This document shows positions 1-64,000 of a stretch of DNA of 64,000 nt, one piece after another (the stretch's first letter is position 1; each line of letters opens with the position of its first letter). Below the pieces are notes generated by a model. It saw nothing but the letters and a program-made list of their open reading frames with translations. It had not been told where the DNA came from and made no database searches. This stretch comes from Candidatus Micrarchaeota archaeon (lineage in GTDB: Archaea > Micrarchaeota > Micrarchaeia > Micrarchaeales > CABMGC01). The stretch lies in assembly GCA_021828295.1 (NCBI GenBank), contig JAKASF010000001.1, positions 2,702 through 66,701 of the forward strand. Reading direction: 5' to 3'. Both the position numbers and the translations under genes were made by a program.

Positions 1-495
1 CTTGCTCAGCTTGCTGTACAGCTCTGTCACTATGTCTATCCCGTAGCCCCGCACGTACGCGAAGGTCGCCTTCTCGTCGTCCACGGCCACCACCCCGAGC
101 CTCGGCTTCCGCGAATCCGCCACCGCCTTCTTTATCATGCCAAGCACGTAGGCCTTCCATTCCTCTTTCCATATGGTTATGGCGTCGCCCTCGCCCACCG
201 TCGTTGTGTGGTAGCCGCCGAGCTTGACGTACTCCATCGGACTGCCGCTGATTATCTTGCCCATCAGCCTGAGCTTCTGCGCGTTCTTGTCTATCTCGAC
301 CTTCTCCACGAGCAGCTCTATCACGACCTCCTTCTGCTCCCCTACGTCGCCCTCGTTCGGCCTGAAGCGCCTGTAGGTGGTGGCCGTGACCCTGTCCCCG
401 CTGCCTATGACCCGCGCGAGCAGGTAGAGGTCGTCGAACGAACCTGGTACGAGCTTCAGCTGGCCCGTAGACTCGCTGTATCTTATGACCTTCAT
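1..495 (-). CDS. pelA: Pelota/aDom34 ribosome-rescue factor, N-terminal 165 codons (3' end outside window)
   Basis: Absent from the ORF track because there is no stop in the window. A minus-strand ATG at 495..493 opens a frame that runs to position 1: MKVIRYSESTGQLKLVPGSFDDLYLLARVIGSGDRVTATTYRRFRPNEGDVGEQKEVVIELLVEKVEID...LGVVAVDDEKATFAYVRGYGI. This is the typical Pelota N-terminal domain and the start of the central domain. Confidence 0.8.
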   Translation of the reverse strand, partial: MKVIRYSESTGQLKLVPGSFDDLYLLARVIGSGDRVTATTYRRFRPNEGDVGEQKEVVIELLVEKVEIDKNAQKLRLMGKIISGSPMEYVKLGGYHTTTVGEGDAITIWKEEWKAYVLGMIKKAVADSRKPRLGVVAVDDEKATFAYVRGYGIDIVTELYSKLSK

Positions 496-545
496 GCGAG
501 CTCACCGCTCAGACAATTGATAAAAGTTTCAGTATTAATACAACT

Positions 546-1169
546 ATGTTTCCCCTGCTCCTGTTCAGCATCCTGAACCTGACGTACGGCGCGATAACCG
601 CTCTGATCTCGCAGTACGGCTACTACGCGATATTCGCGCTCATGCTTCTGGAGGCTGCAGCATTCCCGGTCCCGAGCGAGGTGGTGCTGCCCGCGGTGGG
701 CTTCCTTGCAGCAAACGGCACAATCGATCCCGCGATCAGCTTCGCAGCCGTCATATTCGGCGGAATAATCGGAATGGCGGTCGACTACTACATCGCCTAC
801 TTCCTAGGCAAGGACGTGGTCTACAGGCACCTCGCCTTCTTCCGCATAAGGGAGGAGCAGCTCAACGCGTTTGACGAGTGGTTCGCGGCCAACGGCGCCT
901 TCGCAGTGTTCATAACCAGGCTTATCCCGCTGGTGCGCGCGCTCATCAACTTCCCCGCCGGCTTCGCGCAGATGCCGATAAGGAAGTTCCTGATATACTC
1001 GATAGCCGGGACGCTGATATGGGACGCTTTGCTGATAGGTTTCGGCTACTACGCGCTCTCGCTCAGCAACTTCTACTACGTCATGGCTGCGATAATAGCG
1101 TTCGCGCTCGTTCTCTATCTCGTGTACTACTTCGCCATGAAAAGGATAGGTGGAAGGAAGAAGCGGTAG
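546..1169 (+). CDS. DedA/SNARE-associated family membrane protein
   Basis: 207 aa, multi-TM, with the family-typical segments LLEAAAFPVPSEVVLP and FITRLIPLVRALINFPAGFAQM. Confidence 0.8.
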   Translation: MFPLLLFSILNLTYGAITALISQYGYYAIFALMLLEAAAFPVPSEVVLPAVGFLAANGTIDPAISFAAVIFGGIIGMAVDYYIAYFLGKDVVYRHLAFFRIREEQLNAFDEWFAANGAFAVFITRLIPLVRALINFPAGFAQMPIRKFLIYSIAGTLIWDALLIGFGYYALSLSNFYYVMAAIIAFALVLYLVYYFAMKRIGGRKKR

Positions 1170-1496
1170 TCAGCCCTTCTTCTCCGAGAGTATGTAGTTC
1201 TTGACTACCTTTATTACCTGGTCGATGGCCTTCTTTATGTCGGCCTCGGTCTTCGCCCCGGTGCAGATTATCTTGCCGTTCTTGAAGAGAAGCAGCGCCA
1301 CCTTCGGCTCCTTTATCTTGTAGATCGCTCCTGGGAACTGCTCCGGCTCATAGTCAACATCGGGCGACGCCTTGGCTATGGCATAAAGGTCAAGCTCCAC
1401 TCCCAGATCCGCGCTAGCCACTATGTTCTCTATCTTGAACTGCGGCTTGAGCGCTACTCGCTTTGCCACTATATCACGTGCTTTATAAGCAGGCAA
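1170..1496 (-). CDS. Single-repeat TATA-binding-protein (TBP) domain protein, 108 aa
   Basis: FKIENIVASADLGVELDLYAIAKASPDVDYEPEQFPGAIYKIKEPKVALLLFKNGKIICTGAKTEADIKKAIDQVIKVV is one complete TBP repeat (IxN[IV]VAS ... YEPExFPG ... GK[IV]xxTGAK). Only one repeat fits between the stop at 1170 and the divergent L21e gene. Confidence 0.8.
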   Translation of the reverse strand: MPAYKARDIVAKRVALKPQFKIENIVASADLGVELDLYAIAKASPDVDYEPEQFPGAIYKIKEPKVALLLFKNGKIICTGAKTEADIKKAIDQVIKVVKNYILSEKKG

Positions 1497-1500
1497 GGTA

Positions 1501-1525
1501 TTTATATACCCACTTGCAATAATAT
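1501..1525. promoter_or_regulatory. Divergent promoter spacer with two TATA-like elements
   Basis: TTTATATA (1501-1508) and AATAATAT (1518-1525) lie in the 57-nt spacer between the minus-strand ATG at 1496 and the plus-strand ATG at 1554. The spacing suits archaeal TATA boxes for both genes. Confidence 0.4.
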
Positions 1526-1553
1526 CCTGTTTGTCGAATATCCAGTGATCAGC

Positions 1554-1841
1554 ATGAGCGAACGTTCACACGGCCTCTTCTCCGGAAGGGCAAGGCACCT
1601 TGCGAGGCACCACAAGCCGAGCAAGCTCGCGGTGAGCAGCCTGCTAAAGAACTTCAGCATAGGCGACAAGGTCGCTATAGTGCCGAAGGGCATCTTCCAG
1701 GACATACCGCACCCTAGATACAGGGGAAGGGTAGGCACGATAACTGAGAAGAGGGGCGGGGCCTATGTCGTCGAGCTGATGGTCTCGAACAAGACCAAGC
1801 GAACCCTCGTAGTGAACCAAAGGCACCTTGAAAAGATGTAA
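1554..1841 (+). CDS. rpl21e: 50S ribosomal protein L21e
   Basis: MSERSHGLFSGRARHLARHHKPS...IGDKVAIVPKGIFQDIPHPRYRGRVGTITEKRGGAYVVEL is the classic L21e pattern. The track start at 1545 is a GTG; I prefer the ATG at 1554. Confidence 0.9.
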   Translation: MSERSHGLFSGRARHLARHHKPSKLAVSSLLKNFSIGDKVAIVPKGIFQDIPHPRYRGRVGTITEKRGGAYVVELMVSNKTKRTLVVNQRHLEKM

Positions 1842-1843
1842 GG

Positions 1844-2062
1844 TCACCGCCTCCTGACCGAGTAGACGGGGAATCCACCATCGTGCTGCTCGCTGATAAG
1901 TTTTCCTTTCCTTGCCAGCGCTTCTATCCCGCTCTTGACTATGCTGCCGCTTACTCCCGAGCATTCGGAGATTGTGGCGTTTATCGTCGGCTCTGTGGCC
2001 CTCTTCCTCTCCTTGACGAAAGCCAGTATCTTGTCGTCGAGTTCCCCGGAGCCCAGCCTCAT
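1844..2062 (-). CDS. Small winged-helix-like protein (72 aa), function unknown
   Basis: Co-directional with and 23 nt downstream of the DUF655 gene. DDKILAFVKERKRATEPTINATISECSGVSGSIVKSGIEALARKGKL resembles a wHTH. Confidence 0.5.
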   Translation of the reverse strand: MRLGSGELDDKILAFVKERKRATEPTINATISECSGVSGSIVKSGIEALARKGKLISEQHDGGFPVYSVRRR

Positions 2063-2085
2063 CGGCCCGCGTACGTCTACCGTCG

Positions 2086-2667
2086 CTATCTTATCTCCCT
2101 GCTGTACGGCCTTGTGAGCATGTAGAACCTGCTGTCCCCCTTAAGCTCCTCTATCACGCGCTCGGTGAGCAGCTTTATCGGGTCCTGAAGGAGGGAGACG
2201 CGCTCGCTTATGTCCTTGAAGCTCGCGAACTCTTTCTCTTCCCTTGCCTTGATTATGGCGTTGAGGTGCTTCTTGCCAACGCCGGGCAGCAGCTCGAGCG
2301 AGTGCATTCGTATGTTCAGCGGCGAGGCAGTGTTGAATATGCCCACGAACTTGGCCTCGTTCTGCTTTATTATCTCGGTTACCGCGCCGGGCAGCTCGTT
2401 CTTCGCCACCTGGGTAAGGTCCGCGTACATTATCCTGGACTTGATCAGCGCTATCTTGTCGCGCTCGCCCTTGCCTATGTAGACCTTCTCCCTCACCCTT
2501 ATCTCGGAGACCTTCGGCACAGCCTCCAGGAGCGTGAACTTGGTCTCGCCGAGCAGCTGCACCAGAGGCTCGGGCTTAGGAGAGAACGATTTGCCGCTCG
2601 CTAGGTAGTCCAGTACCAGTGCGTACTCCTCCAGACCCTCGTGTTCGCGTGCTTCCTGCTGCTCCAT
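2086..2667 (-). CDS. DUF655-type RNA-binding protein (OB fold + helix-hairpin-helix)
   Basis: EEYALVLDYLASGK...LVQLLGETKFTLLEAVPK...HSLELLPGVGKKHLNAIIKAREEKEFASFKDISERV. The gene also sits in the conserved archaeal neighbourhood with rpoF and L21e. Confidence 0.75.
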   Translation of the reverse strand: MEQQEAREHEGLEEYALVLDYLASGKSFSPKPEPLVQLLGETKFTLLEAVPKVSEIRVREKVYIGKGERDKIALIKSRIMYADLTQVAKNELPGAVTEIIKQNEAKFVGIFNTASPLNIRMHSLELLPGVGKKHLNAIIKAREEKEFASFKDISERVSLLQDPIKLLTERVIEELKGDSRFYMLTRPYSREIR

Positions 2668-2706
2668 TTATACCCACTCGTGCTTCCTGCACAGGCATGC
2701 TCTGCC

Positions 2707-3045
2707 CTACTTCCCCCTGTGGCCCTTCACCACTTCCATCATCTTGCCGACCTCGTCCTCCTCGAAGGTCTTCTTCTCCTTCGCGAGTATGTGCTTCAGC
2801 TGCGTTACCTCGATCGGCATTATGTCCGCTATCTTTATAGCCGTGGACTCGCTTACCCCGTACTCCATAAGCTCCTTTACCATCTTCTTGGCGTCATCGG
2901 GGCTGGCCGTTACGAACTTCTTCATGTGCTCGTAGGCGAGCTTCTGCTCGTAGCCCAGCTCGCCGTCCTCCTTCCTGTCTTCCAGTATGGCAAGCGCTTC
3001 CGCTGACGTGACAGGCTTCCTATCGCTCTGGCTCTTCCCAATCAT
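2707..3045 (-). CDS. rpoF: DNA-directed RNA polymerase subunit F (Rpo4)
   Basis: 112 aa. SAEALAILEDRKEDGELGYEQKLAYEHMKKFVTASPDDAKKMVKELMEYGVSESTAIKIADIMPIEVTQLKHIL matches the RpoF/Rpb4-like pattern. Confidence 0.8.
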   Translation of the reverse strand: MIGKSQSDRKPVTSAEALAILEDRKEDGELGYEQKLAYEHMKKFVTASPDDAKKMVKELMEYGVSESTAIKIADIMPIEVTQLKHILAKEKKTFEEDEVGKMMEVVKGHRGK

Positions 3046-3074
3046 GCCTCCACGCCATTTTCTCTCGTTTAAGC

Positions 3075-3082
3075 TATTTAAA
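3075..3082. promoter_or_regulatory. Shared (bidirectional) TATA box TATTTAAA
   Basis: Centred about 26 nt upstream of the MoxR ATG (3105) and about 33 nt upstream of the rpoF ATG (3045, minus strand). The element is near-palindromic. Confidence 0.45.
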
Positions 3083-3104
3083 GCCTACGTATCGATATAA
3101 TAGC

Positions 3105-4022
3105 ATGCCGGCCGTGAACGCAAGCGACGTCTACAAGCAGATCCTCGAAGAGATGAAGAAGCACATAGCCGGCAAGATAGAGACCATAGAGCTCATGGTG
3201 ATCTCGATGGTTGCGAACGGCCACGCGCTCCTCGAGGGCGTGCCGGGAGTGGCGAAGACAACGATGACAAAGGCGCTCGCGAGCACGATACAGGCAGACT
3301 TCAAGAGGCTGCAGGGCACGCCTGACCTCGAGCCCAGGGACATAGTGGGCTACACCTACCTCGACACAGACAACTCGGTCAAGCTGGTCAAGGGCCCGGT
3401 ATTCACCAACATACTCCTTGTCGACGAGCTCAACAGGGCGCCTCCCAAGACGATGAGCGCACTTCTGGAGACACTTGAGGAGCGCCAGGTCACCCTTGGA
3501 GGGCAGACGCTTCCACTGATGAAGCCTTTCGTTGCATTCGCGACCCAGAACCCGCTCACGATAGAGGGAACGGAGCCGCTGCCGAAGGTGCTGGCGGACA
3601 GGTTCATAATGAAGATAAGCGTCGACTACCCGAGCATGCAGGAGGAGCAGGAGATGCTGCGCATAAAGGAGCGAGAGGAGAAGATAGAGGTAAAGAAGGT
3701 GATAGGCACCGCGGACGTGCTCGCGCTGCAGGAGCAGGCGAAGAAGGCGGTCCTGCCGGATGACGTGGCCCAGTACATAACCAAGATAGTCGATGCCACA
3801 AGGAAGGACATACATGTTGTCATGGGCGGCAGCCCGAGAGCCGACATAGCGTTCATGCAGTGCGGCAAGGCGAAGGCGCTGCTCGAGGGCAGGAGTCAGG
3901 TCACAAAGGACGACATAAAGTTTCTGGCCAGGCCGGTGCTCAGCCACCGCATAGCGGTGCGCGCGACCGGAGGCATAGGCGTGCACGGCATAATCGACGG
4001 CATACTCGCAACCATTGGGTAG
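3105..4022 (+). CDS. MoxR-family AAA+ ATPase
   Basis: Walker A LLEGVPGVAKTT. LLVDELNRAPPKTMSALLETLEERQVTLGG is the typical MoxR Walker B/sensor segment. 305 aa. Confidence 0.9.
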   Translation: MPAVNASDVYKQILEEMKKHIAGKIETIELMVISMVANGHALLEGVPGVAKTTMTKALASTIQADFKRLQGTPDLEPRDIVGYTYLDTDNSVKLVKGPVFTNILLVDELNRAPPKTMSALLETLEERQVTLGGQTLPLMKPFVAFATQNPLTIEGTEPLPKVLADRFIMKISVDYPSMQEEQEMLRIKEREEKIEVKKVIGTADVLALQEQAKKAVLPDDVAQYITKIVDATRKDIHVVMGGSPRADIAFMQCGKAKALLEGRSQVTKDDIKFLARPVLSHRIAVRATGGIGVHGIIDGILATIG

Positions 4023-4026
4023 TCTG

Positions 4027-5553
4027 ATGCATGCCAGCAGAAAGGAGAAAGTAGACAAACTGCTCGTTCTCCTCCTGCTAATCTCTCTTGTATACATCGC
4101 ATACTCGGTGGGCTACGCCGACTACAAGTACTACAGCTTCTCCGACGGCTGGTGGGACATGGGCATACAGCTGTCATCGTTCTACTACCACGTGGCGTGG
4201 CCGCAGACGATGCAGGGCCTTCAGTACCTCTCTTTCTCAAACCACATGGACCCGTTCGAGCTCCTGCTTCTGCCCGCATTCGCGCTCTACCCCAATCCCG
4301 CCACCCTCTTCCTGCTCCAGGATTTGGCTCTCGTCTGCGCCGCGATAGTCATCTACTACATCGGCAGGAACGCGCTCAAGAGCGCGTACGTTGGCATCGC
4401 GCTTGCGGTCGCTTTCCTGATTAATCCGGCGACGACCTCCCTGGTCTTCTTCGACTTCCACGCGGAGGCGTTCCTGCCCCTGTTCTACCTGCTCGCCTTC
4501 TACTTCTACCTGCGTTCCAGACCTGTTCTCTTCCTGTCCTGCTATCTGCTTCTTCTCTCAGTTATAGAGACATCGGTGCCGATAGGGATAACGCTGCTCG
4601 CCGGCCTTCTGATCTACGAGTACTCGCGCAGGTCAAGCGAGCCCATGCTGAAACGGCAGAACGTCAGGCTTATCGCCGCGTGCGCGCTTCTCACGCTTCT
4701 CTTCTTCGCCTTCTACTCGTTTTCTGTGAGCTACCTGACAGCGTCTTACGCTACTGGCGCCTACTCGTCGATGCCCCCGTACCAGCGAGTCATAAACTTC
4801 ATGCAGCTCCAGTACCAGGCGCTCGCCTCTCCCCCTGTGGTTCCTGGAGGAGCGTCGCTCTATCTCATCATTGTGACCGTCACGATAGGCGCAGCAGCCC
4901 TGCTGCTCGGGTTCGGAGGGTACTCGCTCAGGGCCCCCCTCGTAGCGCTGGTCCTGCTCTCTCCGTGGCTTTTCGAGATATTCATACTCCACAACGTCGG
5001 ATTCTCGCTCCTGGGCAGCGAGTACTACTCGTATGTGATCGGGGGCGCGGTAGTGGCATCGGCCATAGGAATCGAGAGGTCGGGAATCAAGAACAGGCTG
5101 GCCGCTATCGACAAGGCATTCTACATAATGTTCTCTGCGTTCCTGATAGCTGTGATAGCGCTCACGGCCACCCCTGTATTTGCCAATGCAGCGAACGTGC
5201 AGAATTGGCTTGCGCCGCAGAACCCCACGGGCGCGGAGCTGGCCGCAGCGACAGCCTCTCTGGATCCAAACTCCACAATACTTGCCCAGGAGTATCTTGC
5301 CGTCCATCTGTACAAGTTCAGGAACCTGGAGCTACAGCCCAACTTCGCTATAACGGTGTTCACCTCGCGCGGCTTTTCTGTGATAAACGACACTTTCTAC
5401 TGGTTCAAGCCGCAGTACGTGCTTGTAGACAATGCAACCCCCGGATACGCGGAGCTTGATGGGAGCAGCGGGTTCGACATATACTCGTACATGGGAGGCA
5501 ACTATACCCTGTACGGCACCTACGGCAACGTGACCGTGTACACTGAGCGGTAG
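4027..5553 (+). CDS. Polytopic membrane protein, DUF2079-like (GT-C-like fold suspected) with C-terminal extracytoplasmic domain
   Basis: The ATG lies 5 nt after the MoxR stop; the track's TTG at 4015 overlaps MoxR. The N-terminal WWDMGIQLSSFYY ... NHMDPFELLLLPAFALYPNPATLFLLQDLAL resembles the DUF2079 signature as I recall it. There are more than 10 TM spans. Confidence 0.55.
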   Translation: MHASRKEKVDKLLVLLLLISLVYIAYSVGYADYKYYSFSDGWWDMGIQLSSFYYHVAWPQTMQGLQYLSFSNHMDPFELLLLPAFALYPNPATLFLLQDLALVCAAIVIYYIGRNALKSAYVGIALAVAFLINPATTSLVFFDFHAEAFLPLFYLLAFYFYLRSRPVLFLSCYLLLLSVIETSVPIGITLLAGLLIYEYSRRSSEPMLKRQNVRLIAACALLTLLFFAFYSFSVSYLTASYATGAYSSMPPYQRVINFMQLQYQALASPPVVPGGASLYLIIVTVTIGAAALLLGFGGYSLRAPLVALVLLSPWLFEIFILHNVGFSLLGSEYYSYVIGGAVVASAIGIERSGIKNRLAAIDKAFYIMFSAFLIAVIALTATPVFANAANVQNWLAPQNPTGAELAAATASLDPNSTILAQEYLAVHLYKFRNLELQPNFAITVFTSRGFSVINDTFYWFKPQYVLVDNATPGYAELDGSSGFDIYSYMGGNYTLYGTYGNVTVYTER

Positions 5554-5595
5554 AGCCGCCCACGCCTTTTCGAGAAGCCGAATTTCAAAGATAGT

Positions 5596-5606
5596 TATTT
5601 AAATAG
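5596..5606 (+). promoter_or_regulatory. TATA box TTATTTAAATA
   Basis: About 40 nt upstream of the ATG at 5643. The predicted transcription start falls downstream of the track's TTG at 5619, which favours the 5643 start. Confidence 0.45.
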
Positions 5607-5642
5607 TGCATAACCATATTGCTTGAGATAAAAGGCGAAGGC

Positions 5643-6011
5643 ATGGCGATAAACAAGTTGCAGGTCCTGCTTTATACCATTACTTTGGCTAGCATAGTGT
5701 CGGTTGTGCTAGGAGACAGCCTCCTGAGCTCGCTCTCTGCGACGCTCTGCGGCTTCGTCACAACCATAAGGACCATAATAGGCGTTCTCGCGCTTGCTCT
5801 CTTCCTTATAGGTGGAGTTCTATATGCAATAGCCCACTTCCTCCCAACATCTCTCGATTATAGGAAGAACCTGATGGGCTGGTCCACCGCAATGATAGTC
5901 GGAGGCATAATCGGCCTCGTAGTGGTCATAATAGCGCAGCCGCTGGTTACGCTCTTCATCCAAACGGGCAGCGCCGCCGGAGGGAGCGTCTCGAGCATCT
6001 TCTGCCCTTAA
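5643..6011 (+). CDS. Small two-helix membrane protein, VirB2/TrbC/CedA1-like pilin candidate (locus A)
   Basis: 122 aa. The order is a signal-like N-terminus (MAINKLQVLLYTITLASIVSVVLG), a hydrophobic helix (IIGVLALALFLIGGVLYAIAHF), a short basic loop (LPTSLDYRKNLMGW), then a second helix (STAMIVGGIIGLVVVIIAQPLV). It is a paralogue of 62893..63270: LFLIGGVLYAIAHFLPTS aligns with LFIVAGIFYAIGQLFPAT. Confidence 0.6.
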   Translation: MAINKLQVLLYTITLASIVSVVLGDSLLSSLSATLCGFVTTIRTIIGVLALALFLIGGVLYAIAHFLPTSLDYRKNLMGWSTAMIVGGIIGLVVVIIAQPLVTLFIQTGSAAGGSVSSIFCP

Positions 6012-6036
6012 ATAGCTTGCCAGCCAATCCAGCAGC

Positions 6037-7938
6037 ATGCGATTAGAGCGGGGCAGGCTTACCTATCTTGAGCTCTTTGTCCTGCTCGTGCTGTTCATAC
6101 TCAACGCCGGTATAGCGCTCCTCTACTTCTACATCTCTCCCGGCGCAGCCTTCTTCAGCGCGGCGTTCGTGCTCTCCGCCATAGCGTTCATCATCGCCTA
6201 CGTGCTCGGGCGCCACTCCGCGTCCCGCAGAGACGGTTCCATAGACCTGCTTCACGCCCTCTTCTCGCTCTCTCTTTTCTCGTACCTGATGTCCTTCCTT
6301 ACTGCTGGAGATGCGGCACTAGGTCTCGCTGTCAAGTTCATCATCTCGCTGCAGTCCATGGGCCTCTGGCTGGTGCTCCTCATCCCCATATTCTTCCTCT
6401 CCTTCACAAGCGTCTACTTCCTGAGGAAGGAGCGCAGGAGCAACCCCGCTGCAAAGCTCGCGCTGCTTGCAGTGGTCTTGCTGATTCTTATCCTGTACTA
6501 CTTCGTTGCGCTCAAGGGCATCTTCACCGCCGATGACGAGGAGCTGCTCAAGCTGACCAGCGTCTCGATGCTGCTCAACGGCACCAACCCCTACGCCTCG
6601 TCGATCTCCCTGCTCCTATACCAGCATACGTCTACGATAGGCGCCACGCTCACCACCGCAAACACCTTCCTCGGCACCATGGACTATCCGGCCCTCTTCT
6701 TCCTCTCCTTCGTGCCATTCTACTTCGCGGCGCAGCCTGTCATAGGAAGCCTCAACACCGTATACGGACCCCTGCAGTTCAGCACCTTCCTCTTCATACT
6801 CATCGTTGCGTTCACGCTCCTGCTCAGGCAGAGGCAGCTTATGCGGCCGCAGCTCACGCTCATGCTCGTCTTCGTTCTCGCCGCCACGGAGCTGTCTTCC
6901 ATAACCACCTACCTCATGCTTGCGCTTCTGCTCATCGCCTACGCGAAGATAGAGTCGAGATATGCGTGGCTTCCCCTCGGACTCTGCCTCTCGCTGCAGC
7001 AGGAGCTCTGGCTGCCAGTCTTCCTGCTCTTCGCCTACTCTTTCAACAACCAGGGATTCGGGAGAGGCATGCGCAACGCGATCGGCGCAGCCGTGGTCTT
7101 CCTGGTATTCAACGCCTACTTCATAGCCATAAATCCCGAAGCCTACTTCGGCTCCATCTTCGGCACGCTCAACCAGCTCATCATGCCCTTCAACCCCTCG
7201 CCCATCGCCTTCCTCATGCTCAAGTCTTACCAGCTGCCGCTCACCTCCTATCCAGTGGTCTTCGAGGCGCTTGCGCTCCTGCTCGGGCTCGCGTTCCTCT
7301 ACCTCAACAGGAAGCCGCTGATTCCCCTCTTCGGCCTGCTGCCATTCCTTGTGCTCGACCACATACTCGTCTCCTACTACGCCTTCTTCCTCTTCTTCCT
7401 GCTCTTCGCGCTCTTCACCTACGACCGCGAGAATCGCGCGGGATGGATAGAGAAGCGGCTGCGCGAGCACAGGCGCGGGTTCTTCGCCCTGCTCGCCATC
7501 ATCGCGCTCTCCACCCTGATCTTCGTCTATGCATCGCACTCGGCATACGAGCGGAACTTCAGCATTGGCGTGGTCAACCAGACGCTGTCGGTCAACAGGA
7601 CGAGCAACACCACAGTGCTCGACGCGCAGCTCGTCTACAGCAACATGAGCAACAGCACTCTCTACGTCTTCGCTTTCAAGTACTACGGAGTATCGGCAGG
7701 CTTCTCAGGCCTGCTGAACCAGAGCCTGATAAGCGAACCGCAGGCCTGCCCCGGCGGCAACTACACCTGCCTGGTGAACGTGAACAGGATAGAGCTCGCC
7801 AGCTCCTCGGGCACCTATCCGCTGCGGCTCACCATACACTGGTCCAACGCCAGCGATGAGGTGAAGGACGTCGCCGTTGCACTGTACAACAGGCAGTACT
7901 TCTACGTTGCGGACAGCGTCGGGGCTTCCGGAGCCTGA
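6037..7938 (+). CDS. Large polytopic membrane protein, GT-C-type glycosyltransferase-like, with sequon-rich C-terminal ectodomain
   Basis: 633 aa with more than 12 TM spans. The loop motif DDEELLKLTSVSMLLNGTNPY resembles the acidic-loop/'G-x-NPY' feature of DUF2029/PMT-like GT-C enzymes. The C-terminus carries many N-x-S/T sequons. Confidence 0.45.
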   Translation: MRLERGRLTYLELFVLLVLFILNAGIALLYFYISPGAAFFSAAFVLSAIAFIIAYVLGRHSASRRDGSIDLLHALFSLSLFSYLMSFLTAGDAALGLAVKFIISLQSMGLWLVLLIPIFFLSFTSVYFLRKERRSNPAAKLALLAVVLLILILYYFVALKGIFTADDEELLKLTSVSMLLNGTNPYASSISLLLYQHTSTIGATLTTANTFLGTMDYPALFFLSFVPFYFAAQPVIGSLNTVYGPLQFSTFLFILIVAFTLLLRQRQLMRPQLTLMLVFVLAATELSSITTYLMLALLLIAYAKIESRYAWLPLGLCLSLQQELWLPVFLLFAYSFNNQGFGRGMRNAIGAAVVFLVFNAYFIAINPEAYFGSIFGTLNQLIMPFNPSPIAFLMLKSYQLPLTSYPVVFEALALLLGLAFLYLNRKPLIPLFGLLPFLVLDHILVSYYAFFLFFLLFALFTYDRENRAGWIEKRLREHRRGFFALLAIIALSTLIFVYASHSAYERNFSIGVVNQTLSVNRTSNTTVLDAQLVYSNMSNSTLYVFAFKYYGVSAGFSGLLNQSLISEPQACPGGNYTCLVNVNRIELASSSGTYPLRLTIHWSNASDEVKDVAVALYNRQYFYVADSVGASGA

Positions 7939-7982
7939 CGTGCTACTATTTTTAATGTTAATGCGTATGTGCTACTGGTTGA

Positions 7983-8714
7983 ATGGCCAGCCTGATCGAG
8001 GACGCGTGGGAGACGTACGCGAAGAACATAAGGCTAGTGCTCCTCTTCTCCATACCGTTCATAATCGCATTCCTCATTCCCGCTCTGGTTCCCGTGCCCA
8101 CGTACATCTCGAGCGGCGCCATCTTCCTGAGGACCGCTAGCATCTTCCTCAACCTCAACCCCGCGGCACTCGCGATAATAGTCATCTCCCTGTTCATCTC
8201 CCTGCTCTTCCTCAGCTTCGCCTTCGTGGCGATAAGCCTCATAGTAAAGGCCGAGAGAACTTTCACCAAGCACCCCGCAGCCGTGTTGCGCGGCGTGGAG
8301 CAGTATACGGGCAGGGTCTTCATAGTGCTTCTAGTGTATGCGCTCATCCTGCTTGGCGTCAATGTACTCGGCTACTTCCTCAACCTGCAGGGCCTGCTCA
8401 CTGCAATCGTGGGCTTCTTCCTCTTCATGGCCATCTTCTACGCGCCCACAGCTATTGTGATAGACAACAAGCGCATAGGCACGGCGCTCAACCAGAGCCT
8501 AGAGCTTGTGGCGAAGCAGCCCGGCTACTTCATCATGTGGGTCGTGGTGCTGGTCTTCGTTGTGGGCGTGGTCGACTTCGCTGTGATACACGCAACGGGC
8601 ACGCTGCTCTCCAGCTACATAATGCTCGTCCTGAACTCGCTCCTTATTCTTCCCTACTTCGTCATCTTCCAGGCCGAGGCCTACATGAAGAGGTTCTCGA
8701 TACTCAAGCATTGA
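7983..8714 (+). CDS. Polytopic membrane protein (243 aa), unknown function
   Basis: About 6 TM spans and no recognisable catalytic motif. It lies between the pilin-like gene and the paralogue array. Confidence 0.6.
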   Translation: MASLIEDAWETYAKNIRLVLLFSIPFIIAFLIPALVPVPTYISSGAIFLRTASIFLNLNPAALAIIVISLFISLLFLSFAFVAISLIVKAERTFTKHPAAVLRGVEQYTGRVFIVLLVYALILLGVNVLGYFLNLQGLLTAIVGFFLFMAIFYAPTAIVIDNKRIGTALNQSLELVAKQPGYFIMWVVVLVFVVGVVDFAVIHATGTLLSSYIMLVLNSLLILPYFVIFQAEAYMKRFSILKH

Positions 8715-8730
8715 CGCGAATCGGCTAGCC

Positions 8731-8738
8731 TATTTATA
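8731..8738 (+). promoter_or_regulatory. TATA box TATTTATA for the paralogue-array operon
   Basis: Centred about 33 nt upstream of the ATG at 8767. The track's ATG at 8740 abuts the box and so is an unlikely start. Confidence 0.45.
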
Positions 8739-8766
8739 GATGCGTATTTCAGTATGTGAAGAGAGA

Positions 8767-9930
8767 ATGAGGGGTAATCTTGCGCTTCTTCTCATTTCAA
8801 TTCTGCTGCTAGCCGGATCTGCGGCCGCAGCCCCCGCACCGACAAATCCGCTGACCTGCATCTCCTCCGCGCCGGCGATAGGCGGCAGCGCGATAAGCAT
8901 AGCGCTCGTTGCCCTACTCGTCTCGCTCAACGTAATCGCCATAGGCTACATAATCAGCAAGCTCGTGCCCGGGACAAAACTGGGCGACTGGGTGAGGAGC
9001 GAGTTCTGGGAGGTGGCAAAATCTGGCATGCTGATCGCCGGCGCGTTCGCCGCCATCGTGTTCATAGGCAACGTCTCCTCCATACTCGCCGGCCCCGGTG
9101 CCGTATCGGCTGGAACGACATCGAGCTTCGCGGCCTCCGCCTCTCTGGTCAACGGCGCATGCAGCTATCTCAACGGCGAGCAGGTCTTCATGTCAGATGC
9201 TTTCAACTATCTGCTAGGCATAGCCGGGAGCCTAGGCGCTCTGGCGCAGCTGCAGGTGAGCGCCTATTTCCCGTACCCTCCCGTGCCCGTGGGGTTCCTG
9301 CCGGTCGACTTCCAGTTCGGTTTCCGACTCAACCCGTACAAGAACGGCATGCTCACCGTCGTGTCCAAGACACAGTGGAAGTCGATCCTCGGAGACTCCA
9401 TCTACCTCATAGCGCTGCCTGTGTCGTTCATCATCTCGCTGCAGATCACAATGCTTCCCATACTCTACCTGCTGGGAATAGGCATGCTGATACCTATGGG
9501 GATAATCTTCCGGGCGTTCCCGTTCACCAGAGGCATAGGCGGAGCCCTGTTCGCCATTGGGGTCGGCGTTTCACTCATCTACCCTACGCTTCTGGTGCTG
9601 CTCAATGCCCCGGTCACCAGCGCGCTGCAGACCCTGAGCGCTCCGGAGGCGCAGTCCGGAGCCTGCAACTTCAATTGGCTTATATGCGGCCTTGCAAGCC
9701 CCCTCCTCTCGATGATTAGCTCGTTCCAGGGCATCGGCACCGCGTTCGCAAGCTTCAGCAGCATCTTTCCCGCGCTCAACGGCATACTCTCATACGCCGC
9801 GTTCATGATACTGCAGTTCGTACTTTTCGTGCTCGATCTCGCCATAACTTATTCGCTCGCCAACAACATAGCCGGAGTGCTAGGCGGCACGATAAGGCTG
9901 GAGATAGGAGGCAAGCTTAAGCTGAGGTAG
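8767..9930 (+). CDS. Polytopic membrane protein, array paralogue 1 (VirB6/TrbL/CedA-like candidate)
   Basis: Signal-like N-terminus MRGNLALLLISILLLAGSAAAAP. Family motif IIFRAFPFTRGIGGALFAIGVGVSLIYP. The C-terminal tail ...GVLGGTIRLEIGGKLKLR is shared with the other paralogues. Confidence 0.7.
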   Translation: MRGNLALLLISILLLAGSAAAAPAPTNPLTCISSAPAIGGSAISIALVALLVSLNVIAIGYIISKLVPGTKLGDWVRSEFWEVAKSGMLIAGAFAAIVFIGNVSSILAGPGAVSAGTTSSFAASASLVNGACSYLNGEQVFMSDAFNYLLGIAGSLGALAQLQVSAYFPYPPVPVGFLPVDFQFGFRLNPYKNGMLTVVSKTQWKSILGDSIYLIALPVSFIISLQITMLPILYLLGIGMLIPMGIIFRAFPFTRGIGGALFAIGVGVSLIYPTLLVLLNAPVTSALQTLSAPEAQSGACNFNWLICGLASPLLSMISSFQGIGTAFASFSSIFPALNGILSYAAFMILQFVLFVLDLAITYSLANNIAGVLGGTIRLEIGGKLKLR

Positions 9931-9931
9931 T

Positions 9932-11326
9932 GTGATGTTCGGCATAGCAAGTATACTGCTGGATGCGTCGACACCCAGCCCCACCGCCGCGTGCGGAGTC
10001 CAGGCGGCATCTGGCTGGCTCGGGATAGACGGTCTGGTGGTACTCGCCATAGTGACAGTTGCCGCGTTCATCTACGTGCTTGCAAACTTCCTTCCAGCGG
10101 CGAGGCGCGAGAAGCTGCGCGGCGCAGCGAACTACGAGATACTCGAGGCGCTCTTCAGCCTTGCCTTGGTGGTCGTGCTCTTCGTGGCGTGGTCAGCGGC
10201 GTGCAACATAGGCCCGCTCCTGACCCAGTCGACTACATCTACTTCAACGTATCAGGGGCTCTTCGGCGCAGACACGACGTATCTCGGCAACCTGCTCTAC
10301 CTCAACGGCGTCAACCTGGTCAGCAACCTCTACTCTACGTCGATAGGCTACATGATCGTTGCCAACATCTGGTACCTAGGCGCTACGGAAACCGCTAACT
10401 TCTTCGGCAGCAATCCGGTCAGCGTCCTCGGGAAGACGATCCCCGGAGCAACCTCGTCGCTGAACCCGCAGGTTGACGTCCTCTTCACCGAGTTCTCCGA
10501 ACTGTTCACCGCCATCTACGGCGCCCTGCTTGTCGGCGCTTTCAGCACCCTCTTCGTGCTCTCGTTCATCCTGCCCATAATAGAGGCCGGGGCCTTCGCC
10601 GTGGTCATACCCGTGGCGATAATAATGCGTTCGATCCCGTTCGCAGGCCCTGCGCTGAGGCGCACGTCCAACGCGTTCATAGCCTTGGCCATCGGCTTCT
10701 ATCTCGTGCTCCCCCTCATGATCGCATTCAACTCCTACGTCGCCACGTGCCTCAACATACCATACGGCGGCGGAACCGCCTCGTGCAACTACCTCAACAG
10801 CTTCCCTCAGATAAAGCAGTACCTTTCCGGCTATGCCAGCGTCGGCTCCCTCACCTCCGCAACAGCATCGATCTTCACGTCAACCGCAACGTCCGGCTAT
10901 GTCTCATCCAGCGGCTTAAGCGGGGTTAGCTGTGCCTCGCCAGACGACTACGTGTATGAGAGCACATGTGGGGATTCAAGCACCATAAAGCCCGGGAGCT
11001 GTCAACCCTTCTCATCTATCGAGAGCCAGGTCTGCGGAACGTACGCGATAAGCGGAACGAGCAGCAGCTACCTGCCCACAGGCGCGGCCACGCCGCTGAC
11101 CTTCTACAGCACCGCCTTCACCGGGCTTAACCAGTTCATCACGGAGATGTTCAACAGCCCCCAGGAGGCCGAGTACTACGGCAGCGCGGTCGCGTCCTAC
11201 CTCTTCCTGAGCGTAGTGATGCTTGCGATAGACCTGGCGATAACGGTCGGGTTCGTCTACGGCCTCTCAAAGGCCCTGGACTCTTTCGGCCAGCTCTTCG
11301 GCAGCGGGCCGGTATTGGGTGAATGA
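9932..11326 (+). CDS. Polytopic membrane protein, array paralogue 2, with one Cys-rich YVYE module
   Basis: GTG 9932/ATG 9935, 1 nt after the previous stop. Motif IIMRSIPFAGPALRRTSNAFIALAIGFYLVLP. Loop CASPDDYVYESTCGDSSTIKPGSCQPFSSIESQVC. Confidence 0.7.
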   Translation: MMFGIASILLDASTPSPTAACGVQAASGWLGIDGLVVLAIVTVAAFIYVLANFLPAARREKLRGAANYEILEALFSLALVVVLFVAWSAACNIGPLLTQSTTSTSTYQGLFGADTTYLGNLLYLNGVNLVSNLYSTSIGYMIVANIWYLGATETANFFGSNPVSVLGKTIPGATSSLNPQVDVLFTEFSELFTAIYGALLVGAFSTLFVLSFILPIIEAGAFAVVIPVAIIMRSIPFAGPALRRTSNAFIALAIGFYLVLPLMIAFNSYVATCLNIPYGGGTASCNYLNSFPQIKQYLSGYASVGSLTSATASIFTSTATSGYVSSSGLSGVSCASPDDYVYESTCGDSSTIKPGSCQPFSSIESQVCGTYAISGTSSSYLPTGAATPLTFYSTAFTGLNQFITEMFNSPQEAEYYGSAVASYLFLSVVMLAIDLAITVGFVYGLSKALDSFGQLFGSGPVLGE

Positions 11327-13227
11327 TGCAGCGCTTTGTGTTTGTCTTTGCTCTGCTCGCGTTCGCGGGCCTCTTCGGCAGCGGAGTCGCGGCAAGCACT
11401 AGCAGCACCCTCATCACTCCCTACTCGGCCTTCCAGGGATGGCTCCCCATAGTCTTCCTCGGCATACTCGTCAGCATAATGATCACCGCCTTCTACTACG
11501 TGCTCGGTGTCCTGCTTGACAACAAGAACGTGAAGAGCAGGGCCGTGGGAGAGTTCGCTCAGGCCACCGGCACAGCCATGCTCGTGGTGATAATACTGGG
11601 AGTCTTCGCCCTCATGGGCACCGGGCAGCTCTCGTTCGTATCGCTGCTCTCGCAGTCTTCGCTCGGCACCGTCTGCGGCCAGCTATACAGCTCGCCCCTA
11701 ACGCTGCTGGCCAACCAGCAGCCATCTGGAGTGCCCACGGCCACTAACACGATATGCGAATCCGCAACAGGTTCGCTCGGGGATCCGGTCACGAATAGCG
11801 TGGATTACGGACTGTACGCAGCGTACATAGTGATGGACAACCTCACAACCCAGGCTGCGAACAACATGAACGCGATGTACCTGACAGAGGGTTGGCTAGG
11901 CTTCCTTGCAAACTTCAACGCTTACGTGCAGGTCTGTGCCCCGCAGGACACCTGCATAGTGCCCCTGGCGCCCAGGGTGTTCAACATCCAGACGCAGTAC
12001 ACGCCCCTCGCCGGCTACACCTCTCTCACAACGCTGCTCAACCCGGTAGAAACAGAGTCGGTGCTCACATTCTATATCCTCTTCATACAGATGCTCGTGA
12101 TAACCATATTCCTCTACGCCTGGCCGTTCATTCTCGCGGCAGGCATACTGCTCAGGTCGACGTTCTTCACCAGAAAACTGGGTGGACTCCTGGTTGCGAT
12201 AACGCTTGCCATGGTGGTGGTGCTCCCTCTTACATATCTACTAGAGTACACCGCTTTTACGAACCTGAACCTTGGCCCGATAGGTGCAAGCAGCATACCC
12301 AACCAGGAGCTCTACGAGCAGAACGGCGCAAGCGTGGCAGTATACGGCATGCCTTCGCAGGGATACGTGCCAGCGTCTGCGGCAGGCGCGACCGGCTGCG
12401 CACCTTCCGATTATGTTTATTCTACAACATGCACCGCTCCATATTCCATAGGCAGCTCGCCGGCATGCGTGCCGTTCTCGCAGGCGCAGACGAGACTATG
12501 CCTCCAGGGCGGTTACGTGTCTGCTACGACAACCCAGAACCTACACAGCTCGTGTGTCGGTTCTTCGCACGGTAGTGTAGGATATGTGTATGAAACCCAG
12601 TGCGGTGTTCCCGATACCGCAGGTCAGCAATGCTCGTCCGACCCTTCACCTTCAAGCCTCTGCCCGACCAGCGGCTACGTGCTTTCGTCTTCGCTCTCCA
12701 CAAATCTCTGCGACCCGAGCACGCCCTACATATACGAGACCACGTGCGGAGACAGCTCTAGCATTGTGTCAAGCTCCTGCACAGCCAATCCTGTAAATTC
12801 AGGCACGGGGCAGGTGAACCTGTGCGTCGCGCCGCTCGACGCCAACATCAACTTCTTCGTGCTGCCCAACGTCGGCCAGGTGACCGGCTACTACGGCTGC
12901 AACGTTGGCGGTGACCTGCTCGCCAACGAGCTGGAGTTCGCCTCATGGTACCTCACTCCGCTCAATGCGTACTATGCGTTATCGCTTGCCGGGGGCCTGA
13001 TCGGGTCGCTGCCGCAGACTCCGCTCAACGGTTTCATACCAAACACGTGCACCCCAACAAACGCGCTCAACGCCGTCTTCGCGCTCGCAAACTCGTACGG
13101 TATAGTCTTCGTCTCCAGCATCTTCACTCTCATATTCAACGCCCTCATCGCGATCGCCGCTGTCTCGGGGCTGGCGACGCTGATGGGCGGTGACACAAGC
13201 ATACTCGGAATGGGTAGACTGATATGA
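11323..13227 (+). CDS. Polytopic membrane protein, array paralogue 3, with three Cys-rich modules
   Basis: ATGA start/stop overlap with paralogue 2. Motif ILLRSTFFTRKLGGLLVAITLAMVVVLP. Loops CAPSDYVYSTTC..., GYVYETQCGVPDTAGQQC..., PYIYETTCGDSSSIVSSSC... Confidence 0.7.
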   Translation: MMQRFVFVFALLAFAGLFGSGVAASTSSTLITPYSAFQGWLPIVFLGILVSIMITAFYYVLGVLLDNKNVKSRAVGEFAQATGTAMLVVIILGVFALMGTGQLSFVSLLSQSSLGTVCGQLYSSPLTLLANQQPSGVPTATNTICESATGSLGDPVTNSVDYGLYAAYIVMDNLTTQAANNMNAMYLTEGWLGFLANFNAYVQVCAPQDTCIVPLAPRVFNIQTQYTPLAGYTSLTTLLNPVETESVLTFYILFIQMLVITIFLYAWPFILAAGILLRSTFFTRKLGGLLVAITLAMVVVLPLTYLLEYTAFTNLNLGPIGASSIPNQELYEQNGASVAVYGMPSQGYVPASAAGATGCAPSDYVYSTTCTAPYSIGSSPACVPFSQAQTRLCLQGGYVSATTTQNLHSSCVGSSHGSVGYVYETQCGVPDTAGQQCSSDPSPSSLCPTSGYVLSSSLSTNLCDPSTPYIYETTCGDSSSIVSSSCTANPVNSGTGQVNLCVAPLDANINFFVLPNVGQVTGYYGCNVGGDLLANELEFASWYLTPLNAYYALSLAGGLIGSLPQTPLNGFIPNTCTPTNALNAVFALANSYGIVFVSSIFTLIFNALIAIAAVSGLATLMGGDTSILGMGRLI

Positions 13228-14570
13228 GGCCTAGCAAATACCTTGCATTTATCGCATTCGTCGCGATCTTTTCGATAGCTTCGGCTTCGTCAAGCATACT
13301 TCCCGGGCTCACCAACCTCTGCACTACCGAGCTCTCGGGCTCTCCAGGCAGCTTCACAAACGTGCCGACGAGCGCCATCGGTAACATAACTGGCATATCG
13401 CTGCTGATAGTGCTGCTCGTCTTCACTGTGCTCGGGCTCACGTACGGCGTAGGCATAGCGTTCGGGATAGAGAGCCTGCGCACCTTCACCAAGACAGAGG
13501 CGCTGGAGGGCGTTCTGACAGTAGCAATAATAGTCTTCGTTTCCGGCGGGCTGCTGTTCGCCGGAGGCGCAATCTCGTTCCTGTCGAACCTCGGTCTCAG
13601 CGGGCTGTCATCTGCCATCTCTACGATCTCGGGCTACGTTCCCGCCAGCTCCGTATCGGGCACTCCGTGCCCGTCAAGCAGCTACGTCTACGAAACATCG
13701 TGCGGCGATACCGGCAGCGCCACATTGCAAGCGTGGGTGCTGCAAGGCACATCGGTGGTTTACGACCAGTATACAGATTGCCGCAGCTCCTCCACCAAGA
13801 CCGGGCAGTCTATACAGCTCTACCAGATCTCCCAGTACGAATGCCCATCGAGCCCGCAGGCGGTCTCGTTCACCTCGTCGTACGACGTCTACAACAACCT
13901 CTGCAGCAATTTCATAAACACAGGCGTGAACAACGCCGTCGGCAACGCCATCTCCCCGATAGTCACCCTGTATCTGATTAACGCGCTGCACGACTCGAAG
14001 ATATCGCTCGCGCCCAACGGCGTCGGCGTTGTTTTCGAACCCTTCTTCGGGACGCAGCCGGAGATAACCATAATAGGGGACCAGCTTGGCGCGTACTTCG
14101 GCGTTACCATAATGTATCTCGGCCTCTCGTTCATGCTCATCTTCATCTATGCCGTATTCCCATTCTTCCTCTACGCCGGGGTGCTGCTGAGGTCGCTGCC
14201 GTGGACCCGCGCCGCCGGTGGCTCGCTCATAGCCTTCTTCTTCGCGTTCTACATACTCTTCCCGGCACTGCTCTACCCGTTCTCCATCTCAACCGTGACG
14301 GTCAACGGCTACCTGAACTCTCTGGGCGTGAGCGCCTACACCTCTTACGACCAGCTCACCGGCGTGGCAACCCAGCTGAGCAGCTCCCTGTTCGGCATCG
14401 GCATGTCCAACGAGATCGCCGCCTTCGCGCAGTCGCTCGCGGGGATAGGAATCACATTCTTGGGAGTTATCATAGCAATAGTAGTCTGCTTCGACTTCGT
14501 TGAGGTGCTCGGAGACCTGCTCGGGGCTCCGTCACTGCATTCCAGGAACCTGCTGAGCAAGGTGATATGA
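13224..14570 (+). CDS. Polytopic membrane protein, array paralogue 4, with one Cys-rich module
   Basis: ATGA overlap with paralogue 3. Motif VLLRSLPWTRAAGGSLIAFFFAFYILFP. Loop GYVPASSVSGTPCPSSSYVYETSCGDTGS. Confidence 0.7.
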   Translation: MRPSKYLAFIAFVAIFSIASASSSILPGLTNLCTTELSGSPGSFTNVPTSAIGNITGISLLIVLLVFTVLGLTYGVGIAFGIESLRTFTKTEALEGVLTVAIIVFVSGGLLFAGGAISFLSNLGLSGLSSAISTISGYVPASSVSGTPCPSSSYVYETSCGDTGSATLQAWVLQGTSVVYDQYTDCRSSSTKTGQSIQLYQISQYECPSSPQAVSFTSSYDVYNNLCSNFINTGVNNAVGNAISPIVTLYLINALHDSKISLAPNGVGVVFEPFFGTQPEITIIGDQLGAYFGVTIMYLGLSFMLIFIYAVFPFFLYAGVLLRSLPWTRAAGGSLIAFFFAFYILFPALLYPFSISTVTVNGYLNSLGVSAYTSYDQLTGVATQLSSSLFGIGMSNEIAAFAQSLAGIGITFLGVIIAIVVCFDFVEVLGDLLGAPSLHSRNLLSKVI

Positions 14571-14571
14571 G

Positions 14572-15621
14572 ATGAACGCGCTGCCATTTATGCTGACGAT
14601 CCAGAGCTACCTCACGTCGCCGCTCAATTACTGGTTCCCGGTAGCGTTCACTGCCGCCGTTGCGGTGATAGCAGTGCTCGCCATGATACTCATGTTTGGC
14701 TCATTCGTGGGCGCCGAGAGGCTGAGGGCGTGGGTGCGCGCCAAGATCTACGACGTGCTCATGTCCATAGTGCTCATGCTCGTCTTCCTCGCCGCAGTCA
14801 CGGCCGTGTTCTCGCAGAACGTGGTTCAGGTATTCAGCGCCGTGGGCCTGGCGCCCGGCGCGTGCACCGGCAGCGGATCGGGCACAGACCTTACCTCGCT
14901 TGCGACGTGCGACATGTGGAATTTCAATGGCTATGTGCAGACCTTTAACATCATAATCTTCTGGACAGCGCTGCGTTTCTCCTTTGTGCCCCAAATAGAT
15001 CTGAGCTACGAGGGTCCCTACTCGGGTACCGGCTTCGAGACCAAGATAACGCCGACACCGTCCGCGCTGGACAGCTTTGAGGGCTACCTTCTCGACGCGC
15101 TGTACACAGCGTTCGTGATCTCGCAGGTTCAGCTTCTGCTCCTCGGGGCGTCGCTGCTGCTCTTCTCAGTGCTTATGAGCGTGGGCCTGATATCTAGGCT
15201 TTTCGTGGTCACGCGCAGCTTCGGCGGAGCGCTGATAGCGCTAGCCATGGGCCTCGGGATAATCTATCCGTTGATGGTGAGCATCATCTACGGCTACATA
15301 GACGTCGGCATCTCAAGCGCATGCGTTGCTTCCGTGAGCGGCACCCCAATCTGCCTGATAGCCGATATCCCGGCGATCCTGACGTTGGTAAACGGCGTAA
15401 CCCTCCTGGTTGTCGGGATAGTGGTGCAGGGGGTCGTGGGTATCGCGGGCATCTCGCTCCCATTCCTCTTCCAGTTCTTCGAGATCGCAGGATTCGTCGG
15501 GGTAGGCTTGGTGATAGCCCCGGTGCTGACGTTTCTTATGGTAGATGTGTTTGTCATAGACTTTTCGCAGGTAGTGGGCGAGCGCATGGACTTCATGTCC
15601 CTGCTCACCGGAATCATATGA
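14572..15621 (+). CDS. Polytopic membrane protein, array paralogue 5
   Basis: Starts 1 nt after the previous stop. Motif GLISRLFVVTRSFGGALIALAMGLGIIYP. C-terminal tail FVIDFSQVVGERMDFMSLLTGII. Confidence 0.7.
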   Translation: MNALPFMLTIQSYLTSPLNYWFPVAFTAAVAVIAVLAMILMFGSFVGAERLRAWVRAKIYDVLMSIVLMLVFLAAVTAVFSQNVVQVFSAVGLAPGACTGSGSGTDLTSLATCDMWNFNGYVQTFNIIIFWTALRFSFVPQIDLSYEGPYSGTGFETKITPTPSALDSFEGYLLDALYTAFVISQVQLLLLGASLLLFSVLMSVGLISRLFVVTRSFGGALIALAMGLGIIYPLMVSIIYGYIDVGISSACVASVSGTPICLIADIPAILTLVNGVTLLVVGIVVQGVVGIAGISLPFLFQFFEIAGFVGVGLVIAPVLTFLMVDVFVIDFSQVVGERMDFMSLLTGII

Positions 15622-15631
15622 GGATGTCGGA

Positions 15632-16813
15632 ATGATCGGAAGAAAGGAGATCGCAATCTGGCTCGTGGTCCTGGCCGCGCTGCTAGCAGGAACTGCGTTT
15701 GCCGCGGTCCCGTCCTCAAGCGCATCATCGAGCTCCTCCGGCTGCACCATCTCCGCATTCGCGGGCGAGATCTCCCCTTGGTACTGCAGCCAGCTCAACC
15801 AGGCAGTTGCAAGCGTGTGGTACGAGTGGGCGCCTGTCGTGTTCATCGCGGTCCTGCTCTCTTTCTCGATATCCGCACTGATATTCCTCACAGGTGTAGC
15901 GATGCGCAGCGAGAAGCTGAGGAATTTTGGCATCGGCGAGCTGTACGAGACAGTGGCGACGCTTCTGATAGCCGCGTTCTTCCTTCTCTTGTCGGCCATA
16001 CTCTTCGGCATCCTTCCGTTCCCGATAACCGGCCCGCTAAATCCCTACACCACCTCGCTCACCTACATAGGCCATGTCATAAACTCCACGCAGACCCTGA
16101 TAACGAGCATGTACAATCCCATCATGATAGACTCCATGTACGCAAGCATCTCGCTCGGGGTCTGCGTTGGCAAGAGTACCGAAGCCAATGGCTGCGAAGG
16201 AAACACGCAATCGGCTTCTGGCGTCTCGGGATCGGGAGTTGCCACGCGGCTCGCAGGGGGCCTGGCGCAAAACGTGTTCAACAAGCTCGCTCCGGCGATC
16301 GCGCAGTTCTTCCTCATACCCGCAAACGCGGTCATGGGACTGCTGTCGGACGGCCTGCTCGCCCTCTACGCCGAGTTCTACTTCATACTCTTCTTCATGT
16401 ACATATCCATACCCGTGCTCCTCGTTCCTGGCGTGGTCCTCAGGGCCATCTTTCCGCTCAGGGCGGTGGGGGGCATGATGATAGCCGCGGCGTTCTCCTT
16501 CTTCCTTGTCATGCCTGTGCTCTTCAGCGTGGCGTACATACTCACGAGCCCCGGCCTGGTCTACCAGCTCAACCAGCAGGCGGCGCTGATAAGCGCCAAC
16601 GGGCAGGGCACGTCAGCGCAGACGAACGCGGACAGCGCGTCATCGGTACTGGCCCAGGAGGTGCAGGGGGTGCAGAGCGAGATGGGCGGCTACTTCCTGT
16701 CTGTGCTTTTCTACCCCGCGCTCATACTCGCGCTCTCCTATACAACGATGACCATAATCGCCGACTTCATAGGCGGCGCGTCGCAGATGAGCAGCAAGCT
16801 CAGGCTGATATAG
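15632..16813 (+). CDS. Polytopic membrane protein, array paralogue 6
   Basis: 10-nt spacer containing a purine-rich GAGGA. Motif VVLRAIFPLRAVGGMMIAAAFSFFLVMP. C-terminal tail IIADFIGGASQMSSKLRLI. Confidence 0.7.
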   Translation: MIGRKEIAIWLVVLAALLAGTAFAAVPSSSASSSSSGCTISAFAGEISPWYCSQLNQAVASVWYEWAPVVFIAVLLSFSISALIFLTGVAMRSEKLRNFGIGELYETVATLLIAAFFLLLSAILFGILPFPITGPLNPYTTSLTYIGHVINSTQTLITSMYNPIMIDSMYASISLGVCVGKSTEANGCEGNTQSASGVSGSGVATRLAGGLAQNVFNKLAPAIAQFFLIPANAVMGLLSDGLLALYAEFYFILFFMYISIPVLLVPGVVLRAIFPLRAVGGMMIAAAFSFFLVMPVLFSVAYILTSPGLVYQLNQQAALISANGQGTSAQTNADSASSVLAQEVQGVQSEMGGYFLSVLFYPALILALSYTTMTIIADFIGGASQMSSKLRLI

Positions 16814-16857
16814 AAAGATTATAAATGAGCGATGCATGAACCTATACGGGGTCTCCC

Positions 16858-17688
16858 TTGGCTATTTCGCAGAAGTTCCTTTTCTCGATCCTGATGCTAA
16901 TCTCGCTGATATTCATAATAGGCATCTACCTGCTCGATGTGCCAGCAGTCTTCAAGCTCGTGCTTGCAGTCCTCGCGCTCGCCTTCGACCTTCTCGCCTT
17001 CTCCACAAAGCTCTACATGAGTTTCTTCATCCCGTTCCTGAAGGCCAAGAACCGCACCGTTACCCTGGAGGCCGACGAGGCGTTCAACATGGCTCCCTCG
17101 GGCAACGCGATAGTGGTCAGGAGGGGCGGCAGCGTGTACGCCAGCGCATTCATCACCATACCAACCTACAGGTCCGCCACCGAGATGAACAACGAGGAGA
17201 AGATAGATTTCGCCAGGCTGTTCAGCAGGGCGCTCACTATATCGAAGAGCTCGGTCAAGTTCGCGACGCAGCTCTACGTGATCAACAAGGATGCTTACAT
17301 AAGCAACATCCGCGGCAGGCTCGACGAGGCGGAGGAGAAGTACCAGAACGCGAGCATGAACCCGCAGATGAAGAAGGCTGATTCGGAGCGCACACGCGGA
17401 GAGGCCACAATGTGGCACAACCTCTACGACAACGTCAACAAGGTGGGCTCTCAGGCCCTGGAGGCGTTCGCGATGGTCAGCGCCGAGGGCGGCACCGAGG
17501 AGGAGGCGATAAACCTGGTGCTCCAGCGCGCCGACGAGATAGCCTCTGGGGTAAGCTCCGTCTTCGGCGTCAGCGCCGCGGTGGTGGAGGGCGAAGACCT
17601 GCTGAGGTTCGTGGAGCCCGACCACATGATACCGCCAATAACAGTTGGCGAGCAGCTGCGCGAGAAGAACATGGCTGCTGAGATGTAG
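16858..17688 (+). CDS. 2-TM + soluble-domain protein, copy 1 (VirB3/VirB4-N-terminal-like candidate)
   Basis: TTG start about 30 nt downstream of ATTATAAAT (16817-16826). Two N-terminal TM helices are followed by ...KSSVKFATQLYVINKDAYISNIRGRLDEAEEKYQ. It is a paralogue of 17697..18521 and 61153..61884. Confidence 0.6.
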   Translation: MAISQKFLFSILMLISLIFIIGIYLLDVPAVFKLVLAVLALAFDLLAFSTKLYMSFFIPFLKAKNRTVTLEADEAFNMAPSGNAIVVRRGGSVYASAFITIPTYRSATEMNNEEKIDFARLFSRALTISKSSVKFATQLYVINKDAYISNIRGRLDEAEEKYQNASMNPQMKKADSERTRGEATMWHNLYDNVNKVGSQALEAFAMVSAEGGTEEEAINLVLQRADEIASGVSSVFGVSAAVVEGEDLLRFVEPDHMIPPITVGEQLREKNMAAEM

Positions 17689-17696
17689 GTGAATGC

Positions 17697-18521
17697 ATGG
17701 ATGAACGCACGATGATTTATCTTGGCTCGACGTGCCTGCTCGCGATAGTGATAATGGCGAGCTCCGCGGAATTCGGCAGCCTGTGGATAATCGCCTTCTT
17801 CCTTTCGATACTCGCCATAATGCTAATCTTCATACTCAACTACGCCGATTTCGTCGTGTTTCCGCTGTTCACATCGCTGCTGGGGGTCAAGATAGTGCCG
17901 GCGAAGAACTACTACATGCCAAAGGACAGCAGCAGCATAGTCAAGAACGTGGGCGGCATCTACTATGCAACGGGCTACCTCACAGCCAACGTCTACAACT
18001 ACGTCTTCGCCGCGGAGAGCGTGGACGAGGACGAGGCCGCGAAGCTGTCCGAGGGCCCCGACAAGTGGGAACGCATAGTAATGAACGCCGGCTTTCCGTT
18101 CAGGTTCAGCTTCGTCTCCGTCGCCGAGGACGTGCAGCGCTACAGGGACGAGCTGGAGGGCAAGCGCGGCGTCCTGGAGTTCCAGCTTTCCAAGGAGATG
18201 AGCAGCAGCACGCCGAGCGAGCTCACGATACAGGACCTGCAGAGGAAGATGAACGTGATAGACGCGAGGATAAACAGGCTGTCTGCTGGGGAGCGTCCCG
18301 TCGACTCCATCATGTATGTGGAGAGCACGGCCGTCGGGGTGAGCGAGAAGGAGGCGATAGACTCGCTGTCGAACCAGCTGGCTCACCTGCAGACACTGTT
18401 CAGCGCCTTCGACCTCAGCATAACGCGCGTGGTCGGCAGGGAGCTCTACCACCTCTTCACCTACAACTACGTGGTGCCCACCCGCGATGCGCTCGCGGAC
18501 ACGTTCAGCGCAGAGAGGTAG
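17697..18521 (+). CDS. 2-TM + soluble-domain protein, copy 2
   Basis: Two N-terminal TM helices. AGFPFRFSFVSVAEDVQRYRDELEGKRGVLEFQLSK aligns with ADFPFEFGLGVRSVEHVRILDALEEKRRLKEIELAR of the locus B protein. Confidence 0.65.
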   Translation: MDERTMIYLGSTCLLAIVIMASSAEFGSLWIIAFFLSILAIMLIFILNYADFVVFPLFTSLLGVKIVPAKNYYMPKDSSSIVKNVGGIYYATGYLTANVYNYVFAAESVDEDEAAKLSEGPDKWERIVMNAGFPFRFSFVSVAEDVQRYRDELEGKRGVLEFQLSKEMSSSTPSELTIQDLQRKMNVIDARINRLSAGERPVDSIMYVESTAVGVSEKEAIDSLSNQLAHLQTLFSAFDLSITRVVGRELYHLFTYNYVVPTRDALADTFSAER

Positions 18522-18561
18522 ATGTTATAAGGTTTGCCCAAGAATCAGAAAAGTTGATGCG

Positions 18562-20067
18562 ATGAGCCTCGTAAGACTGCAGAACATAATGAGCAACGAG
18601 CTTGCAAAGCGCACCATATTCAGCAGGCCCCCGGAGCCGCCGCAGGAGTACCTGCTCAACGATCCCACGGAGTCCATATTCATAGGCATAACGAAGCTCT
18701 TCCACGTTCCGTTCACCTGGACCTTCGCCAGCCTCACGAACCCGCACGTCGCCGTCGTGGGAATAACAGGCGCAGGAAAGAGCTTCTTCGTCAAGACCTT
18801 CCTGACAAGAGCCAGCTACATCTGGAACACGAACGCGATAATAATCGACTGGGCCGGGGAGTACAAGGCCTGGGTCAAGCAGAGCGGCGGCGTCGTGGTC
18901 TCCCTGGGCAAGGGCGACTACATAAACATAATGGACCTATCGGGGATGAAGCCGGTTGACAGATCGAAGCAGATAATAGGATCGTTCGAGATACTCACTG
19001 ACATAAGCGACTACCCCGAGCAGAAGAGGCTCACGGTCGAGGCAGTGGAGCAGGCCTATGTCAACTTCGGTTTCGCTATGGCGGACCCTCCGCCCCCTGG
19101 CAAGGAGTCGCCGACGCTGAAGGACGTGATCGGCCTGCTGGAGGAGAAGCTGCAGGAGGGAACGTACCAGTACCCTGCAGAGCTGGAGAACGCGGTCTAC
19201 AGGCTGAGGCAGTTCGCAAGGGAGGGCGAGGACTACTTCGCGAGGAAGAGCACCATAGATCTCGGCAAGCTCGCGTCGTCGGGGCTTGTTGCCATCGACC
19301 TGTCCAACCTTCCAGACGAGAAGTTCAGGGCGCTCGCCGCGCTCTTCATACTCCAAACGCTCAAGGAGAAGATGCGCATGGAGGGATGGAGCGCCTCCAA
19401 GGGCCTCAAGGCGCTTGTCGTGCTCGACGAGGCCTGGAAGGTCGCGAGCGACGAGAGGAGCGACGCAGTGATGATAGTCAGGGAGGGAAGGAAGTACCAG
19501 TTCGGGCTGATAGTCGCATCGCAGAACCCCACGGACATAAACGAGGCCATCTTCTCGAACGTCGGCACCACTATAATGCTCAGGATAAGGTTCGAGAAGT
19601 TCCTGGACTACCTGCAGGGCTCGCTCAACTTCTCAGACTTCATGCGCAAGGAGATAAGCAAGTTCGGAGTGGGGCAGGCGGCCATTGACATGTCCTTCCA
19701 GACCAGCGTGCAGTTCCCCGAGGTCTTCCTGATAGAGAGGGTCGTGGGCGAGATACCCCTCGACGTGTACACAATCACCATAGCTGACGTTCTCAGCCAG
19801 CAGGAGCTTTCCGACGCGAACGTGCAGAAGGAGTACTACTTCGAGAAGATAGACCTCAACTCAAAGTTCATACAGTCCAACGTCAACTCCGAGGCTATAA
19901 ACAACATCTTCAAGGAGCTGGACACGAGGAACCGCATGGTAGACGTGCGCAGCCTCGTGCAGGTGATGAGCAACGAGAAGGTCGGCAAGGACACGATAGT
20001 CGAGCTCCTCAGGAGCGTCGGGCTCTCCGACGCTGTCATCACCAAGGTCTTCGTATACGTAACATAG
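18562..20067 (+). CDS. VirB4/TrbE/CedB-like P-loop ATPase (FtsK-HerA superfamily), locus A
   Basis: Walker A VAVVGITGAGKSFFVK. IIIDWAGEY. Walker B ALVVLDEAWKVASD. LIVASQNPTDI. I moved the start from the track's 18487 to the ATG at 18562 (MSLVRLQ...), because the upstream extension is Arg-rich and overlaps the previous gene. Confidence 0.8.
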   Translation: MSLVRLQNIMSNELAKRTIFSRPPEPPQEYLLNDPTESIFIGITKLFHVPFTWTFASLTNPHVAVVGITGAGKSFFVKTFLTRASYIWNTNAIIIDWAGEYKAWVKQSGGVVVSLGKGDYINIMDLSGMKPVDRSKQIIGSFEILTDISDYPEQKRLTVEAVEQAYVNFGFAMADPPPPGKESPTLKDVIGLLEEKLQEGTYQYPAELENAVYRLRQFAREGEDYFARKSTIDLGKLASSGLVAIDLSNLPDEKFRALAALFILQTLKEKMRMEGWSASKGLKALVVLDEAWKVASDERSDAVMIVREGRKYQFGLIVASQNPTDINEAIFSNVGTTIMLRIRFEKFLDYLQGSLNFSDFMRKEISKFGVGQAAIDMSFQTSVQFPEVFLIERVVGEIPLDVYTITIADVLSQQELSDANVQKEYYFEKIDLNSKFIQSNVNSEAINNIFKELDTRNRMVDVRSLVQVMSNEKVGKDTIVELLRSVGLSDAVITKVFVYVT

Positions 20068-20074
20068 TGCTCGC

Positions 20075-20371
20075 ATGGCCGGAACCTTCACCATAAGCAG
20101 GATAGAGCTAAAGCGCATGCTCACCACCCTCGGCGTGAGCGAGCGCAGCATAGACGGGCTCGTGGCCGAGCTCAACAAGATGCACAGGCACGCCAACGCA
20201 GTTGCCTTCGCGGGCATGCTGCAGAAGGCGGGGCTGAAGGAGGGCGACGTGGCCAACGTGCTGAGGCGCATAGGCATAGACGACATCTCGATAACGAGCG
20301 TATTCGACACGCTCGAGGAGGAGCGCATAAGGAGCGCCTACGGGCGGGTTGTCGACATAGTGCTTGAGTAG
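20075..20371 (+). CDS. Small helical protein (98 aa) built from 'LxxxG[ILV]' modules
   Basis: MLTTLGVSERSIDGLV, MLQKAGLKEGDVANVLRRIGIDDISITSVF. The same module occurs at the C-termini of both locus ATPases (LLRSVGLSDAVITKVF; LRKLGIGEDELADSF). Confidence 0.55.
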   Translation: MAGTFTISRIELKRMLTTLGVSERSIDGLVAELNKMHRHANAVAFAGMLQKAGLKEGDVANVLRRIGIDDISITSVFDTLEEERIRSAYGRVVDIVLE

Positions 20372-20380
20372 GAGGTATAT

Positions 20381-20737
20381 TTGCCAAAGACTGTTTGCAT
20401 AATATGCGGGAAGGAGAAGAGAGGCATAGACGTAGCCGACGACCTCGTGCTCGACTCTATAAGGTGGTTCAAGCAGAACGTAACGCACAACGAGCGCGGC
20501 AACAGGCTCGTGGTGTGCAGGGAGTGCTATCCGAAATACGCGGCTAGCAGGAAGAAGTTCGAGTCGAGGCAGAGGCTCTACCTTGGCCTTGGCATAGTCT
20601 TCGCGCTGCTCAACGTGACGCTTTCCAGGACGCTTGCCAGCGTTGGCATCTCGCTGCTCATCCTGCTCCTCTTCATCTGCTTCTCCCTGATGAGCTACTC
20701 GCCAAGGATAAACATAAAAAAGCAACATAGTCAATAG
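20381..20737 (+). CDS. Zinc-ribbon (CxxC...CxxC) protein with two C-terminal TM helices
   Basis: TTG start 4 nt after a GGAGGT (20371-20376). CIICGKEK...VCRECYPKY, then LGLGIVFALLNV / ISLLILLLFICFSLM. Confidence 0.55.
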   Translation: MPKTVCIICGKEKRGIDVADDLVLDSIRWFKQNVTHNERGNRLVVCRECYPKYAASRKKFESRQRLYLGLGIVFALLNVTLSRTLASVGISLLILLLFICFSLMSYSPRINIKKQHSQ

Positions 20738-20767
20738 TAATCTGTTGGCAGAGATGGGCGTGAGCTA

Positions 20768-21502
20768 GTGCAGGAAGAGGCATCGGCTGCTGAGGCGGAG
20801 CCGAAGGTCGAGCAGGTCGAGTTCCCCGGCAGGCTACTAACCAGCGTGGACGACGTGAAGCAGAAGCTTTCGGGCATACCCTTCTACACCCTTCAGGCAG
20901 GCGCAGGCGGCCTGGAGATAGCAAGGGTAGAGAGCAGGAACATACACAAGAAGCCTTTCCTGTTCTACATAATAGACATAGGCTCAAGCTCGCTCAAACT
21001 CACATACTCGATAGTGCCTGGAAGCAGCGAGAGGCTTAGGCGGGCCGAGGTGATAAGGAACCTGGCGTCGCTGCTCTCTGTCGTGAGCGAGAGCTTCAAG
21101 ATAGACGATAGCAAGTTCTTCCAGTACGTGGACTCGGTGCTGGGCAGCCTGATGGAAGGCCTATCGCAGAGCTACAGCACGCTGTTCAACAAGTACGACG
21201 CGCTGCTCAACGAGTACGTGGAGGCGAAGAAGCTGCTCAGGGAGCTCGAATCCTCGAACAGGAACCTCACCATACAGACGAGCAAGCTGAGCGAGGACAC
21301 CAAGGCGCTCACCGCGCAGCTCAAGTCGCTGGAGACGTACTCCGACGAGGCCCTCATGTCGATGGTCCAGGAGTGGATAGAGGTGCACAACAGCTCCGTC
21401 GACATAGGCGAGTTCTCGAAGACGTACAAGGTCCCCGAGCCGAGGATCGAGCAGATACTCGACAAGATGGTCTCCATGGGCTACATAGAGCTGAAGAGTT
21501 AG
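20768..21502 (+). CDS. Coiled-coil protein with C-terminal winged-helix (locus A)
   Basis: GTG start, 244 aa. The central region LLNEYVEAKKLLRELESSNRNLTIQTSKLSEDTKALTAQLKSLE is a coiled coil. The C-terminus IGEFSKTYKVPEPRIEQILDKMVSMGYIELKS is wHTH-like. It is a homologue of 59358..60041. Confidence 0.6.
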   Translation: MQEEASAAEAEPKVEQVEFPGRLLTSVDDVKQKLSGIPFYTLQAGAGGLEIARVESRNIHKKPFLFYIIDIGSSSLKLTYSIVPGSSERLRRAEVIRNLASLLSVVSESFKIDDSKFFQYVDSVLGSLMEGLSQSYSTLFNKYDALLNEYVEAKKLLRELESSNRNLTIQTSKLSEDTKALTAQLKSLETYSDEALMSMVQEWIEVHNSSVDIGEFSKTYKVPEPRIEQILDKMVSMGYIELKS

Positions 21503-21511
21503 CTGGTTCGC

Positions 21512-21667
21512 ATGAAATATTTGGTAACAATAAACAGAAAGTACCAGTACGTCAGAGTCTACAACGTGCTGAAGAAGATGAACGAGAGCACAAACCCCCT
21601 CTCCAAGGCCGCGGAGAGGCTGATAGGCAGGTTCGTGCTCAAGAAGAAGGGCGAGGGCCTTGAGTGA
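21512..21667 (+). CDS. Small basic protein (51 aa), hypothetical
   Basis: Below the ORF-track size cut-off: MKYLVTINRKYQYVRVYNVLKKMNESTNPLSKAAERLIGRFVLKKKGEGLE. It fills the gap between neighbouring genes exactly. Confidence 0.3.
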   Translation: MKYLVTINRKYQYVRVYNVLKKMNESTNPLSKAAERLIGRFVLKKKGEGLE

Positions 21668-21679
21668 CGGGTGTGCCGC

Positions 21680-24022
21680 ATGCGTCCGGTAGCGAAGATA
21701 GCGATCGTGGTCGCGGCCTTCGCGGTGCTGCTCGCGGGCCTGGCGTTCTACGTTAGCAGTACGTTCTCTCAGTTCTCTCACGCCCCAGCGCCCCAGACGC
21801 AGCTCTCCGGCCCAATCACGCTTTCCGTCTCCGAGCCGTTCAGCGGCACCTACTCCATCAACGGCAGCGGCGCTGCAGTCTACTCGCTCCTGTCCTACTC
21901 TTCGGCAAACGCCACAAACGCCACAGTAACGATGAGCATCTACCCGAGGGATCCGGTATCGAGAATATATCTGCTCAACGTGAGCTCCACGTGCGTCGCG
22001 TGCTTCAACGAGAACCAGCTGAACTCGGAGCTGCAGAGCGAGTTGCTCTACTACAATCTCGTGGCAAACGGGACAAGCTTCCAGTACATAAACCAATCTG
22101 CGCTCTCCTCGGTGCCCGGCGGCTCGATAGTTATCGTACCGTCTGGCCTACTCCCGTTCTTCATGCTCAACGGCACCTCGTCGCTCATCTCGCTGCTCAA
22201 CAGGGGCGACACCATAATATACGCGGGTCTCAATTTCAGCAGATCTGTCGGCCCCAACGGGATAATCTTCATAAGCAGCCAGGCGATGCTCAACCAGCTC
22301 GGCCTCGCCAATCTCGACACCGTAGCGGTCAACTCGTCCCCGGTTGCAGGCAGCCAGGGCATAAACCAGAGCTTCAAGAAACCGACGTTCGCGTTCGCCG
22401 GCGGCAGCCTTTATGGCAACGCCACATTTGCCGCATCTGAGAACGGCACTGTGATAGCGTTCTCAAACTACCCCACCGGCTCGTGGAACTCGCCGGGCAG
22501 CATGGCCGCCGACATAGCCAGGGCCATAGCATCGGATTTTTGGATCCCTCGTCTGAGCGGCAGTGCCAGCACGCTCGATCTCGCCTCCAGGAGCGCGGGC
22601 AACCTTGGCATATTCTCTCCTGTCAGCGTGCCCGCGAGGAGCACAGCAAACCTGACCAGCCTGGTCAACGGCAGCTATACGGTGCTTACAATTACGGCGA
22701 TGAATGCGCAGTCGTCTGCAAACAGGAGGCTCGTCTCCCGCAACACGTACGAGCCCCTGGGTAGCGTGGGCGTGGCTTCCACTGTGGGCTTCACGCAGCT
22801 CGTGCCTGTGCAGATGCAGGTCAATAACCTGAACACGAGCCTGCTGGTGCATCTGGACGTGTACGACCTGAACCTGAGCTACGTGAGCTCCATCCCCATC
22901 GGTTTCATCAACAGCACGCTGGGCATAGTCAAGTTCCACGCGTTCACGCTTCCGAGCGGCTACTACCTTCTCGAGCTGAAGGACTTCAACAACAGGTACT
23001 TTGGGGGGGCCCTATTCCACATGGAGAACGTTACGATAACTCCTGTGGCTGTTGACTTCGCCAACGGGACCTTCTCGTTCTCGGTGTACAGCAATGGCCA
23101 GCCCGTGTCAAACGCCACCTACAGCGTCAACATAAACGGCCTCTACGGGAGCGAGGGGCAGGTATTCAACGGCGCGATAGACTACACGCTGCCGCATGGA
23201 ACTCTCATAGCCCACGGCGCAGAGAACTTCAACTTCGCGATACTAAACCAGAACTACACCTATTCCGCGCAGTACCAGTCGACGCAGCTCTACATCCCCA
23301 CCATATACATAGAGTTCGGCGTGGCCATACTGGTGGTGGTCCTCCTCAACCTAATACTCAAGCCGCCCAACCGCGACGAGTTCTACATCGACGTGCCAGA
23401 GTTCCCGCCTTCGAAGCGAGAGAAGGTGAAGGTCACTGAGAGTTCTGTGCTCGGCGTCTTCGACAAGGTCAACTACTACCACCGCTGGAAGTACATGCCG
23501 CTAACCGCAGACGAGCTCAAGCTCGGCATAGGAAACAACATACGCGTCAACAACATGCCCATCTCGATAACCATGCAGAACGCGAACGCGGCGCTGTCTG
23601 CGCTGGTGCAGGACAAGTCCGTCTCAGCGGCCTCGGGCTACTACGCGCCCACCGCATGGGTGACCGCGTCGGGGCACAGCGTCGAGTACCTTGCCGTGTT
23701 CAGGAAGCTGCGCGACTACTGCGTCGAGCACGCCATACTCTTCACGGACCTCGACTCCAACAGCACCGCAGACATGCTTATAACAAAGGACGGCAAGCAG
23801 ATGAGCGTCTTCATCTATTCGAGCGGCGCAAGGATGCACAAGCTCATAATATCGAGCGACTCCAAATCCGCCATCGTCTTCCTGAACGACGAGGCGGCGA
23901 GGGACTTCACCGCAGAGCTCTACAACTCATATGGAAAGCAGGCCGAGGTGCTGAAGCTTGGCATAGAGTACAACTACGTCAAGCTCGTGGACAGCGACCA
24001 CCTCGATCAGCTTGCGCTCTGA
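21680..24022 (+). CDS. Bitopic surface protein, sequon-rich ectodomain + cytoplasmic C-terminal domain (780 aa)
   Basis: N-terminal anchor/signal MRPVAKIAIVVAAFAVLLAGLAF. The ectodomain of about 540 aa carries many N-x-S/T sequons. A second TM (IEFGVAILVVVLLNLIL) is followed by a soluble tail of about 220 aa. No recognisable domain. Confidence 0.6.
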   Translation: MRPVAKIAIVVAAFAVLLAGLAFYVSSTFSQFSHAPAPQTQLSGPITLSVSEPFSGTYSINGSGAAVYSLLSYSSANATNATVTMSIYPRDPVSRIYLLNVSSTCVACFNENQLNSELQSELLYYNLVANGTSFQYINQSALSSVPGGSIVIVPSGLLPFFMLNGTSSLISLLNRGDTIIYAGLNFSRSVGPNGIIFISSQAMLNQLGLANLDTVAVNSSPVAGSQGINQSFKKPTFAFAGGSLYGNATFAASENGTVIAFSNYPTGSWNSPGSMAADIARAIASDFWIPRLSGSASTLDLASRSAGNLGIFSPVSVPARSTANLTSLVNGSYTVLTITAMNAQSSANRRLVSRNTYEPLGSVGVASTVGFTQLVPVQMQVNNLNTSLLVHLDVYDLNLSYVSSIPIGFINSTLGIVKFHAFTLPSGYYLLELKDFNNRYFGGALFHMENVTITPVAVDFANGTFSFSVYSNGQPVSNATYSVNINGLYGSEGQVFNGAIDYTLPHGTLIAHGAENFNFAILNQNYTYSAQYQSTQLYIPTIYIEFGVAILVVVLLNLILKPPNRDEFYIDVPEFPPSKREKVKVTESSVLGVFDKVNYYHRWKYMPLTADELKLGIGNNIRVNNMPISITMQNANAALSALVQDKSVSAASGYYAPTAWVTASGHSVEYLAVFRKLRDYCVEHAILFTDLDSNSTADMLITKDGKQMSVFIYSSGARMHKLIISSDSKSAIVFLNDEAARDFTAELYNSYGKQAEVLKLGIEYNYVKLVDSDHLDQLAL

Positions 24023-25614
24023 GCCTCCTCCTGCTCCGTCTCCCCATCTTCCTCCTTGAAAAGGCTCTTGTATCTCTTGTCTATGAGGTTCTTGAGCTCC
24101 TTCTCCGTCTCCTCCTTCTTCCTGCCCGTTATCTCCTCAAGGTCCGAAGAGAGCTGGCTCACGTAGCGCATTATAGTCTTGTAGCCGCTCTGCTGTATGC
24201 TTTTGTGCCTCTCCCCGCTCAGGAACCTCTGCAGCTTCCTGCCCGCGTCCTGCACCGCGAGCTTTATCTCCTCCACTATCTCGTCCTCCTGCGCAATCGC
24301 CTGCTTGCCCACGCCCGAGTACGGTATGTACACAGAGGAGACGTTAACGAGCACGCTCACCGGCTCCTCGTCGAACTTCGCAATGGAGTAGCGCTTCCAG
24401 TCTATGCCCTGCACCGCTTCTGTTATCGCGCAGCTGCCCGTGTCGAATAGCAGCGGCACCTTGTTTGCAAACCTGAGTATGTTGCCAGATACTGCAGCCC
24501 CGTTCTTCCTGCCCGCCTCGCCCCCGTAGGCTATGCCCACCTCTACCACGAATGGCACTCCTCCCTTGAATACCTGCGGCTTGCGCTCAACCACGCTGTT
24601 GAACTTCGGGTTGAGTATGTTCCCAATCGCTATCTCTATCTGCTTCTCGCCTATCGTAGACATCGCGTCCAGCTCCGGCCCTATCCACTTCACGTGCTTG
24701 AACGCCTCTACTATCCTGGTGGCGTCCTCCCACGTCAGCTGCCTCGGCGCCTTGTCGAAATCAACGTCCTTGGCCAGATCCATTAGCTCCCTCACCTTGT
24801 CGTGCGTCACCCTCGAGAACGAGTCGACGAGAAAAGAGGTGACCTTCCTGCTCTCGCTGATGTGCGCGAAATCGAGCAGGTCGCTGGCCGAGATTCCGAG
24901 CGGGTGCGGCAGTATCTGCCTGGGCTTGCGCGGCATCGTGTTCACCGATCTCGGGAAGACGGCCTCGTTCCCGTCGGGTTCCACGAGCTTTATGCTTGTG
25001 TGTGGGTTGGAGAGCGCTGTCCTGCGCACGTACTCGTAGACGCCGTGCTCGCTCTTCTCGTACTTCACGTCGCCGAACTCGCCCTCGACCACTAGTCCTC
25101 TGAAGTCTGGCTTGATCTGAACAAGGTTGTTCACCAGCGGCTTGTTGCCCTTTATGTCTATGCTGAGGTCACAGGTGTAGGCTTCCTTGCCGGTGCTCGA
25201 TTTTACGCGTATGCCCCTGCCAGTAGTTATGAGCGCGAAGATGGTGCAGCCTCCGGCGCCTATGCCCTGCTGCCCCCTCTGCTGCATGTACCTGTGGAAT
25301 TTGGTGCCCGTGAGCACCGATGCGAGAGCCTTGCCGACGTGCTTCGACGGTATGCCGGGACCGTTGTCGCGCACGTAAACGCCGTACCTGTTCTCCGATA
25401 TCTCCTTCACGCGTATCTCTATGTCTGGCAGTATGCCAGCCTCCTCGCAGGCGTCCAGGCTGTTGGTTATGTACTCGTGGGCTATCGTGGTGAGCGAGCG
25501 CACCTTGCCCGCGTAGCCGAGCATCTGGCTGTTCTTCCTGAAGAACTCGGTGATGGAGTGCTCCTTGAACTCCTTGAATATCTCGTCCGCGTTCTTTGTC
25601 TTCTCCTCGGCCAT
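24007..25614 (-). CDS. top6B: DNA topoisomerase VI subunit B
   Basis: GHKL/Bergerat motifs EYITNSLDACEEAG and VRDNGPGIP. 535 aa with the typical N-terminus ...ITEFFRKNSQMLGY. Confidence 0.9.
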   Translation of the reverse strand: MAEEKTKNADEIFKEFKEHSITEFFRKNSQMLGYAGKVRSLTTIAHEYITNSLDACEEAGILPDIEIRVKEISENRYGVYVRDNGPGIPSKHVGKALASVLTGTKFHRYMQQRGQQGIGAGGCTIFALITTGRGIRVKSSTGKEAYTCDLSIDIKGNKPLVNNLVQIKPDFRGLVVEGEFGDVKYEKSEHGVYEYVRRTALSNPHTSIKLVEPDGNEAVFPRSVNTMPRKPRQILPHPLGISASDLLDFAHISESRKVTSFLVDSFSRVTHDKVRELMDLAKDVDFDKAPRQLTWEDATRIVEAFKHVKWIGPELDAMSTIGEKQIEIAIGNILNPKFNSVVERKPQVFKGGVPFVVEVGIAYGGEAGRKNGAAVSGNILRFANKVPLLFDTGSCAITEAVQGIDWKRYSIAKFDEEPVSVLVNVSSVYIPYSGVGKQAIAQEDEIVEEIKLAVQDAGRKLQRFLSGERHKSIQQSGYKTIMRYVSQLSSDLEEITGRKKEETEKELKNLIDKRYKSLFKEEDGETEQEEAQSAS

Positions 25615-25615
25615 G

Positions 25616-26161
25616 CTATCTGCCCTCCTTCAGCCTCCTTCTCGCCTTCTCCATTATGGCATACGCCTTCTTGTGCGTCCCCCCTTCGAGAAGCACCTCC
25701 AGCGCCGCCTTCGCTACCTTTATCTCGTCAACTGTGCCGATCATGCTCACGGTGTCGCCGTATACGGCAAGATCCGCACCGCTGACCGACTGTATGTACG
25801 TCTTCGTCTTCCCGTCAGTGCCTATGACCCTCGCCTTAATCCTCTTTATCTGTTCCTCATTCTTAAAAAGCTGTTTCATGTCTATGCTCTCGAAGAAGCG
25901 CTCGTCGCTGAGCAGCTTGCACGCGGTGTCGAAGTCGAAGCCCCGCGCAAACGCCTGCATCACCACCCTGGCGTTGTACTCCTCGAGGGCGTCGCCGTCT
26001 ATCACGAGCTCATTCTCGTCCTTGACCTCTATCCTGCAGCCCAGCCGCTTCCTCACGCTCGCGGCCAGCTCCTTTCCCTTCAGGAGCTCGGCTCTCTTGG
26101 TTGGTATTAGGATCTGATGCAAACAGACACCGAGTATGCGATAGGTGCTTTGTTGCAGCAT
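25616..26161 (-). CDS. KH-domain RNA-binding protein (aDim2/Pno1-like)
   Basis: ILIPTKRAELLKGKELAASVRKRLGCRIEV and VIGTDGKTKTYIQSVSGADLAVYGDTVSMIG are two KH-like modules. The stop lies 1 nt before the top6B ATG. I chose the ATG at 26161; the track's alternative is 26215. Confidence 0.65.
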   Translation of the reverse strand: MLQQSTYRILGVCLHQILIPTKRAELLKGKELAASVRKRLGCRIEVKDENELVIDGDALEEYNARVVMQAFARGFDFDTACKLLSDERFFESIDMKQLFKNEEQIKRIKARVIGTDGKTKTYIQSVSGADLAVYGDTVSMIGTVDEIKVAKAALEVLLEGGTHKKAYAIMEKARRRLKEGR

Positions 26162-26242
26162 CCTTATAAGCCTAAAAGGCGCAGGCGAGCCGCAAATCGC
26201 GTCTGTCGACGGCAAAAGGGGCGCATAGCCAAGACAGGCGCA

Positions 26243-26285
26243 TTAGCGGAAGTCCGGAAGCGCAGTATACTGCTTCTTCCGCTAA
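26243..26285. promoter_or_regulatory. 43-nt imperfect palindrome/hairpin in divergent intergenic region
   Basis: TTAGCGGAAG (26243-26252) is the perfect reverse complement of CTTCCGCTAA (26276-26285). The core contains the 12-nt perfect palindrome GCAGTATACTGC. Confidence 0.4.
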
Positions 26286-26380
26286 AGCGCAATGTTTAAA
26301 TATCTTAATCATCACACAGATATGATTGTTTCATGATTCTATCGTGAAAGGATCCGGGGACAGTCGCGGAGTGGGAGCGA

Positions 26381-26872
26381 ATGAATAGGAAAAAGATGGA
26401 AACGGAGCTGCAGGAGCTCAAGAAGCAGGTAAGCGAGCTGCTGCAGAAGAACAACACCGAGATCCCCGCGAACCTCAGCGCCGAGGGCTGGTACAAGTAC
26501 CTTGGCGAGCAGCGAGAGAAGACAAACATGATGCTTTCAACACTTGTAGAGCGAATGAGGGCACTGGAGAGCAACGTCGCCGAGATGGCGATGACCGAGC
26601 CACAGGAGAGCTACGAGACGCCAAGAGAGGAGCAGCAGGTGGAGCTCTCGCCAGCAGACGTTAGGATACTCAACTTCATCCAGACAAGGCCGCAGATGAT
26701 GGCCTGCGCAGAGGACGTTAGGAAGTACATGGGATACAGAGGCAACAACGCCGCGTGCGCCAGGATGAACAGGCTCAGGCTGATGGGCCTGCTTGAGACA
26801 CACAGGCTCGGCCATCGTGTGTATTATGCTGGCAAGGCGACCATGAAACTTATTGTATCACCTCCACAGTAG
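26381..26872 (+). CDS. Coiled-coil + C-terminal winged-helix protein, putative regulator
   Basis: 163 aa. N-terminal heptad-like METELQELKKQVSELLQK. C-terminal LSPADVRILNFIQTRPQMMACAEDVRKYMGYRGNNAACARMNRLRLMGLLE is wHTH-like. Confidence 0.5.
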   Translation: MNRKKMETELQELKKQVSELLQKNNTEIPANLSAEGWYKYLGEQREKTNMMLSTLVERMRALESNVAEMAMTEPQESYETPREEQQVELSPADVRILNFIQTRPQMMACAEDVRKYMGYRGNNAACARMNRLRLMGLLETHRLGHRVYYAGKATMKLIVSPPQ

Positions 26873-26984
26873 GAAAATGTGGGCCTGCGTCTTCCCCCAA
26901 GGGCAGGCCCCTAACATTTCCTGTTGGCAGCGGTTTGCCAGGCTGCCATAAAATGTTAAATAGCTGAGCCACTGCAATAGAAGC

Positions 26985-27968
26985 ATGAGGAACGTAGCGG
27001 TGCTCTCGCACATAGCGGACATAGATGGGGTGGGAGCAGCGGCTCTGGTGCGCATGCGGTATCGAATACCGCTAAACCAGATCTTCCTCATCAGCCACGA
27101 TAGGGACGAGGTGCTCAAGGCCGCACAGGGCCTGCGCAGGCTGGGCGGCAAAGGGCTGCTCGTTTTCATAACCGACCTAAATCCCAGCGCAGACACCATG
27201 GATGTGTATGAGTCTATGGTAAAGGAGATCAAGGGCCGCGGAGGCAGCGTTGTCTGGCTCGACCACCATGTCTGGAGCAAAGAGGCTATAAGGAGAATAC
27301 CCGGCGCGTGTGGCGTCGCCATCTTCGGCGAGAACAGGGAGATGTGCGCAACGCAGATCGTCCACAGGTTCTTGGAGCTCGATTCGCGGTTTGCCAACGA
27401 GTTCGCTGACAACGTGCACTACATCGACCTCTTCTTGCCCACGAAAAACAAAAAGTACAAGAGAAGGGCCGAGGAGTACAAACTCGGCATAGACTACTAC
27501 CTGATGCGCGGCACCCACGAATCGCAGCAGAACAAGCTCAGGCGCCTGGCCGGGGCCATATCGTCTGGCAGGTTCACCGACCCAGACCTGCATCGCGCTG
27601 CCCTGAAATTCAAAGCATTGAACAGCAAGAGAATAGCCCTGCTTCTCCGCAACCTCGTCTACCTGTCTCCCCAGATCGTGCTCGCGTTCTCGAAGCAGGT
27701 GGACTCAACCGACGCCTGCCATGAGATGCTCGAGAAGACGGAAGCAGACATCTCCATTCTCATAAAGACCGACACCGGCCACTGCAGCATAAGGAGCAGG
27801 AAAGCAGACACCGTGCCCCTAGCGCGCACACTGGGTGGCGGGGGGCATCCGCACGCGTCGGGGTTCAGCGTAGACGTAAGGCGCTACAATTCCTTCAAAA
27901 CTGCAAATGGCAGGGAAAAATTCCTAGGTGCAGTTAAACTGAAGGCAGACAAGCTAGGACTTCTATGA
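26985..27968 (+). CDS. DHH/DHHA1-family phosphoesterase (NrnA/RecJ-like)
   Basis: Motifs SHIADIDGVGAA (DxD), VFITDLNP, WLDHHVW (DHH) and GGGHPHASGF (DHHA1). A TATA-like ATGTTAAATAG lies at 26953-26963. Confidence 0.8.
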   Translation: MRNVAVLSHIADIDGVGAAALVRMRYRIPLNQIFLISHDRDEVLKAAQGLRRLGGKGLLVFITDLNPSADTMDVYESMVKEIKGRGGSVVWLDHHVWSKEAIRRIPGACGVAIFGENREMCATQIVHRFLELDSRFANEFADNVHYIDLFLPTKNKKYKRRAEEYKLGIDYYLMRGTHESQQNKLRRLAGAISSGRFTDPDLHRAALKFKALNSKRIALLLRNLVYLSPQIVLAFSKQVDSTDACHEMLEKTEADISILIKTDTGHCSIRSRKADTVPLARTLGGGGHPHASGFSVDVRRYNSFKTANGREKFLGAVKLKADKLGLL

Positions 27969-28475
27969 AACCGGCTCGGTTTCCTGACCAAGCGCCTCAA
28001 GTTCGTACCCAAAGCCCCATCTCCTTGCCAGATCGTCCGCTTCAGCTTCTCTTTTTTGAGAGTCTTCAGGCCCTGAGTGTTCGTTCAGCCACACGTGTGC
28101 AAGCTCGTGCGCCATCACGGCCTTTGCGGCTTCTTCGGAAAGCTGAGAAAGCAGGTCAGTGTATACGCGTATCACCTGGATTCCTCTAGGGAAGTTCTCC
28201 CCTTCCTGCTCGGTCCTCCTGGCGCGTTTCAGGTGGGTTATCGCAACCGTCTCAGCGGTCTCTCCATCTTCGCGCTCATCTGAGAAATCGAATCTCCGCA
28301 ACGAACCGAAATCATAGCCCGTCGGTATTCTGGATATGACCTCAGCAAGCATGTCATACGTGCGTTCGTCAACGCCTCCAGCCTTCACATGCCCGAAGGT
28401 AAGCACGCCCCCGCGGAAATCAGGTTTGAGAATAGGCTGCCCTGTGCTCTCCCCGATTTGGAACGTGGTCGCCAT
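27963..28475 (-). CDS. Putative zinc metallopeptidase (HExxH)
   Basis: 170 aa. AVMAHELAHVWLNEH is the only recognisable motif. Confidence 0.5.
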   Translation of the reverse strand: MATTFQIGESTGQPILKPDFRGGVLTFGHVKAGGVDERTYDMLAEVISRIPTGYDFGSLRRFDFSDEREDGETAETVAITHLKRARRTEQEGENFPRGIQVIRVYTDLLSQLSEEAAKAVMAHELAHVWLNEHSGPEDSQKREAEADDLARRWGFGYELEALGQETEPVS

Positions 28476-28536
28476 AAATCTACAAATCAGTGGTTAATGA
28501 TGCGGATTTTATAACCATTCCGTACAGATTCGACAG

Positions 28537-29745
28537 CTAGACGTTAACCGTGCCGTAGCCAGCCAGCCTCCATCTCTGGCTGAAGTTGCGCAGCACCGAG
28601 ACCTTCGCCGCCTTGTCTATGCAGGCTGCATGCCTGAGCTCGATGCTCAGCGAGTTCTTCTTCGCGCTCTTCACGTAGCCGACGTTGGTGCCCGTGCCTA
28701 TCCCCAGCAGCAGCGGCTCCTCCACCTTGAACGCCTGCTTTGGCAGGTCGTCGCGGTTCAGCGACTCGTACTTCATGTCGAGCGAGTAAGTTACCTCAGG
28801 GAGCTTGCCCACGCTGCCGACCATCTGCCCCACTAGGGTGTCCGCCTTGGTCGTCGCGGGATCGAGATCCGTTCCTATGGCTATCAGGCCTCCGGCTATT
28901 GCCTCGTCGAGCCTGTCCTTGTCGGCCGAGAGGCTCTCCACCTTCGCGATTATCGGCTCGTACGTCTCCTTCTTCTGCTTGTCCTTCGAGGTGACGATGC
29001 CCGGCCTTATCTCTATCTCGTCGCCCACCTTGAACTTTCCCCTTATTATCGATCCGCCAACCACGCCTCCCTTTATGTCCTTTATCTTGGTGCCCGGCCT
29101 GTTCACGTCGAACGATCTTGCAATGTACATCGCTGGGTCCGAGGCGATGTCGCGCTGCGGCAGAGGCAGGTTGGCCAGCTCAGAGAGGACCACGTCTACG
29201 TTGACGTTCCTGTTCGGCATAACTGGTATGATCTTAGCGTTGGCTATGCTGCTGCCCTTGATGAAGTTCTTTATCTGCTCGTAGTTCTTTATCGAGCGCT
29301 CCCTGCCGACTATGTCTATCTTGGTCTGCACTATCACCGCGTTCTTTATTCCCAGGGCGTTGATCAGCATGAGGTGCTCCTTTGTCTGCGGCATCGGCAC
29401 CGGCTCCGTGGCCGCGATGACGAAGAGCGCCGCGTCTATTATGTTCGACCCAGCAATCGCTGTGGCCATGAGCGTCTCGTGGCCAGGCGCGTCGAGCATC
29501 GAGAGCCTTCGCACCGGCTTCGCGTCCTTCCCGTCCTTGCACTTCAGCTCCGTGGTGTACTCATCGCCGCACATCCTTATCGTAGCATCCGAATAGCCGA
29601 GCTTTATCGTCATGCTCCTCTTTATGCTCTCGCTGTGGACATCGGTCCAGTTGTGCGTTATCGCGTATGTGAGCGTCGTCTTGCCGTGGTCGACGTGGCC
29701 CAGAGTTCCTATATTGAGCTGGCTCTGCTTGAAACTATCCTCCAT
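28537..29745 (-). CDS. eif2g: Translation initiation factor aIF2 gamma subunit
   Basis: G1 GHVDHGKTTL, DAPGH, QTKID. 402 aa. The zinc-knuckle region has only two Cys (RMCGDEYTTELKCKDG). Confidence 0.9.
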   Translation of the reverse strand: MEDSFKQSQLNIGTLGHVDHGKTTLTYAITHNWTDVHSESIKRSMTIKLGYSDATIRMCGDEYTTELKCKDGKDAKPVRRLSMLDAPGHETLMATAIAGSNIIDAALFVIAATEPVPMPQTKEHLMLINALGIKNAVIVQTKIDIVGRERSIKNYEQIKNFIKGSSIANAKIIPVMPNRNVNVDVVLSELANLPLPQRDIASDPAMYIARSFDVNRPGTKIKDIKGGVVGGSIIRGKFKVGDEIEIRPGIVTSKDKQKKETYEPIIAKVESLSADKDRLDEAIAGGLIAIGTDLDPATTKADTLVGQMVGSVGKLPEVTYSLDMKYESLNRDDLPKQAFKVEEPLLLGIGTGTNVGYVKSAKKNSLSIELRHAACIDKAAKVSVLRNFSQRWRLAGYGTVNV

Positions 29746-29785
29746 AAACCTAATAGTAAGGGAAGGGAAATATTATAAGACGGAG

Positions 29786-30202
29786 TCACTTCGCTTCGGG
29801 GGCCTGCTCCTTCGCCTCTGCCTTCTCCTTCTTCGGGAACAGCTCATCGAGGCTCTTGCTGCCGTATTCTGCTATCGCGGTGTTCACCTGGCCCGTGTCT
29901 GCGCTGATCGTGTTGCCGCGCACCAGCCTCCTTCTTCTGATTCCGCCCCCGGTTTTGGTTATGCCTGGCCCCCCGCCGATTAGCGCCCTGGCCTTCCTGC
30001 TCCCGTCTATCTCCTTCCTGCTCGGCGACCCCATGTTGTCGCTCAGCCCGGTTATCTGCAGCTTGAAGCCGTCGAGGCCCACGATGGTTCCCTCTATAGT
30101 CTCGCCTATCTTCTTTCCCAGCAGCGCGCTCTCGCTCTCCTTCGGCACCTCCATCTGCGCCGTTCTCCCGCTCTTCTTGTCAGAAAAAACAATCTTCATC
30201 AT
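29786..30202 (-). CDS. rps6e: 30S ribosomal protein S6e
   Basis: KIVFSDKKSGRTAQMEV...LGKKIGETIEGTIVGLDGFKLQITGLSDNMGSPSRKEIDGSRKARAL... is the S6e pattern. Confidence 0.85.
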   Translation of the reverse strand: MMKIVFSDKKSGRTAQMEVPKESESALLGKKIGETIEGTIVGLDGFKLQITGLSDNMGSPSRKEIDGSRKARALIGGGPGITKTGGGIRRRRLVRGNTISADTGQVNTAIAEYGSKSLDELFPKKEKAEAKEQAPEAK

Positions 30203-30204
30203 AA

Positions 30205-32502
30205 CTACCTATACATGCTCTCCGGCTCTTCCTTGAACCTCCTTATGCGCTCGGCCACCTCCTTCGGCACGGCCGGCTTTATCTCCTGCAGCGCCTTCAT
30301 GAAGTCCTCCTTCCTCACTATGAGGAGCTCGGCGTAGAGCTTGTTCACCTGCTCTTCCATCTCCTTGAGCTTCGACTGCCTCTGCTTCTCTTCCATCGAG
30401 GTGTCGTTTCGTATCCTCTCTATCTCCTTCTCAAGGTCGTTCCTTATCTTGACTATCTGCGGCTCTGCGCGCCTTATCGCGTTCATTCCCGCTTCCCTCA
30501 CGACGTTCTCTATCTCGGCCCCTGTATAGTCTTCGGTTATCTTGGAGAGCTCCATCAGGTCCACGTCCTTGTCTATCGGCATGCGCTTGGTGTGAACCTT
30601 GAAGACCTCGAGCCTCTCGACCTCGTTGGGCATGAGTATCTCTATTATCCTGTCGAACCTGCCCGGACGCAGCAGCGCCGGGTCTATGTTCTCGGGCCTG
30701 TTCGTCGTGCCTATGACCACGACGTTCTTGAGGTCCTGCAGCCCGTCCATCTCTATGAGCAGCGTATCAACTATCCTGTCAGATACGGAGCCGCTCGTGT
30801 CCATCTCCCCGGACCCTCGCGTCCTGCCTATCGAGTCTATCTCGTCTATCAGCACGATGCATGGGGCCGCCATCCTGGCCTTCCTGAACAGCTCCCTTAC
30901 GGTCTTCTCGCTCTCCCCGACGAACTTGTTCTGTATTTCAGGTCCCTTTATCGTTATGATGTTGGCCTCGCTCTCGTTGGCAACGGCCTTTGCGATCAGC
31001 GTCTTGCCCGTTCCCGGAGGCCCGACCAGCAGTATTCCCTTTATCGCCCTTATTCCCACCGACTCGAACGCGTGCGCGTCCTTCAGCGGCAGCTCCACCG
31101 CTTCCTTGATCTCCGCCTTCACCTTCTCCAAGCCCCCTATGTCGTTCCAGTGGACGTTGGGCCTCTCGACGAAGACCTCCCTCAGCGCGCTGGGCCTTAT
31201 GCTCTTGAACGCGTCCATGAAGTTGTCGCTGGTGACGTTCAGGCGCTGGAGTATGTCGTCAGGTATCCTCTTCTTGTCTGCTATCCTGGGCCAGAAGTCA
31301 CGGAGGGAGGCCATCGCGGCCTCCTTCGCCAGCGCGCTCAGGTCCGCGCCCGTGTATCCGTGAGTTATCTCGGCAAGCCTGTCCAGGCTCACATCCTTGA
31401 GCGGCATGTTCCTCGTGTGTATCTGGAGTATCTCCTTCCTAGCTGTCCTGTCCGGTATGCCTATCTCTATCTCCCTGTCGAATCTCCCGGGCCTCCTCAG
31501 CGCCTGGTCTATCGCATCCGGCCTGTTGGTCGCGGCAAGGACGATCACCTGGGTTCTTGCCTGCATCCCGTCAAGAAGCGTGAGCAGCTGCGAGACCATC
31601 CTGCGTTCCACCTCGTTGGTCGCCTCCTCCCTCTTAGGGGCGATGGCGTCTATCTCGTCCATGAATATTATGCTAGGGGCCTTCTCGTTGGCCTCCTTGA
31701 ATATCTCCCTGAGCTTCTCCTCGCTCTCGCCCACGAACTTGCTCACAAGCTCGGGTCCCGATATTGAGATGAAGTGCGCGTCGCTCTCATTGGCAACTGC
31801 CTTGGCCAGCAGCGTCTTGCCTGTTCCCGGCGCGCCGTAGAGGAGCACTCCCTTCGGGGGCTCTATGCCCAGCCTCTCGAATACTTCGGGATAGCGTATC
31901 GGGTATTCTACCATCTCCCTTATCTTCTGTATCTCGCCCTTCAATCCGCCTATGTCCTCATAATGAACATCAGCAATCCTTACCTCAGATTCAGATACCG
32001 GCTCCTCCTTTACAGTAAGCTGCGTCTCTTTCGTTATCTTCACCACCCCGTGTGGTGAGACCTGCACGACTATGAAGTTGAAGACGAGCCCGAACATCGG
32101 TATAGGTATCGAGTCTCCCTTGACCAGAGGCCTGTTCTCAAGCCTGCGCTTCGCGTACTCGGCGAAATCCGGGGAGAGCGGCGGTCTCTGGTTGGCCGGC
32201 GGTGCTATGGTTACCTTCTCCGCCTCCTTCACCTCTGCCTTCGAGACGAAGACCTTGTCCCCTATTCCAACTCCGATGTTCTGCCTCAGATAACCGTCTA
32301 TGCGTATGAAACCGAGACCCTCGTCGCTCGGATGCGCCTGCCAAACTATAGCGGCCGTGGACTTGTTCTTGCCCTTTATCTCTACGGCCTCTCCCGAGAC
32401 CACGCCGAGCGCCTTCTGCGACTTGGAGTCGAGCCTAGCGATTCCTCTGCCCGAATCAGTAATCAGCGCATCGCTGACCGTGAGCTCTATGCCGTTAGAC
32501 AT
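30205..32502 (-). CDS. cdc48: Cdc48/VCP-type AAA+ ATPase (two AAA domains)
   Basis: 765 aa. N-domain [19 protein letters not shown]. Two Walker A motifs, [15 protein letters not shown] and [15 protein letters not shown]. Walker [10 protein letters not shown] / IVLIDEIDS. Confidence 0.95.
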
Positions 32503-32567
32503 GGGGTACCCCCTTTAGCATAGATTATGCCTGTGAAAGTTAATAAAACCTTTGCGGTTTGTCGGGA

Positions 32568-33305
32568 CTAGAAGGCAACGGCCCGGTAAAACTGGGACAG
32601 CAGTAGGGCTATTATCAGGATAAGCACAAGGCCCGGAAGCAGGGCAAGGAGAGGCACGACGAGCGTGAGCAGCACGAAGATAACAGCTATCACGGCGGCG
32701 AAGACGCCCCTGTTCCACCTGTATACCTTGCTGCCGTCGAGCGGGAAGATGGGCAGCATGTTGAAGAACGCTAGGTAGATGCTGATGAACACTATGAAGC
32801 TGAGCGCTATCTGGAGGTAGGAGAAGGAGGAGAGCGAGGCGCCGAAGAGTATCCTGGTGACCCCGGACCCGAAGCCCGGGAAGAGCGCGCTTCCGAGAGC
32901 GAAGAACACGGCGAACACGGCGAAGTTGGTCAGAGGCCCTGCGAGCGATACATATGCCTCTTCCTTCCTTGTGAAGTGCGGCGCGTAGATCATCGTGGCG
33001 CCTGGAAGGCCGACCAGGAAGCCGAACAGGCTGGTCGCGAGCGTGATGAGTATGCCGCTGTCAGATTTTCTGAACGCTGCCATCGCCCCGAAGCGCTGCG
33101 CCACGAACTTGTGCATCAGCTCGTGCAGCACGAACGAGAGCGAGACCGCGACGAACGAGATGGGCAGTAGGTAAAGGAACGCGATGGAGGAGAGCCCGAA
33201 GATGCCTCCGGAGAGCACGAGCGCGAAGCCTATGGTTAGCGCCGCATCTGCTACCAGTATGTCCTCGACCTCCCTGCTCAGGCTAAAGCCGCCGGTGATT
33301 CTCAT
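32568..33305 (-). CDS. Site-2 protease / peptidase M50 family membrane metalloprotease
   Basis: HELMHKFVAQRFG (HExxH) and FNMLPIFPLDGSKV (NxxPxxPLDG). Polytopic. Confidence 0.85.
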   Translation of the reverse strand: MRITGGFSLSREVEDILVADAALTIGFALVLSGGIFGLSSIAFLYLLPISFVAVSLSFVLHELMHKFVAQRFGAMAAFRKSDSGILITLATSLFGFLVGLPGATMIYAPHFTRKEEAYVSLAGPLTNFAVFAVFFALGSALFPGFGSGVTRILFGASLSSFSYLQIALSFIVFISIYLAFFNMLPIFPLDGSKVYRWNRGVFAAVIAVIFVLLTLVVPLLALLPGLVLILIIALLLSQFYRAVAF

Positions 33306-33365
33306 GCGAAGGATACTAGTGGGGCAAACAATCTTATTAAGTGCTGGTGAATAATGAGGTTGTGC

Positions 33366-33438
33366 AGCTCCATCGTCTAGTGGTCAAGGACAGCAGGCTC
33401 TGGACCTGCAGACCCCAGTCCGAATCTGGGTGGAGCTA
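33366..33438 (+). tRNA. tRNA-Gln (anticodon CTG)
   Basis: Hand-folded, 73 nt. The acceptor stem AGCTCCA/TGGAGCT is perfect. Anticodon arm GCAGG-CTCTGGA-CCTGC. T arm CCCAG-TCCGAAT-CTGGG, where the T loop has C at position 55 instead of the canonical U. Confidence 0.8.
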
Positions 33439-33499
33439 CTCTCCGGATCTGTTCCCCGAACATTCGGCTTAACATGCCTGTGTCGCTTCCTCCATCCGA

Positions 33500-34492
33500 C
33501 TATGGCGTCCTTTTCTGCAGAACGTAGCCCTGTATGGCCACTATAGTTTTCATGTCCGCTATCTCTCCCGAAGCGATCATCTCAATTGCCTTTTCAGGAG
33601 TTACCCGTTCGAACTGCTTGAGTATGGTCTCGTGCCCCTCCAGCGATTGGCTGCCCTCCTCCTCAACGTCGGCGTAGAACACATACATCTTCTCCGAGGC
33701 CCTTCCCGGAGTCGAATAGCCGCTGGCGATCTTCTTCATGTTGCGTATCTTCAGTCCGCCCTCCTGTGCGGCCTCCTTCACGGCGTTCTCCTCGGGCTTC
33801 TCGTACTCCCCGGTCTTTGTCTTGTCTATCTTGCCCGCGATCGCCTCAAGGAGCCACTCCCCATTGCCATCGTTGGCCGGCGTCCTGTGCTGGCGTATGA
33901 GCAGTATGTTGCCATTTGCATCTATAGGCAGCACCACAGCCGCGTTGCCGAAATCCACATACGATCTATTGAACTCCCTTCCCGTTGAGTCCTTCCACAC
34001 CTGCTCGTGGTAGGTGAAGATTCCGCGTTTGTCAAGCTGATGGGGTGTGTCGCTTATCCTTTTCGGCGTGTTCTCCCTCTCGCTCTCCCTGACCACGTCT
34101 TCAGGTTTCAGCATCTCTCTGAAGGCGTTTTCGGTCTGTTTCAGAGTGCCAGCCGTCTGCTCCTTGCGCTGCTCTGCCTGCTGCGCCGCCTTGACCGGTG
34201 CAGACGCCGTCCCTGCCTCAACGGCCTTTCCCTTGAGCTTCCGGCTCTTCTTGGCAACCACGTCGTGGAAAGCCTTGACGATAGAATAGAGGCGCTCCCT
34301 GTCAACCGCGCCCAGGTCCATCGCGTTGGCGGCCTTGGCAAGCCTGAAGAACTCTTGGGCTTTGTCGTTTATGCTTTCGAGGTCCCCTGCGCTTGCTCCG
34401 GGGTTGCCTATGTGCTTTGCCAACTGATCAGCGTAGCCGCTTATAGAAGCGATCAGTTCTTGTTTACGTCCCCCAGCAGTCTCGGCTCCCAT
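33500..34492 (-). CDS. Nudix hydrolase (ADP-ribose pyrophosphatase-like) with about 150-aa N-terminal extension
   Basis: The C-terminal half, AVVLPIDANGNILLIRQHR...GKIDKTKTGEYEKPEENAVKEAAQEGGL, is a degenerate Nudix box. The N-terminal region is helical and low-complexity. Confidence 0.65.
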   Translation of the reverse strand: MGAETAGGRKQELIASISGYADQLAKHIGNPGASAGDLESINDKAQEFFRLAKAANAMDLGAVDRERLYSIVKAFHDVVAKKSRKLKGKAVEAGTASAPVKAAQQAEQRKEQTAGTLKQTENAFREMLKPEDVVRESERENTPKRISDTPHQLDKRGIFTYHEQVWKDSTGREFNRSYVDFGNAAVVLPIDANGNILLIRQHRTPANDGNGEWLLEAIAGKIDKTKTGEYEKPEENAVKEAAQEGGLKIRNMKKIASGYSTPGRASEKMYVFYADVEEEGSQSLEGHETILKQFERVTPEKAIEMIASGEIADMKTIVAIQGYVLQKRTP

Positions 34493-34771
34493 CTCAACCT
34501 ATTATTATTCTCAATTTGCCTCTTAATAAATGTACGCAGAACATCAGTACCTGTCAGATGGAACAGCAGAAGAGGATCAAGATCAATGCCATCTCGCCTG
34601 TGGTGCTGTTAGAGCGCGCGCCTGGGCCGCCTCGTTCGGATACAACGCCGATGTCAACGCCAGCATGTACACAGGAGAGCGCCTCTATTACGTTCCGTAA
34701 CAGGCATGACGAACCAGTCTCCAGCTATACATACTTTTTTATGCTTGCATTTGAAGAACTCACTCGGGAGC

Positions 34772-35194
34772 ATGCCAGCCGAACCTAGCGACCACGTCAT
34801 AGTCTGCGGATACGGGCTCGTGGGGGAGAAGGTGGTCGACATACTTACGCAGCACGGCATCGATGTAGTGGTCATCGACGTGAATAAGGCGAAGGTAGAC
34901 GCGCTCACAGAGAGGGGCGTGCGCGCCGTGCTCGGCGACGCCACGTCATCGAGGGTGCTGAGGTCCGCGGGCGTGGAGAGGGCCAGGGCGATAGCGGTGG
35001 CGATGGACGACGACGCCAAGAACCTCTTCACGGTCATAACGGCGCGCAGCCTCAACGAGAAGATAGTCATAGCCACAAGGGCCAACGACGAGCTGCTGAA
35101 GGACAAGCTCAAGGAGGCAGGGGCTAAGTTTGTCGCCACGCCCAACAAATCAGCAAGCGACGAGCTCTTCAGGGAGCTGACGAAGGGTGCCTAG
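34772..35194 (+). CDS. Stand-alone RCK/TrkA-N NAD-binding domain protein
   Basis: HVIVCGYGLVGEKVVDILTQHGIDVVVIDVN...VLGDATSSRVLRSAGVERARAIAVAM. I prefer the ATG at 34772 over the track's 34706, because the A/T-rich TTTTTTAT at 34735-34742 lies inside the longer ORF. Confidence 0.8.
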   Translation: MPAEPSDHVIVCGYGLVGEKVVDILTQHGIDVVVIDVNKAKVDALTERGVRAVLGDATSSRVLRSAGVERARAIAVAMDDDAKNLFTVITARSLNEKIVIATRANDELLKDKLKEAGAKFVATPNKSASDELFRELTKGA

Positions 35195-35196
35195 GG

Positions 35197-35964
35197 ATGG
35201 AGGCAAACAGGGAGGACGCCTTCAACGTCATGGTGCTGACCACCGTTATAGTAGTGGTAGTTATAGCGCTATCGATATTTGCACTCGCGGCGCTGACGCA
35301 CAACCTCTATCTAGATTCCTACTTCACCCTCGAGGCATTCTTCGACGCGCAGAACACAGCGGCTTCTACCGAGCTGGCCTCCCTCGCCTTCTCTGAGGGG
35401 CTCTCGCAGCTCGTGCCGATCGTGCTGATAGTCGCGGTGGACAACCTGAGCAGGATACTGATAGTCAGCTTCATCATAGCAGCCGTGCTGGACTTCCTCA
35501 CCTACGCGAACGTGGAGCAGATAATCAACACGTTCAAGGCGCGCGGCCTCAAGAACCACGTGATAATCTGCGGATACAACGACATAGCCGACAGGCTGAT
35601 CAAGAGGCTGCGTGAGCAGCATACGAGCTACCTGCTGATAGACCCCCGCAGGGGCATGGACGCGGAGTTCGCGGAGAAGAAGCTGTTCGGGATAGTCGGC
35701 GACTTCGCCAACGAGGAACTGCTCAAGAACGCGAGGATAGAGCGCGCATCTGCGATAGCGTTCGTCTCCAACAGCGACGTCTCTAACGTAGCAGCAGCGC
35801 TGGTTGCGCGCAGGCTAAACCCCAACATAAAGATACTGCTGCGTCTCGCAGAGGAGGGGGTAAGGAAGGAGGTATACCAGATAGGGGCCGATATGGCCGT
35901 GATCCCGGAGCACCTGGCCGGGATAGAGATCGGCGAGTACGTGACCAGGTCGGTGGGTGCCTAG
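35197..35964 (+). CDS. Membrane protein with C-terminal RCK/TrkA-N domain (channel-like, no canonical K+ filter seen)
   Basis: N-terminal TM helices followed by HVIICGYNDIADRLIKRLREQHTSYLLID...VGDFANEELLKNARIERASAIAFV. There is no T-V-G-Y-G motif. Confidence 0.7.
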   Translation: MEANREDAFNVMVLTTVIVVVVIALSIFALAALTHNLYLDSYFTLEAFFDAQNTAASTELASLAFSEGLSQLVPIVLIVAVDNLSRILIVSFIIAAVLDFLTYANVEQIINTFKARGLKNHVIICGYNDIADRLIKRLREQHTSYLLIDPRRGMDAEFAEKKLFGIVGDFANEELLKNARIERASAIAFVSNSDVSNVAAALVARRLNPNIKILLRLAEEGVRKEVYQIGADMAVIPEHLAGIEIGEYVTRSVGA

Positions 35965-36690
35965 ATGGTGAAACTACGCGCAGTGCAGATAATCTCCGTT
36001 ATTCTGATATTCGTCATCTTCATAGTTTCCACGGCTCTTGTCGCATCGGCTAACTACACTATTCTTGCGGCCTCGCTCTTCACCATGATGAACATCATAG
36101 GGGCCACGTTCCCGCCCTCGGCCAGCCTGGTTGACGCCAAAAACCCGCTCATCCTCTTCTCGCTGACGCTGGCCGGCATAGCCAACGTGATATTCACCAT
36201 AACCTTCGCCACCATATTCTATCAGCTGCTGGTGGGGATAGACGTGAGGTACGTGCTGCTGAAGCAGAGGCTGCGCACCGTCTCCAGCCACGTGGTTCTC
36301 ACCCCTATAAATTCAATGAGCCTCGAGCTGGCCAGAAAGCTCAAGGAGAACAGAACGCAGCCATTGCTCATAGACGAGAACAAGTACGAGGTCAGGAGGG
36401 CGCACCGCGCCGGCTTCCTGGCCATACACGGCAACCCAGCGGAGCAGGACACGCTGCGCGAGGCCAGGGTAGACCACGCCCTGGCGCTCTGCACGCTCTA
36501 CGATGACGACATAAAGAACACGCTTGTCACCATCGAGGCCAGGCGCGGGGGCAGGCAGATCCGCGTCCTCACCAGGATAAAGCACGTAGAGGACATACCG
36601 AAGATGGAAAGGTCTGGTGCGCGCAGGGTGATACTGCCCGAGGCCGCGGTGGGCATAGAGCTCGGCGACTTCCTCCTTGCTAACAGCTAG
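35965..36690 (+). CDS. Membrane protein with C-terminal RCK-like domain
   Basis: The start abuts the previous stop. TM helices followed by HVVLTPINSMSLELARKLKENRTQPLLIDEN...HGNPAEQDTLREARVDHALALCTL. Confidence 0.65.
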   Translation: MVKLRAVQIISVILIFVIFIVSTALVASANYTILAASLFTMMNIIGATFPPSASLVDAKNPLILFSLTLAGIANVIFTITFATIFYQLLVGIDVRYVLLKQRLRTVSSHVVLTPINSMSLELARKLKENRTQPLLIDENKYEVRRAHRAGFLAIHGNPAEQDTLREARVDHALALCTLYDDDIKNTLVTIEARRGGRQIRVLTRIKHVEDIPKMERSGARRVILPEAAVGIELGDFLLANS

Positions 36691-36759
36691 GTTTGCCGTC
36701 AGCTCCGTGCGCGTCCAGAAAGGGTTAAATCTTTAAAGGCGATACCCTTATGGTATAGC

Positions 36760-37959
36760 ATGGCCGACCAGCCGATTACTACCAGCATCGACGACCTTGT
36801 CAAGTACCTCAACGAGCACGGCGAAACAGATTCAACCACGCTAGCATCGGCGCTGAAGGTAGGCGAAGGAATCATAGAGACCTGGTCCGATGTGCTCGAA
36901 AAGGCGCAGATTGTCAGGGTAAACTACAAGCTTGGCAAGATGTACGTATCGCCCATGGTGGTCAGCAAGGAGGGCGCGGAGGTAGCCAAGAAGACTGTCG
37001 AGCTGAAGAAGGGAGCCGCGGAGACGGAGCTCGCAAGCCAGATAAGCATGATAAACCAGCTCAACTCGCGCCTCGAGGAGTTCAGGAAGTATGTTGCTGG
37101 CGCTGACGTGGCTTTCAAGGCCAAGGGCGGGCAGGCAAAGGGGGCCCTGGACCAGATAGACAAACTCGTTTCTCAGGTTGACGGGGCATACAGGAGGCTG
37201 AAGGAGAAGAAGGATCTTGTCGACCAGCTCTCGGAGAGGCTCGACAAGGACGCAGCAAAACTGGAGGAGAAGGCCAAGAGCGCAGGGAGCGTATCAGGAG
37301 ACGACAGCGACACGCTCCGCATAATAAACGACATAAGCGCAAAGCTCGACGATTCCGAGGGCAGGCTGCGCGCGCTCAACGCAAGCATAGTCTCAACCTT
37401 AGATCAGAGCAGGAGCAGCTTCGCACAACTATCGAACAGCATAAAGGAGGAGACCAAGGCGCTGCGGGAGACACTGAACCAGCGCGAGAAGGAGCTGCAG
37501 GAGTACGAATCATCGCTGAAGTCGTACAGGCAGGAGTCGGAGTCTGTGAAGAGGCAGGCAGCGAAGGAACGCGTCAAGATGACCGACGATGTTGCCAGAG
37601 CGAGCGACGATGCGAGGAAGGTATACGCTGTAGCCGAGAAGCAGATTATAGACGTGAAGAGGACGCTCACAGAGATGAAGAGCCAGTTCGGAGGTTTCGC
37701 GGACCTGAGCGACAGGCTTAATGGAATAAGGAGCAGCATAGAGTCGATATCCAAGGAGAAGGATGAGCTTCAGAAGGAGCTGGCGCAGCTGCAGGAGCAG
37801 CTCCGCGCTCTCTCCTCGATAGACACGTCAAAGGTGGCCGAGAAGACCATGAGGATGCAGCAGATAGAGAAGAGCGTCTCTGAGGCGGCGAAGAAGGAGG
37901 AGGAGCTGAACAAGAAGGCCGACGGCGTAAAGAGCGGGATAGACAAGATGGCGAAGTGA
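36760..37959 (+). CDS. N-terminal winged-helix + long coiled-coil protein (399 aa), first gene of pilus-machinery operon
   Basis: A TATA-like CTTTAAAGG (36731-36739) lies 25 nt upstream. N-terminus IDDLVKYLNEHGETDSTTLASALKVGEGIIETWSDVLEKAQIV. The remainder is heptad-rich (E/K/L/S). Confidence 0.6.
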   Translation: MADQPITTSIDDLVKYLNEHGETDSTTLASALKVGEGIIETWSDVLEKAQIVRVNYKLGKMYVSPMVVSKEGAEVAKKTVELKKGAAETELASQISMINQLNSRLEEFRKYVAGADVAFKAKGGQAKGALDQIDKLVSQVDGAYRRLKEKKDLVDQLSERLDKDAAKLEEKAKSAGSVSGDDSDTLRIINDISAKLDDSEGRLRALNASIVSTLDQSRSSFAQLSNSIKEETKALRETLNQREKELQEYESSLKSYRQESESVKRQAAKERVKMTDDVARASDDARKVYAVAEKQIIDVKRTLTEMKSQFGGFADLSDRLNGIRSSIESISKEKDELQKELAQLQEQLRALSSIDTSKVAEKTMRMQQIEKSVSEAAKKEEELNKKADGVKSGIDKMAK

Positions 37960-37963
37960 GTTG

Positions 37964-39487
37964 ATGCAGGACGCGCAAACGCAGCAGAGGGGAGGAGAGA
38001 AGGAGTATGCCTCGTACGAGCTAGACGCGCACGGGCTGAAAATATCTGTGCGGATACTCGACAAAGGCAGCTTCGTGCCGATCTACGAGGTCACAGTGCC
38101 GGGCCTCGGCGACGCCACCAAGGTGCTGCTCATCTCGCTGAGGCAGGAGCTGCTCTCGATGGTCCCGATAGATCCGACGAGGATAGAGGACCAGGAGTAC
38201 GTCAACGAGCTCACGCAGAAGTACATCGAGGCCTCCAACGTGATAATAGACAGGTACCTGCCGGGCTCCACCCCCGACACGAAGAAGATACTCATCGCCT
38301 ACGTTATCAACTTCATGCTGGGCCTGGGCGACCTGGAGGGGCCGCTGTCCGACGACAACCTCGAGGAGGTTGCTGTCAACACTTCAAAGGAGCCGATATG
38401 GGTATACCACAAGAAGTTTGGATGGTGCAAGACCAACCTGATGGTCCAGGACGAGGACGTAGTCTACAACGACGCCGAGCAGATAGGCAGGCGAATAGGC
38501 AGGCAGATCTCGAACCTCGCGCCGCTGATGGACGCTGAACTTCCAGACGGCTCGAGGGTCAACGCCACCCTATACCCAATCTCGCAGAAGGGCAACACGA
38601 TAACGATAAGGAAGTTCGGAAAGAACCCGTGGACGATGACCGCCATGGTGGCCAACGGCACGCTCTCATCAGAGGTGGCCGCGCTGACCTGGCTTGCGGT
38701 GGAGAACGAGGTCAGCATACTCATATCGGGGGGCACGGCCAGCGGAAAGACCAGCTTCCTGAACGGCATGAGCATCTTCATACCCCCGAGCCACAGGGTC
38801 ATCTCGGTAGAAGAGGACCGCGAACTGACGCTGCCCAACTTCCTTCACTGGGTGCCGATGCTCACGAGGCAGCCCAACCCCGAGGGCAAGGGCGAGATCA
38901 CCCTGTACAACCTCATGATCAACGCGCTCAGGCAGAGGCCAGACGTGATGCTGGTAGGAGAGGTGAGGACGAAGAGCGATGCCGAAACGCTCTTCGAGGC
39001 CATACACACCGGACACGCGGTCTACGGCACAGTGCACGCCGACAACGCGCAGGACACTATAGTGCGTATGACAAACCCGCCGATAGACGTCCCGAAGATG
39101 ATGCTTAACGCTTTCGGAGGGGTAATCTCGCTCTTCAGGCACAGGAGGCTTGGTATAAGGCGTGTGCTTGAGTTTGCAGAGATGCTCAGGAGCGGCGATG
39201 TCAGCGTCGTGTACAGGTGGGACGCGAGGAACGACGCATTCGCGCAGATAGCAGAGATTGCCAGGCTTAGCGAGACCATCTCGCTGTACGGGGGCTACGA
39301 CAGGAACGAGCTCTCCGACAACCTGGAAGGCAAGCAGAAGATACTCAACTGGATGGTGAAGAACAACATAACAGACGTCGACAGCGCCGGCTACGTTGTC
39401 TCGAGCTACTACAGGAACGCGGAGAAGGTGCTCAAGATGGCCTCCGACAACGTTCCTTACTCGAAGGATATGCTGGAAAAGCTCTAG
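37964..39487 (+). CDS. Type IV pilus/archaellum-type secretion ATPase (ArlI/FlaI/PilB/VirB11 family)
   Basis: Walker A ISGGTASGKTSFLNG. Asp box VEEDRELTLP. Walker B RQRPDVMLVGEVR. His box HTGHAVYGTVHA. Confidence 0.9.
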   Translation: MQDAQTQQRGGEKEYASYELDAHGLKISVRILDKGSFVPIYEVTVPGLGDATKVLLISLRQELLSMVPIDPTRIEDQEYVNELTQKYIEASNVIIDRYLPGSTPDTKKILIAYVINFMLGLGDLEGPLSDDNLEEVAVNTSKEPIWVYHKKFGWCKTNLMVQDEDVVYNDAEQIGRRIGRQISNLAPLMDAELPDGSRVNATLYPISQKGNTITIRKFGKNPWTMTAMVANGTLSSEVAALTWLAVENEVSILISGGTASGKTSFLNGMSIFIPPSHRVISVEEDRELTLPNFLHWVPMLTRQPNPEGKGEITLYNLMINALRQRPDVMLVGEVRTKSDAETLFEAIHTGHAVYGTVHADNAQDTIVRMTNPPIDVPKMMLNAFGGVISLFRHRRLGIRRVLEFAEMLRSGDVSVVYRWDARNDAFAQIAEIARLSETISLYGGYDRNELSDNLEGKQKILNWMVKNNITDVDSAGYVVSSYYRNAEKVLKMASDNVPYSKDMLEKL

Positions 39488-39498
39488 GGTGAGATTGA

Positions 39499-40137
39499 TT
39501 GGCTGACGAAACCGATTACCAGAAGATGGTTGCTCTAGTGGAATCTATAGGCGAGGCGCCGAGCCCCGAGTCGATAACTGTTGACGTTAGCGAGGCGTTC
39601 CAGGACAGGCTGCAGGTCAGGAGCCTGAAGTATCTCGATGTGAGCGAGCCTCTGGATAGGCTGGAGGCGCACAGGCCCGCCCCGCAGCAGCGCGCCGTGG
39701 TCCAGCAGCCGAGCACGCCCAAACCGCAGGTCCAGCCACAGGTCCAGCCGCAGCAGCCAGCGCCACAGGTGCCAAAGCGCCAGGTGTCGAAGGAGATGAC
39801 TGGCGCAGCATCAAAGCTCAGGAGCATGGTCGGAGGGGCCGGGAAGGAGTTCGCCGAGAGCGTCACCAAACGCGTAGAGGAGACGCAGGAGGCTGGCCTC
39901 GTTATGCCAAAGCTCTCCCTGCAGGACCAGGTCTCAGATCTCGACAAGATAAAGGAAGGTCTCGATGAGAAGGTGTTTGACAGGGACCAGCTCAAGATAA
40001 TAGCCCAGGAGATCAGGGGCATCTCGCAGGTCGCAGCACGGGAGGACGTGGGCAGGATGAGCAGCGACCAGAGGGAGCTGGCCGAGATGAGGAACCAAAG
40101 GATTAAAGAGATAAAAAGCGGACTGAATGCAGCGTAG
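39499..40137 (+). CDS. Hypothetical protein with P/Q-rich linker
   Basis: 212 aa, with a TTG start (alternative ATG at 39526). QQPSTPKPQVQPQVQPQQPAPQVPK. No recognisable domain. It lies in the operon between the ATPase and the platform genes. Confidence 0.45.
   Translation: MADETDYQKMVALVESIGEAPSPESITVDVSEAFQDRLQVRSLKYLDVSEPLDRLEAHRPAPQQRAVVQQPSTPKPQVQPQVQPQQPAPQVPKRQVSKEMTGAASKLRSMVGGAGKEFAESVTKRVEETQEAGLVMPKLSLQDQVSDLDKIKEGLDEKVFDRDQLKIIAQEIRGISQVAAREDVGRMSSDQRELAEMRNQRIKEIKSGLNAA
39724..39774 (+). repeat. Short tandem repeat encoding PQVQPQVQPQQPAPQVP
   Basis: CAGGTCCAGCC[AG] is repeated in tandem within CCGCAGGTCCAGCCACAGGTCCAGCCGCAGCAGCCAGCGCCACAGGTGCCA. Confidence 0.6.
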
Positions 40138-40149
40138 CTGCGTGGTCTA

Positions 40150-41325
40150 ATGGCTATATTTGGAGGCAAGAAAAAAGCTGAAAAGGAGGAGAACAAGGGC
40201 CCGATACTAGGTTTCACCAAGCCGAAGAGGTTCCTGTTCTTCAAGATAAAGTCCAAGCCCATATACTCGAACCCGGGACCGGCTCAGCAGCCTCCTTCCG
40301 CCCCGCAGCCCCAAACCCAACCGCGGCCGCAGATACGGTCCGCGCCAGAACCCCCAAAGCCGCAGGCCGGCTCTCCGAGGCAGATGCCGAAGATGCCAAG
40401 CCTGTGGCCCCGCAAGCCCGAGGCCGGGCCGCAGGCGCAGCCGAGCGCCCAGCAAGCCCAACGGCCGCCGTCTCTAGGGCTGCAGCACCCCGCAGGAAGG
40501 CCGAACCAGTTCCAAATATACCTGATGAGCGTCGCGGAGAGGCACAAGGACCTCGAGGCCGCGCTGAGGGCCGAGGGGATAAAGGAGAGCCCGTACGAGT
40601 TCGTCAGGAAGATGTTCATGTACTCGGTGATAGTCAGCGTAGTGATAGCGCTCTGCACCGGCATACTTCTCGCTTCCAACGGCGTCACTCCGATACTCGC
40701 GTTGCTGCTGGGCGTGGCGTGCTACTATGGCCTGTTCAACAGGTTCATCAGGTACCCGCTCGACAGGAGCAAGGTGGTCGGCAAGGAGATAGAGAAGGAC
40801 ATACTCTTCGCCGCCAGGGACCTGGTCATAAGCATGCGATCCGGAATGCCGCTCTTCAACGCAATAACTGCCGTGAGCACAGGCTACGGCGCGGCCAGCC
40901 TCGAATTCGCCAAGGTGGTCGAGCTGGTGCAGCTCGGCACTCCGATAGAGCAGGCCCTCGACGAGGTTAGCAACAGGTCGCAGTCGAAGACGTTCAAGAG
41001 GATAACGCTGCAGGCCACGGTGAGCCTGAAGGCAGGCGCCGATGTGGTCGGTGCGCTGCAGGGGGTGGTGGACGAGGTAATGCAGGAGCGCGTCATAGAG
41101 CTGAGGAGGTACGGGCAGAGGCTCAACGCGCTCGCAATGTTCTACATGCTCTTCGGTGTCATCTTCCCGAGCATGGGGATAGCAGTCGCTGCGATACTCA
41201 CCACGTTCATCAACCTATTCACAGTTGACGAGTCTACGCTGCTCGCGGCGCTGATAGGCATCTTCTTCCTGCAGGTCATATTCCTGAACATAATGAGGTC
41301 CTCGAGGCCTACATTCGCGATGTGA
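40150..41325 (+). CDS. Pilus platform protein, single T2SSF domain (TadB-like half of ArlJ/PilC) with P/Q-rich N-terminal region
   Basis: N-terminal residues of about 40-120 are P/Q/A-rich. Then LFAARDLVISMRSGMPLFNAITAVSTGYGAASLEFAKVVELVQLGTPIEQALDEV plus flanking TM helices form a T2SSF-type domain. Confidence 0.75.
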   Translation: MAIFGGKKKAEKEENKGPILGFTKPKRFLFFKIKSKPIYSNPGPAQQPPSAPQPQTQPRPQIRSAPEPPKPQAGSPRQMPKMPSLWPRKPEAGPQAQPSAQQAQRPPSLGLQHPAGRPNQFQIYLMSVAERHKDLEAALRAEGIKESPYEFVRKMFMYSVIVSVVIALCTGILLASNGVTPILALLLGVACYYGLFNRFIRYPLDRSKVVGKEIEKDILFAARDLVISMRSGMPLFNAITAVSTGYGAASLEFAKVVELVQLGTPIEQALDEVSNRSQSKTFKRITLQATVSLKAGADVVGALQGVVDEVMQERVIELRRYGQRLNALAMFYMLFGVIFPSMGIAVAAILTTFINLFTVDESTLLAALIGIFFLQVIFLNIMRSSRPTFAM

Positions 41326-41329
41326 AAAA

Positions 41330-42322
41330 ATGAAGATAGAATACGAGAGGCTCATATCAAGGAGCGTTGCAAACCTCTTCGTTCGCGAGCTCGAGCTCGC
41401 GGGCGTGAAGACGAACATCAACAGCTTCATCCGCACCATGGTCCTGGGCGGCCTAGCGATCTTCGTGCTCGTCCCCATCGCGCTCTTCTTGGGCGCCGGC
41501 CTGAACGCCGGCATCGCCGTCTTCGGAGGGATAGCCGCAGCGGCCATATTCGAGGTAGTCATATACGCGCTGCTCGAGTTCAAGATAGAGCAGAGGAAGA
41601 CGTTCGTGGAGGACCTGCTTCCGGATTACCTGCAGCTTGCTGCTGCAAACGTGAGGAGCGGCATAGCCCTCGACAAGGCGATGGTCCTTGCGGCACGCCC
41701 CGAATTCGGATACTTCAGCGATGACGTGAAGGAGATGAACAAGGAACTGTACGGCGGCGAGACGCTGCAGCAGGCGATGACCAACCTCGGCAGGAGATAC
41801 AGGTCGACGCAGCTCCAGCACACGATACGAATGATGAACGAGGGCATACAGTACGGCGGAGGCATGACAGACCTTCTCAACCAGATAGCCAAGGACATAC
41901 GCAACCAGCACATGGTTCAGAAGGAGATAAGCGGGCAGCTGTTCATGTACACGATATTCATCGCATTCGCGGCGCTGATAGGCGCCCCGATTCTTTACGC
42001 TCTCACGTCGCAGATGATAGGCGTTACAGATACTGTATGGGCCGGAATACTGAAGCAGAATCCCGGCGGCCTGCCTACAGCAGGCATCTCGTTCCTCAGG
42101 CCCAGCCCGCCAAAGATAACCATAGCCGCGTACCACAACTTCGCGCTCGCCAGCGTTATACTCATCTGCGGCTTCGGCGCTTTCATAGTCTCGGCGATAT
42201 CCACAGGTTCCGTGCTCAAGGGCATACGCTATCTGCCAATATTCCTCATCGTGGGCCTCGGCATCTTCTTCGTCGTGTCGTCGCTGATAGGCGGCATCTT
42301 CACCAGCATAAGCGGCGTGTGA
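41330..42322 (+). CDS. Pilus platform protein, single T2SSF domain (TadC-like half)
   Basis: LPDYLQLAAANVRSGIALDKAMVLAARPEFGYFSDDVKEMNKELYGGETLQQAMTNLGRRY plus TM helices. It starts 4 nt after the previous gene. Confidence 0.75.
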   Translation: MKIEYERLISRSVANLFVRELELAGVKTNINSFIRTMVLGGLAIFVLVPIALFLGAGLNAGIAVFGGIAAAAIFEVVIYALLEFKIEQRKTFVEDLLPDYLQLAAANVRSGIALDKAMVLAARPEFGYFSDDVKEMNKELYGGETLQQAMTNLGRRYRSTQLQHTIRMMNEGIQYGGGMTDLLNQIAKDIRNQHMVQKEISGQLFMYTIFIAFAALIGAPILYALTSQMIGVTDTVWAGILKQNPGGLPTAGISFLRPSPPKITIAAYHNFALASVILICGFGAFIVSAISTGSVLKGIRYLPIFLIVGLGIFFVVSSLIGGIFTSISGV

Positions 42323-44989
42323 CTACTGGGGCGTCTGGAATCCCAGGGACTGCCACTCGTTCGATGTCGCGGCGATTGTGGAGAGGCCTGGTGCGTTGTA
42401 CGTTCCCGAGAAGTAAGGATAGATCACATTGGATGCCGTTCCGTTATCGTTATAGCCGCTGTAGTCTTTGGCGTTCCCGTTGAGCGGCCACCAGCCGATC
42501 AGGTTGCCCACTATTGGCAAGCCGGCAATCCCCTGCTGATACAGCCGTTTGATCTGCAACGCCGAGAGGCCAGCGCTGTAGATCTGCACGTTAGTTATGT
42601 TGCCCGAAAACTTTCCGTTGTGTATCGAAGTGTCGCCCACAGTCACCTGGCAGTAGCCGCTTCCCCCATTGCATGTGGAACTGTACGTTATGGATCCCGT
42701 GTGCGTCACAACCCCCGAGCTTACCCCATCGGTGTATATGATGACGTTGCTGCCATCGTAGACTCCCGTCACCATATGCCATCCTATAGCGATACCGTTT
42801 GCTGATGCGATATCCGTTGCGCTTATCGCGTTGCCCACTCCGAAGGATGGAGCCGTCGCACTACCGGCAAAAAAGAGTCCATACCCTCCACACGTGCCGC
42901 ACGAGTCCACCCCGGAATCGAGTAGCGACGGAGAGCTTTGTGAGGTGCCGATGCGTTCGGCCCACAGGTTGACCGTAACCGCAGTCGAGGGCTGCAGGAT
43001 CGAATTGGTGCCGTCATTGATATGCGTGTTCTGGCCGTTGAAGTTTGCAGTCTGCATGCGGCCACTCTGCACCTCGAGAGGCATGTAACCGGCATACAGC
43101 TCGGGTACGGTGTTGGAAGCGCAGCTTGTTACCGATACACAGGAAAGAAGCCCCGGTATGGGCGAGAGCGACGTGGGCACCGTAGTCTGAAACACGCTAT
43201 CCCTCGCATATCCAGGAAGCAGAACGAATGAAACTCCGTTCACCAGTATCCCGTTGTTGCTGTTTCCGCTGTAGTCGTTCGCGTTCCCGTTTAGCGGCCA
43301 CCATCCAACCACGTTTCCGGAGATCGGCACTCCAGATATGCCCTCTTGGTAAAGTTTCTGTACCTGCGGCGAGGCGAGCTGCGTGTTATAGATCTGCACA
43401 TCGCCTATCTGCCCGCCGAACGGGGCTCCGCTACTGGTCTGGTAGACGCCTATGAACGCGGTTCCGCTAAGTACCGTATTGGGAGTCGCGCCTGCGCTGC
43501 ACGTCGCCACGCCTCCCACGCCATCGTCGTATATGACCAAGTTGTTATTCGTGCCGGAAACCAGCGCGCCGCCGCTGTAGGCGAAGCCCACCAGATGCCA
43601 CGAGTTGTCTGTGACCGTAGCCGTAATGTAGCAATACGTGCCCTGTATCTCCCACTCGATCTGATTTGGGGACAGATCAAGGAGCAATGCCGAAACCTCC
43701 GAGTTCGACACTGTCCCGTACGACGAAATCACCTCTTCTCCGGTATTTGAAGTTCTGATCCATGCAAACATCGATCTCGCGCTGCTTCCCGTAGGCAGTC
43801 CCGAGTCGCTTACCTGCACGTACTGGTTGCTCGCGCTTGTGAAGCCCCCTGCCTGCGTGCCGAAGCCAGAGAAGGTGAAGATTCCGCTAGGAGACTGCGC
43901 GTTGAAGCTTGCCTGAGCCCTGTCCAGGTAAGACGGCGCGAAGGGCGACGCGAAGAAGTAGCCGTTGCTCGCTGCGCCGCGCAGGTTCTCTATGTTGAAC
44001 GTGGCGTTTGCGGGCCCGTAAAGCAGGACCCGCGTTCCTGAAGGCATCAGCGCGAGGACGTTCGATGAGGCCGGGTATACGAGATACGGCCCGGCGGGCA
44101 GGGTTGACGGCGCTATATAGGAGATGAGTCCGGCATAGCTGTTCTCGCAGCTTTCGAGCCCTATCGCGTTGTACGTTGCCAGTATTGTGTTTGACTCAAT
44201 CGGCTGGGTCGATATCTGCGAGGGTATAGAGCCGCATGATGCCCCGCTCACCGCGTTGCTCGCCAGCCAGTACACTGTCCCATACGCATAGCCCGCGGTG
44301 TTGCTAGATGTGGCATAGGCTCCCCCCATCCTGGTGCTGAGGTTTGCTATATTCGCGAAGGCAACTGGACTCAGCACGCCGCGCTGCGCCGCGAAGAGGT
44401 CCGGGGTGTTGTTGAGCGAGAGAGACGCGTTGACCGGTATAGTGTATTGGTAGTTGTCTCCAGACGAGTTGACTCCTATGCGCTCCATGTACGAGATGCG
44501 TATGTGGTACGGGTCCGTCTGGTAGATCACGGGCCTGCTCTCGTTTACGGCTACCGATTGGGCCGCGAAGCCGATCACGTTTGCTACCGAAAGATTGTAC
44601 TGCTTCAGCGTGAGGTTGCCCATCGCGTTCTGCGGGTAGCCAGACGTGTCGTTGGGCAGCATCCCGTTGGTGACCAGGTACGAGAGGTAGAGGCTGGAGT
44701 TCGTGATGAAGTTGGACTTCCTGTACGAAGGCGTCGACTCGTACGTCGCCAGCGTGGATATCGCCCTGCTGAGGCTCGCGGCCGCGAAGTTGTTCGCGCT
44801 CAGCTTGAAGAGGTTCGCATAGTTCGTAGAGGCAGAGGAGACCGCGAGCGACTGCGCCAGGTTGTTGGAGCTCACGTTAAGCAACGCGAAGGCGAAGAGC
44901 TCTGCGAGCAGCAGCAACAGCAGGATTAGCATTATCAGTGTCATCAGCTGCCCCTTGCTCTGCCCCGCTATGATGCTTTTCAGCTCCAT
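42323..44989 (-). CDS. Giant pilin-like surface protein (888 aa): class III signal peptide + LamG/concanavalin-like modules
   Basis: N-terminus MELKSIIAGQSKGQLMTLIMLILLLLLLAELFAF (KGQ followed by a hydrophobic helix). Two LamG junction motifs, VVGWWPLNGNANDYSGNSNNG and LIGWWPLNGNAKDYSGYNDNG, each preceded by VQIY[NS]..L...Q...LYQ.GI.G.P. Confidence 0.75.
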   Translation of the reverse strand: MELKSIIAGQSKGQLMTLIMLILLLLLLAELFAFALLNVSSNNLAQSLAVSSASTNYANLFKLSANNFAAASLSRAISTLATYESTPSYRKSNFITNSSLYLSYLVTNGMLPNDTSGYPQNAMGNLTLKQYNLSVANVIGFAAQSVAVNESRPVIYQTDPYHIRISYMERIGVNSSGDNYQYTIPVNASLSLNNTPDLFAAQRGVLSPVAFANIANLSTRMGGAYATSSNTAGYAYGTVYWLASNAVSGASCGSIPSQISTQPIESNTILATYNAIGLESCENSYAGLISYIAPSTLPAGPYLVYPASSNVLALMPSGTRVLLYGPANATFNIENLRGAASNGYFFASPFAPSYLDRAQASFNAQSPSGIFTFSGFGTQAGGFTSASNQYVQVSDSGLPTGSSARSMFAWIRTSNTGEEVISSYGTVSNSEVSALLLDLSPNQIEWEIQGTYCYITATVTDNSWHLVGFAYSGGALVSGTNNNLVIYDDGVGGVATCSAGATPNTVLSGTAFIGVYQTSSGAPFGGQIGDVQIYNTQLASPQVQKLYQEGISGVPISGNVVGWWPLNGNANDYSGNSNNGILVNGVSFVLLPGYARDSVFQTTVPTSLSPIPGLLSCVSVTSCASNTVPELYAGYMPLEVQSGRMQTANFNGQNTHINDGTNSILQPSTAVTVNLWAERIGTSQSSPSLLDSGVDSCGTCGGYGLFFAGSATAPSFGVGNAISATDIASANGIAIGWHMVTGVYDGSNVIIYTDGVSSGVVTHTGSITYSSTCNGGSGYCQVTVGDTSIHNGKFSGNITNVQIYSAGLSALQIKRLYQQGIAGLPIVGNLIGWWPLNGNAKDYSGYNDNGTASNVIYPYFSGTYNAPGLSTIAATSNEWQSLGFQTPQ
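43266..43303 (-). repeat. 38-nt exact inter-gene repeat (copy 1) encoding WWPLNGNANDYSG
   Basis: CCGCTGTAGTCGTTCGCGTTCCCGTTTAGCGGCCACCA is identical to 49956..49993. Diverged copies lie at about 42455-42505, 45151-45201, 48308-48358, 48947-48997 and 49637-49684. Confidence 0.9.
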
Positions 44990-47148
44990 GAGTATACACC
45001 CACGCTTATAGTGTTGCTCGAACCAGTGGCGTAGTTGAGGACGGGCAGCAGCGTGCTCGCCTTAGATATCTCGTAAGCGTTGGAGAGCGATGGCGCAGTG
45101 TAGGCCACGTTAACGAATCCAGCGCTGCCTACCTGGAACGCTGTATTGAAGTCTGCGTAGTCGTTGGTGCTGCCGCTCAGCGGGTACCAGGCCACGAGGC
45201 CCGCGCCGCTCACCGGAACGCCTCCGGGCCCGTTCCTGTAGAGCGTGAAGATCTGCTGCCGGCTCAGCGCGGTGTTGTAGACCTGCAGGTCGGCAACGTT
45301 GCCCGTGAAGTACCTGCTGTCAGTGGGCAGGCCCCCGCCTACTGTGAGGTTTATTTTTGGGGTCGCATAAGAGAGCGAGCCCGAAATGCCTGTAGAAAGC
45401 GGGATGTTGGCGTTAATGTACAGGTTAACGTCGCTGCCGTTGTACGAGCCGGTTACGAAGTACCACCTGCCGGTGCTGAGCGTATAGCCCGGACTGCTGG
45501 TAACAGTGCCGCCGATGCTGGCATTGAACAGGAGCACTCCAGAAGAAGATATCTCGAAGAACCAGCCGCAGTTGGTGGTCGGGGATGCGCATCCTCCGCC
45601 GTTGTCTCCGTAGCTGACGACCCTGCTGCCGCTTGAGGGGTAGGAGCTGACGTTCATCCAGAACGAGACGCTTGCCAATGTGGTGTTCAACGGTCCCGAG
45701 TTCCTTGCGATGTCAAAACCTTTCGCTCCGTTGAAATGGGCCACGCTGAGCGTGTTCGTCGAGATGCTGCCGGCGAACAGCGTATAGTTGGCGGCGGGGT
45801 AGACGCTGTTCAGTAGCGCCTTTCCACAGCCTGCCTGGCCGTTCAGGAACATGGTCGCCGCCGCTGCGAGCAGTGTCGTGTGTGGCGGCGAGAAGCACGA
45901 GCCGTACGCGAGGACCTGGTTGTTGGCAATAACGAAGAGCTTCCCGTAGGCGAGCGTCATGTACGGGTATATGGTTGCTCCGTGCAGGCTCGCAAACCAC
46001 TTTATCGTACCTGTTGAGAGGTTCTCGCCTGCGAGCCCGTCCTGCCATAGCGTATAGACCATGGTGCTTGTGACCACAGGCGTCGCGTTGACTACGTTCG
46101 CTCCGAAGTAGGCCGGCACGGCGACGCTCCAGTACGCGTTGCCGCTGGGCGAGATCGCGGCCACGCCTGCAGTGGTCTGGTATACGCTGTAGTTCTTGTA
46201 CACCGCTGCGCCGGTCACGGCGCTGGTGGTCCCGACAGGGAAGCCCGGAACTACGGTGCCGTTGGTGTATATCGCGTTCGCGTTGGCTCCGGTTCCAAGG
46301 TAGTATGTGCTCTGCTCGCTTGCAGACCTCGTCGGGGCGCTTCCAGAGTACGCGGTGCTCGTGAGTGATGCGGATGCTGTCCCTGCGCGGACTATGACGT
46401 TGACAGCGTTGCTGCTGGTCTTCACCACAAGGCTGCCCCCTGCGCCGGTTATCGATACCGGCGCCGCTGCCAGCGAGTATGACCAGTAGGAGGTGCCGTT
46501 GGTCGAGTAATACGAATGTACCTTGTTGTCGCTCCCTCCGAAGATGACCTCGTTGTTGTAGGCCATCATCGCCGTGTCTGGCGAGATGCCGCTTACCGAG
46601 TTGGTGCTCCAGACCCTGGCGCCTGTGCCGGCGTTCACCGCCGTAAGGTTGGTCGCATTCATGAAGTATATCATCCCGGAGTATGCGGCTGGAGTGCTGC
46701 CCACGTTGTTTATCGTGTTTATCGCCCACGCACGCGTGTTCGTGGTCGCATTGACTGCATAGAGCACGCTGTTTGCCGCGAAGTAGATGTTGCCGTAGGC
46801 GGCCACCACCCCTGTGGTGATCGTGTTGCCTGGGCTGAAGCTAGACACGAGTATCGGCTCGCTCGGCCCAATCGGGTTGCTGCTGTTCTCCCTTACCCCT
46901 CCGAGGAAGAGCGGCCATGTCTCGTTCATTCCCAGGTACTGGTTGTAGAGCGATGCGGCAAGCACGCTGCTGTTGCGCACCGAGTCTACGGTTGTGCCGG
47001 CGAGGTTCGCCAATATCGCCTGCGCATTCGAGTAGTGCAGGCTGTACGCGGTCGGGCTGTAGTAGTTGAACAGCAGCAGGACCGATATCCCTACTATCGC
47101 TATTACGAGCGCGAATATCGCATCCATCGTGAATACTATGCCCTTCAT
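44980..47148 (-). CDS. Pilin-like surface protein (722 aa): class III signal peptide + PQQ-like beta-propeller region + C-terminal LamG module
   Basis: N-terminus MKGIVFTMDAIFALVIAIVGISVLLLF. Repeats of the type LYAVNATTNTRAWA / LTAVNAGTGARVWS / VHSYYSTNGTSYWS. C-terminus LQVYNTALSRQQIFTLYRNGPGGVPVSGAGLVAWYPLSGSTNDYADF. Confidence 0.7.
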   Translation of the reverse strand: MKGIVFTMDAIFALVIAIVGISVLLLFNYYSPTAYSLHYSNAQAILANLAGTTVDSVRNSSVLAASLYNQYLGMNETWPLFLGGVRENSSNPIGPSEPILVSSFSPGNTITTGVVAAYGNIYFAANSVLYAVNATTNTRAWAINTINNVGSTPAAYSGMIYFMNATNLTAVNAGTGARVWSTNSVSGISPDTAMMAYNNEVIFGGSDNKVHSYYSTNGTSYWSYSLAAAPVSITGAGGSLVVKTSSNAVNVIVRAGTASASLTSTAYSGSAPTRSASEQSTYYLGTGANANAIYTNGTVVPGFPVGTTSAVTGAAVYKNYSVYQTTAGVAAISPSGNAYWSVAVPAYFGANVVNATPVVTSTMVYTLWQDGLAGENLSTGTIKWFASLHGATIYPYMTLAYGKLFVIANNQVLAYGSCFSPPHTTLLAAAATMFLNGQAGCGKALLNSVYPAANYTLFAGSISTNTLSVAHFNGAKGFDIARNSGPLNTTLASVSFWMNVSSYPSSGSRVVSYGDNGGGCASPTTNCGWFFEISSSGVLLFNASIGGTVTSSPGYTLSTGRWYFVTGSYNGSDVNLYINANIPLSTGISGSLSYATPKINLTVGGGLPTDSRYFTGNVADLQVYNTALSRQQIFTLYRNGPGGVPVSGAGLVAWYPLSGSTNDYADFNTAFQVGSAGFVNVAYTAPSLSNAYEISKASTLLPVLNYATGSSNTISVGVYSWS

Positions 47149-47687
47149 CAGCCAACACCAAAGCTCTTGTTAGTCCAGATTATTATCAGTACGCTTACAG
47201 GAACGCCATTGAGAACAGCAGACTGTCTTGCAACCTGTATGGCGTACGGGTTCCTCGTGTAGGGATACAGGCCCATCGCGAGCGTCGAGTTGCTCGAGTT
47301 TATTGCTATGTACCAGTCGTAGCCCACGCCCAGCAGCTGCTTTGTAGATTCGTATGTCAGCGTGTTGTAGTTGCTCATGGCCGCTAGCGCCGCTATCTTG
47401 CCGGGGGAGAGCTGGCTCCCGCTCCCTGTGCCGAGCCCGATGCTGACGTTGGACCACGTGAGCGTGTTGGTCACGTTAATCGCCGAGTTCCAGTTCTGCG
47501 GCGTGCCCCGCGTCAGGACCCGGCCCTGGAGGCTCTGCAGCTGTGCCTGCATCGTCTGGAGCCCGAGGCCGTATGCCGTGCTGTACTGGCCGCTTATGTT
47601 CACCCAGACAAACGTGAGCAGTATGAGCGCAGACCCGAATATGATCATGGCGAATATGACGTCAAACGACCAGAATTGGGCTTTCAT
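47148..47687 (-). CDS. Small pilin-like protein (179 aa), candidate major or minor pilin
   Basis: MKAQFWSFDVIFAMIIFGSALILLTF. The ATG at 47687 forms an ATGA overlap with the upstream stop. The track's 294-aa version (to 48032) adds an Arg-rich extension that overlaps the upstream gene. Confidence 0.7.
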   Translation of the reverse strand: MKAQFWSFDVIFAMIIFGSALILLTFVWVNISGQYSTAYGLGLQTMQAQLQSLQGRVLTRGTPQNWNSAINVTNTLTWSNVSIGLGTGSGSQLSPGKIAALAAMSNYNTLTYESTKQLLGVGYDWYIAINSSNSTLAMGLYPYTRNPYAIQVARQSAVLNGVPVSVLIIIWTNKSFGVG

Positions 47688-50600
47688 GGTGACCAACTCA
47701 GTGGGATGAGCGCGTATGCGCTTGGAGGCGACTGCGCGTTGTACAGCTGCTGTATCTGCGGCTGCGTGAGCGGAATGTTGTATAGCTGTACGTCGGCGAG
47801 CGTGCCGTTGAGGTAGTCGTTGGCCGTTCCGTCGGCCCCTATGTAGAACGGGTTGCTGTTCGCCACGCTTCCGATTCCAGACGCGCTGCCTGTGGAGGCC
47901 ACTGCGCCATCGGCGTAGGTTGTGACGTACTGCCCCGACAGGAAAGTGCACGCCACGAAGTGCCATCTGCTGTCCGCGTACGAGCCCGTGCTGTCGTACC
48001 TGGCGTTTCCGCCCCCTCCGTTGACCCCGCATGCCAGTTCGCCGCCGTTCTCCATGCGGAAGTCGAAGCCCGCGGAGCTGCCCACGTAGCCGTGGTACAG
48101 TATCGAGGGCGAGCCGCTAGAGTAGCCTGCTTTCATCCACGCCGTGACAGTGAATGCAGCTGTGGGGTTGACATATTGCGGCACTTTTATGTAGCCGTTC
48201 TGGCCGTTGAGGCTGACACCGGTTCCTGCGAACACGCTGGGCTGCGCGGGTAGCGATACCGTGTGCGAGTAGTACATGACGTTGGATGCGGTTCCGTTGT
48301 TGCCCCTGCCAGAATAGTCGTTCGCATTCCCGTTTAGCGGCCACCACCCCACGAGGCTCGTGTTGCTTATAGGCGCTCCCTCCGCTCCCCTGCTGTAGAT
48401 CTGCGCGATCTGGTTCGAGTTCAGCGTTGTGCTGTACACCTGGACGTTGAGCACGTTGCCAACGAAGGCGCCGTCGTTGCCCCTGCCTATCTCGAGCGGG
48501 CCTATGTTGTTGAACGTCGTGGCTAGGGAGAGCGAGCCGTCGTAGACGCCGTTTACGAATATCTTGAACGTGGAGCCATCGTAGGTGCCCACGAGATTGT
48601 ACAGCGTGTTGGCCTGCAGCGCCTGCGCGGTCGAAGGAAATGCCTGGTTCTGCGCGGAGAATCCGGCCACGCCGGTCGACCTTATGTACATCGTATATCC
48701 ACCTCCGGAGCCGTAGTTCATCTGCAGGGCGTCGGATTGCACTATATTGCTTGGAATCAGCCAGATAGACACCGCTATGTCGCTGGCAACGTTCAGCGAT
48801 CCCGAAAGGGGCACGCTCACGTAGCTTCCCCCGCTCACGGCGTTGAAGCTCGCGGCAAGCACCCCGCTCGAGTTGCTTATCGCGCCTGTCGTCGTGGGGC
48901 TTGCGGTGAATCCAAGGTTGCCGTATATGGTGCCGTTGAGCCCGTCGCCAGAATAGTCGAGCGCGTCTCCTGCAAGGGGCCACCAGCCCACCAGTCCCGC
49001 ATTTGTTGGCGGCACACCTGATACTCCCTGCTGGTAGAGCTGTTGCAGCTGCGATTGCGTGAGGAGCGAGTTGTACACCTGCGCATCAGCCATGCCGCCG
49101 CTGAAGTACTGTCCGGATTTCTTGCTGTCGTCTGTTCCAATGTATGGGACCGCGGTGCCTCCGTACGTGATTGCGCCGCCGCTGTACGTGTAAGACTGCG
49201 CGAGAACTCCGTTCAGGTACGTGGACACCACGTTCGTGACAGAGTTGTATTCGCAGGTCACCATGTACCACTTCCCCAGTACCAGAGACGGGGTGATCGA
49301 GTTGCTGGATCCAGAATTGCCGCTGGAGGTATGGACCGCGCAATCGGCCGCAGTCGACGGTGAGCTGCCGCAGTCGAAATCCATCTGCCAGCCTCCCCCG
49401 CCGTCGGCTCCGTTCTGCATCACCCTCTGGCACCTTCCGGCGGTGCCGCTGGCCGTTGACTCGTACTGCGGATCGATCCAAGCAGAATACGTTATTGCTG
49501 ACGATGGTTGCAGCAACGCCGTGTTCGCTGGAGCAATGTAGCTCGTGTTGCCGTCGAAATCAGCCACAGAGTTGGGGTTGCCCCATCCCGCTCCCCCAAG
49601 CAGTGAGCCCGAGCTGCCGCCGCCGCTCGCGTCAGAGGCCGCGTTGCCCTGCCCGAGGTTGAGCGGCCACCAGCCTATGAGGTTGCCGTCCAGGGCGGTG
49701 TTGCCGTTGTATGCCGTTGCCTTGACAACAGCCTGGCCGTTCGTCAGGTTCTGCGTTAGGAAGGCCACCGCTATTCCCGCAGTGTTGGTGTAGTTTGAGG
49801 TTGCATGGGCGTTCCCGTTAAGGTTTCCAAGAGTGGTAGTGAACCCGACAAGGTCGTTGGCAATCGCGTATCCCGCCTGGTTGGTGACGTTCGCAAAGAG
49901 CTCCGCGACTGTAGTGAAGAGCAGCGGTCCGCTAACGACTCCGTTGTTTCCCTGCCCGCTGTAGTCGTTCGCGTTCCCGTTTAGCGGCCACCAGCCTATG
50001 ACATTCGCGGCAAGTATCGGAGGGCTTGTTATTCCCTGCGAATACAGGGACTGAACCTGGCTTGACGAAAGGACCGCATTGTAGACCTGGACGTTGCTCA
50101 TTCCGCCGTTCCAGTACGTCGAACCTGCGCCGTTTTCCTGCCCGATCAGAACCGGATTTGAAGAGGCCGAGTAGGTCTTCGCGTATGAGACGCACGAGCC
50201 TCCAAGCAGCGCCCCGTTTATGTAGAAGCAAACCTGGTTGTTTCCGTTATTCGTTATCACGACATAGTACCAGGCGCCTTCGCGCAGCACCACGCTGGAT
50301 GATTGTACATAGGCATAGCTCGAGCCGTCTCCTATAAGCAATTCGAGCACATCGCTCGCTCCGCAGTAGCGAAACTCATATCCAGAGCTCGACCCCAGCT
50401 TCGATAGCATTGATTGGCAGTCACTATGCGAGTTCTCATAGAGCCACGCAGAATAAGAGAAAGGACTCGACGCAAATCGCAGAGCAGGGGTATCAGCGAC
50501 GGTGATGACGCTGGTTTGTCCGTTGAAGAGCGCAGCGTGCGCTGACTGCGATGAGAGACTCACGTTGGCTGCCTGAACGCTCGCGTTCGGGCAGTTGTAA

Positions 50601-51046
50601 TCGACGCATATGGTCCCGAACGAGTTCTGTATGTAGAGCGTGCCGTTCGCTATCGGAAGGTTGTAGTAGAAGGTGCCGGGCTGGAGGTACGAGCTGCTCG
50701 ATGCCACGTTCTTCACTGTGCTGAACGCATACGCCTGGATCGCCTGGCTGCCCACGCTCGCGTTCACTATCACCTCTCCGTTCTTAGTTATCAGCAGCTG
50801 GTACGCAAGCGTGCCCACATCTCCTGTTATCGGGACCCTGGCTGTGTAGCCGTTGCCTGCCTGCAGAGCCGTGTCCATCTGCGCCGCTATGCTCTGTGCC
50901 ACGAGCTGCTCCTGCGAGAAGAGCTGGCTGCTGAGCGTCTGCGCCCTCTGCGTGGCGATCAGGGAGAAGAGGAAGAGAAAGACCACGAGCACGAATGCGA
51001 AGATAATCATGAATTCCAGAGCTATCTGCAATTTCTTTCCAGGCAT
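47684..51046 (-). CDS. Giant pilin-like surface protein (1120 aa): class III signal peptide + four LamG-type modules
   Basis: N-terminus MPGKKLQIALEFMIIFAFVLVVFLFLF. Four junction motifs: VIGWWPLNGNANDYSGQGNNG, LIGWWPLNLGQGNA, LVGWWPLAGDALDYSGDGLNG, LVGWWPLNGNANDYSGRGNNG. Confidence 0.75.
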   Translation of the reverse strand: MPGKKLQIALEFMIIFAFVLVVFLFLFSLIATQRAQTLSSQLFSQEQLVAQSIAAQMDTALQAGNGYTARVPITGDVGTLAYQLLITKNGEVIVNASVGSQAIQAYAFSTVKNVASSSSYLQPGTFYYNLPIANGTLYIQNSFGTICVDYNCPNASVQAANVSLSSQSAHAALFNGQTSVITVADTPALRFASSPFSYSAWLYENSHSDCQSMLSKLGSSSGYEFRYCGASDVLELLIGDGSSYAYVQSSSVVLREGAWYYVVITNNGNNQVCFYINGALLGGSCVSYAKTYSASSNPVLIGQENGAGSTYWNGGMSNVQVYNAVLSSSQVQSLYSQGITSPPILAANVIGWWPLNGNANDYSGQGNNGVVSGPLLFTTVAELFANVTNQAGYAIANDLVGFTTTLGNLNGNAHATSNYTNTAGIAVAFLTQNLTNGQAVVKATAYNGNTALDGNLIGWWPLNLGQGNAASDASGGGSSGSLLGGAGWGNPNSVADFDGNTSYIAPANTALLQPSSAITYSAWIDPQYESTASGTAGRCQRVMQNGADGGGGWQMDFDCGSSPSTAADCAVHTSSGNSGSSNSITPSLVLGKWYMVTCEYNSVTNVVSTYLNGVLAQSYTYSGGAITYGGTAVPYIGTDDSKKSGQYFSGGMADAQVYNSLLTQSQLQQLYQQGVSGVPPTNAGLVGWWPLAGDALDYSGDGLNGTIYGNLGFTASPTTTGAISNSSGVLAASFNAVSGGSYVSVPLSGSLNVASDIAVSIWLIPSNIVQSDALQMNYGSGGGYTMYIRSTGVAGFSAQNQAFPSTAQALQANTLYNLVGTYDGSTFKIFVNGVYDGSLSLATTFNNIGPLEIGRGNDGAFVGNVLNVQVYSTTLNSNQIAQIYSRGAEGAPISNTSLVGWWPLNGNANDYSGRGNNGTASNVMYYSHTVSLPAQPSVFAGTGVSLNGQNGYIKVPQYVNPTAAFTVTAWMKAGYSSGSPSILYHGYVGSSAGFDFRMENGGELACGVNGGGGNARYDSTGSYADSRWHFVACTFLSGQYVTTYADGAVASTGSASGIGSVANSNPFYIGADGTANDYLNGTLADVQLYNIPLTQPQIQQLYNAQSPPSAYALIPLSWSP
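49956..49993 (-). repeat. 38-nt exact inter-gene repeat (copy 2)
   Basis: Identical to 43266..43303. Confidence 0.9.
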
Positions 51047-51047
51047 C

Positions 51048-51518
51048 TCATACCTTGGGGGTGAGGTACACGCACGGCACCGCGTTGTTGCTCGGGCACG
51101 AAGCTACCGAGGTCACGTTCACCAGGTAGGTTCCAGTGGACGTTATGCCTCCTAGGGAGCCGCTCACGTTCACCGGCGTGTACGCGGTGATGTAGCTGAG
51201 GCCCGAGGGCGACGTTATCACGAATATGACCTCGTGCCCTATCGTGTTGTTCACATTGCCGACGTAGATGAACCTCACGTTTGGAGGTACCTGTATCTGC
51301 ACCAGCTGCTTTGCCGGCGGTCCCTGGCTGCCTATGAGCGTGGCCGTGCTGGCCAGCTTGCTCGCCGCCTGCTGGGACTGTATGGCCGACAGGTTAGTGT
51401 TCGTGCTCGCCAGCTGTATGAAAGCTATTATCACCAGAGGCAGCAGTATCGCGAGCCCGAAGGCTAGCGTCACGAGCAGCTCGAAGCTCGACTGAAGCCT
51501 TTTACTCCCGTTCCTCAT
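51048..51518 (-). CDS. Small pilin-like protein (156 aa), first gene of pilin operon
   Basis: MRNGSKRLQSSFELLVTLAFGLAILLPLVIIAFI. The KRLQ-xxx-E-L pattern is shared with the next gene (KKLQIALEF). I moved the start to the ATG at 51518; the track's 51686 extension is Arg/Ser-rich and overlaps the CBS gene. Confidence 0.65.
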   Translation of the reverse strand: MRNGSKRLQSSFELLVTLAFGLAILLPLVIIAFIQLASTNTNLSAIQSQQAASKLASTATLIGSQGPPAKQLVQIQVPPNVRFIYVGNVNNTIGHEVIFVITSPSGLSYITAYTPVNVSGSLGGITSTGTYLVNVTSVASCPSNNAVPCVYLTPKV

Positions 51519-52659
51519 AGTGTCTCTCCGCAAGCCTCCTATTGCTGAGGAAGCTCTCCTTCCTGGTGCGCACGCGTTTGTAGATGCTGTCGAGGAGCGC
51601 GTCGAGCGTGCTCTCGAGGTTGTAGCCGTTCGCATGCGCAAACACCACGCCCCGCTTCCGCAGCGCGAGCCTCGCGTGCAGCTCATAGTTCCTCTCCCTG
51701 TGCCTCTTGACGTTCACAGAGACGTAATCGACCTCGTTGTGCCCGAACCTGTCTATCTTGCTTACGAGCCTGTTCATGCTGTCGCGTATCGCCTGCTCGT
51801 AGTCCCCGGTGTACTCGTCCAGCCCGGAGACCATCACCCTGCTCTGCGTCTTCGCTGTTGCCGCTGCAGCGCTCTCTATTATGTCCCTGATGGAGACCAC
51901 GCCCACCGGCACAGAGTTCTTTGTGACAACCAGCGCTGATATCCTGTTCTCCAGGAGCATCTTCGCCGCGTCTTCTGCGCGCCTGTCCGCGTCTATCGTG
52001 TATACCGGAGCGCGCATTATGCTCGCAGCAGAGATGTTGGACGGCGAGAAGGCGTACGACTTCCTCTCCGGAAGCCTCTCCTCTGGTTTGGTAAGCCTGT
52101 CTGCTATGTCCCTCTGGGATATGACCCCGGAGAGCCTGCCCTTGGCATCGAGCACCACCACCCTCGCTATCTTGTTCTTCTCCATCGCGTTTCTTGCCTG
52201 GGCCATGCTCGAGTCCTGGGGTATGGAGATTATCGGCGAGGACATCATGTCCGCCACCTTGGCCTTGGCCAGCATGTGCAGCGAGAGTATGGTGCTTACC
52301 ACTACGTCGCGCCTCACCACCCCCGTTATCCTGCTTCCCTCCTGGTAGGGCAGCGCCTTGGCGGAGAAGTCGTGGAAGTAGTTGATCAGCATGCCGAGAG
52401 AGGTGCTGGAATCGAGAACCGGAAGCTTCCGCGCGAACTTGCCCACAGGCAGGCTCTTGGAGAACTTGAGCGGGCCGATCGCCTGCTCCCTGAACAGCGA
52501 CCTGTCGTCCACCAGGCCAAAGTACTCCCTGTCGCGGAGCACCACCACCACGCCCAGCTTCCTTACCTTGTCCATCGTCTCCGTTACAGGCGTCTTGTAT
52601 TCGTAGAACTGCGCGTCAGAGACAAACTCCTTTGGCAATGCTTCGAATAGAGCTGGCAA
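51502..52659 (-). CDS. CBS-domain (two CBS pairs) protein fused to C-terminal HPF/RaiA (ribosomal S30AE)-like domain
   Basis: There are four CBS-like units (e.g. VVVLRDREYFGLVDDRSL; ARVVVLDAKGRLSGVISQRDI; ALVVTKNSVPVGVVSIRDI). The C-terminus VMVSGLDEYTGDYEQAIRDSMNRLVSKIDRFGHNEVDYVSVNVKRHRERNYELHARLALRKRGVVFAHANGYNLESTLDALLDSIYKRVRTRKE follows the beta-alpha-beta-beta-beta-alpha pattern of HPF/YfiA. Confidence 0.6.
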   Translation of the reverse strand: MPALFEALPKEFVSDAQFYEYKTPVTETMDKVRKLGVVVVLRDREYFGLVDDRSLFREQAIGPLKFSKSLPVGKFARKLPVLDSSTSLGMLINYFHDFSAKALPYQEGSRITGVVRRDVVVSTILSLHMLAKAKVADMMSSPIISIPQDSSMAQARNAMEKNKIARVVVLDAKGRLSGVISQRDIADRLTKPEERLPERKSYAFSPSNISAASIMRAPVYTIDADRRAEDAAKMLLENRISALVVTKNSVPVGVVSIRDIIESAAAATAKTQSRVMVSGLDEYTGDYEQAIRDSMNRLVSKIDRFGHNEVDYVSVNVKRHRERNYELHARLALRKRGVVFAHANGYNLESTLDALLDSIYKRVRTRKESFLSNRRLAERHYEERE

Positions 52660-52712
52660 ATGTACCTCCTCCCTTTAAAATATTCCCCTGATAAGGATTA
52701 AATAGACATCGC

Positions 52713-52783
52713 GCCAGGATGGCAGATCGGCTATGCGACCGCCTGCAGAGCGGTAAAGGAGGGTTCAACTCCCTCTCCTGGCT
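52713..52783 (+). tRNA. tRNA-Cys (anticodon GCA)
   Basis: Hand-folded, 71 nt. Acceptor GCCAGGA/TCCTGGC. Anticodon arm ACCGC-CTGCAGA-GCGGT. T arm GAGGG-TTCAACT-CCCTC. An upstream TATA-like GATTAAATAG is present. Confidence 0.85.
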
Positions 52784-52795
52784 CTGCTGCTCCCG

Positions 52796-52837
52796 AGAGA
52801 AAAGAAAAAAAGGAAAGCGGAAAACAAAAAGCCGCTT
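52796..52837 (-). terminator. Hairpin + oligo-T terminator downstream of membrane gene 52838..53179
   Basis: The minus strand reads AAGCGG-CTTTTTGTTTT-CCGCTT followed by TCCTTTTTTTCTTTTCTCTC, immediately after the TGA stop. Confidence 0.55.
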
Positions 52838-53179
52838 TCAGTAAGACAGCATCGCGCCTATGAACGTGAGCAGAAGCGCAAGAACGCTCCAGTAGAACCA
52901 GCCCGTGCCCCCGCTTATTATCACGAAGGTTATCGCGGCCGTGCTCACGAATCTCCACGCCATGTCCTGCTTCACCTGCGCCTTCCCTGCGATCGTCCCT
53001 ATCCCTGTGAAGAACAGGGTCACAGCGAAGAACAGCGCCACCCCGACTATTATCGGAGCCAAGAACGCCGCCGCGTTCAGCCAGCTTCCGGCCGCAGCGC
53101 CGCCGCCGTACCACGTGAAGAACACGTAGAGGTACACCAAGGAGCCCAAGAAGGTGAGGACCCCGCCGATCTGTGCCAT
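52838..53179 (-). CDS. Small membrane protein (113 aa, about 4 TM)
   Basis: MAQIGGVLTFLGSLVYLYVFF... A TATA-like CTTTAAAGAATA (minus strand, about 53225-53236) lies upstream of the ATG at 53179. The track's GTG at 53278 would give a GTGA overlap with the archease stop and is an alternative start. Confidence 0.55.
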   Translation of the reverse strand: MAQIGGVLTFLGSLVYLYVFFTWYGGGAAAGSWLNAAAFLAPIIVGVALFFAVTLFFTGIGTIAGKAQVKQDMAWRFVSTAAITFVIISGGTGWFYWSVLALLLTFIGAMLSY

Positions 53180-53274
53180 AGAGCTCTTTTTAGCCACAGT
53201 AACACCGATTAGCATACAATGCATATTCTTTAAAGCGTTGCTTACCGTGCCGGGTCCCGCTGGGGCGCAGGCTT

Positions 53275-53715
53275 TCACACGTCTACGGTTACCCTGGCAG
53301 AATAGCCGTTCTTGCCTCTGCTTATTTTCAGGCCGTGCGGGGTCACTCCCTTTACATCGAGCAGCGCCGCGTACCGCTTCGTGCGCTTGTAGAAGATGCA
53401 GCCGTGCAGCACCATGCCCGCCGCGCTCTTGCTTATCATGTTCACCTTGAAGCCGAAAGCGTTCAGCTTCTTCTCGTCGACCTTCGAGACAATCTTCTGG
53501 AGCGCGAACCAGAGCATGTCCTCCTCGTTCGTAGCCCGCTCTGTTATCCTGGCCGTTCTTGCCTTTGCCGCATCCCTCCTTATCTTACCGGCGTCGAACA
53601 TCACTCCAAGCATGGCGAGCGCGGCGTTCTCTAGCAGGCCTTTGAAGCTCCTGCCGTAGGCGATGAACTCCACGTCCGCAGTGTGCGGCATGTACTTGAA
53701 TCTGGCGCGCGCCAT
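53275..53715 (-). CDS. Archease (RtcB tRNA-ligase activator)
   Basis: MARARFKYMPHTADVEFIAYGRSFKGLLENAALAM... carries the PHTAD signature, and the C-terminus is VKGVTPHGLKI. The ATG at 53715 lies 24 nt downstream of the TATA TTATATAAA. Confidence 0.85.
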   Translation of the reverse strand: MARARFKYMPHTADVEFIAYGRSFKGLLENAALAMLGVMFDAGKIRRDAAKARTARITERATNEEDMLWFALQKIVSKVDEKKLNAFGFKVNMISKSAAGMVLHGCIFYKRTKRYAALLDVKGVTPHGLKISRGKNGYSARVTVDV

Positions 53716-53734
53716 GCTCAAGGTTCTCAATATG

Positions 53735-53743
53735 TTTATATAA
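53735..53743. promoter_or_regulatory. TATA box TTTATATAA in divergent spacer (archease / archaeosortase-like gene)
   Basis: Centred 24 nt upstream of the minus-strand ATG at 53715. Confidence 0.45.
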
Positions 53744-53838
53744 TGCTAATTTCCTTATTAGCGTGTCCTGTGAAGAACAGAGTAACTACTGACTCGTGAT
53801 GAAGTCTATATCGGCTGAGGACAAGGTTGAATGATAAG

Positions 53839-55359
53839 ATGCGCTACAACGCCAGGTTCGCGGCCCTGCTCCTCATCGCGGCGACAGTACTCCTTCTGTC
53901 CACTTCGCTCTTCATAACCCAGACGGCGATAAGCGACACCGACCCATCAACGTACGTCATCGTGCCTATACTGATGCTGCCGCTCCTTGTCCTCTTCTCG
54001 ATGAAATCAAAACCAGTTCCCAATGTCGATAAAAGGAGCGCGCTTGTAGGCATTGCCGCATTCGCAGCCTTCATCGCATTGACTCTCGTGCTCAGGGTGT
54101 ACTTCACCTTCTTCTTCATCAGCTTCAGGGCCGATATGCTGCTCATGCCCCTGGCTCTCGCCGCTTCAATCTGCCTGCTGTTCGGGATAAGCAATATCTC
54201 AAAGTTTCGCGTGGCTCTGGTATACTCCCTGCTAGCGTCTCCAATGGTCCTCTACCCGATACTTGTACAGGCTGGCGCGTTCACCCAGGCAAACAGCGCA
54301 CTCGTCTACTCCGTGATAAGACTCTTCATAAGCGGGGTAAGCTATACAGCACCTATCACGATAAGCGCCAACGGTTATAGCATAGGCATAGGCCAGGCGT
54401 GCGTGAGCATAGGCACGTTCATCGCGCTCGCGCTCTTCCTTGTCCCTGTCGCATACCTGTACAACGGCACGGTGAAGAGGAGGGCGCTCTGGGCCGCAAG
54501 CGGCGTAGCGCTGCTCTTCGTCCTCAACCTGGCGAGGATGCTCGGCATCTCGCTGGTCTGGCTGGGCTACGGTCCGAACACAACAGCGGCGCTGATCCAC
54601 ACATTCATAGGTGTGCTTCTCTTCTACATCGACATAGTGGTCATGATCATGATTGCAGGCTTCTTCGGCCTCGCGATAGAGAAGCTCTCGCGCAGCAGGA
54701 GGAAACCGAGAGCTGAGCATGTCTCTCCCTGGCCCGCCGCTGCCGCCTTTGCCTTCTGCGCGGTCTACGTGCTTATCACGCTGAACTACTCTTCGGCATT
54801 CCTAATCTCGCCGATGGCCTTCCAGAACAGCCAGCCGTTCAACTACTCCAATCCTCTCGTGTCGGGCGGCATACAGTCTCTCATAAACAGGGGCAACTTC
54901 ACCAGCCTCGCGGTCGCCACGCCGAACGGCACAAGCGTATTCATAACACTGACCAATGCCTCTATAAGCAGCATCGAGCCCGTGCTGCTCTTCGTGACGG
55001 TTCCAAACAGCAATGTGGTTTCTGGCCTTCAGTCGCACAACATCGTTCTGGGCGAGATGCGCTTCTTCAACGCTCGGGGCGCGGCGGAGACAGAATTCGA
55101 TCTTGTATCGAACAGCACCGAGTTCCTCGTGTACAACACTAACCTCGAGCTTGTGCTATCGAACTCTTCGGAGACAACCGCGTCAGCGTACCTGATAGTG
55201 CCCGCTGCGGACCTGCCCGCGGAGAACCTCACGTGCGGCAGCTACGACCCCGTATACTCGTGGTTGGCCAACCTGCCTTTCTCGTCGAGCCACAACTCTA
55301 CCGTGGAGCAGAAACTGCTCGCGGCGCAGTGCTTCTCCTACAAGCTCCTCTGGGCTTGA
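53839..55359 (+). CDS. Exosortase/archaeosortase-family membrane protein with about 200-aa C-terminal extracytoplasmic domain
   Basis: Polytopic. The candidate catalytic triad is spaced as in archaeosortases: IGQACVSIGTF (Cys), then 45 aa later LNLARMLG (Arg), then ALIHTFIGVLLF (His). The start is ATG 53839 or TTG 53827. Confidence 0.55.
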   Translation: MRYNARFAALLLIAATVLLLSTSLFITQTAISDTDPSTYVIVPILMLPLLVLFSMKSKPVPNVDKRSALVGIAAFAAFIALTLVLRVYFTFFFISFRADMLLMPLALAASICLLFGISNISKFRVALVYSLLASPMVLYPILVQAGAFTQANSALVYSVIRLFISGVSYTAPITISANGYSIGIGQACVSIGTFIALALFLVPVAYLYNGTVKRRALWAASGVALLFVLNLARMLGISLVWLGYGPNTTAALIHTFIGVLLFYIDIVVMIMIAGFFGLAIEKLSRSRRKPRAEHVSPWPAAAAFAFCAVYVLITLNYSSAFLISPMAFQNSQPFNYSNPLVSGGIQSLINRGNFTSLAVATPNGTSVFITLTNASISSIEPVLLFVTVPNSNVVSGLQSHNIVLGEMRFFNARGAAETEFDLVSNSTEFLVYNTNLELVLSNSSETTASAYLIVPAADLPAENLTCGSYDPVYSWLANLPFSSSHNSTVEQKLLAAQCFSYKLLWA

Positions 55360-55398
55360 GGAAAGCAATATAATCTGAAGCATGAAGAGATAAGGAGA

Positions 55399-55473
55399 GG
55401 GCTCGTAGCTTAGCCTGGTTGGAGCGCCCGACTGATAATCGGGAGGTCGAGAGTTCAAATCTCTCCGGGCCCA
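55399..55473 (+). tRNA. tRNA-Ile (anticodon GAT)
   Basis: Hand-folded, 75 nt. Acceptor GGGCTCG/CGGGCCC (one G-U pair). Anticodon arm CCCGA-CTGATAA-TCGGG. T arm GAGAG-TTCAAAT-CTCTC. Confidence 0.9.
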
Positions 55474-55534
55474 CTCATTCAAGCGAAAGAATAAATACCA
55501 GTCAAAAACACTATGCTTTGAGTCGTGATCTCGC

Positions 55535-56260
55535 ATGCCGGGGAGAATAGTAGCAACATGCATGGACCGCAGACTGCCCCAAAAGATAGAGGAGCTGGGC
55601 GGCGGCATACACGTAAGCAATGCAGGCTGCAACATAGCCTCGATGGGAGGCACTATCGCAGAGCTTGTCCGCAGGAATCCTGGCGTAAAGGAGATAGTGG
55701 CACGCGTGCATACCGATTGCGGAGCTATGGGCGCCGTCGACGATGCGAGGAGAGGCAACGAATCGAAATACGGAGAGCGCACAAGGGATACGCTATTCAG
55801 TCAGTTCAAGCTCCTGAAGTGGGCCGACAGGGCAGTGCTTGAAACCGAGGTGAACGCGGAAGTGCAGCTCAAAGCCCTCCAGAAACTGCGTGAGGCTGTG
55901 CTGGAACTCACGGGTAGAAACGTCGGCGTGCGTGTAGAGGTGATAGACACGAGCGCGATAGCCGTTCCCGATATGGATCACGAGAGGTTCGCGCTGCTCG
56001 TCTCGAAGCCGTCCGAGGTTCCGGTTCCAGAGATAATATCCAGAGCGGGACTGGAGCAGTTCGCCACCTACTCCATACAGCTGCTCAGCCTCAACGAGGC
56101 GCTCGGCGATGTGGGGCTCACGATAAACAACATCGGGGTGCACAGGGTTGTGTTCGGGTTCGCCTCCAAAGAGGAGGAAACAGAAGCGAAAGCGAATGCA
56201 AACTCGCTGTTGAAATCTTTTCCTGGAGCGGTCTTTGAGACCGTCGACATAAGCGCCTAG
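55535..56260 (+). CDS. Beta-class carbonic anhydrase-like protein
   Basis: The metal-site pattern ATCMDRR (CxDxR) ... SNAGC ... RVHTDCGAMG (HxxCG) matches beta-CA/CS2-hydrolase-type enzymes. 241 aa. Confidence 0.55.
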   Translation: MPGRIVATCMDRRLPQKIEELGGGIHVSNAGCNIASMGGTIAELVRRNPGVKEIVARVHTDCGAMGAVDDARRGNESKYGERTRDTLFSQFKLLKWADRAVLETEVNAEVQLKALQKLREAVLELTGRNVGVRVEVIDTSAIAVPDMDHERFALLVSKPSEVPVPEIISRAGLEQFATYSIQLLSLNEALGDVGLTINNIGVHRVVFGFASKEEETEAKANANSLLKSFPGAVFETVDISA

Positions 56261-58422
56261 TAGTTAGTCTGCTTCGCAGGTTCGGGACCCTGCGGGGTTT
56301 CGGGCAGGTGTCCATCGTCTTGGGCCTGGCCGTAGGAGCGGGCGGGAGGCCTGCCGAGTATCAGGAAGATTATTATCATGGCTATTACAGCCACGACTAT
56401 GGCTGTCTGAGTAAGAGATCCGTACGGGGATGCTGCGTTGCTGGCCGTAGAGTTAGTGCTGGAGTTGGTGGGTCGTATAGTTATCGCAACGTTGGCAGCC
56501 GTTATGTTGAACGGCGATCCGGTTATCGCGTAGAACGACATGCCTGGGGAGCTGGCTCTGTATAAGTAGGAGGTCGAGTTCGAGGAAACCAACGTGGTCT
56601 TCAACTTTGTCCAGGAGCTGGTGCTGACATTGTACCTGTAGAGCGAGAGGTTTTCAGGACTGACGTTGTTGTTGAGCATCCATGTCCTTGTCACATTGAA
56701 GGTGTAGTTTACGTTCCTTACGTTTGCGTCGCCTATGGTGCTGTTTACAGCGATATAGCCGGCCGCTTTGCCTGGCGGCGCGGGGAGCGTCGCGCCAGCG
56801 GATCCCAGCTGGTTTGCAGACGTATACGATTTGATCGATATCGCGCTTGCGGTGAAGTTGTTCCTTACCGAGAAGTTGACGCTCCTCACAGGAATTCCGG
56901 ATCCGGTCACGTTGACCTTAGTGGCGAATCCGTTCTGCACGTTGCTTATGCTCACAACCGCGGCGCTTTCAGAGCCGTAAGTCGTAACGTTCGCCGGGAC
57001 GTACCTCGTAGTTGTCTTGTTGCCTGCCAGCGTCTGCGCAACGTAGATCTGCTGCGTGGTGGTCTTGTTGACCACGGTCGTGTTCTCAAAAGCTTGCTTT
57101 ATGAGAGGAACTGCAACCCTCTGCACCAGGGGCACCGAGCCCAGAGTTTGTGGGCTGGACGCCGCTGTCTTGATTGCGCTTATGTTCACTACCACAGTTG
57201 ATGAGTTGCCTGCAGCTACCCACTTCGCTACGTAGGTCGAGTTGCCGCGCTCGGTTATGTTGCTCGTGTTGAGATCTGGGGTATAACCGTGGGGCGTGTA
57301 GTTGACCACAAGCCCGCGCAGCAGAATAGCGTTCTGGGCTATCGCATTGGCGGTAGTGGAAAGCGTGCCATTACCCACGAAACCCTCTATGGTTCCGTTC
57401 GCGGTAGCGTTACCTGTGGCCGCAGAGCAGCTTATGCATGCAAGCTTTACCGAGATTCCGTTGACGCTGCTAGCTATTGAGTTTGCAGTGGTCTGTATCT
57501 GGATACCTATGCTGGCCGATACGTTCGCCACTGTTCCCTGCGGCAGCGAGGAGACGAGGGTTGCGTTCCTGATTATCGGCACGTTAGTTGGATACACGGC
57601 GTTGGAAGGATAAGTGATAGCGACAGGGACTACGCACGCGGTGCCGTTGAAGTATTCGCTGCTTGGGCACGCACAGACGTTGGCTGCGGACCTGTAGACG
57701 CTCCCTCCAGAGCAGAGAGGAGTGCCAGTTGCGCATGTGCCACCAAGCTGTGAGTACTCGCCAACCGGGCATCTGCATGAGCCCAGCGCTGAATTGTATA
57801 CCGCCCCTCCTGAGCAGTACGGTGCCACTGTCGTGGTTGCAGAAGTTGTGTGCTGTGCTGTAGAAGAGTTTATTGTGATGGTCGCTTGCAGGCTTGTGGT
57901 CCTCGGCGTTGTCGAGGAATTACCCGCTGTGCTTCGCGGCTGAACCGTGCTAGTGATCACTGTCGTGGTGTTCTTCGCGGACGTTTTGTTGGTCGTGTTG
58001 ATCGAGCTTGCAGCAGCCGTTGTGGTAGCTTGTATAGAAGTGGGGCGCGTGGTGTTTGCTATGGCATTTGCAGTAGTGATTACCGATATCGATAACGTTG
58101 TGGAGGAACTGGTCGTGTTCCTTGTGCTCGTGGTGTTCTTCGTGGTGACCGTGCTGCTGACAGTAACACTCGTCGATATGCTTGTGCTGTTCCTTGTCGT
58201 AGTAGTGCTCTTTGTAGTGGTCGTGTTCCTTGTAGTGGTAGTGATTTTTGTTGTAGTGTTCCTTGTTGTTGTGCTGTTGCCTGTGAGGTTGGCTGCAGGT
58301 AACGCACCGGTCAATATGCTCACCACGAGCAGGCTAGCCAGAAGCAAAAGAGCGGCACGGTTCAAAATCATCGATATGATTGCTATCAGCATTTTTAATA
58401 AAGTGCGCCTTCGCCTTGGCAC
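56257..58422 (-). CDS. Sequon- and Thr-rich surface glycoprotein candidate (721 aa) with C-terminal TM anchor
   Basis: GTG start immediately after the upstream stop. N-terminus MPRRRRTLLKMLIAIISMILNRAALLLLASLL. A T/N-rich stalk (NTTTKITTTTRNTTTTKSTTTTRNSTS...). Dozens of N-x-S/T sequons. The C-terminus is ...SPYGSLTQTAIVVAVIAMIIIFLILGRPPARS plus a 30-aa tail. Confidence 0.65.
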   Translation of the reverse strand: MPRRRRTLLKMLIAIISMILNRAALLLLASLLVVSILTGALPAANLTGNSTTTRNTTTKITTTTRNTTTTKSTTTTRNSTSISTSVTVSSTVTTKNTTSTRNTTSSSTTLSISVITTANAIANTTRPTSIQATTTAAASSINTTNKTSAKNTTTVITSTVQPRSTAGNSSTTPRTTSLQATITINSSTAQHTTSATTTVAPYCSGGAVYNSALGSCRCPVGEYSQLGGTCATGTPLCSGGSVYRSAANVCACPSSEYFNGTACVVPVAITYPSNAVYPTNVPIIRNATLVSSLPQGTVANVSASIGIQIQTTANSIASSVNGISVKLACISCSAATGNATANGTIEGFVGNGTLSTTANAIAQNAILLRGLVVNYTPHGYTPDLNTSNITERGNSTYVAKWVAAGNSSTVVVNISAIKTAASSPQTLGSVPLVQRVAVPLIKQAFENTTVVNKTTTQQIYVAQTLAGNKTTTRYVPANVTTYGSESAAVVSISNVQNGFATKVNVTGSGIPVRSVNFSVRNNFTASAISIKSYTSANQLGSAGATLPAPPGKAAGYIAVNSTIGDANVRNVNYTFNVTRTWMLNNNVSPENLSLYRYNVSTSSWTKLKTTLVSSNSTSYLYRASSPGMSFYAITGSPFNITAANVAITIRPTNSSTNSTASNAASPYGSLTQTAIVVAVIAMIIIFLILGRPPARSYGQAQDDGHLPETPQGPEPAKQTNY
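58050..58290 (-). repeat. Imperfect tandem repeats encoding Thr/Asn-rich (N-T-T-T-[KR]) stalk
   Basis: The plus strand shows reiterated GTAGTGGT/GTTGTAGTG units. On translation these give TTRNTTTKITTTTRNTTTTKSTTTTRNSTSISTSVTVSSTVTTKNTTSTRNTTSSSTT. Confidence 0.6.
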
Positions 58423-58692
58423 TCAAAAAAGCGCGGCGATGCATATGAGGATTAGCAGATTTACTGCAAGCAGCGCGACCATGTGTTTACCGCTGCCGCT
58501 CGCCTCGTAGGGTTTAATGCGCCATACCAGTGCAATGCTGCCTGCCGCTGCCGCGATCACAGCAACCGATAGGTATTCGGTCGCTTGGAGCAGTACGAGC
58601 GCCGTCGCTCCTGTGCAGATAAGACTCGCAAACAGTACGCACGCTATCGCAGGCCTGTTCTCCATTGTGCCACGCTTGTAGATCTTTCGCAT
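58423..58692 (-). CDS. Small membrane protein (about 80-89 aa, 3 TM)
   Basis: ...MENRPAIACVLFASLICTGATALVLL...VAVIAAAAGSIALVW...MVALLAVNLLILICIAALF. The start is uncertain (58692 or 58665). The stop abuts the start of the next gene. Confidence 0.45.
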   Translation of the reverse strand: MRKIYKRGTMENRPAIACVLFASLICTGATALVLLQATEYLSVAVIAAAAGSIALVWRIKPYEASGSGKHMVALLAVNLLILICIAALF

Positions 58693-58700
58693 GTTGTGCG

Positions 58701-58883
58701 CTATATCACCATGTAGACTAAGATTGCGGAAAAGAAGAGCAGAATGAATCCCAGCATCTGCTTCTGCAGCGTGTCGTTTCTCTTGCCGGCAAGGCGGCAC
58801 GCCATCGCGACGGTAACGTATGCGCTGGATGCAATCGCGCTTGCGTCCAACACCGAGACTACGAAGATGCTCAGCATGTCCAT
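58701..58883 (-). CDS. Small 2-TM membrane protein (60 aa)
   Basis: MDMLSIFVVSVLDASAIASSAYVTVAMACRLAGKRNDTLQKQMLGFILLFFSAILVYMVI. The ATG at 58883 lies 1 nt after the upstream stop (58885). Confidence 0.45.
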   Translation of the reverse strand: MDMLSIFVVSVLDASAIASSAYVTVAMACRLAGKRNDTLQKQMLGFILLFFSAILVYMVI

Positions 58884-58884
58884 T

Positions 58885-59361
58885 CTATACAGCCTCAACA
58901 TCAAGCGCGTATCCCGCCAGATACTGTACGAGCACCCCCGATTCTCTGCCGAAGTAAAGGTGAGCGAGCAGCTCAATCTCGTCTCTGACAAACAGCGTCA
59001 GTCGAGGCTCTGTCCGTGCCGTCGCTGTCTCAAAATGACGCGAAAACCATGCGACTTCGGCAATTCCCAGTTTACGGAATGCATCGATTCTCATGACCTC
59101 TCCGAATTCGTTGCGTTTAAGCAGGCCGGCAACGAGCAGCCTGTCATGCGCCTCGCTCTCAAACATGGCGTCTCTAGTAGTGCAGGCTGCATCGCAGCCT
59201 TCGCTTGCGCCATTGCCCAAACAAACACCTTCACGCGTCTCTGCAGCTATAACCGTTATGCGATCCCTGGTCAGGGCCACGGACCTGGCGACCGCCACAA
59301 AAGCGATGCCTCCGATCACCGGCAGGAACTGCAGTACATAACCATAGATCACGCTGTTCAT
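58885..59361 (-). CDS. N-terminally anchored protein (158 aa), unknown function, locus B
   Basis: ATGA overlap with the upstream gene stop (59358-59361). N-terminal TM VIYGYVLQFLPVIGGIAFVAVA. No recognisable motif. Confidence 0.5.
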   Translation of the reverse strand: MNSVIYGYVLQFLPVIGGIAFVAVARSVALTRDRITVIAAETREGVCLGNGASEGCDAACTTRDAMFESEAHDRLLVAGLLKRNEFGEVMRIDAFRKLGIAEVAWFSRHFETATARTEPRLTLFVRDEIELLAHLYFGRESGVLVQYLAGYALDVEAV

Positions 59362-60041
59362 AGTCTCACTAGCTTGAAGGTGCCTTTTCCAGTGCTCACC
59401 ACCCTATAACCGGCGCTCTCGGCTCCATCGAGCGCCGCCACGACCTCCTTCTTGCCTATTCCCAGCCGTCCAGCAATGCTTCCCACACTGTGGTCAGAGA
59501 AACTGGACAGCACAACGGCTCTCAGCACCACCCTCTTGAGAGTCTCGGCCAGTTTGCTCCGCTCCTCCTTAAGCGACGCGTTCTCGCTGAGCGTCGCCAT
59601 AAGCCTCCGCGAAAGTATCGTGTCAGGGATTGCATCTCTCGTCTGACTTCTGGCGTATTGCATGGTATCGAGCTGCTGCTCCGCGATTGTCATTATCAGA
59701 TACGGGTAAAGGGAGTTCATCTCAACGTCATAGCAGCTTGAGAGGGTGTGCAGCACTCCCAGAAGCCTCAGCATGGCTTCCTGAAGATGGCGCATCGGAG
59801 TATGTTTCGAGTAGATGCTTACTGCAATGCTTTCTTTGTCAAGTTCAAGCAAGAAAAAGTGATCCCTGCCATCCTTCTCTCCTATTACATAAGCAAGCGA
59901 ATTACCGTCGCGTTCCAGCTCCATCGATGGGTAGGGCCTTAGGCATTCCTTGATTCTTGCAAAGCTGGACATGGGCTTTGCCCCCACGCTTATCCTGCTG
60001 AACAGGTAGCTCTTCCTGCCCATGTTTAGTTTGACGCTCAT
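59358..60041 (-). CDS. Coiled-coil protein with C-terminal winged-helix (locus B), homologue of 20768..21502
   Basis: DHFFLLELDKESIAVSIYS aligns with KPFLFYIIDIGSSSLKLTYS. A central coiled coil is present (LSENASLKEERSKLAETLKR). The C-terminus VGSIAGRLGIGKKEVVAALDGAESAGYRVV is wHTH-like. There is an ATGA overlap with the ATPase stop. Confidence 0.6.
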   Translation of the reverse strand: MSVKLNMGRKSYLFSRISVGAKPMSSFARIKECLRPYPSMELERDGNSLAYVIGEKDGRDHFFLLELDKESIAVSIYSKHTPMRHLQEAMLRLLGVLHTLSSCYDVEMNSLYPYLIMTIAEQQLDTMQYARSQTRDAIPDTILSRRLMATLSENASLKEERSKLAETLKRVVLRAVVLSSFSDHSVGSIAGRLGIGKKEVVAALDGAESAGYRVVSTGKGTFKLVRL

Positions 60042-61156
60042 TCATTCAACCGTTGAGATGCCACTGCGGCCGCGAAGGAGTCAGCCAGCTCGTCCTCGCC
60101 TATTCCAAGTTTCCTAAGCGCGGCGAGAAGTCTTCTACGGTTTGCCCCCCTGCCGAGAAGGAACACTATCAGCGCCGAAAGGTCGACATAGCCGTTCCTC
60201 TCTCCCGCGCGCAATGCCTCCTGCGCGTCACCCTCGCTGCATGCCTCGCATACCGCCTCTTCAAGTTTAGATCTGGCTATCTCGTGTCTCGTCGCACCAC
60301 CCGCGTTTAACCTAACAATGTCATCGAGCATAATCCCATGCACGTTCTTGATTAGGCAGAACTCCCTCTTCCCAGAGACGAGCGTCTGCAGAGCGGCGCA
60401 GCTTCCAACTCCCAATCCCTGTATCGTTTCAATCTGCCCGCTCCTCAGTCCGTAGTTTGCCGCGAGCCTGCTTAGTCCCTGCCTGTTCTGAAGCCTGAAG
60501 ATGAAGAGCGTTGCTGCGTTTGACAGCATTGCTAGGTCTACGTCCTCGACGAGCTGCGAGGAGAAGATCAGGCCGTAGCCGTACTTCCTGCCCTCGCGGA
60601 GCAGGGTCTGCAACGCCTTGCTGCGCTCCAGAAGCTTCCACGCCTCGTCCAACATGATATAGACGCGCTTTCCGTTCGCTGCGCGCATGCGCATTCCCTC
60701 TATCATACTGGTGAGGACATCATCGGCTATGGAGGCTCGGATCCGCTGGTTTCCGGAGTCTGCAAGGTTGATATAGACTATCCCAGAAACCTTTTTTGCT
60801 AACAACGAATCCGCCAATTTCGGGTCGGCCCGTTCCTCTCCCGCCTGATCTACAAGGGCTTTGTACTCCCCGGTGAAATCTACCAGGACGATCGTCGCTC
60901 CCGCTATCTGGGCGAGCTTGAGCATAAGGCTGCGCATGAGATAGGTTTTTCCGCTGCCAGTTATCCCGCATACAAACACATGTGGGTTTACTGCGTTGTT
61001 GAGGTCAAGGAAGTAAGGGAGGCCTCTCGTCCCGCCTATCAGCACCCCGCTTCTTGCAGATTCTATTGCACGCGCTGTCCCCTGTGCGCCAGTGTCCGGG
61101 AATCTGATTAGGTCTGCGGCATACGAGACCTTTGCAAATCCGCCATCGGCTCTCAT
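60038..61156 (-). CDS. VirB4/TrbE/CedB-like P-loop ATPase (FtsK-HerA superfamily), locus B, compact 372-aa form
   Basis: Walker A VFVCGITGSGKTYLMR. IVLVDFTGEY. Walker B RVYIMLDEAWKLLE. LIFSSQLVED. The ATG at 61156 forms an ATGA overlap with the upstream stop. The track's version (to 61324) would overlap the upstream gene by 170 nt. Confidence 0.8.
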   Translation of the reverse strand: MRADGGFAKVSYAADLIRFPDTGAQGTARAIESARSGVLIGGTRGLPYFLDLNNAVNPHVFVCGITGSGKTYLMRSLMLKLAQIAGATIVLVDFTGEYKALVDQAGEERADPKLADSLLAKKVSGIVYINLADSGNQRIRASIADDVLTSMIEGMRMRAANGKRVYIMLDEAWKLLERSKALQTLLREGRKYGYGLIFSSQLVEDVDLAMLSNAATLFIFRLQNRQGLSRLAANYGLRSGQIETIQGLGVGSCAALQTLVSGKREFCLIKNVHGIMLDDIVRLNAGGATRHEIARSKLEEAVCEACSEGDAQEALRAGERNGYVDLSALIVFLLGRGANRRRLLAALRKLGIGEDELADSFAAAVASQRLNE

Positions 61157-61884
61157 GCAGCTCCCAACCCCGTCTCCAGCTCCTGCAGCAGCGCCTCGCC
61201 CTTTAGCACCTCGTGCTCGAAGCCCAGCATCGAGGAGAACGAGTCCGCCATTATCCCCGCGTTCCTGGAAGCTTCCCGCGCCGCGTCGATTCCGCTCTGA
61301 GACCTGGCGAATGTCTTCAAGCACATGCTCAAACTCAGCAGTTTTTCTCCGCGCACACTGCGTATCTCGCTCTCAATTGTGCTCAGTTCTCTCCTCAGCC
61401 CGTTGATCCTGTCCTGCTTCTTCGGGTCCGTCCTGGCAAGCTCTATCTCTTTGAGTCTCCTCTTTTCCTCTAGGGCGTCGAGTATGCGTACGTGTTCGAC
61501 GCTTCTCACACCTAGGCCGAACTCGAACGGGAAATCTGCCTTTGCCACAAGCGTCTCCAGGTGCTCGCCGTTTCTCTCTCCAGGGTCGCCGCTGAGGAGC
61601 ACGCACGAAACCGCATGATATTCATTCCCGATCTTCTTGACTGCGGCTGACAGGTCCTCGCTGAGCGTATAGCCGTCGCTTATCTCTATCACGCTCCCGC
61701 GCCTCAGCAGGAGGTTGTTGATCACGTGTCCGGAGCGGAAGTAGAGAGCCGAGGCGAGGAGCAGCACCACCGAGAGAAGCACCAGTGCTCCGCTCTGCAT
61801 CAAAAGCGCTGAGACGAAAATGACTCCAGCAAGCGAGTAGAATGCGTAAGAGTAAAATGCGTTCCTTACTTCAAGTTTCGTCAT
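61153..61884 (-). CDS. 2-TM + soluble-domain protein (locus B), homologue of 16858..17688 and 17697..18521
   Basis: MTKLEVRNAFYSYAFYSLAGVIFVSALLMQSGALVLLSVVLLLASALYF, then ...ADFPFEFGLGVRSVEHVRILDALEEKRRLKEIELAR. The ATG at 61884 lies 4 nt after the upstream stop. Confidence 0.65.
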   Translation of the reverse strand: MTKLEVRNAFYSYAFYSLAGVIFVSALLMQSGALVLLSVVLLLASALYFRSGHVINNLLLRRGSVIEISDGYTLSEDLSAAVKKIGNEYHAVSCVLLSGDPGERNGEHLETLVAKADFPFEFGLGVRSVEHVRILDALEEKRRLKEIELARTDPKKQDRINGLRRELSTIESEIRSVRGEKLLSLSMCLKTFARSQSGIDAAREASRNAGIMADSFSSMLGFEHEVLKGEALLQELETGLGAA

Positions 61885-61888
61885 AAGA

Positions 61889-62896
61889 TCACAAGAGGTT
61901 GAACTTCCCGAAGAAGTTGTCCGAACCGAGCAGCGTGGCAAGCTCCTTCACCGATATTGCGGTGAGCATGAGGCTGAAAGCGGGCAGCACAAAAGAGTTC
62001 ATTATGAAGTAGGCAATAATGCCAAACGTGTAGCTCACGAGGTTAGATATCTGCTTCGAAACGGCTCCCCCGATGTCCTCAAGGCTGCCCACGATTCCCG
62101 TTCCGTTGGCTCCCTGGTTCGCGTAGGCCATCACGCTGCTTTCCACGTTACTCGTGTTCAACGAGAGCGTAGAGAGGCTTGTCTGGTTGGATACGAGCGT
62201 ATATGCGTTTGCTATGCCGGCATTGAGCAGGTAGGTCATTGGGAATACGATGTAGAAGCCTATCGCGAGCGCTATCAGGAAACCGCCAGTCTTTCTGGTG
62301 GGGTAGAAGGTGCGCAGTACAAGCCCCAGCGGAAGGATGAGGGTGAGCGCGCTTGCCGCTACGAAAATCAGGACCGACGCCTGGACAGTCGCGCTCACGG
62401 CTGCGGCCCCAAGAGCCTGTATCGCGCTCTGCACCTGTGCAAGCACCGGACTCAGAAAGAGCCTGAAGACGCCAAGCGCCGCATACAGCGATGTGAGCCC
62501 TATTATCAGGAGCGTGATGCTGCCCAGCACCGAGTAGTGGTAGCTGCCAAGGTAGTAGTACTGGCCCGGCCCTATGAGGTAATCGTACGCGAAGCAGATG
62601 GCCGCGTTGTACTGCAGAGATTGGCTGCAGCTGAGCCGTGTGCCGTTGGAGAGCACCGCTGCGTTGACAAAGGAGCCGACAACGCCGCCGTTGGCAAAAA
62701 GCACCAGGAAACCTCCGACGAGCGCGCCGTTGAACAAGGACTGCATTATCTCGTTCTTCCCCCATTCTTTGAGCCTCCTGTCGTTCATGGCGTAGCCGCA
62801 GCCCAGCAGCACTCCACCTATGGTCAGCATGATGCTGACAAGAATCACGGATATGTTCAACCCGTACAGTCCGAAAGGGGCCGAGAGGATCGTCAC
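61889..62896 (-). CDS. Polytopic membrane protein, 7th member of the array family (VirB6/TrbL/CedA-like candidate), locus B
   Basis: Family motif LVLRTFYPTRKTGGFLIALAIGFYIVFP. C-terminal tail ISVKELATLLGSDNFFGKFNLL. GTGA overlap with the pilin-like gene stop. Confidence 0.7.
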   Translation of the reverse strand: MTILSAPFGLYGLNISVILVSIMLTIGGVLLGCGYAMNDRRLKEWGKNEIMQSLFNGALVGGFLVLFANGGVVGSFVNAAVLSNGTRLSCSQSLQYNAAICFAYDYLIGPGQYYYLGSYHYSVLGSITLLIIGLTSLYAALGVFRLFLSPVLAQVQSAIQALGAAAVSATVQASVLIFVAASALTLILPLGLVLRTFYPTRKTGGFLIALAIGFYIVFPMTYLLNAGIANAYTLVSNQTSLSTLSLNTSNVESSVMAYANQGANGTGIVGSLEDIGGAVSKQISNLVSYTFGIIAYFIMNSFVLPAFSLMLTAISVKELATLLGSDNFFGKFNLL

Positions 62897-63270
62897 ACAG
62901 ACACGTTGGTTATGTTGGTAAGAAGGTGGGTCGAAGCAAGCGCCAGGCCGTTCGAGGCCACTGACAGCACCGCCACGATTATCGCACCCACAAGTATATC
63001 TATGGCCGTGGAATGGAAGTTTGCCCTCTTCGTTGCCGGGAAGAGCTGCCCTATGGCATAGAAGATTCCGGCCACGATGAAGAGCACGGCGCTCAGCACC
63101 GGGCCGAGATGAGCAAGGAGATTCTGTATGCCCGTAAGCGTGCCGATTATGTCAAACGAAAATGCTGCTGCGTAGGATTTTCCGGAGAACAGCATAAGCA
63201 GCAGCCACATTATCTTCGCATACCGTTTTACCACCGCGACGACCGTAGCTGCATAACTCTCTCTTCTCAT
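62893..63270 (-). CDS. Small two-helix membrane protein, VirB2/TrbC/CedA1-like pilin candidate (locus B)
   Basis: 125 aa. Signal-like IMWLLLMLFSGKSYAAAFS, helix VLSAVLFIVAGIFYAIGQLF, basic loop PATKRANFHS, helix TAIDILVGAIIVAVLSVA. It is a paralogue of 5643..6011. Confidence 0.6.
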   Translation of the reverse strand: MRRESYAATVVAVVKRYAKIMWLLLMLFSGKSYAAAFSFDIIGTLTGIQNLLAHLGPVLSAVLFIVAGIFYAIGQLFPATKRANFHSTAIDILVGAIIVAVLSVASNGLALASTHLLTNITNVSV

Positions 63271-63293
63271 TTATTTACCTCAATATCTAATCA

Positions 63294-63302
63294 TTTATTT
63301 AA
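63294..63302 (-). promoter_or_regulatory. TATA box (minus strand TTAAATAAA) for the locus B operon
   Basis: Centred about 28 nt upstream of the ATG at 63270, within an AT-rich divergent spacer (63271-63390). Confidence 0.45.
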
Positions 63303-63390
63303 GTAAAAGTATATAAGCTTTTCCGGCCATAGGCATACTCGAGCCTCCAAAAGCAAAGATTTATATCAGTTGTAATACATGTTATACAAT

Positions 63391-63657
63391 ATGAAGAAGG
63401 ATGTCCTTGTTGCGAGGAATGTGGACAAGGAGGCCTATGCCAGATTTAGACGAAAGGCGCTAGAGAGAGGGCTTAACGTTGGTGCGGCTCTAACAAGCGC
63501 CATGGAGCTGTGGATGGAAAAAGGCTCAAAAAAGAAAAAAGACATCAGAAACCTGATGGCTCTGGAGGGCTTCATAAAGATGGGCAGAAAAGGCAACTGG
63601 AGCGAACATGTAGACGACATATTATACGGGAGCTATAATGATATTCCTAGACACTAG
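63391..63657 (+). CDS. vapB: VapB-type antitoxin candidate (ribbon-helix-helix-like)
   Basis: MKKDVLVARNVDKEAYARFRRKALERGLNVGAALTSAMELW is RHH-like. It overlaps the downstream PIN gene by 20 nt. The TATA TTTATAT (63360-63366) lies 28 nt upstream. Confidence 0.55.
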   Translation: MKKDVLVARNVDKEAYARFRRKALERGLNVGAALTSAMELWMEKGSKKKKDIRNLMALEGFIKMGRKGNWSEHVDDILYGSYNDIPRH

Positions 63658-64000
63658 CTTTTTTGTTGCTTTTTGCTTAGAGGAAGACGATAGGCACGAG
63701 GAGGCTGTCAGGATAAGGAAAGAATTGTTTGCAGGCAAATTTGGGCATGCATACACTTCAGAATACGTGTTTGATGAAACGCTAACGCTGCTTCTGCATT
63801 TAACAAAAGATCTCCAAAAGACAATAAAATTTGGAGAGCTTCTTGGAAAAAGCGCAGAAATTCTCCCTGTGGGAAGCGGGGCGTTCTCCATGTCATGGAC
63901 CATTTTCAAGCAGCAGAGATCCACTAAGTTCAGCTTTACAGACTGCACAATAATAAACACGCTCAACAGCGCTAGAATAGGCAATATAGCAACTTTCGAC
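63638..64000 (+). CDS. vapC: PIN-domain toxin (VapC-like), first 121 codons; 3' end outside window
   Basis: Absent from the ORF track because there is no stop in the window. MIFLDTSFFVAFCLEEDDRHEEA...SEYVFDETLTLLL...FSFTDCTIINTL carries the conserved acidic residues of PIN domains (D5, E/D about 45, D about 100). Confidence 0.7.
   Translation, partial: MIFLDTSFFVAFCLEEDDRHEEAVRIRKELFAGKFGHAYTSEYVFDETLTLLLHLTKDLQKTIKFGELLGKSAEILPVGSGAFSMSWTIFKQQRSTKFSFTDCTIINTLNSARIGNIATFD

Follow-up and report, generated by a model that had tools for sequence, protein, structure and literature searches.

Two questions are raised by a gene cluster on a 64-kb stretch of DNA (hereafter the window) from a Candidatus Micrarchaeota archaeon: to which kind of filament machinery does its split membrane platform belong, and are the giant LamG proteins encoded opposite it pilin-like parts of that machinery? 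A sequence-only reading had described a type IV pilus-like locus in a possibly host-dependent archaeon. All ten of its open reading frames are present (table 1), the two convergent operons do meet with zero spacing at 42322/42323, and matches of the machinery proteins in Pfam and NCBIfam place the locus in the type IV filament class. The source organism is indeed a member of the host-dependent DPANN archaea (Micrarchaeota).

Table 1. Features of the locus, with positions in the window; in leader sequences a slash stands between positions -1 and +1.
Feature	Positions	Strand	Length (aa)	Remarks
Machinery operon	36760-42322	+		five genes: coiled-coil protein, ATPase, P/Q-rich protein, two platform proteins
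Cytoplasmic accessory protein (predicted)	36760-37959	+	399	first machinery-operon gene; ORF; coiled coil
PilB/ArlI/GspE-family secretion ATPase	37964-39487	+	507	Pfam T2SSE, E=2.9e-32
P/Q-rich accessory protein	39499-40137	+	212	domain-less; between ATPase and platform
Platform half A	40150-41325	+	391	Pfam T2SSF aa 222-346, E=7e-14
Platform half B	41330-42322	+	330	Pfam T2SSF aa 101-224, E=3e-15
Operon of five pilin-like protein genes	42323-51518	-		convergent with machinery operon
Type A modular pilin-like protein	42323-44989	-	888	leader ...SKG/QLMTLIML; Laminin_G_3 x2
Type B modular pilin-like protein	44980-47148	-	722	leader MKG/IVFTMDAIF; PQQ_2, Laminin_G_3
Type C small pilin-like protein	47148-47687	-	179	leader MKA/QFWSFDVIF
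Type D modular pilin-like protein	47684-51046	-	1120	leader MPGKKL/QIALEF; Laminin_G_3 x4, E=9e-88
Type E small pilin-like protein	51048-51518	-	156	leader MRNGSKRL/QSSFELL

The order of the ten genes is shared far above chance and recurs in about 80 species-level genomes (the best 80 of 506 matches). These best 80 are all Micrarchaeota-type loci, a few of them in MAGs labelled otherwise, and the cultured Ca. Micrarchaeum sp. A_DKE is among the genomes with the ten genes in synteny.

In the machinery operon, the ATPase carries a readable Walker A motif, GGTASGKTS, and has an identical counterpart (100%) in a Candidatus Micrarchaeota MAG. Gene callers choose the ATG at 37964 as its start, while starting from the TTG at 37961 would lengthen the reading frame. 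Its best match in the PDB is the GspE of A. fulgidus (2OAP, 232 bits), ahead of FlaI (200) and CpaF (162). Against NCBIfam it reaches 253 bits with FlaI, 171 with TadA (cut-off 373) and 140 with BasE (cut-off 1000), all under the models' own cut-offs. Automatic annotation labels the protein "CpaF family" or "TadA". The gene directly upstream of the ATPase, in nearly all related loci with sufficient flank, encodes the 399-aa protein, which consists of an N-terminal domain of about 65 aa, conserved in 72 orthologues, and a long coiled coil. The coiled coil proposed for this protein is borne out, its Pfam and NCBIfam matches being of coiled-coil type only (SMC, Rad50). The winged helix proposed with it remains sub-threshold (MarR, E=0.035); a profile of the protein has LrpA, MarR and IclR as top PDB matches (E~0.1), and its N-terminal domain is possibly a winged helix. 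The 212-aa protein, with no match in Pfam or NCBIfam, lies between ATPase and platform in most of the related loci too and is P/Q-rich as described (P+Q = 55% over aa 56-95).

The two platform genes each encode a single T2SSF domain, preceded in half A by a disordered N-terminal extension rich in P and Q (46% over aa 41-125). Half A matches positions 10-248 of 555 in the NCBIfam ArlJ model (E=9e-7) and is the counterpart of the N-terminal half in two-domain platforms of the ArlJ type; half B, matching positions 265-438 of 484 in UpsF and 182-465 of 465 in ArlJ, is that of the C-terminal half. Since the genes lie just 4 nt apart in different frames, one might suspect a single two-domain gene broken by a sequencing or assembly frameshift. 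However, the genes are separate in 68/68 related species-level loci, most often 4 nt apart (38/68) and usually in different frames, and the fused form was never found; the split is therefore not a frameshift. Moreover, the two halves possess separate N-terminal regions and transmembrane segments, and the exact sequence of half B occurs on four independent contigs, one of which belongs to a Logan assembly made separately from a sequencing run. Single-domain relatives number in the hundreds: at E<1e-30, half B has relatives in 326 clusters (50% identity), nearly all 310-470 aa long and matched over one stretch only, the two that bear organism names being from Aenigmarchaeota and Nanohaloarchaea. 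A frameshift is scarcely credible, and the split platform is genuine and an ancestral trait of the phylum.

The same split had been taken as the hallmark of bacterial Tad systems, which does not hold, as archaeal pili of the Epd-like/Clade 1/System 1 kind also have two single-T2SSF platform genes (PMC6668835; PMC4858521). A bacterial Tad system gained by horizontal transfer might nevertheless be envisaged from the two platform genes, from the automatic labels of the ATPase and from faint Pfam matches to Tad/TadF on a few of the N-termini of the pilin-like proteins (E 0.03-0.6). Against this, the ATPase scores archaeal GspE and FlaI above CpaF and stays under the TadA cut-off, the platform halves match archaeal ArlJ and UpsF models, and secretin, TadZ, Flp-type pilin and TadV were not found in the window. 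In addition, the locus is kept in every related genome recovered (best 80 of 506 matches), and published phylogenies run from archaeal Epd-like systems to Tad, their presumed derivative (PMC6668835). Such a transfer is very improbable.

The minus-strand operon encodes three large modular proteins, whose concanavalin-like LamG modules (two in type A, one in type B and four in type D) and propeller, suggested earlier from the letters alone, are upheld by Pfam, AlphaFold2 and Foldseek. In type A the leader is followed by a domain of about 380 aa without family match and then by the two LamG domains, and orthologues span 407-1538 aa. Behind its leader, type B (PQQ_2, E=2e-14; Laminin_G_3, E=1e-17) has a short helical stalk, then an eight-bladed BamB-like propeller, one LamG domain and, at the C-terminus, a beta domain. 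Its AlphaFold2 model (pLDDT 84, pTM 0.83) shows the propeller followed by a beta-sandwich and resembles BamB in Foldseek (E=1e-17, TM 0.76); the predicted N-terminal helix of about 25 residues leads into a low-confidence linker, without a classical pilin head. In type D a domain of about 160 aa separates the leader from the four LamG domains, and it is the LamG region only that matches NCBIfam TafC (112 bits). The automatic gene call for type D, 1108 aa, loses the conserved leader of the 1120-aa protein.

Of the two small proteins, type C, corrected from a 180-aa call to begin at MKAQ, is the most conserved of all five. Its 63 homologues are all annotated as hypothetical, and those with organism names all come from Micrarchaeota-type MAGs. 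AlphaFold2 (pLDDT 85) predicts an N-terminal helix (aa 8-57), two more helices and a four-stranded sheet; searches of the PDB by structure and by sequence gave no significant match, solved pilins included. Type E, the first pilin-like gene of the operon, has no family match in Pfam or NCBIfam, and its orthologues in three loci (L043, L064 and L067) have an identical QSSFELLVTL core.

The short basic leader and hydrophobic helix described at the head of all five proteins are present and strongly conserved throughout the phylum, with K/R at -2, mostly G/A at -1, Q at +1 (4/5 proteins) and D/E at +5 or +6 as the overall pattern. Type C orthologues have Q at +1, S at +4, D at +6 and F at +9 without exception (37/37); type B has K at -2 in 28/28, G/A at -1 in 27/28 and D at +6 in 28/28, and the two types share an x-x-[FW]-[ST]-x-D-x-x-F core. 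Type D orthologues have K/R at -2 (9/9), Q at +1 (8/9) and E at +5 (8/9), with S, L, I, M or A at -1. Among 32 orthologues of type A, K/R is found at -2 in 25 and G/A at -1 in 23, and neither +5 nor +6 is acidic. The proposal that these are class III signal peptides stands only in part, namely at the level of the conserved motif and not of a curated profile. A FlaFind-like pattern is passed by type A alone (31/40 of its orthologues), none of the five proteins reaches the threshold of a curated pilin family, and Pfam Class_IIIsignal, which ranks first among families for the N-termini of types D and E, matches 6/14 of them below threshold (best E=5e-4), limited to the QIALEF and QSSFEL types. 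The prepilin-like N-termini of the LamG/propeller giants are conserved yet non-canonical (Q at +1, D/E at +5/+6). All five proteins are low in charge (K+R 2.4-4.5%, vs 10-17% in the cytoplasmic proteins of the locus) and carry 1.2-3.3 N-glycosylation sequons per 100 aa, which argues for a location outside the cell. Neither a prepilin peptidase nor a small major pilin was found in the 64-kb window.

Two readings of the minus-strand proteins compete with that of pilus subunits. They could be ordinary signal anchors, that is, type II membrane-anchored surface proteins or proteins cleaved by Sec signal peptidase I that happen to be encoded next to the pilus machinery, never processed as prepilins or polymerised. 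[quoted passage not shown] However, the invariant polar or charged residues within the hydrophobic segment (type C Q+1/S+4/D+6, type B D+6, type D E+5) fit pilin alpha-1 helices and not generic anchors. The core common to types B and C, the tight overlap of the operon and its strict synteny with the machinery in about 80 genomes (best 80 of 506), and the agreement of Q at +1 with the cleavage sites of EppA substrates likewise speak against simple anchors, which we regard as unlikely. [quoted passage not shown] In its favour, the subunits are of large size with binding modules, no major pilin lies in locus or window, the ATPase does match the BasE model, and a 2026 survey (bioRxiv 10.64898/2026.04.22.720090) proposes that binding proteins with class III signals functionalise archaeal filament machineries. 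Yet the BasE score is far under its cut-off and weaker than those of FlaI and GspE, and the cargo is of lectin/propeller type, not ABC-transporter solute-binding proteins. The absence of a major pilin says little, because System 1 major pilins are usually encoded off the main locus (PMC4858521). Electron microscopy has also shown ARMAN cells joined to their hosts by pili-like connections (cited in PMC5498576).

On balance the locus is probably, if not firmly, the Micrarchaeota version of a split-platform archaeal type IV filament with its own modular minor pilins, presumably of the Epd-like "System 1" kind; subsystem 4A, too, has two platform genes in some DPANN. Within this split-platform filament, the LamG/propeller proteins are most probably a modular set of minor pilins or tip adhesins. 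The two platform halves would form a heteromer restoring a pseudo-dimeric platform, coupled to the hexameric ATPase, with the coiled-coil and P/Q-rich proteins as putative cytoplasmic scaffold or regulatory parts. The five leaders may be cut by a prepilin peptidase whose gene lies in another part of the genome; in Mia14 there is one FlaK-like gene. The two small and three modular subunits could then join via their N-terminal helices into a priming/tip complex, seated on a filament of a major pilin encoded elsewhere, and the lectin-like modules would recognise glycans or surface proteins belonging to the Thermoplasmatales host or to the biofilm matrix. By analogy the idea of tip adhesins and host attachment seems reasonable, and host interaction was in outline already put forward for Mia14 (PMC5498576); the five pilin-like surface proteins are concrete candidates for such attachment. 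Several observations count against the split-platform filament with minor pilins: the variable putative -1 residue of type D is unusual for known prepilin peptidases; peptidase and small major pilin are absent from the 64-kb window; one of the five N-termini is FlaFind-like, with no curated pilin family at threshold; and the predicted structures include a type C without solved-pilin match and a type B without classical pilin head. The pilus class itself is already described, and the novelty is modest, consisting in the conserved non-canonical prepilin-like N-termini on giant proteins.

Among known systems, the Epd-like System 1 pili of Methanococcus maripaludis (EpdJ/EpdK/EpdL, with EppA-dependent pilins) have the same combination of an ATPase with two contiguous single-T2SSF genes, accompanied by minor pilin-like genes and large adhesin-like proteins, the major pilin being typically elsewhere. 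Archaeal Clade 1 loci in general have two TadC genes, at least five minor pilins and large adhesins (PMC4858521). The Q at +1 agrees with the EppA-type cleavage sites of Epd pilins, RAQI/KGQV/KGQL/KGQI (PMC4371748). In contrast, the Epd locus has the platform genes followed by the ATPase (Denise et al., PMC6668835), whereas here the ATPase precedes the small protein, the N-half and the C-half. The coiled-coil protein (with its possible winged helix) and the P/Q-rich protein stand here instead of EppA, FlaH/KaiC and FleN/MinD, an EppA-type peptidase, a FlaH/KaiC and a FleN/MinD ATPase being absent from the locus. The adhesin modules are LamG_3 and a BamB-like propeller, not DUF2341, and some subunits depart from the canonical residue at -1; neither DUF2341 nor PilY1 gave a Pfam match among the proteins of the locus. 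System 1 pili have been reported from DPANN before (bioRxiv 10.64898/2026.04.22.720090), and TadB/TadC-type loci in Nanohaloarchaeota and Undinarchaeota (PMC9563170). Within the phylum, Ca. Mancarchaeum acidiphilum Mia14 has the same order in MIA14_0170-0177 (ATPase, one gene, TadC, TadC, secreted component; Golyshina et al. 2017, PMC5498576), an orthology drawn purely from gene architecture. Its authors placed the locus in a Methanococci/Methanothermobacteria/Thermococci group and linked LamG genes to type IV pilus loci as possible mediators of host interaction (PMC5498576). However, that paper did not annotate the LamG genes as class III signal peptide pilins, and is without the five-gene set, the propeller and the conserved N-terminal motifs (PMC5498576).

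With the bacterial Tad/Flp systems (TadA/CpaF, TadB, TadC) the locus shares the split single-T2SSF platform, a related ATPase family and, putatively, an adhesive function, but its ATPase is nearer archaeal GspE and FlaI, its subunits are giant and modular where Flp pilins are tiny, and secretin, TadZ, Flp pilin and TadV were not found in the window. The platform genes differ in order too: Tad operons have tadB then tadC, whereas here the N-half precedes the C-half. It is TadB that resembles the C-terminal half of the platform and TadC the N-terminal half (Denise et al., PMC6668835). In Streptococcus sanguinis, minor pilins have been modelled as a tip adhesin complex that includes the concanavalin-like lectin PilC and a small partner (PMC9934059). 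PilB (vWA) and PilC (lectin) resemble the Micrarchaeota proteins in their N-terminal pilin-type helix, short pilin moiety and, as in the lectin, a grafted concanavalin-like module, with small partner subunits (PilA) alongside and a proposed tip complex that also primes assembly. Nevertheless, the S. sanguinis system is bacterial and unrelated in sequence, and its modules are single, on proteins of about 50 kDa in total, against as many as four LamG domains, and a propeller besides, in proteins that reach 1120 aa in the window (1538 aa in relatives). Processing, pilus incorporation and glycan binding have been shown for S. sanguinis and are putative for the Micrarchaeota proteins. Finally, PilY1 from the type IVa pili of bacteria and the PilY-like proteins of archaeal System 2 and subsystem 4A/B are large beta-propeller adhesins encoded with minor pilins, and their proposed tip role in adhesion and surface sensing parallels that suggested for type B. 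Unlike PilY1, a non-pilin, the type B protein has a pilin-like N-terminus of its own, and its propeller is of the eight-bladed BamB/PQQ type.

All the open reading frames listed for the two operons exist in the sequence, with start sites that need small corrections, and the minus-strand operon begins one base past the end of the plus-strand operon, as the sequence-only reading had it (see table). The first plus-strand product was described there as a wHTH/coiled-coil protein. The coiled-coil part stands, whereas the wHTH is seen only below significance: the N-terminus matches MarR at E=0.035, and a profile search against the PDB returns LrpA, MarR and IclR chains at E~0.1. The N-terminal 65 residues are strongly conserved among 72 orthologues. 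The second product belongs to the PilB/GspE/ArlI family of ATPases, as proposed, given its T2SSE match, its PDB matches (232 bits to A. fulgidus GspE, 200 to FlaI and 162 to CpaF) and a Walker A motif, GGTASGKTS, in its translation. Directly upstream of the operon lie three tandem TrkA_N-domain genes (34706-36690, plus strand), found at that position or within a few kb of it in many related loci (L003-L080).

Genes of the two convergent operons (positions in the window; a slash marks the predicted prepilin cleavage site)
Feature	Coordinates	Strand	Family match or character
Coiled-coil protein, 399 aa	36760-37959	+	matches to coiled-coil models only (SMC, Rad50)
Secretion ATPase	37961/37964-39487	+	T2SSE, E=2.9e-32 (Pfam)
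P/Q-rich protein	39499-40137	+	no family match
Platform half A	40150-41325	+	exactly one T2SSF domain (Pfam)
Platform half B	41330-42322	+	exactly one T2SSF domain (Pfam)
Type A, 888 aa	42323-44989	-	Laminin_G_3 twice (Pfam)
Type B, 722 aa	44980-47148	-	Laminin_G_3 once and PQQ_2, E=2e-14 (Pfam)
Type C, 179 aa	47148-47687	-	pilin-like N-terminus
Type D, 1120 aa	47684-51046	-	Laminin_G_3 four times, E=9e-88 (Pfam)
Type E, 156 aa	51048-51518	-	leader RL/QSSFELL

The T2SSF domains of the two adjacent platform genes score 52 and 57 bits against a Pfam cut-off of 25. That the platform is encoded by two separate genes with one such domain each was borne out in every locus showing both (68/68); none is fused, the spacer measures 4 nt in 38 of the 68, and the frames of the halves usually differ. 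Identical copies of the half-B protein occur on four independent contigs and, together with the 68 separate pairs, these rule out a frameshift artefact behind the split. Half A aligns to the N-terminal part of the ArlJ model (positions 10-248 of 555) and half B to the C-terminal parts of the UpsF and ArlJ models. Thus, judged by these alignments, the pair looks like a two-domain platform cut mid-way with its halves in the original order. An exhaustive search returned 326 clusters of half B relatives at 50% identity (E<1e-30), nearly all 310-470 aa long with a single matched stretch; among 20 sampled relatives only two come from named organisms, an Aenigmarchaeota and a Nanohaloarchaea member. 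One candidate for a fused two-domain relative, P0230 (635 aa), was rejected because it has a single domain, preceded by a long extension at the N-terminus.

The archaeal nature of the window is evident from its genes for topoisomerase VI B, eIF2-gamma, archease and TBP. A Candidatus Micrarchaeota MAG encodes a protein 100% identical to the ATPase, and among relatives of the ATPase more than 120 clusters are listed at an identity of at least 64%, those named by organism being nearly all Micrarchaeota. We compared loci taking one genome per species and the best 80 of 506 matches. All 80 are of the Micrarchaeota type and include that of the cultured Ca. Micrarchaeum sp. A_DKE. They share the order coiled-coil protein, ATPase, P/Q-rich protein, half A and half B, followed by the convergent genes of types A to D and, wherever the flank extends far enough, by the type E gene as the last. 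In seven lineages types A and B are missing and the set is reduced to a core of C, D and E, and the length of type A orthologues spans 407 to 1538 aa. Five loci (L026, L050, L063, L065 and L075) derive from MAGs labelled Candidatus Marsarchaeota or Candidatus Acidiferrales bacterium, yet carry a Micrarchaeota-type locus with ATPase identities of 62-85%, which suggests mislabelled or mis-binned contigs.

The five minus-strand genes overlap tightly and their three large products are modular, with a pilin-type helix followed by grafted modules comprising 1-4 LamG_3 domains per protein. Pfam agrees with the LamG assignment made earlier for the three large proteins (two, one and four domains), and the propeller attributed to the 722-aa protein finds support in PQQ_2, in an AlphaFold2 model and in Foldseek matches to BamB. 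This model of type B (pLDDT 84, pTM 0.83) runs from a helix (2-26) through a short helical stalk to the propeller (aa 100-415), a LamG beta-sandwich (~455-640) and a further beta domain; its propeller matches BamB and YxaL at E=1e-17, with TM up to 0.76 on the target. The type C model (pLDDT 85) consists of a helix of ~50 residues and a small alpha/beta head that contains a sheet of four strands. In the PDB, the type C structure retrieved chance-level similarity to ribosomal uS3 only (E>=0.007, TM ~0.2) and the type C profile matched no sequence; neither search thus yielded a solved pilin resembling the model. Lysine and arginine make up 2.4-4.5% of the five proteins versus 10-17% of the cytoplasmic proteins encoded with them, and the five have many N-glycosylation sequons, a composition that fits export.

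A near-identical motif, G-W-W-P-L-N-G-N-A-N/K-D-Y-S-G, follows LamG domains in each of the large proteins: at aa 562 and 832 of the 888-aa protein, 653 of the 722-aa protein and 351, 687 and 900 of the 1120-aa protein. Behind the last LamG domain of the 1120-aa protein the motif is missing. It probably represents the opening strand of the LamG_3 unit that comes next, yet copies are also present close to the C-terminus in the 888-aa protein and, in the 722-aa protein, ~70 aa short of its end. Membership of TafC, of the haloarchaeal Tat-fimbriae, was rejected: the NCBIfam match reaches 112 bits, where the cut-off is 410, and covers the LamG part of the model only, and the N-termini are not Tat signals. 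An exosortase/archaeosortase-like membrane protein of 510 aa (53827-55359, plus strand; PF09721, E=5.5e-11), extended by ~230 aa at its C-terminal end, is encoded nearby, and the neighbouring LamG proteins carry no C-terminal sorting signal. We discarded them as its substrates, their C-termini being devoid of a PGF-CTERM-like transmembrane tail. A gene for tandem CBS domains and an S30AE/HPF-like domain (51502-52659, minus strand) shares 17 nt with the first pilin-like gene, its stop overlapping the start of the latter; syntenic with that gene in L043, L064 and L067, it may be co-transcribed with the pilin operon.

Two further clusters of the window deserve description. Eleven consecutive plus-strand genes (6037-20067) have a Pfam match in the last only, a HerA/DUF87, AAA_10 and TraG-P-loop ATPase (18487-20067). 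Six of them, within 8740-16813 (plus strand), encode weakly paralogous polytopic membrane proteins, four sharing an internal R-x-x-G-G motif followed by a transmembrane segment (8740-9930, 13224-14570, 14572-15621 and 15632-16813). The eleven-gene cluster may encode a transfer apparatus of the conjugation-like or Ced-like kind. It is directly preceded by genes for a MoxR AAA ATPase (3105-4022) and for a membrane protein with DUF2079 (4015-5553). The minus-strand region 56257-61324 contains a second HerA/TrwB-like ATPase (60038-61324) and, downstream on the same strand, a protein of 721 aa (56257-58422) whose N-terminus is signal-like and which matches no family, as well as several small unannotated ORFs.

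The N-termini of the five surface proteins bear on whether they are prepilins. As proposed, each opens with a few basic residues and continues into a hydrophobic helix; this arrangement is strongly conserved phylum-wide. The class III prepilin claim itself was upheld in part: the K/R-G/A leader is conserved, but a FlaFind-like pattern matches one protein of the five, type A, and pilin family matches stay below threshold. In the window, the predicted sites of four of the five read KG/Q, KA/Q, KL/Q and RL/Q; the EppA-dependent cleavage sites of Epd pilins also have Q at +1 (PMC4371748). Among 37 type C orthologues, K/R occupies -2 in 36 and A/G occupies -1 in 30, while Q at +1, S at +4, D at +6 and F at +9 are found in all. 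Type B has K at -2 and D at +6 in 28/28 and G/A at -1 in 27/28, sharing with type C the core x-x-[FW]-[ST]-x-D-x-x-F. In type D, K/R at -2 is constant (9/9) and Q at +1 and E at +5 nearly so (8/9), the residue at -1 being S, L, I, M or A; most type A orthologues show K/R then G/A and lack an acidic residue at +5/+6. A rival, second in rank among those considered, is that the five are plain signal-anchored surface proteins. In its favour, no curated pilin family matched the five N-termini at threshold, and those of types A-C matched no pilin family. On the prepilin side, Pfam Class_IIIsignal ranked first for type D and E N-termini (6 of 14), at sub-threshold values (best E=5e-4). Pilin alpha-1 segments, in turn, show invariant polar or acidic residues within the helix and generic anchors do not, so the residues listed for these helices count for pilin-type segments over generic anchors. 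The helix-and-head model of type C and the export-type composition also speak for prepilins; the varied -1 residue of type D, the lack of a solved pilin like the type C model, and the failure to find a peptidase or small major pilin in the window speak against. We regard the five as probable prepilins. One automatic gene call places the start of the 1120-aa protein 12 codons too far downstream (1108 aa; cf. 16355-19681 in L001) and thereby removes the conserved K-x-QIALEF leader; such start truncations would hide pilin-like signals from annotation pipelines.

In the mechanism that we propose, the ATPase hexamer would dock on a heteromer of platform halves A and B, with the coiled-coil and P/Q-rich proteins acting as cytoplasmic scaffold or regulators. 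A single A24 peptidase of the genome would cleave the five subunits, which would associate through their N-terminal helices (no Peptidase_A24 match was found in Pfam scans of ~50 of some 60 window ORFs of at least 90 aa). We put forward that the set forms a priming and adhesive tip complex of a filament whose major pilin is encoded elsewhere, a position at the tip being suggested because three of the subunits are much too large to be packed along its length. The main rival to this tip complex is a bindosome-like short display stalk instead of a long pilus. None of the small ORFs in the window has a class III-like N-terminus that might mark a major pilin, and the short major pilin of System 1, the archaeal Epd-like class of type IV filaments (~70 aa, headless), has no counterpart there; in System 1 such pilins are often encoded by isolated genes at other genomic sites (PMC4858521). 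The Sulfolobus Bas system differs from the window locus in its ATPase (BasE model, 140 bits against a cut-off of 1000) and in its cargo, which is solute-binding proteins and not LamG- and propeller-type proteins.

The locus has a precedent. Two type IV pilus systems were reported in the micrarchaeon Ca. Mancarchaeum acidiphilum Mia14 (Golyshina et al. 2017, PMC5498576), one of which, MIA14_0170-0177, comprises a CpaF-type ATPase (0170), two TadC proteins (0172 and 0173) and a secreted component (0176), and was placed in the Methanococci/Methanothermobacteria/Thermococci group (PMC5498576). Since its gene order is that of the window locus, we infer orthology, from architecture alone. A single FlaK-like peptidase gene lies elsewhere in that genome, and LamG proteins are expanded, some "linked to" pilus loci, with a proposed role in host interaction (PMC5498576). 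In contrast to the present reading, that paper does not call the LamG genes pilins, and of the downstream genes its type IV pilus table has MIA14_0176 only, as a secreted component (PMC5498576). In outline the finding is thus already in the literature, including the link between LamG proteins and pilus loci; the locus is real, conserved, biologically meaningful and of a known kind, with a split platform that is ordinary for its class. What is new is a Micrarchaeota-wide, five-member set of non-canonical prepilin-like proteins, LamG and propeller giants among them, present also in a cultured strain.

Micrarchaeota (ARMAN) are ultra-small and host-dependent, and their Thermoplasmatales hosts are wall-less. 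For their attachment to hosts the locus supplies five concrete candidate proteins, which phylum-wide conservation and presence in the cultured Ca. Micrarchaeum sp. A_DKE make experimentally testable. Pili-like connections between ARMAN and hosts have been seen (cited in PMC5498576). A far-reaching proposal, which we advance tentatively and consider rather improbable as a whole, is that Micrarchaeota, and perhaps DPANN widely, recognise hosts by a heteromeric pilus-tip complex of two small and up to three giant modular pilins, with LamG and propeller modules that differ in number among lineages (type A, 407 to 1538 aa) setting host specificity and with processing at a non-canonical class III site (Q at +1, with an aromatic residue at +2/+3 or a residue other than G/A at -1) that current predictors miss. 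If true, missed sites of this kind would explain why DPANN pilus loci are routinely reported without pilins; non-canonical leaders, one of them here cut off by the automatic call, may lie behind unannotated DPANN pilins.

The comparison with known systems removes one element of the sequence-only reading, namely that a split platform is the hallmark of bacterial Tad, as archaeal Epd-like systems share the pairs of single-T2SSF genes. In both, the two genes stem from gene fission, and Tad derives from an archaeal lineage (PMC6668835, Denise et al.). EpdJ and EpdK of Methanococcus are both needed for piliation (PMC4371748), two TadC genes occur in Clade 1 and many Clade 2 loci (PMC4858521, Makarova et al.), and TadA/TadB/TadC-type loci are on record for Nanohaloarchaeota and Undinarchaeota (PMC9563170). 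Horizontal acquisition of a bacterial Tad system was rejected on the affinities of ATPase and platform and the absence of Tad-specific parts. In effect, CpaF ranks below archaeal afGspE and FlaI as a match to the ATPase, the NCBIfam TadA model gives 171 bits against a cut-off of 373, and no Flp pilin, TadV, TadZ, RcpA secretin or TadE/F/G pseudopilin was found above threshold among the window ORFs scanned against Pfam, with faint Tad/TadF matches on a few N-termini (E 0.03-0.6). The split is therefore unsurprising, and implies no link to bacterial Tad beyond the published derivation of Tad from an archaeal Epd-like system.

The assignment to System 1 (Clade 1) follows that of Golyshina et al. 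for the Mia14 locus, matched by architecture. System 1, defined by its split platform, is recorded from methanogens, Thermococcales and DPANN; subsystem 4A likewise has two platform genes in some DPANN (2026 survey, bioRxiv 10.64898/2026.04.22.720090), so that 4A may be an alternative class. Shared with System 1 are the two single-T2SSF genes and, in four of the five proteins, the EppA-type site with Q at +1. System 1 differs in that genes for a dedicated peptidase and for a secondary ATPase lie within its loci or close by; among the window ORFs scanned, Pfam showed no FlaH/KaiC or FleN/MinD match. For the proposed tip complex, the closest worked example is provided by the modular minor pilins of Streptococcus sanguinis, where a small minor pilin stabilises a modular pilin bearing a concanavalin-like lectin module and the minor pilin set has been modelled as a pilus cap (PMC9934059). 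The propeller-bearing type B is also functionally reminiscent of PilY1-type adhesins, which archaeal surveys invoke as well (PMC4858521; bioRxiv 10.64898/2026.04.22.720090).
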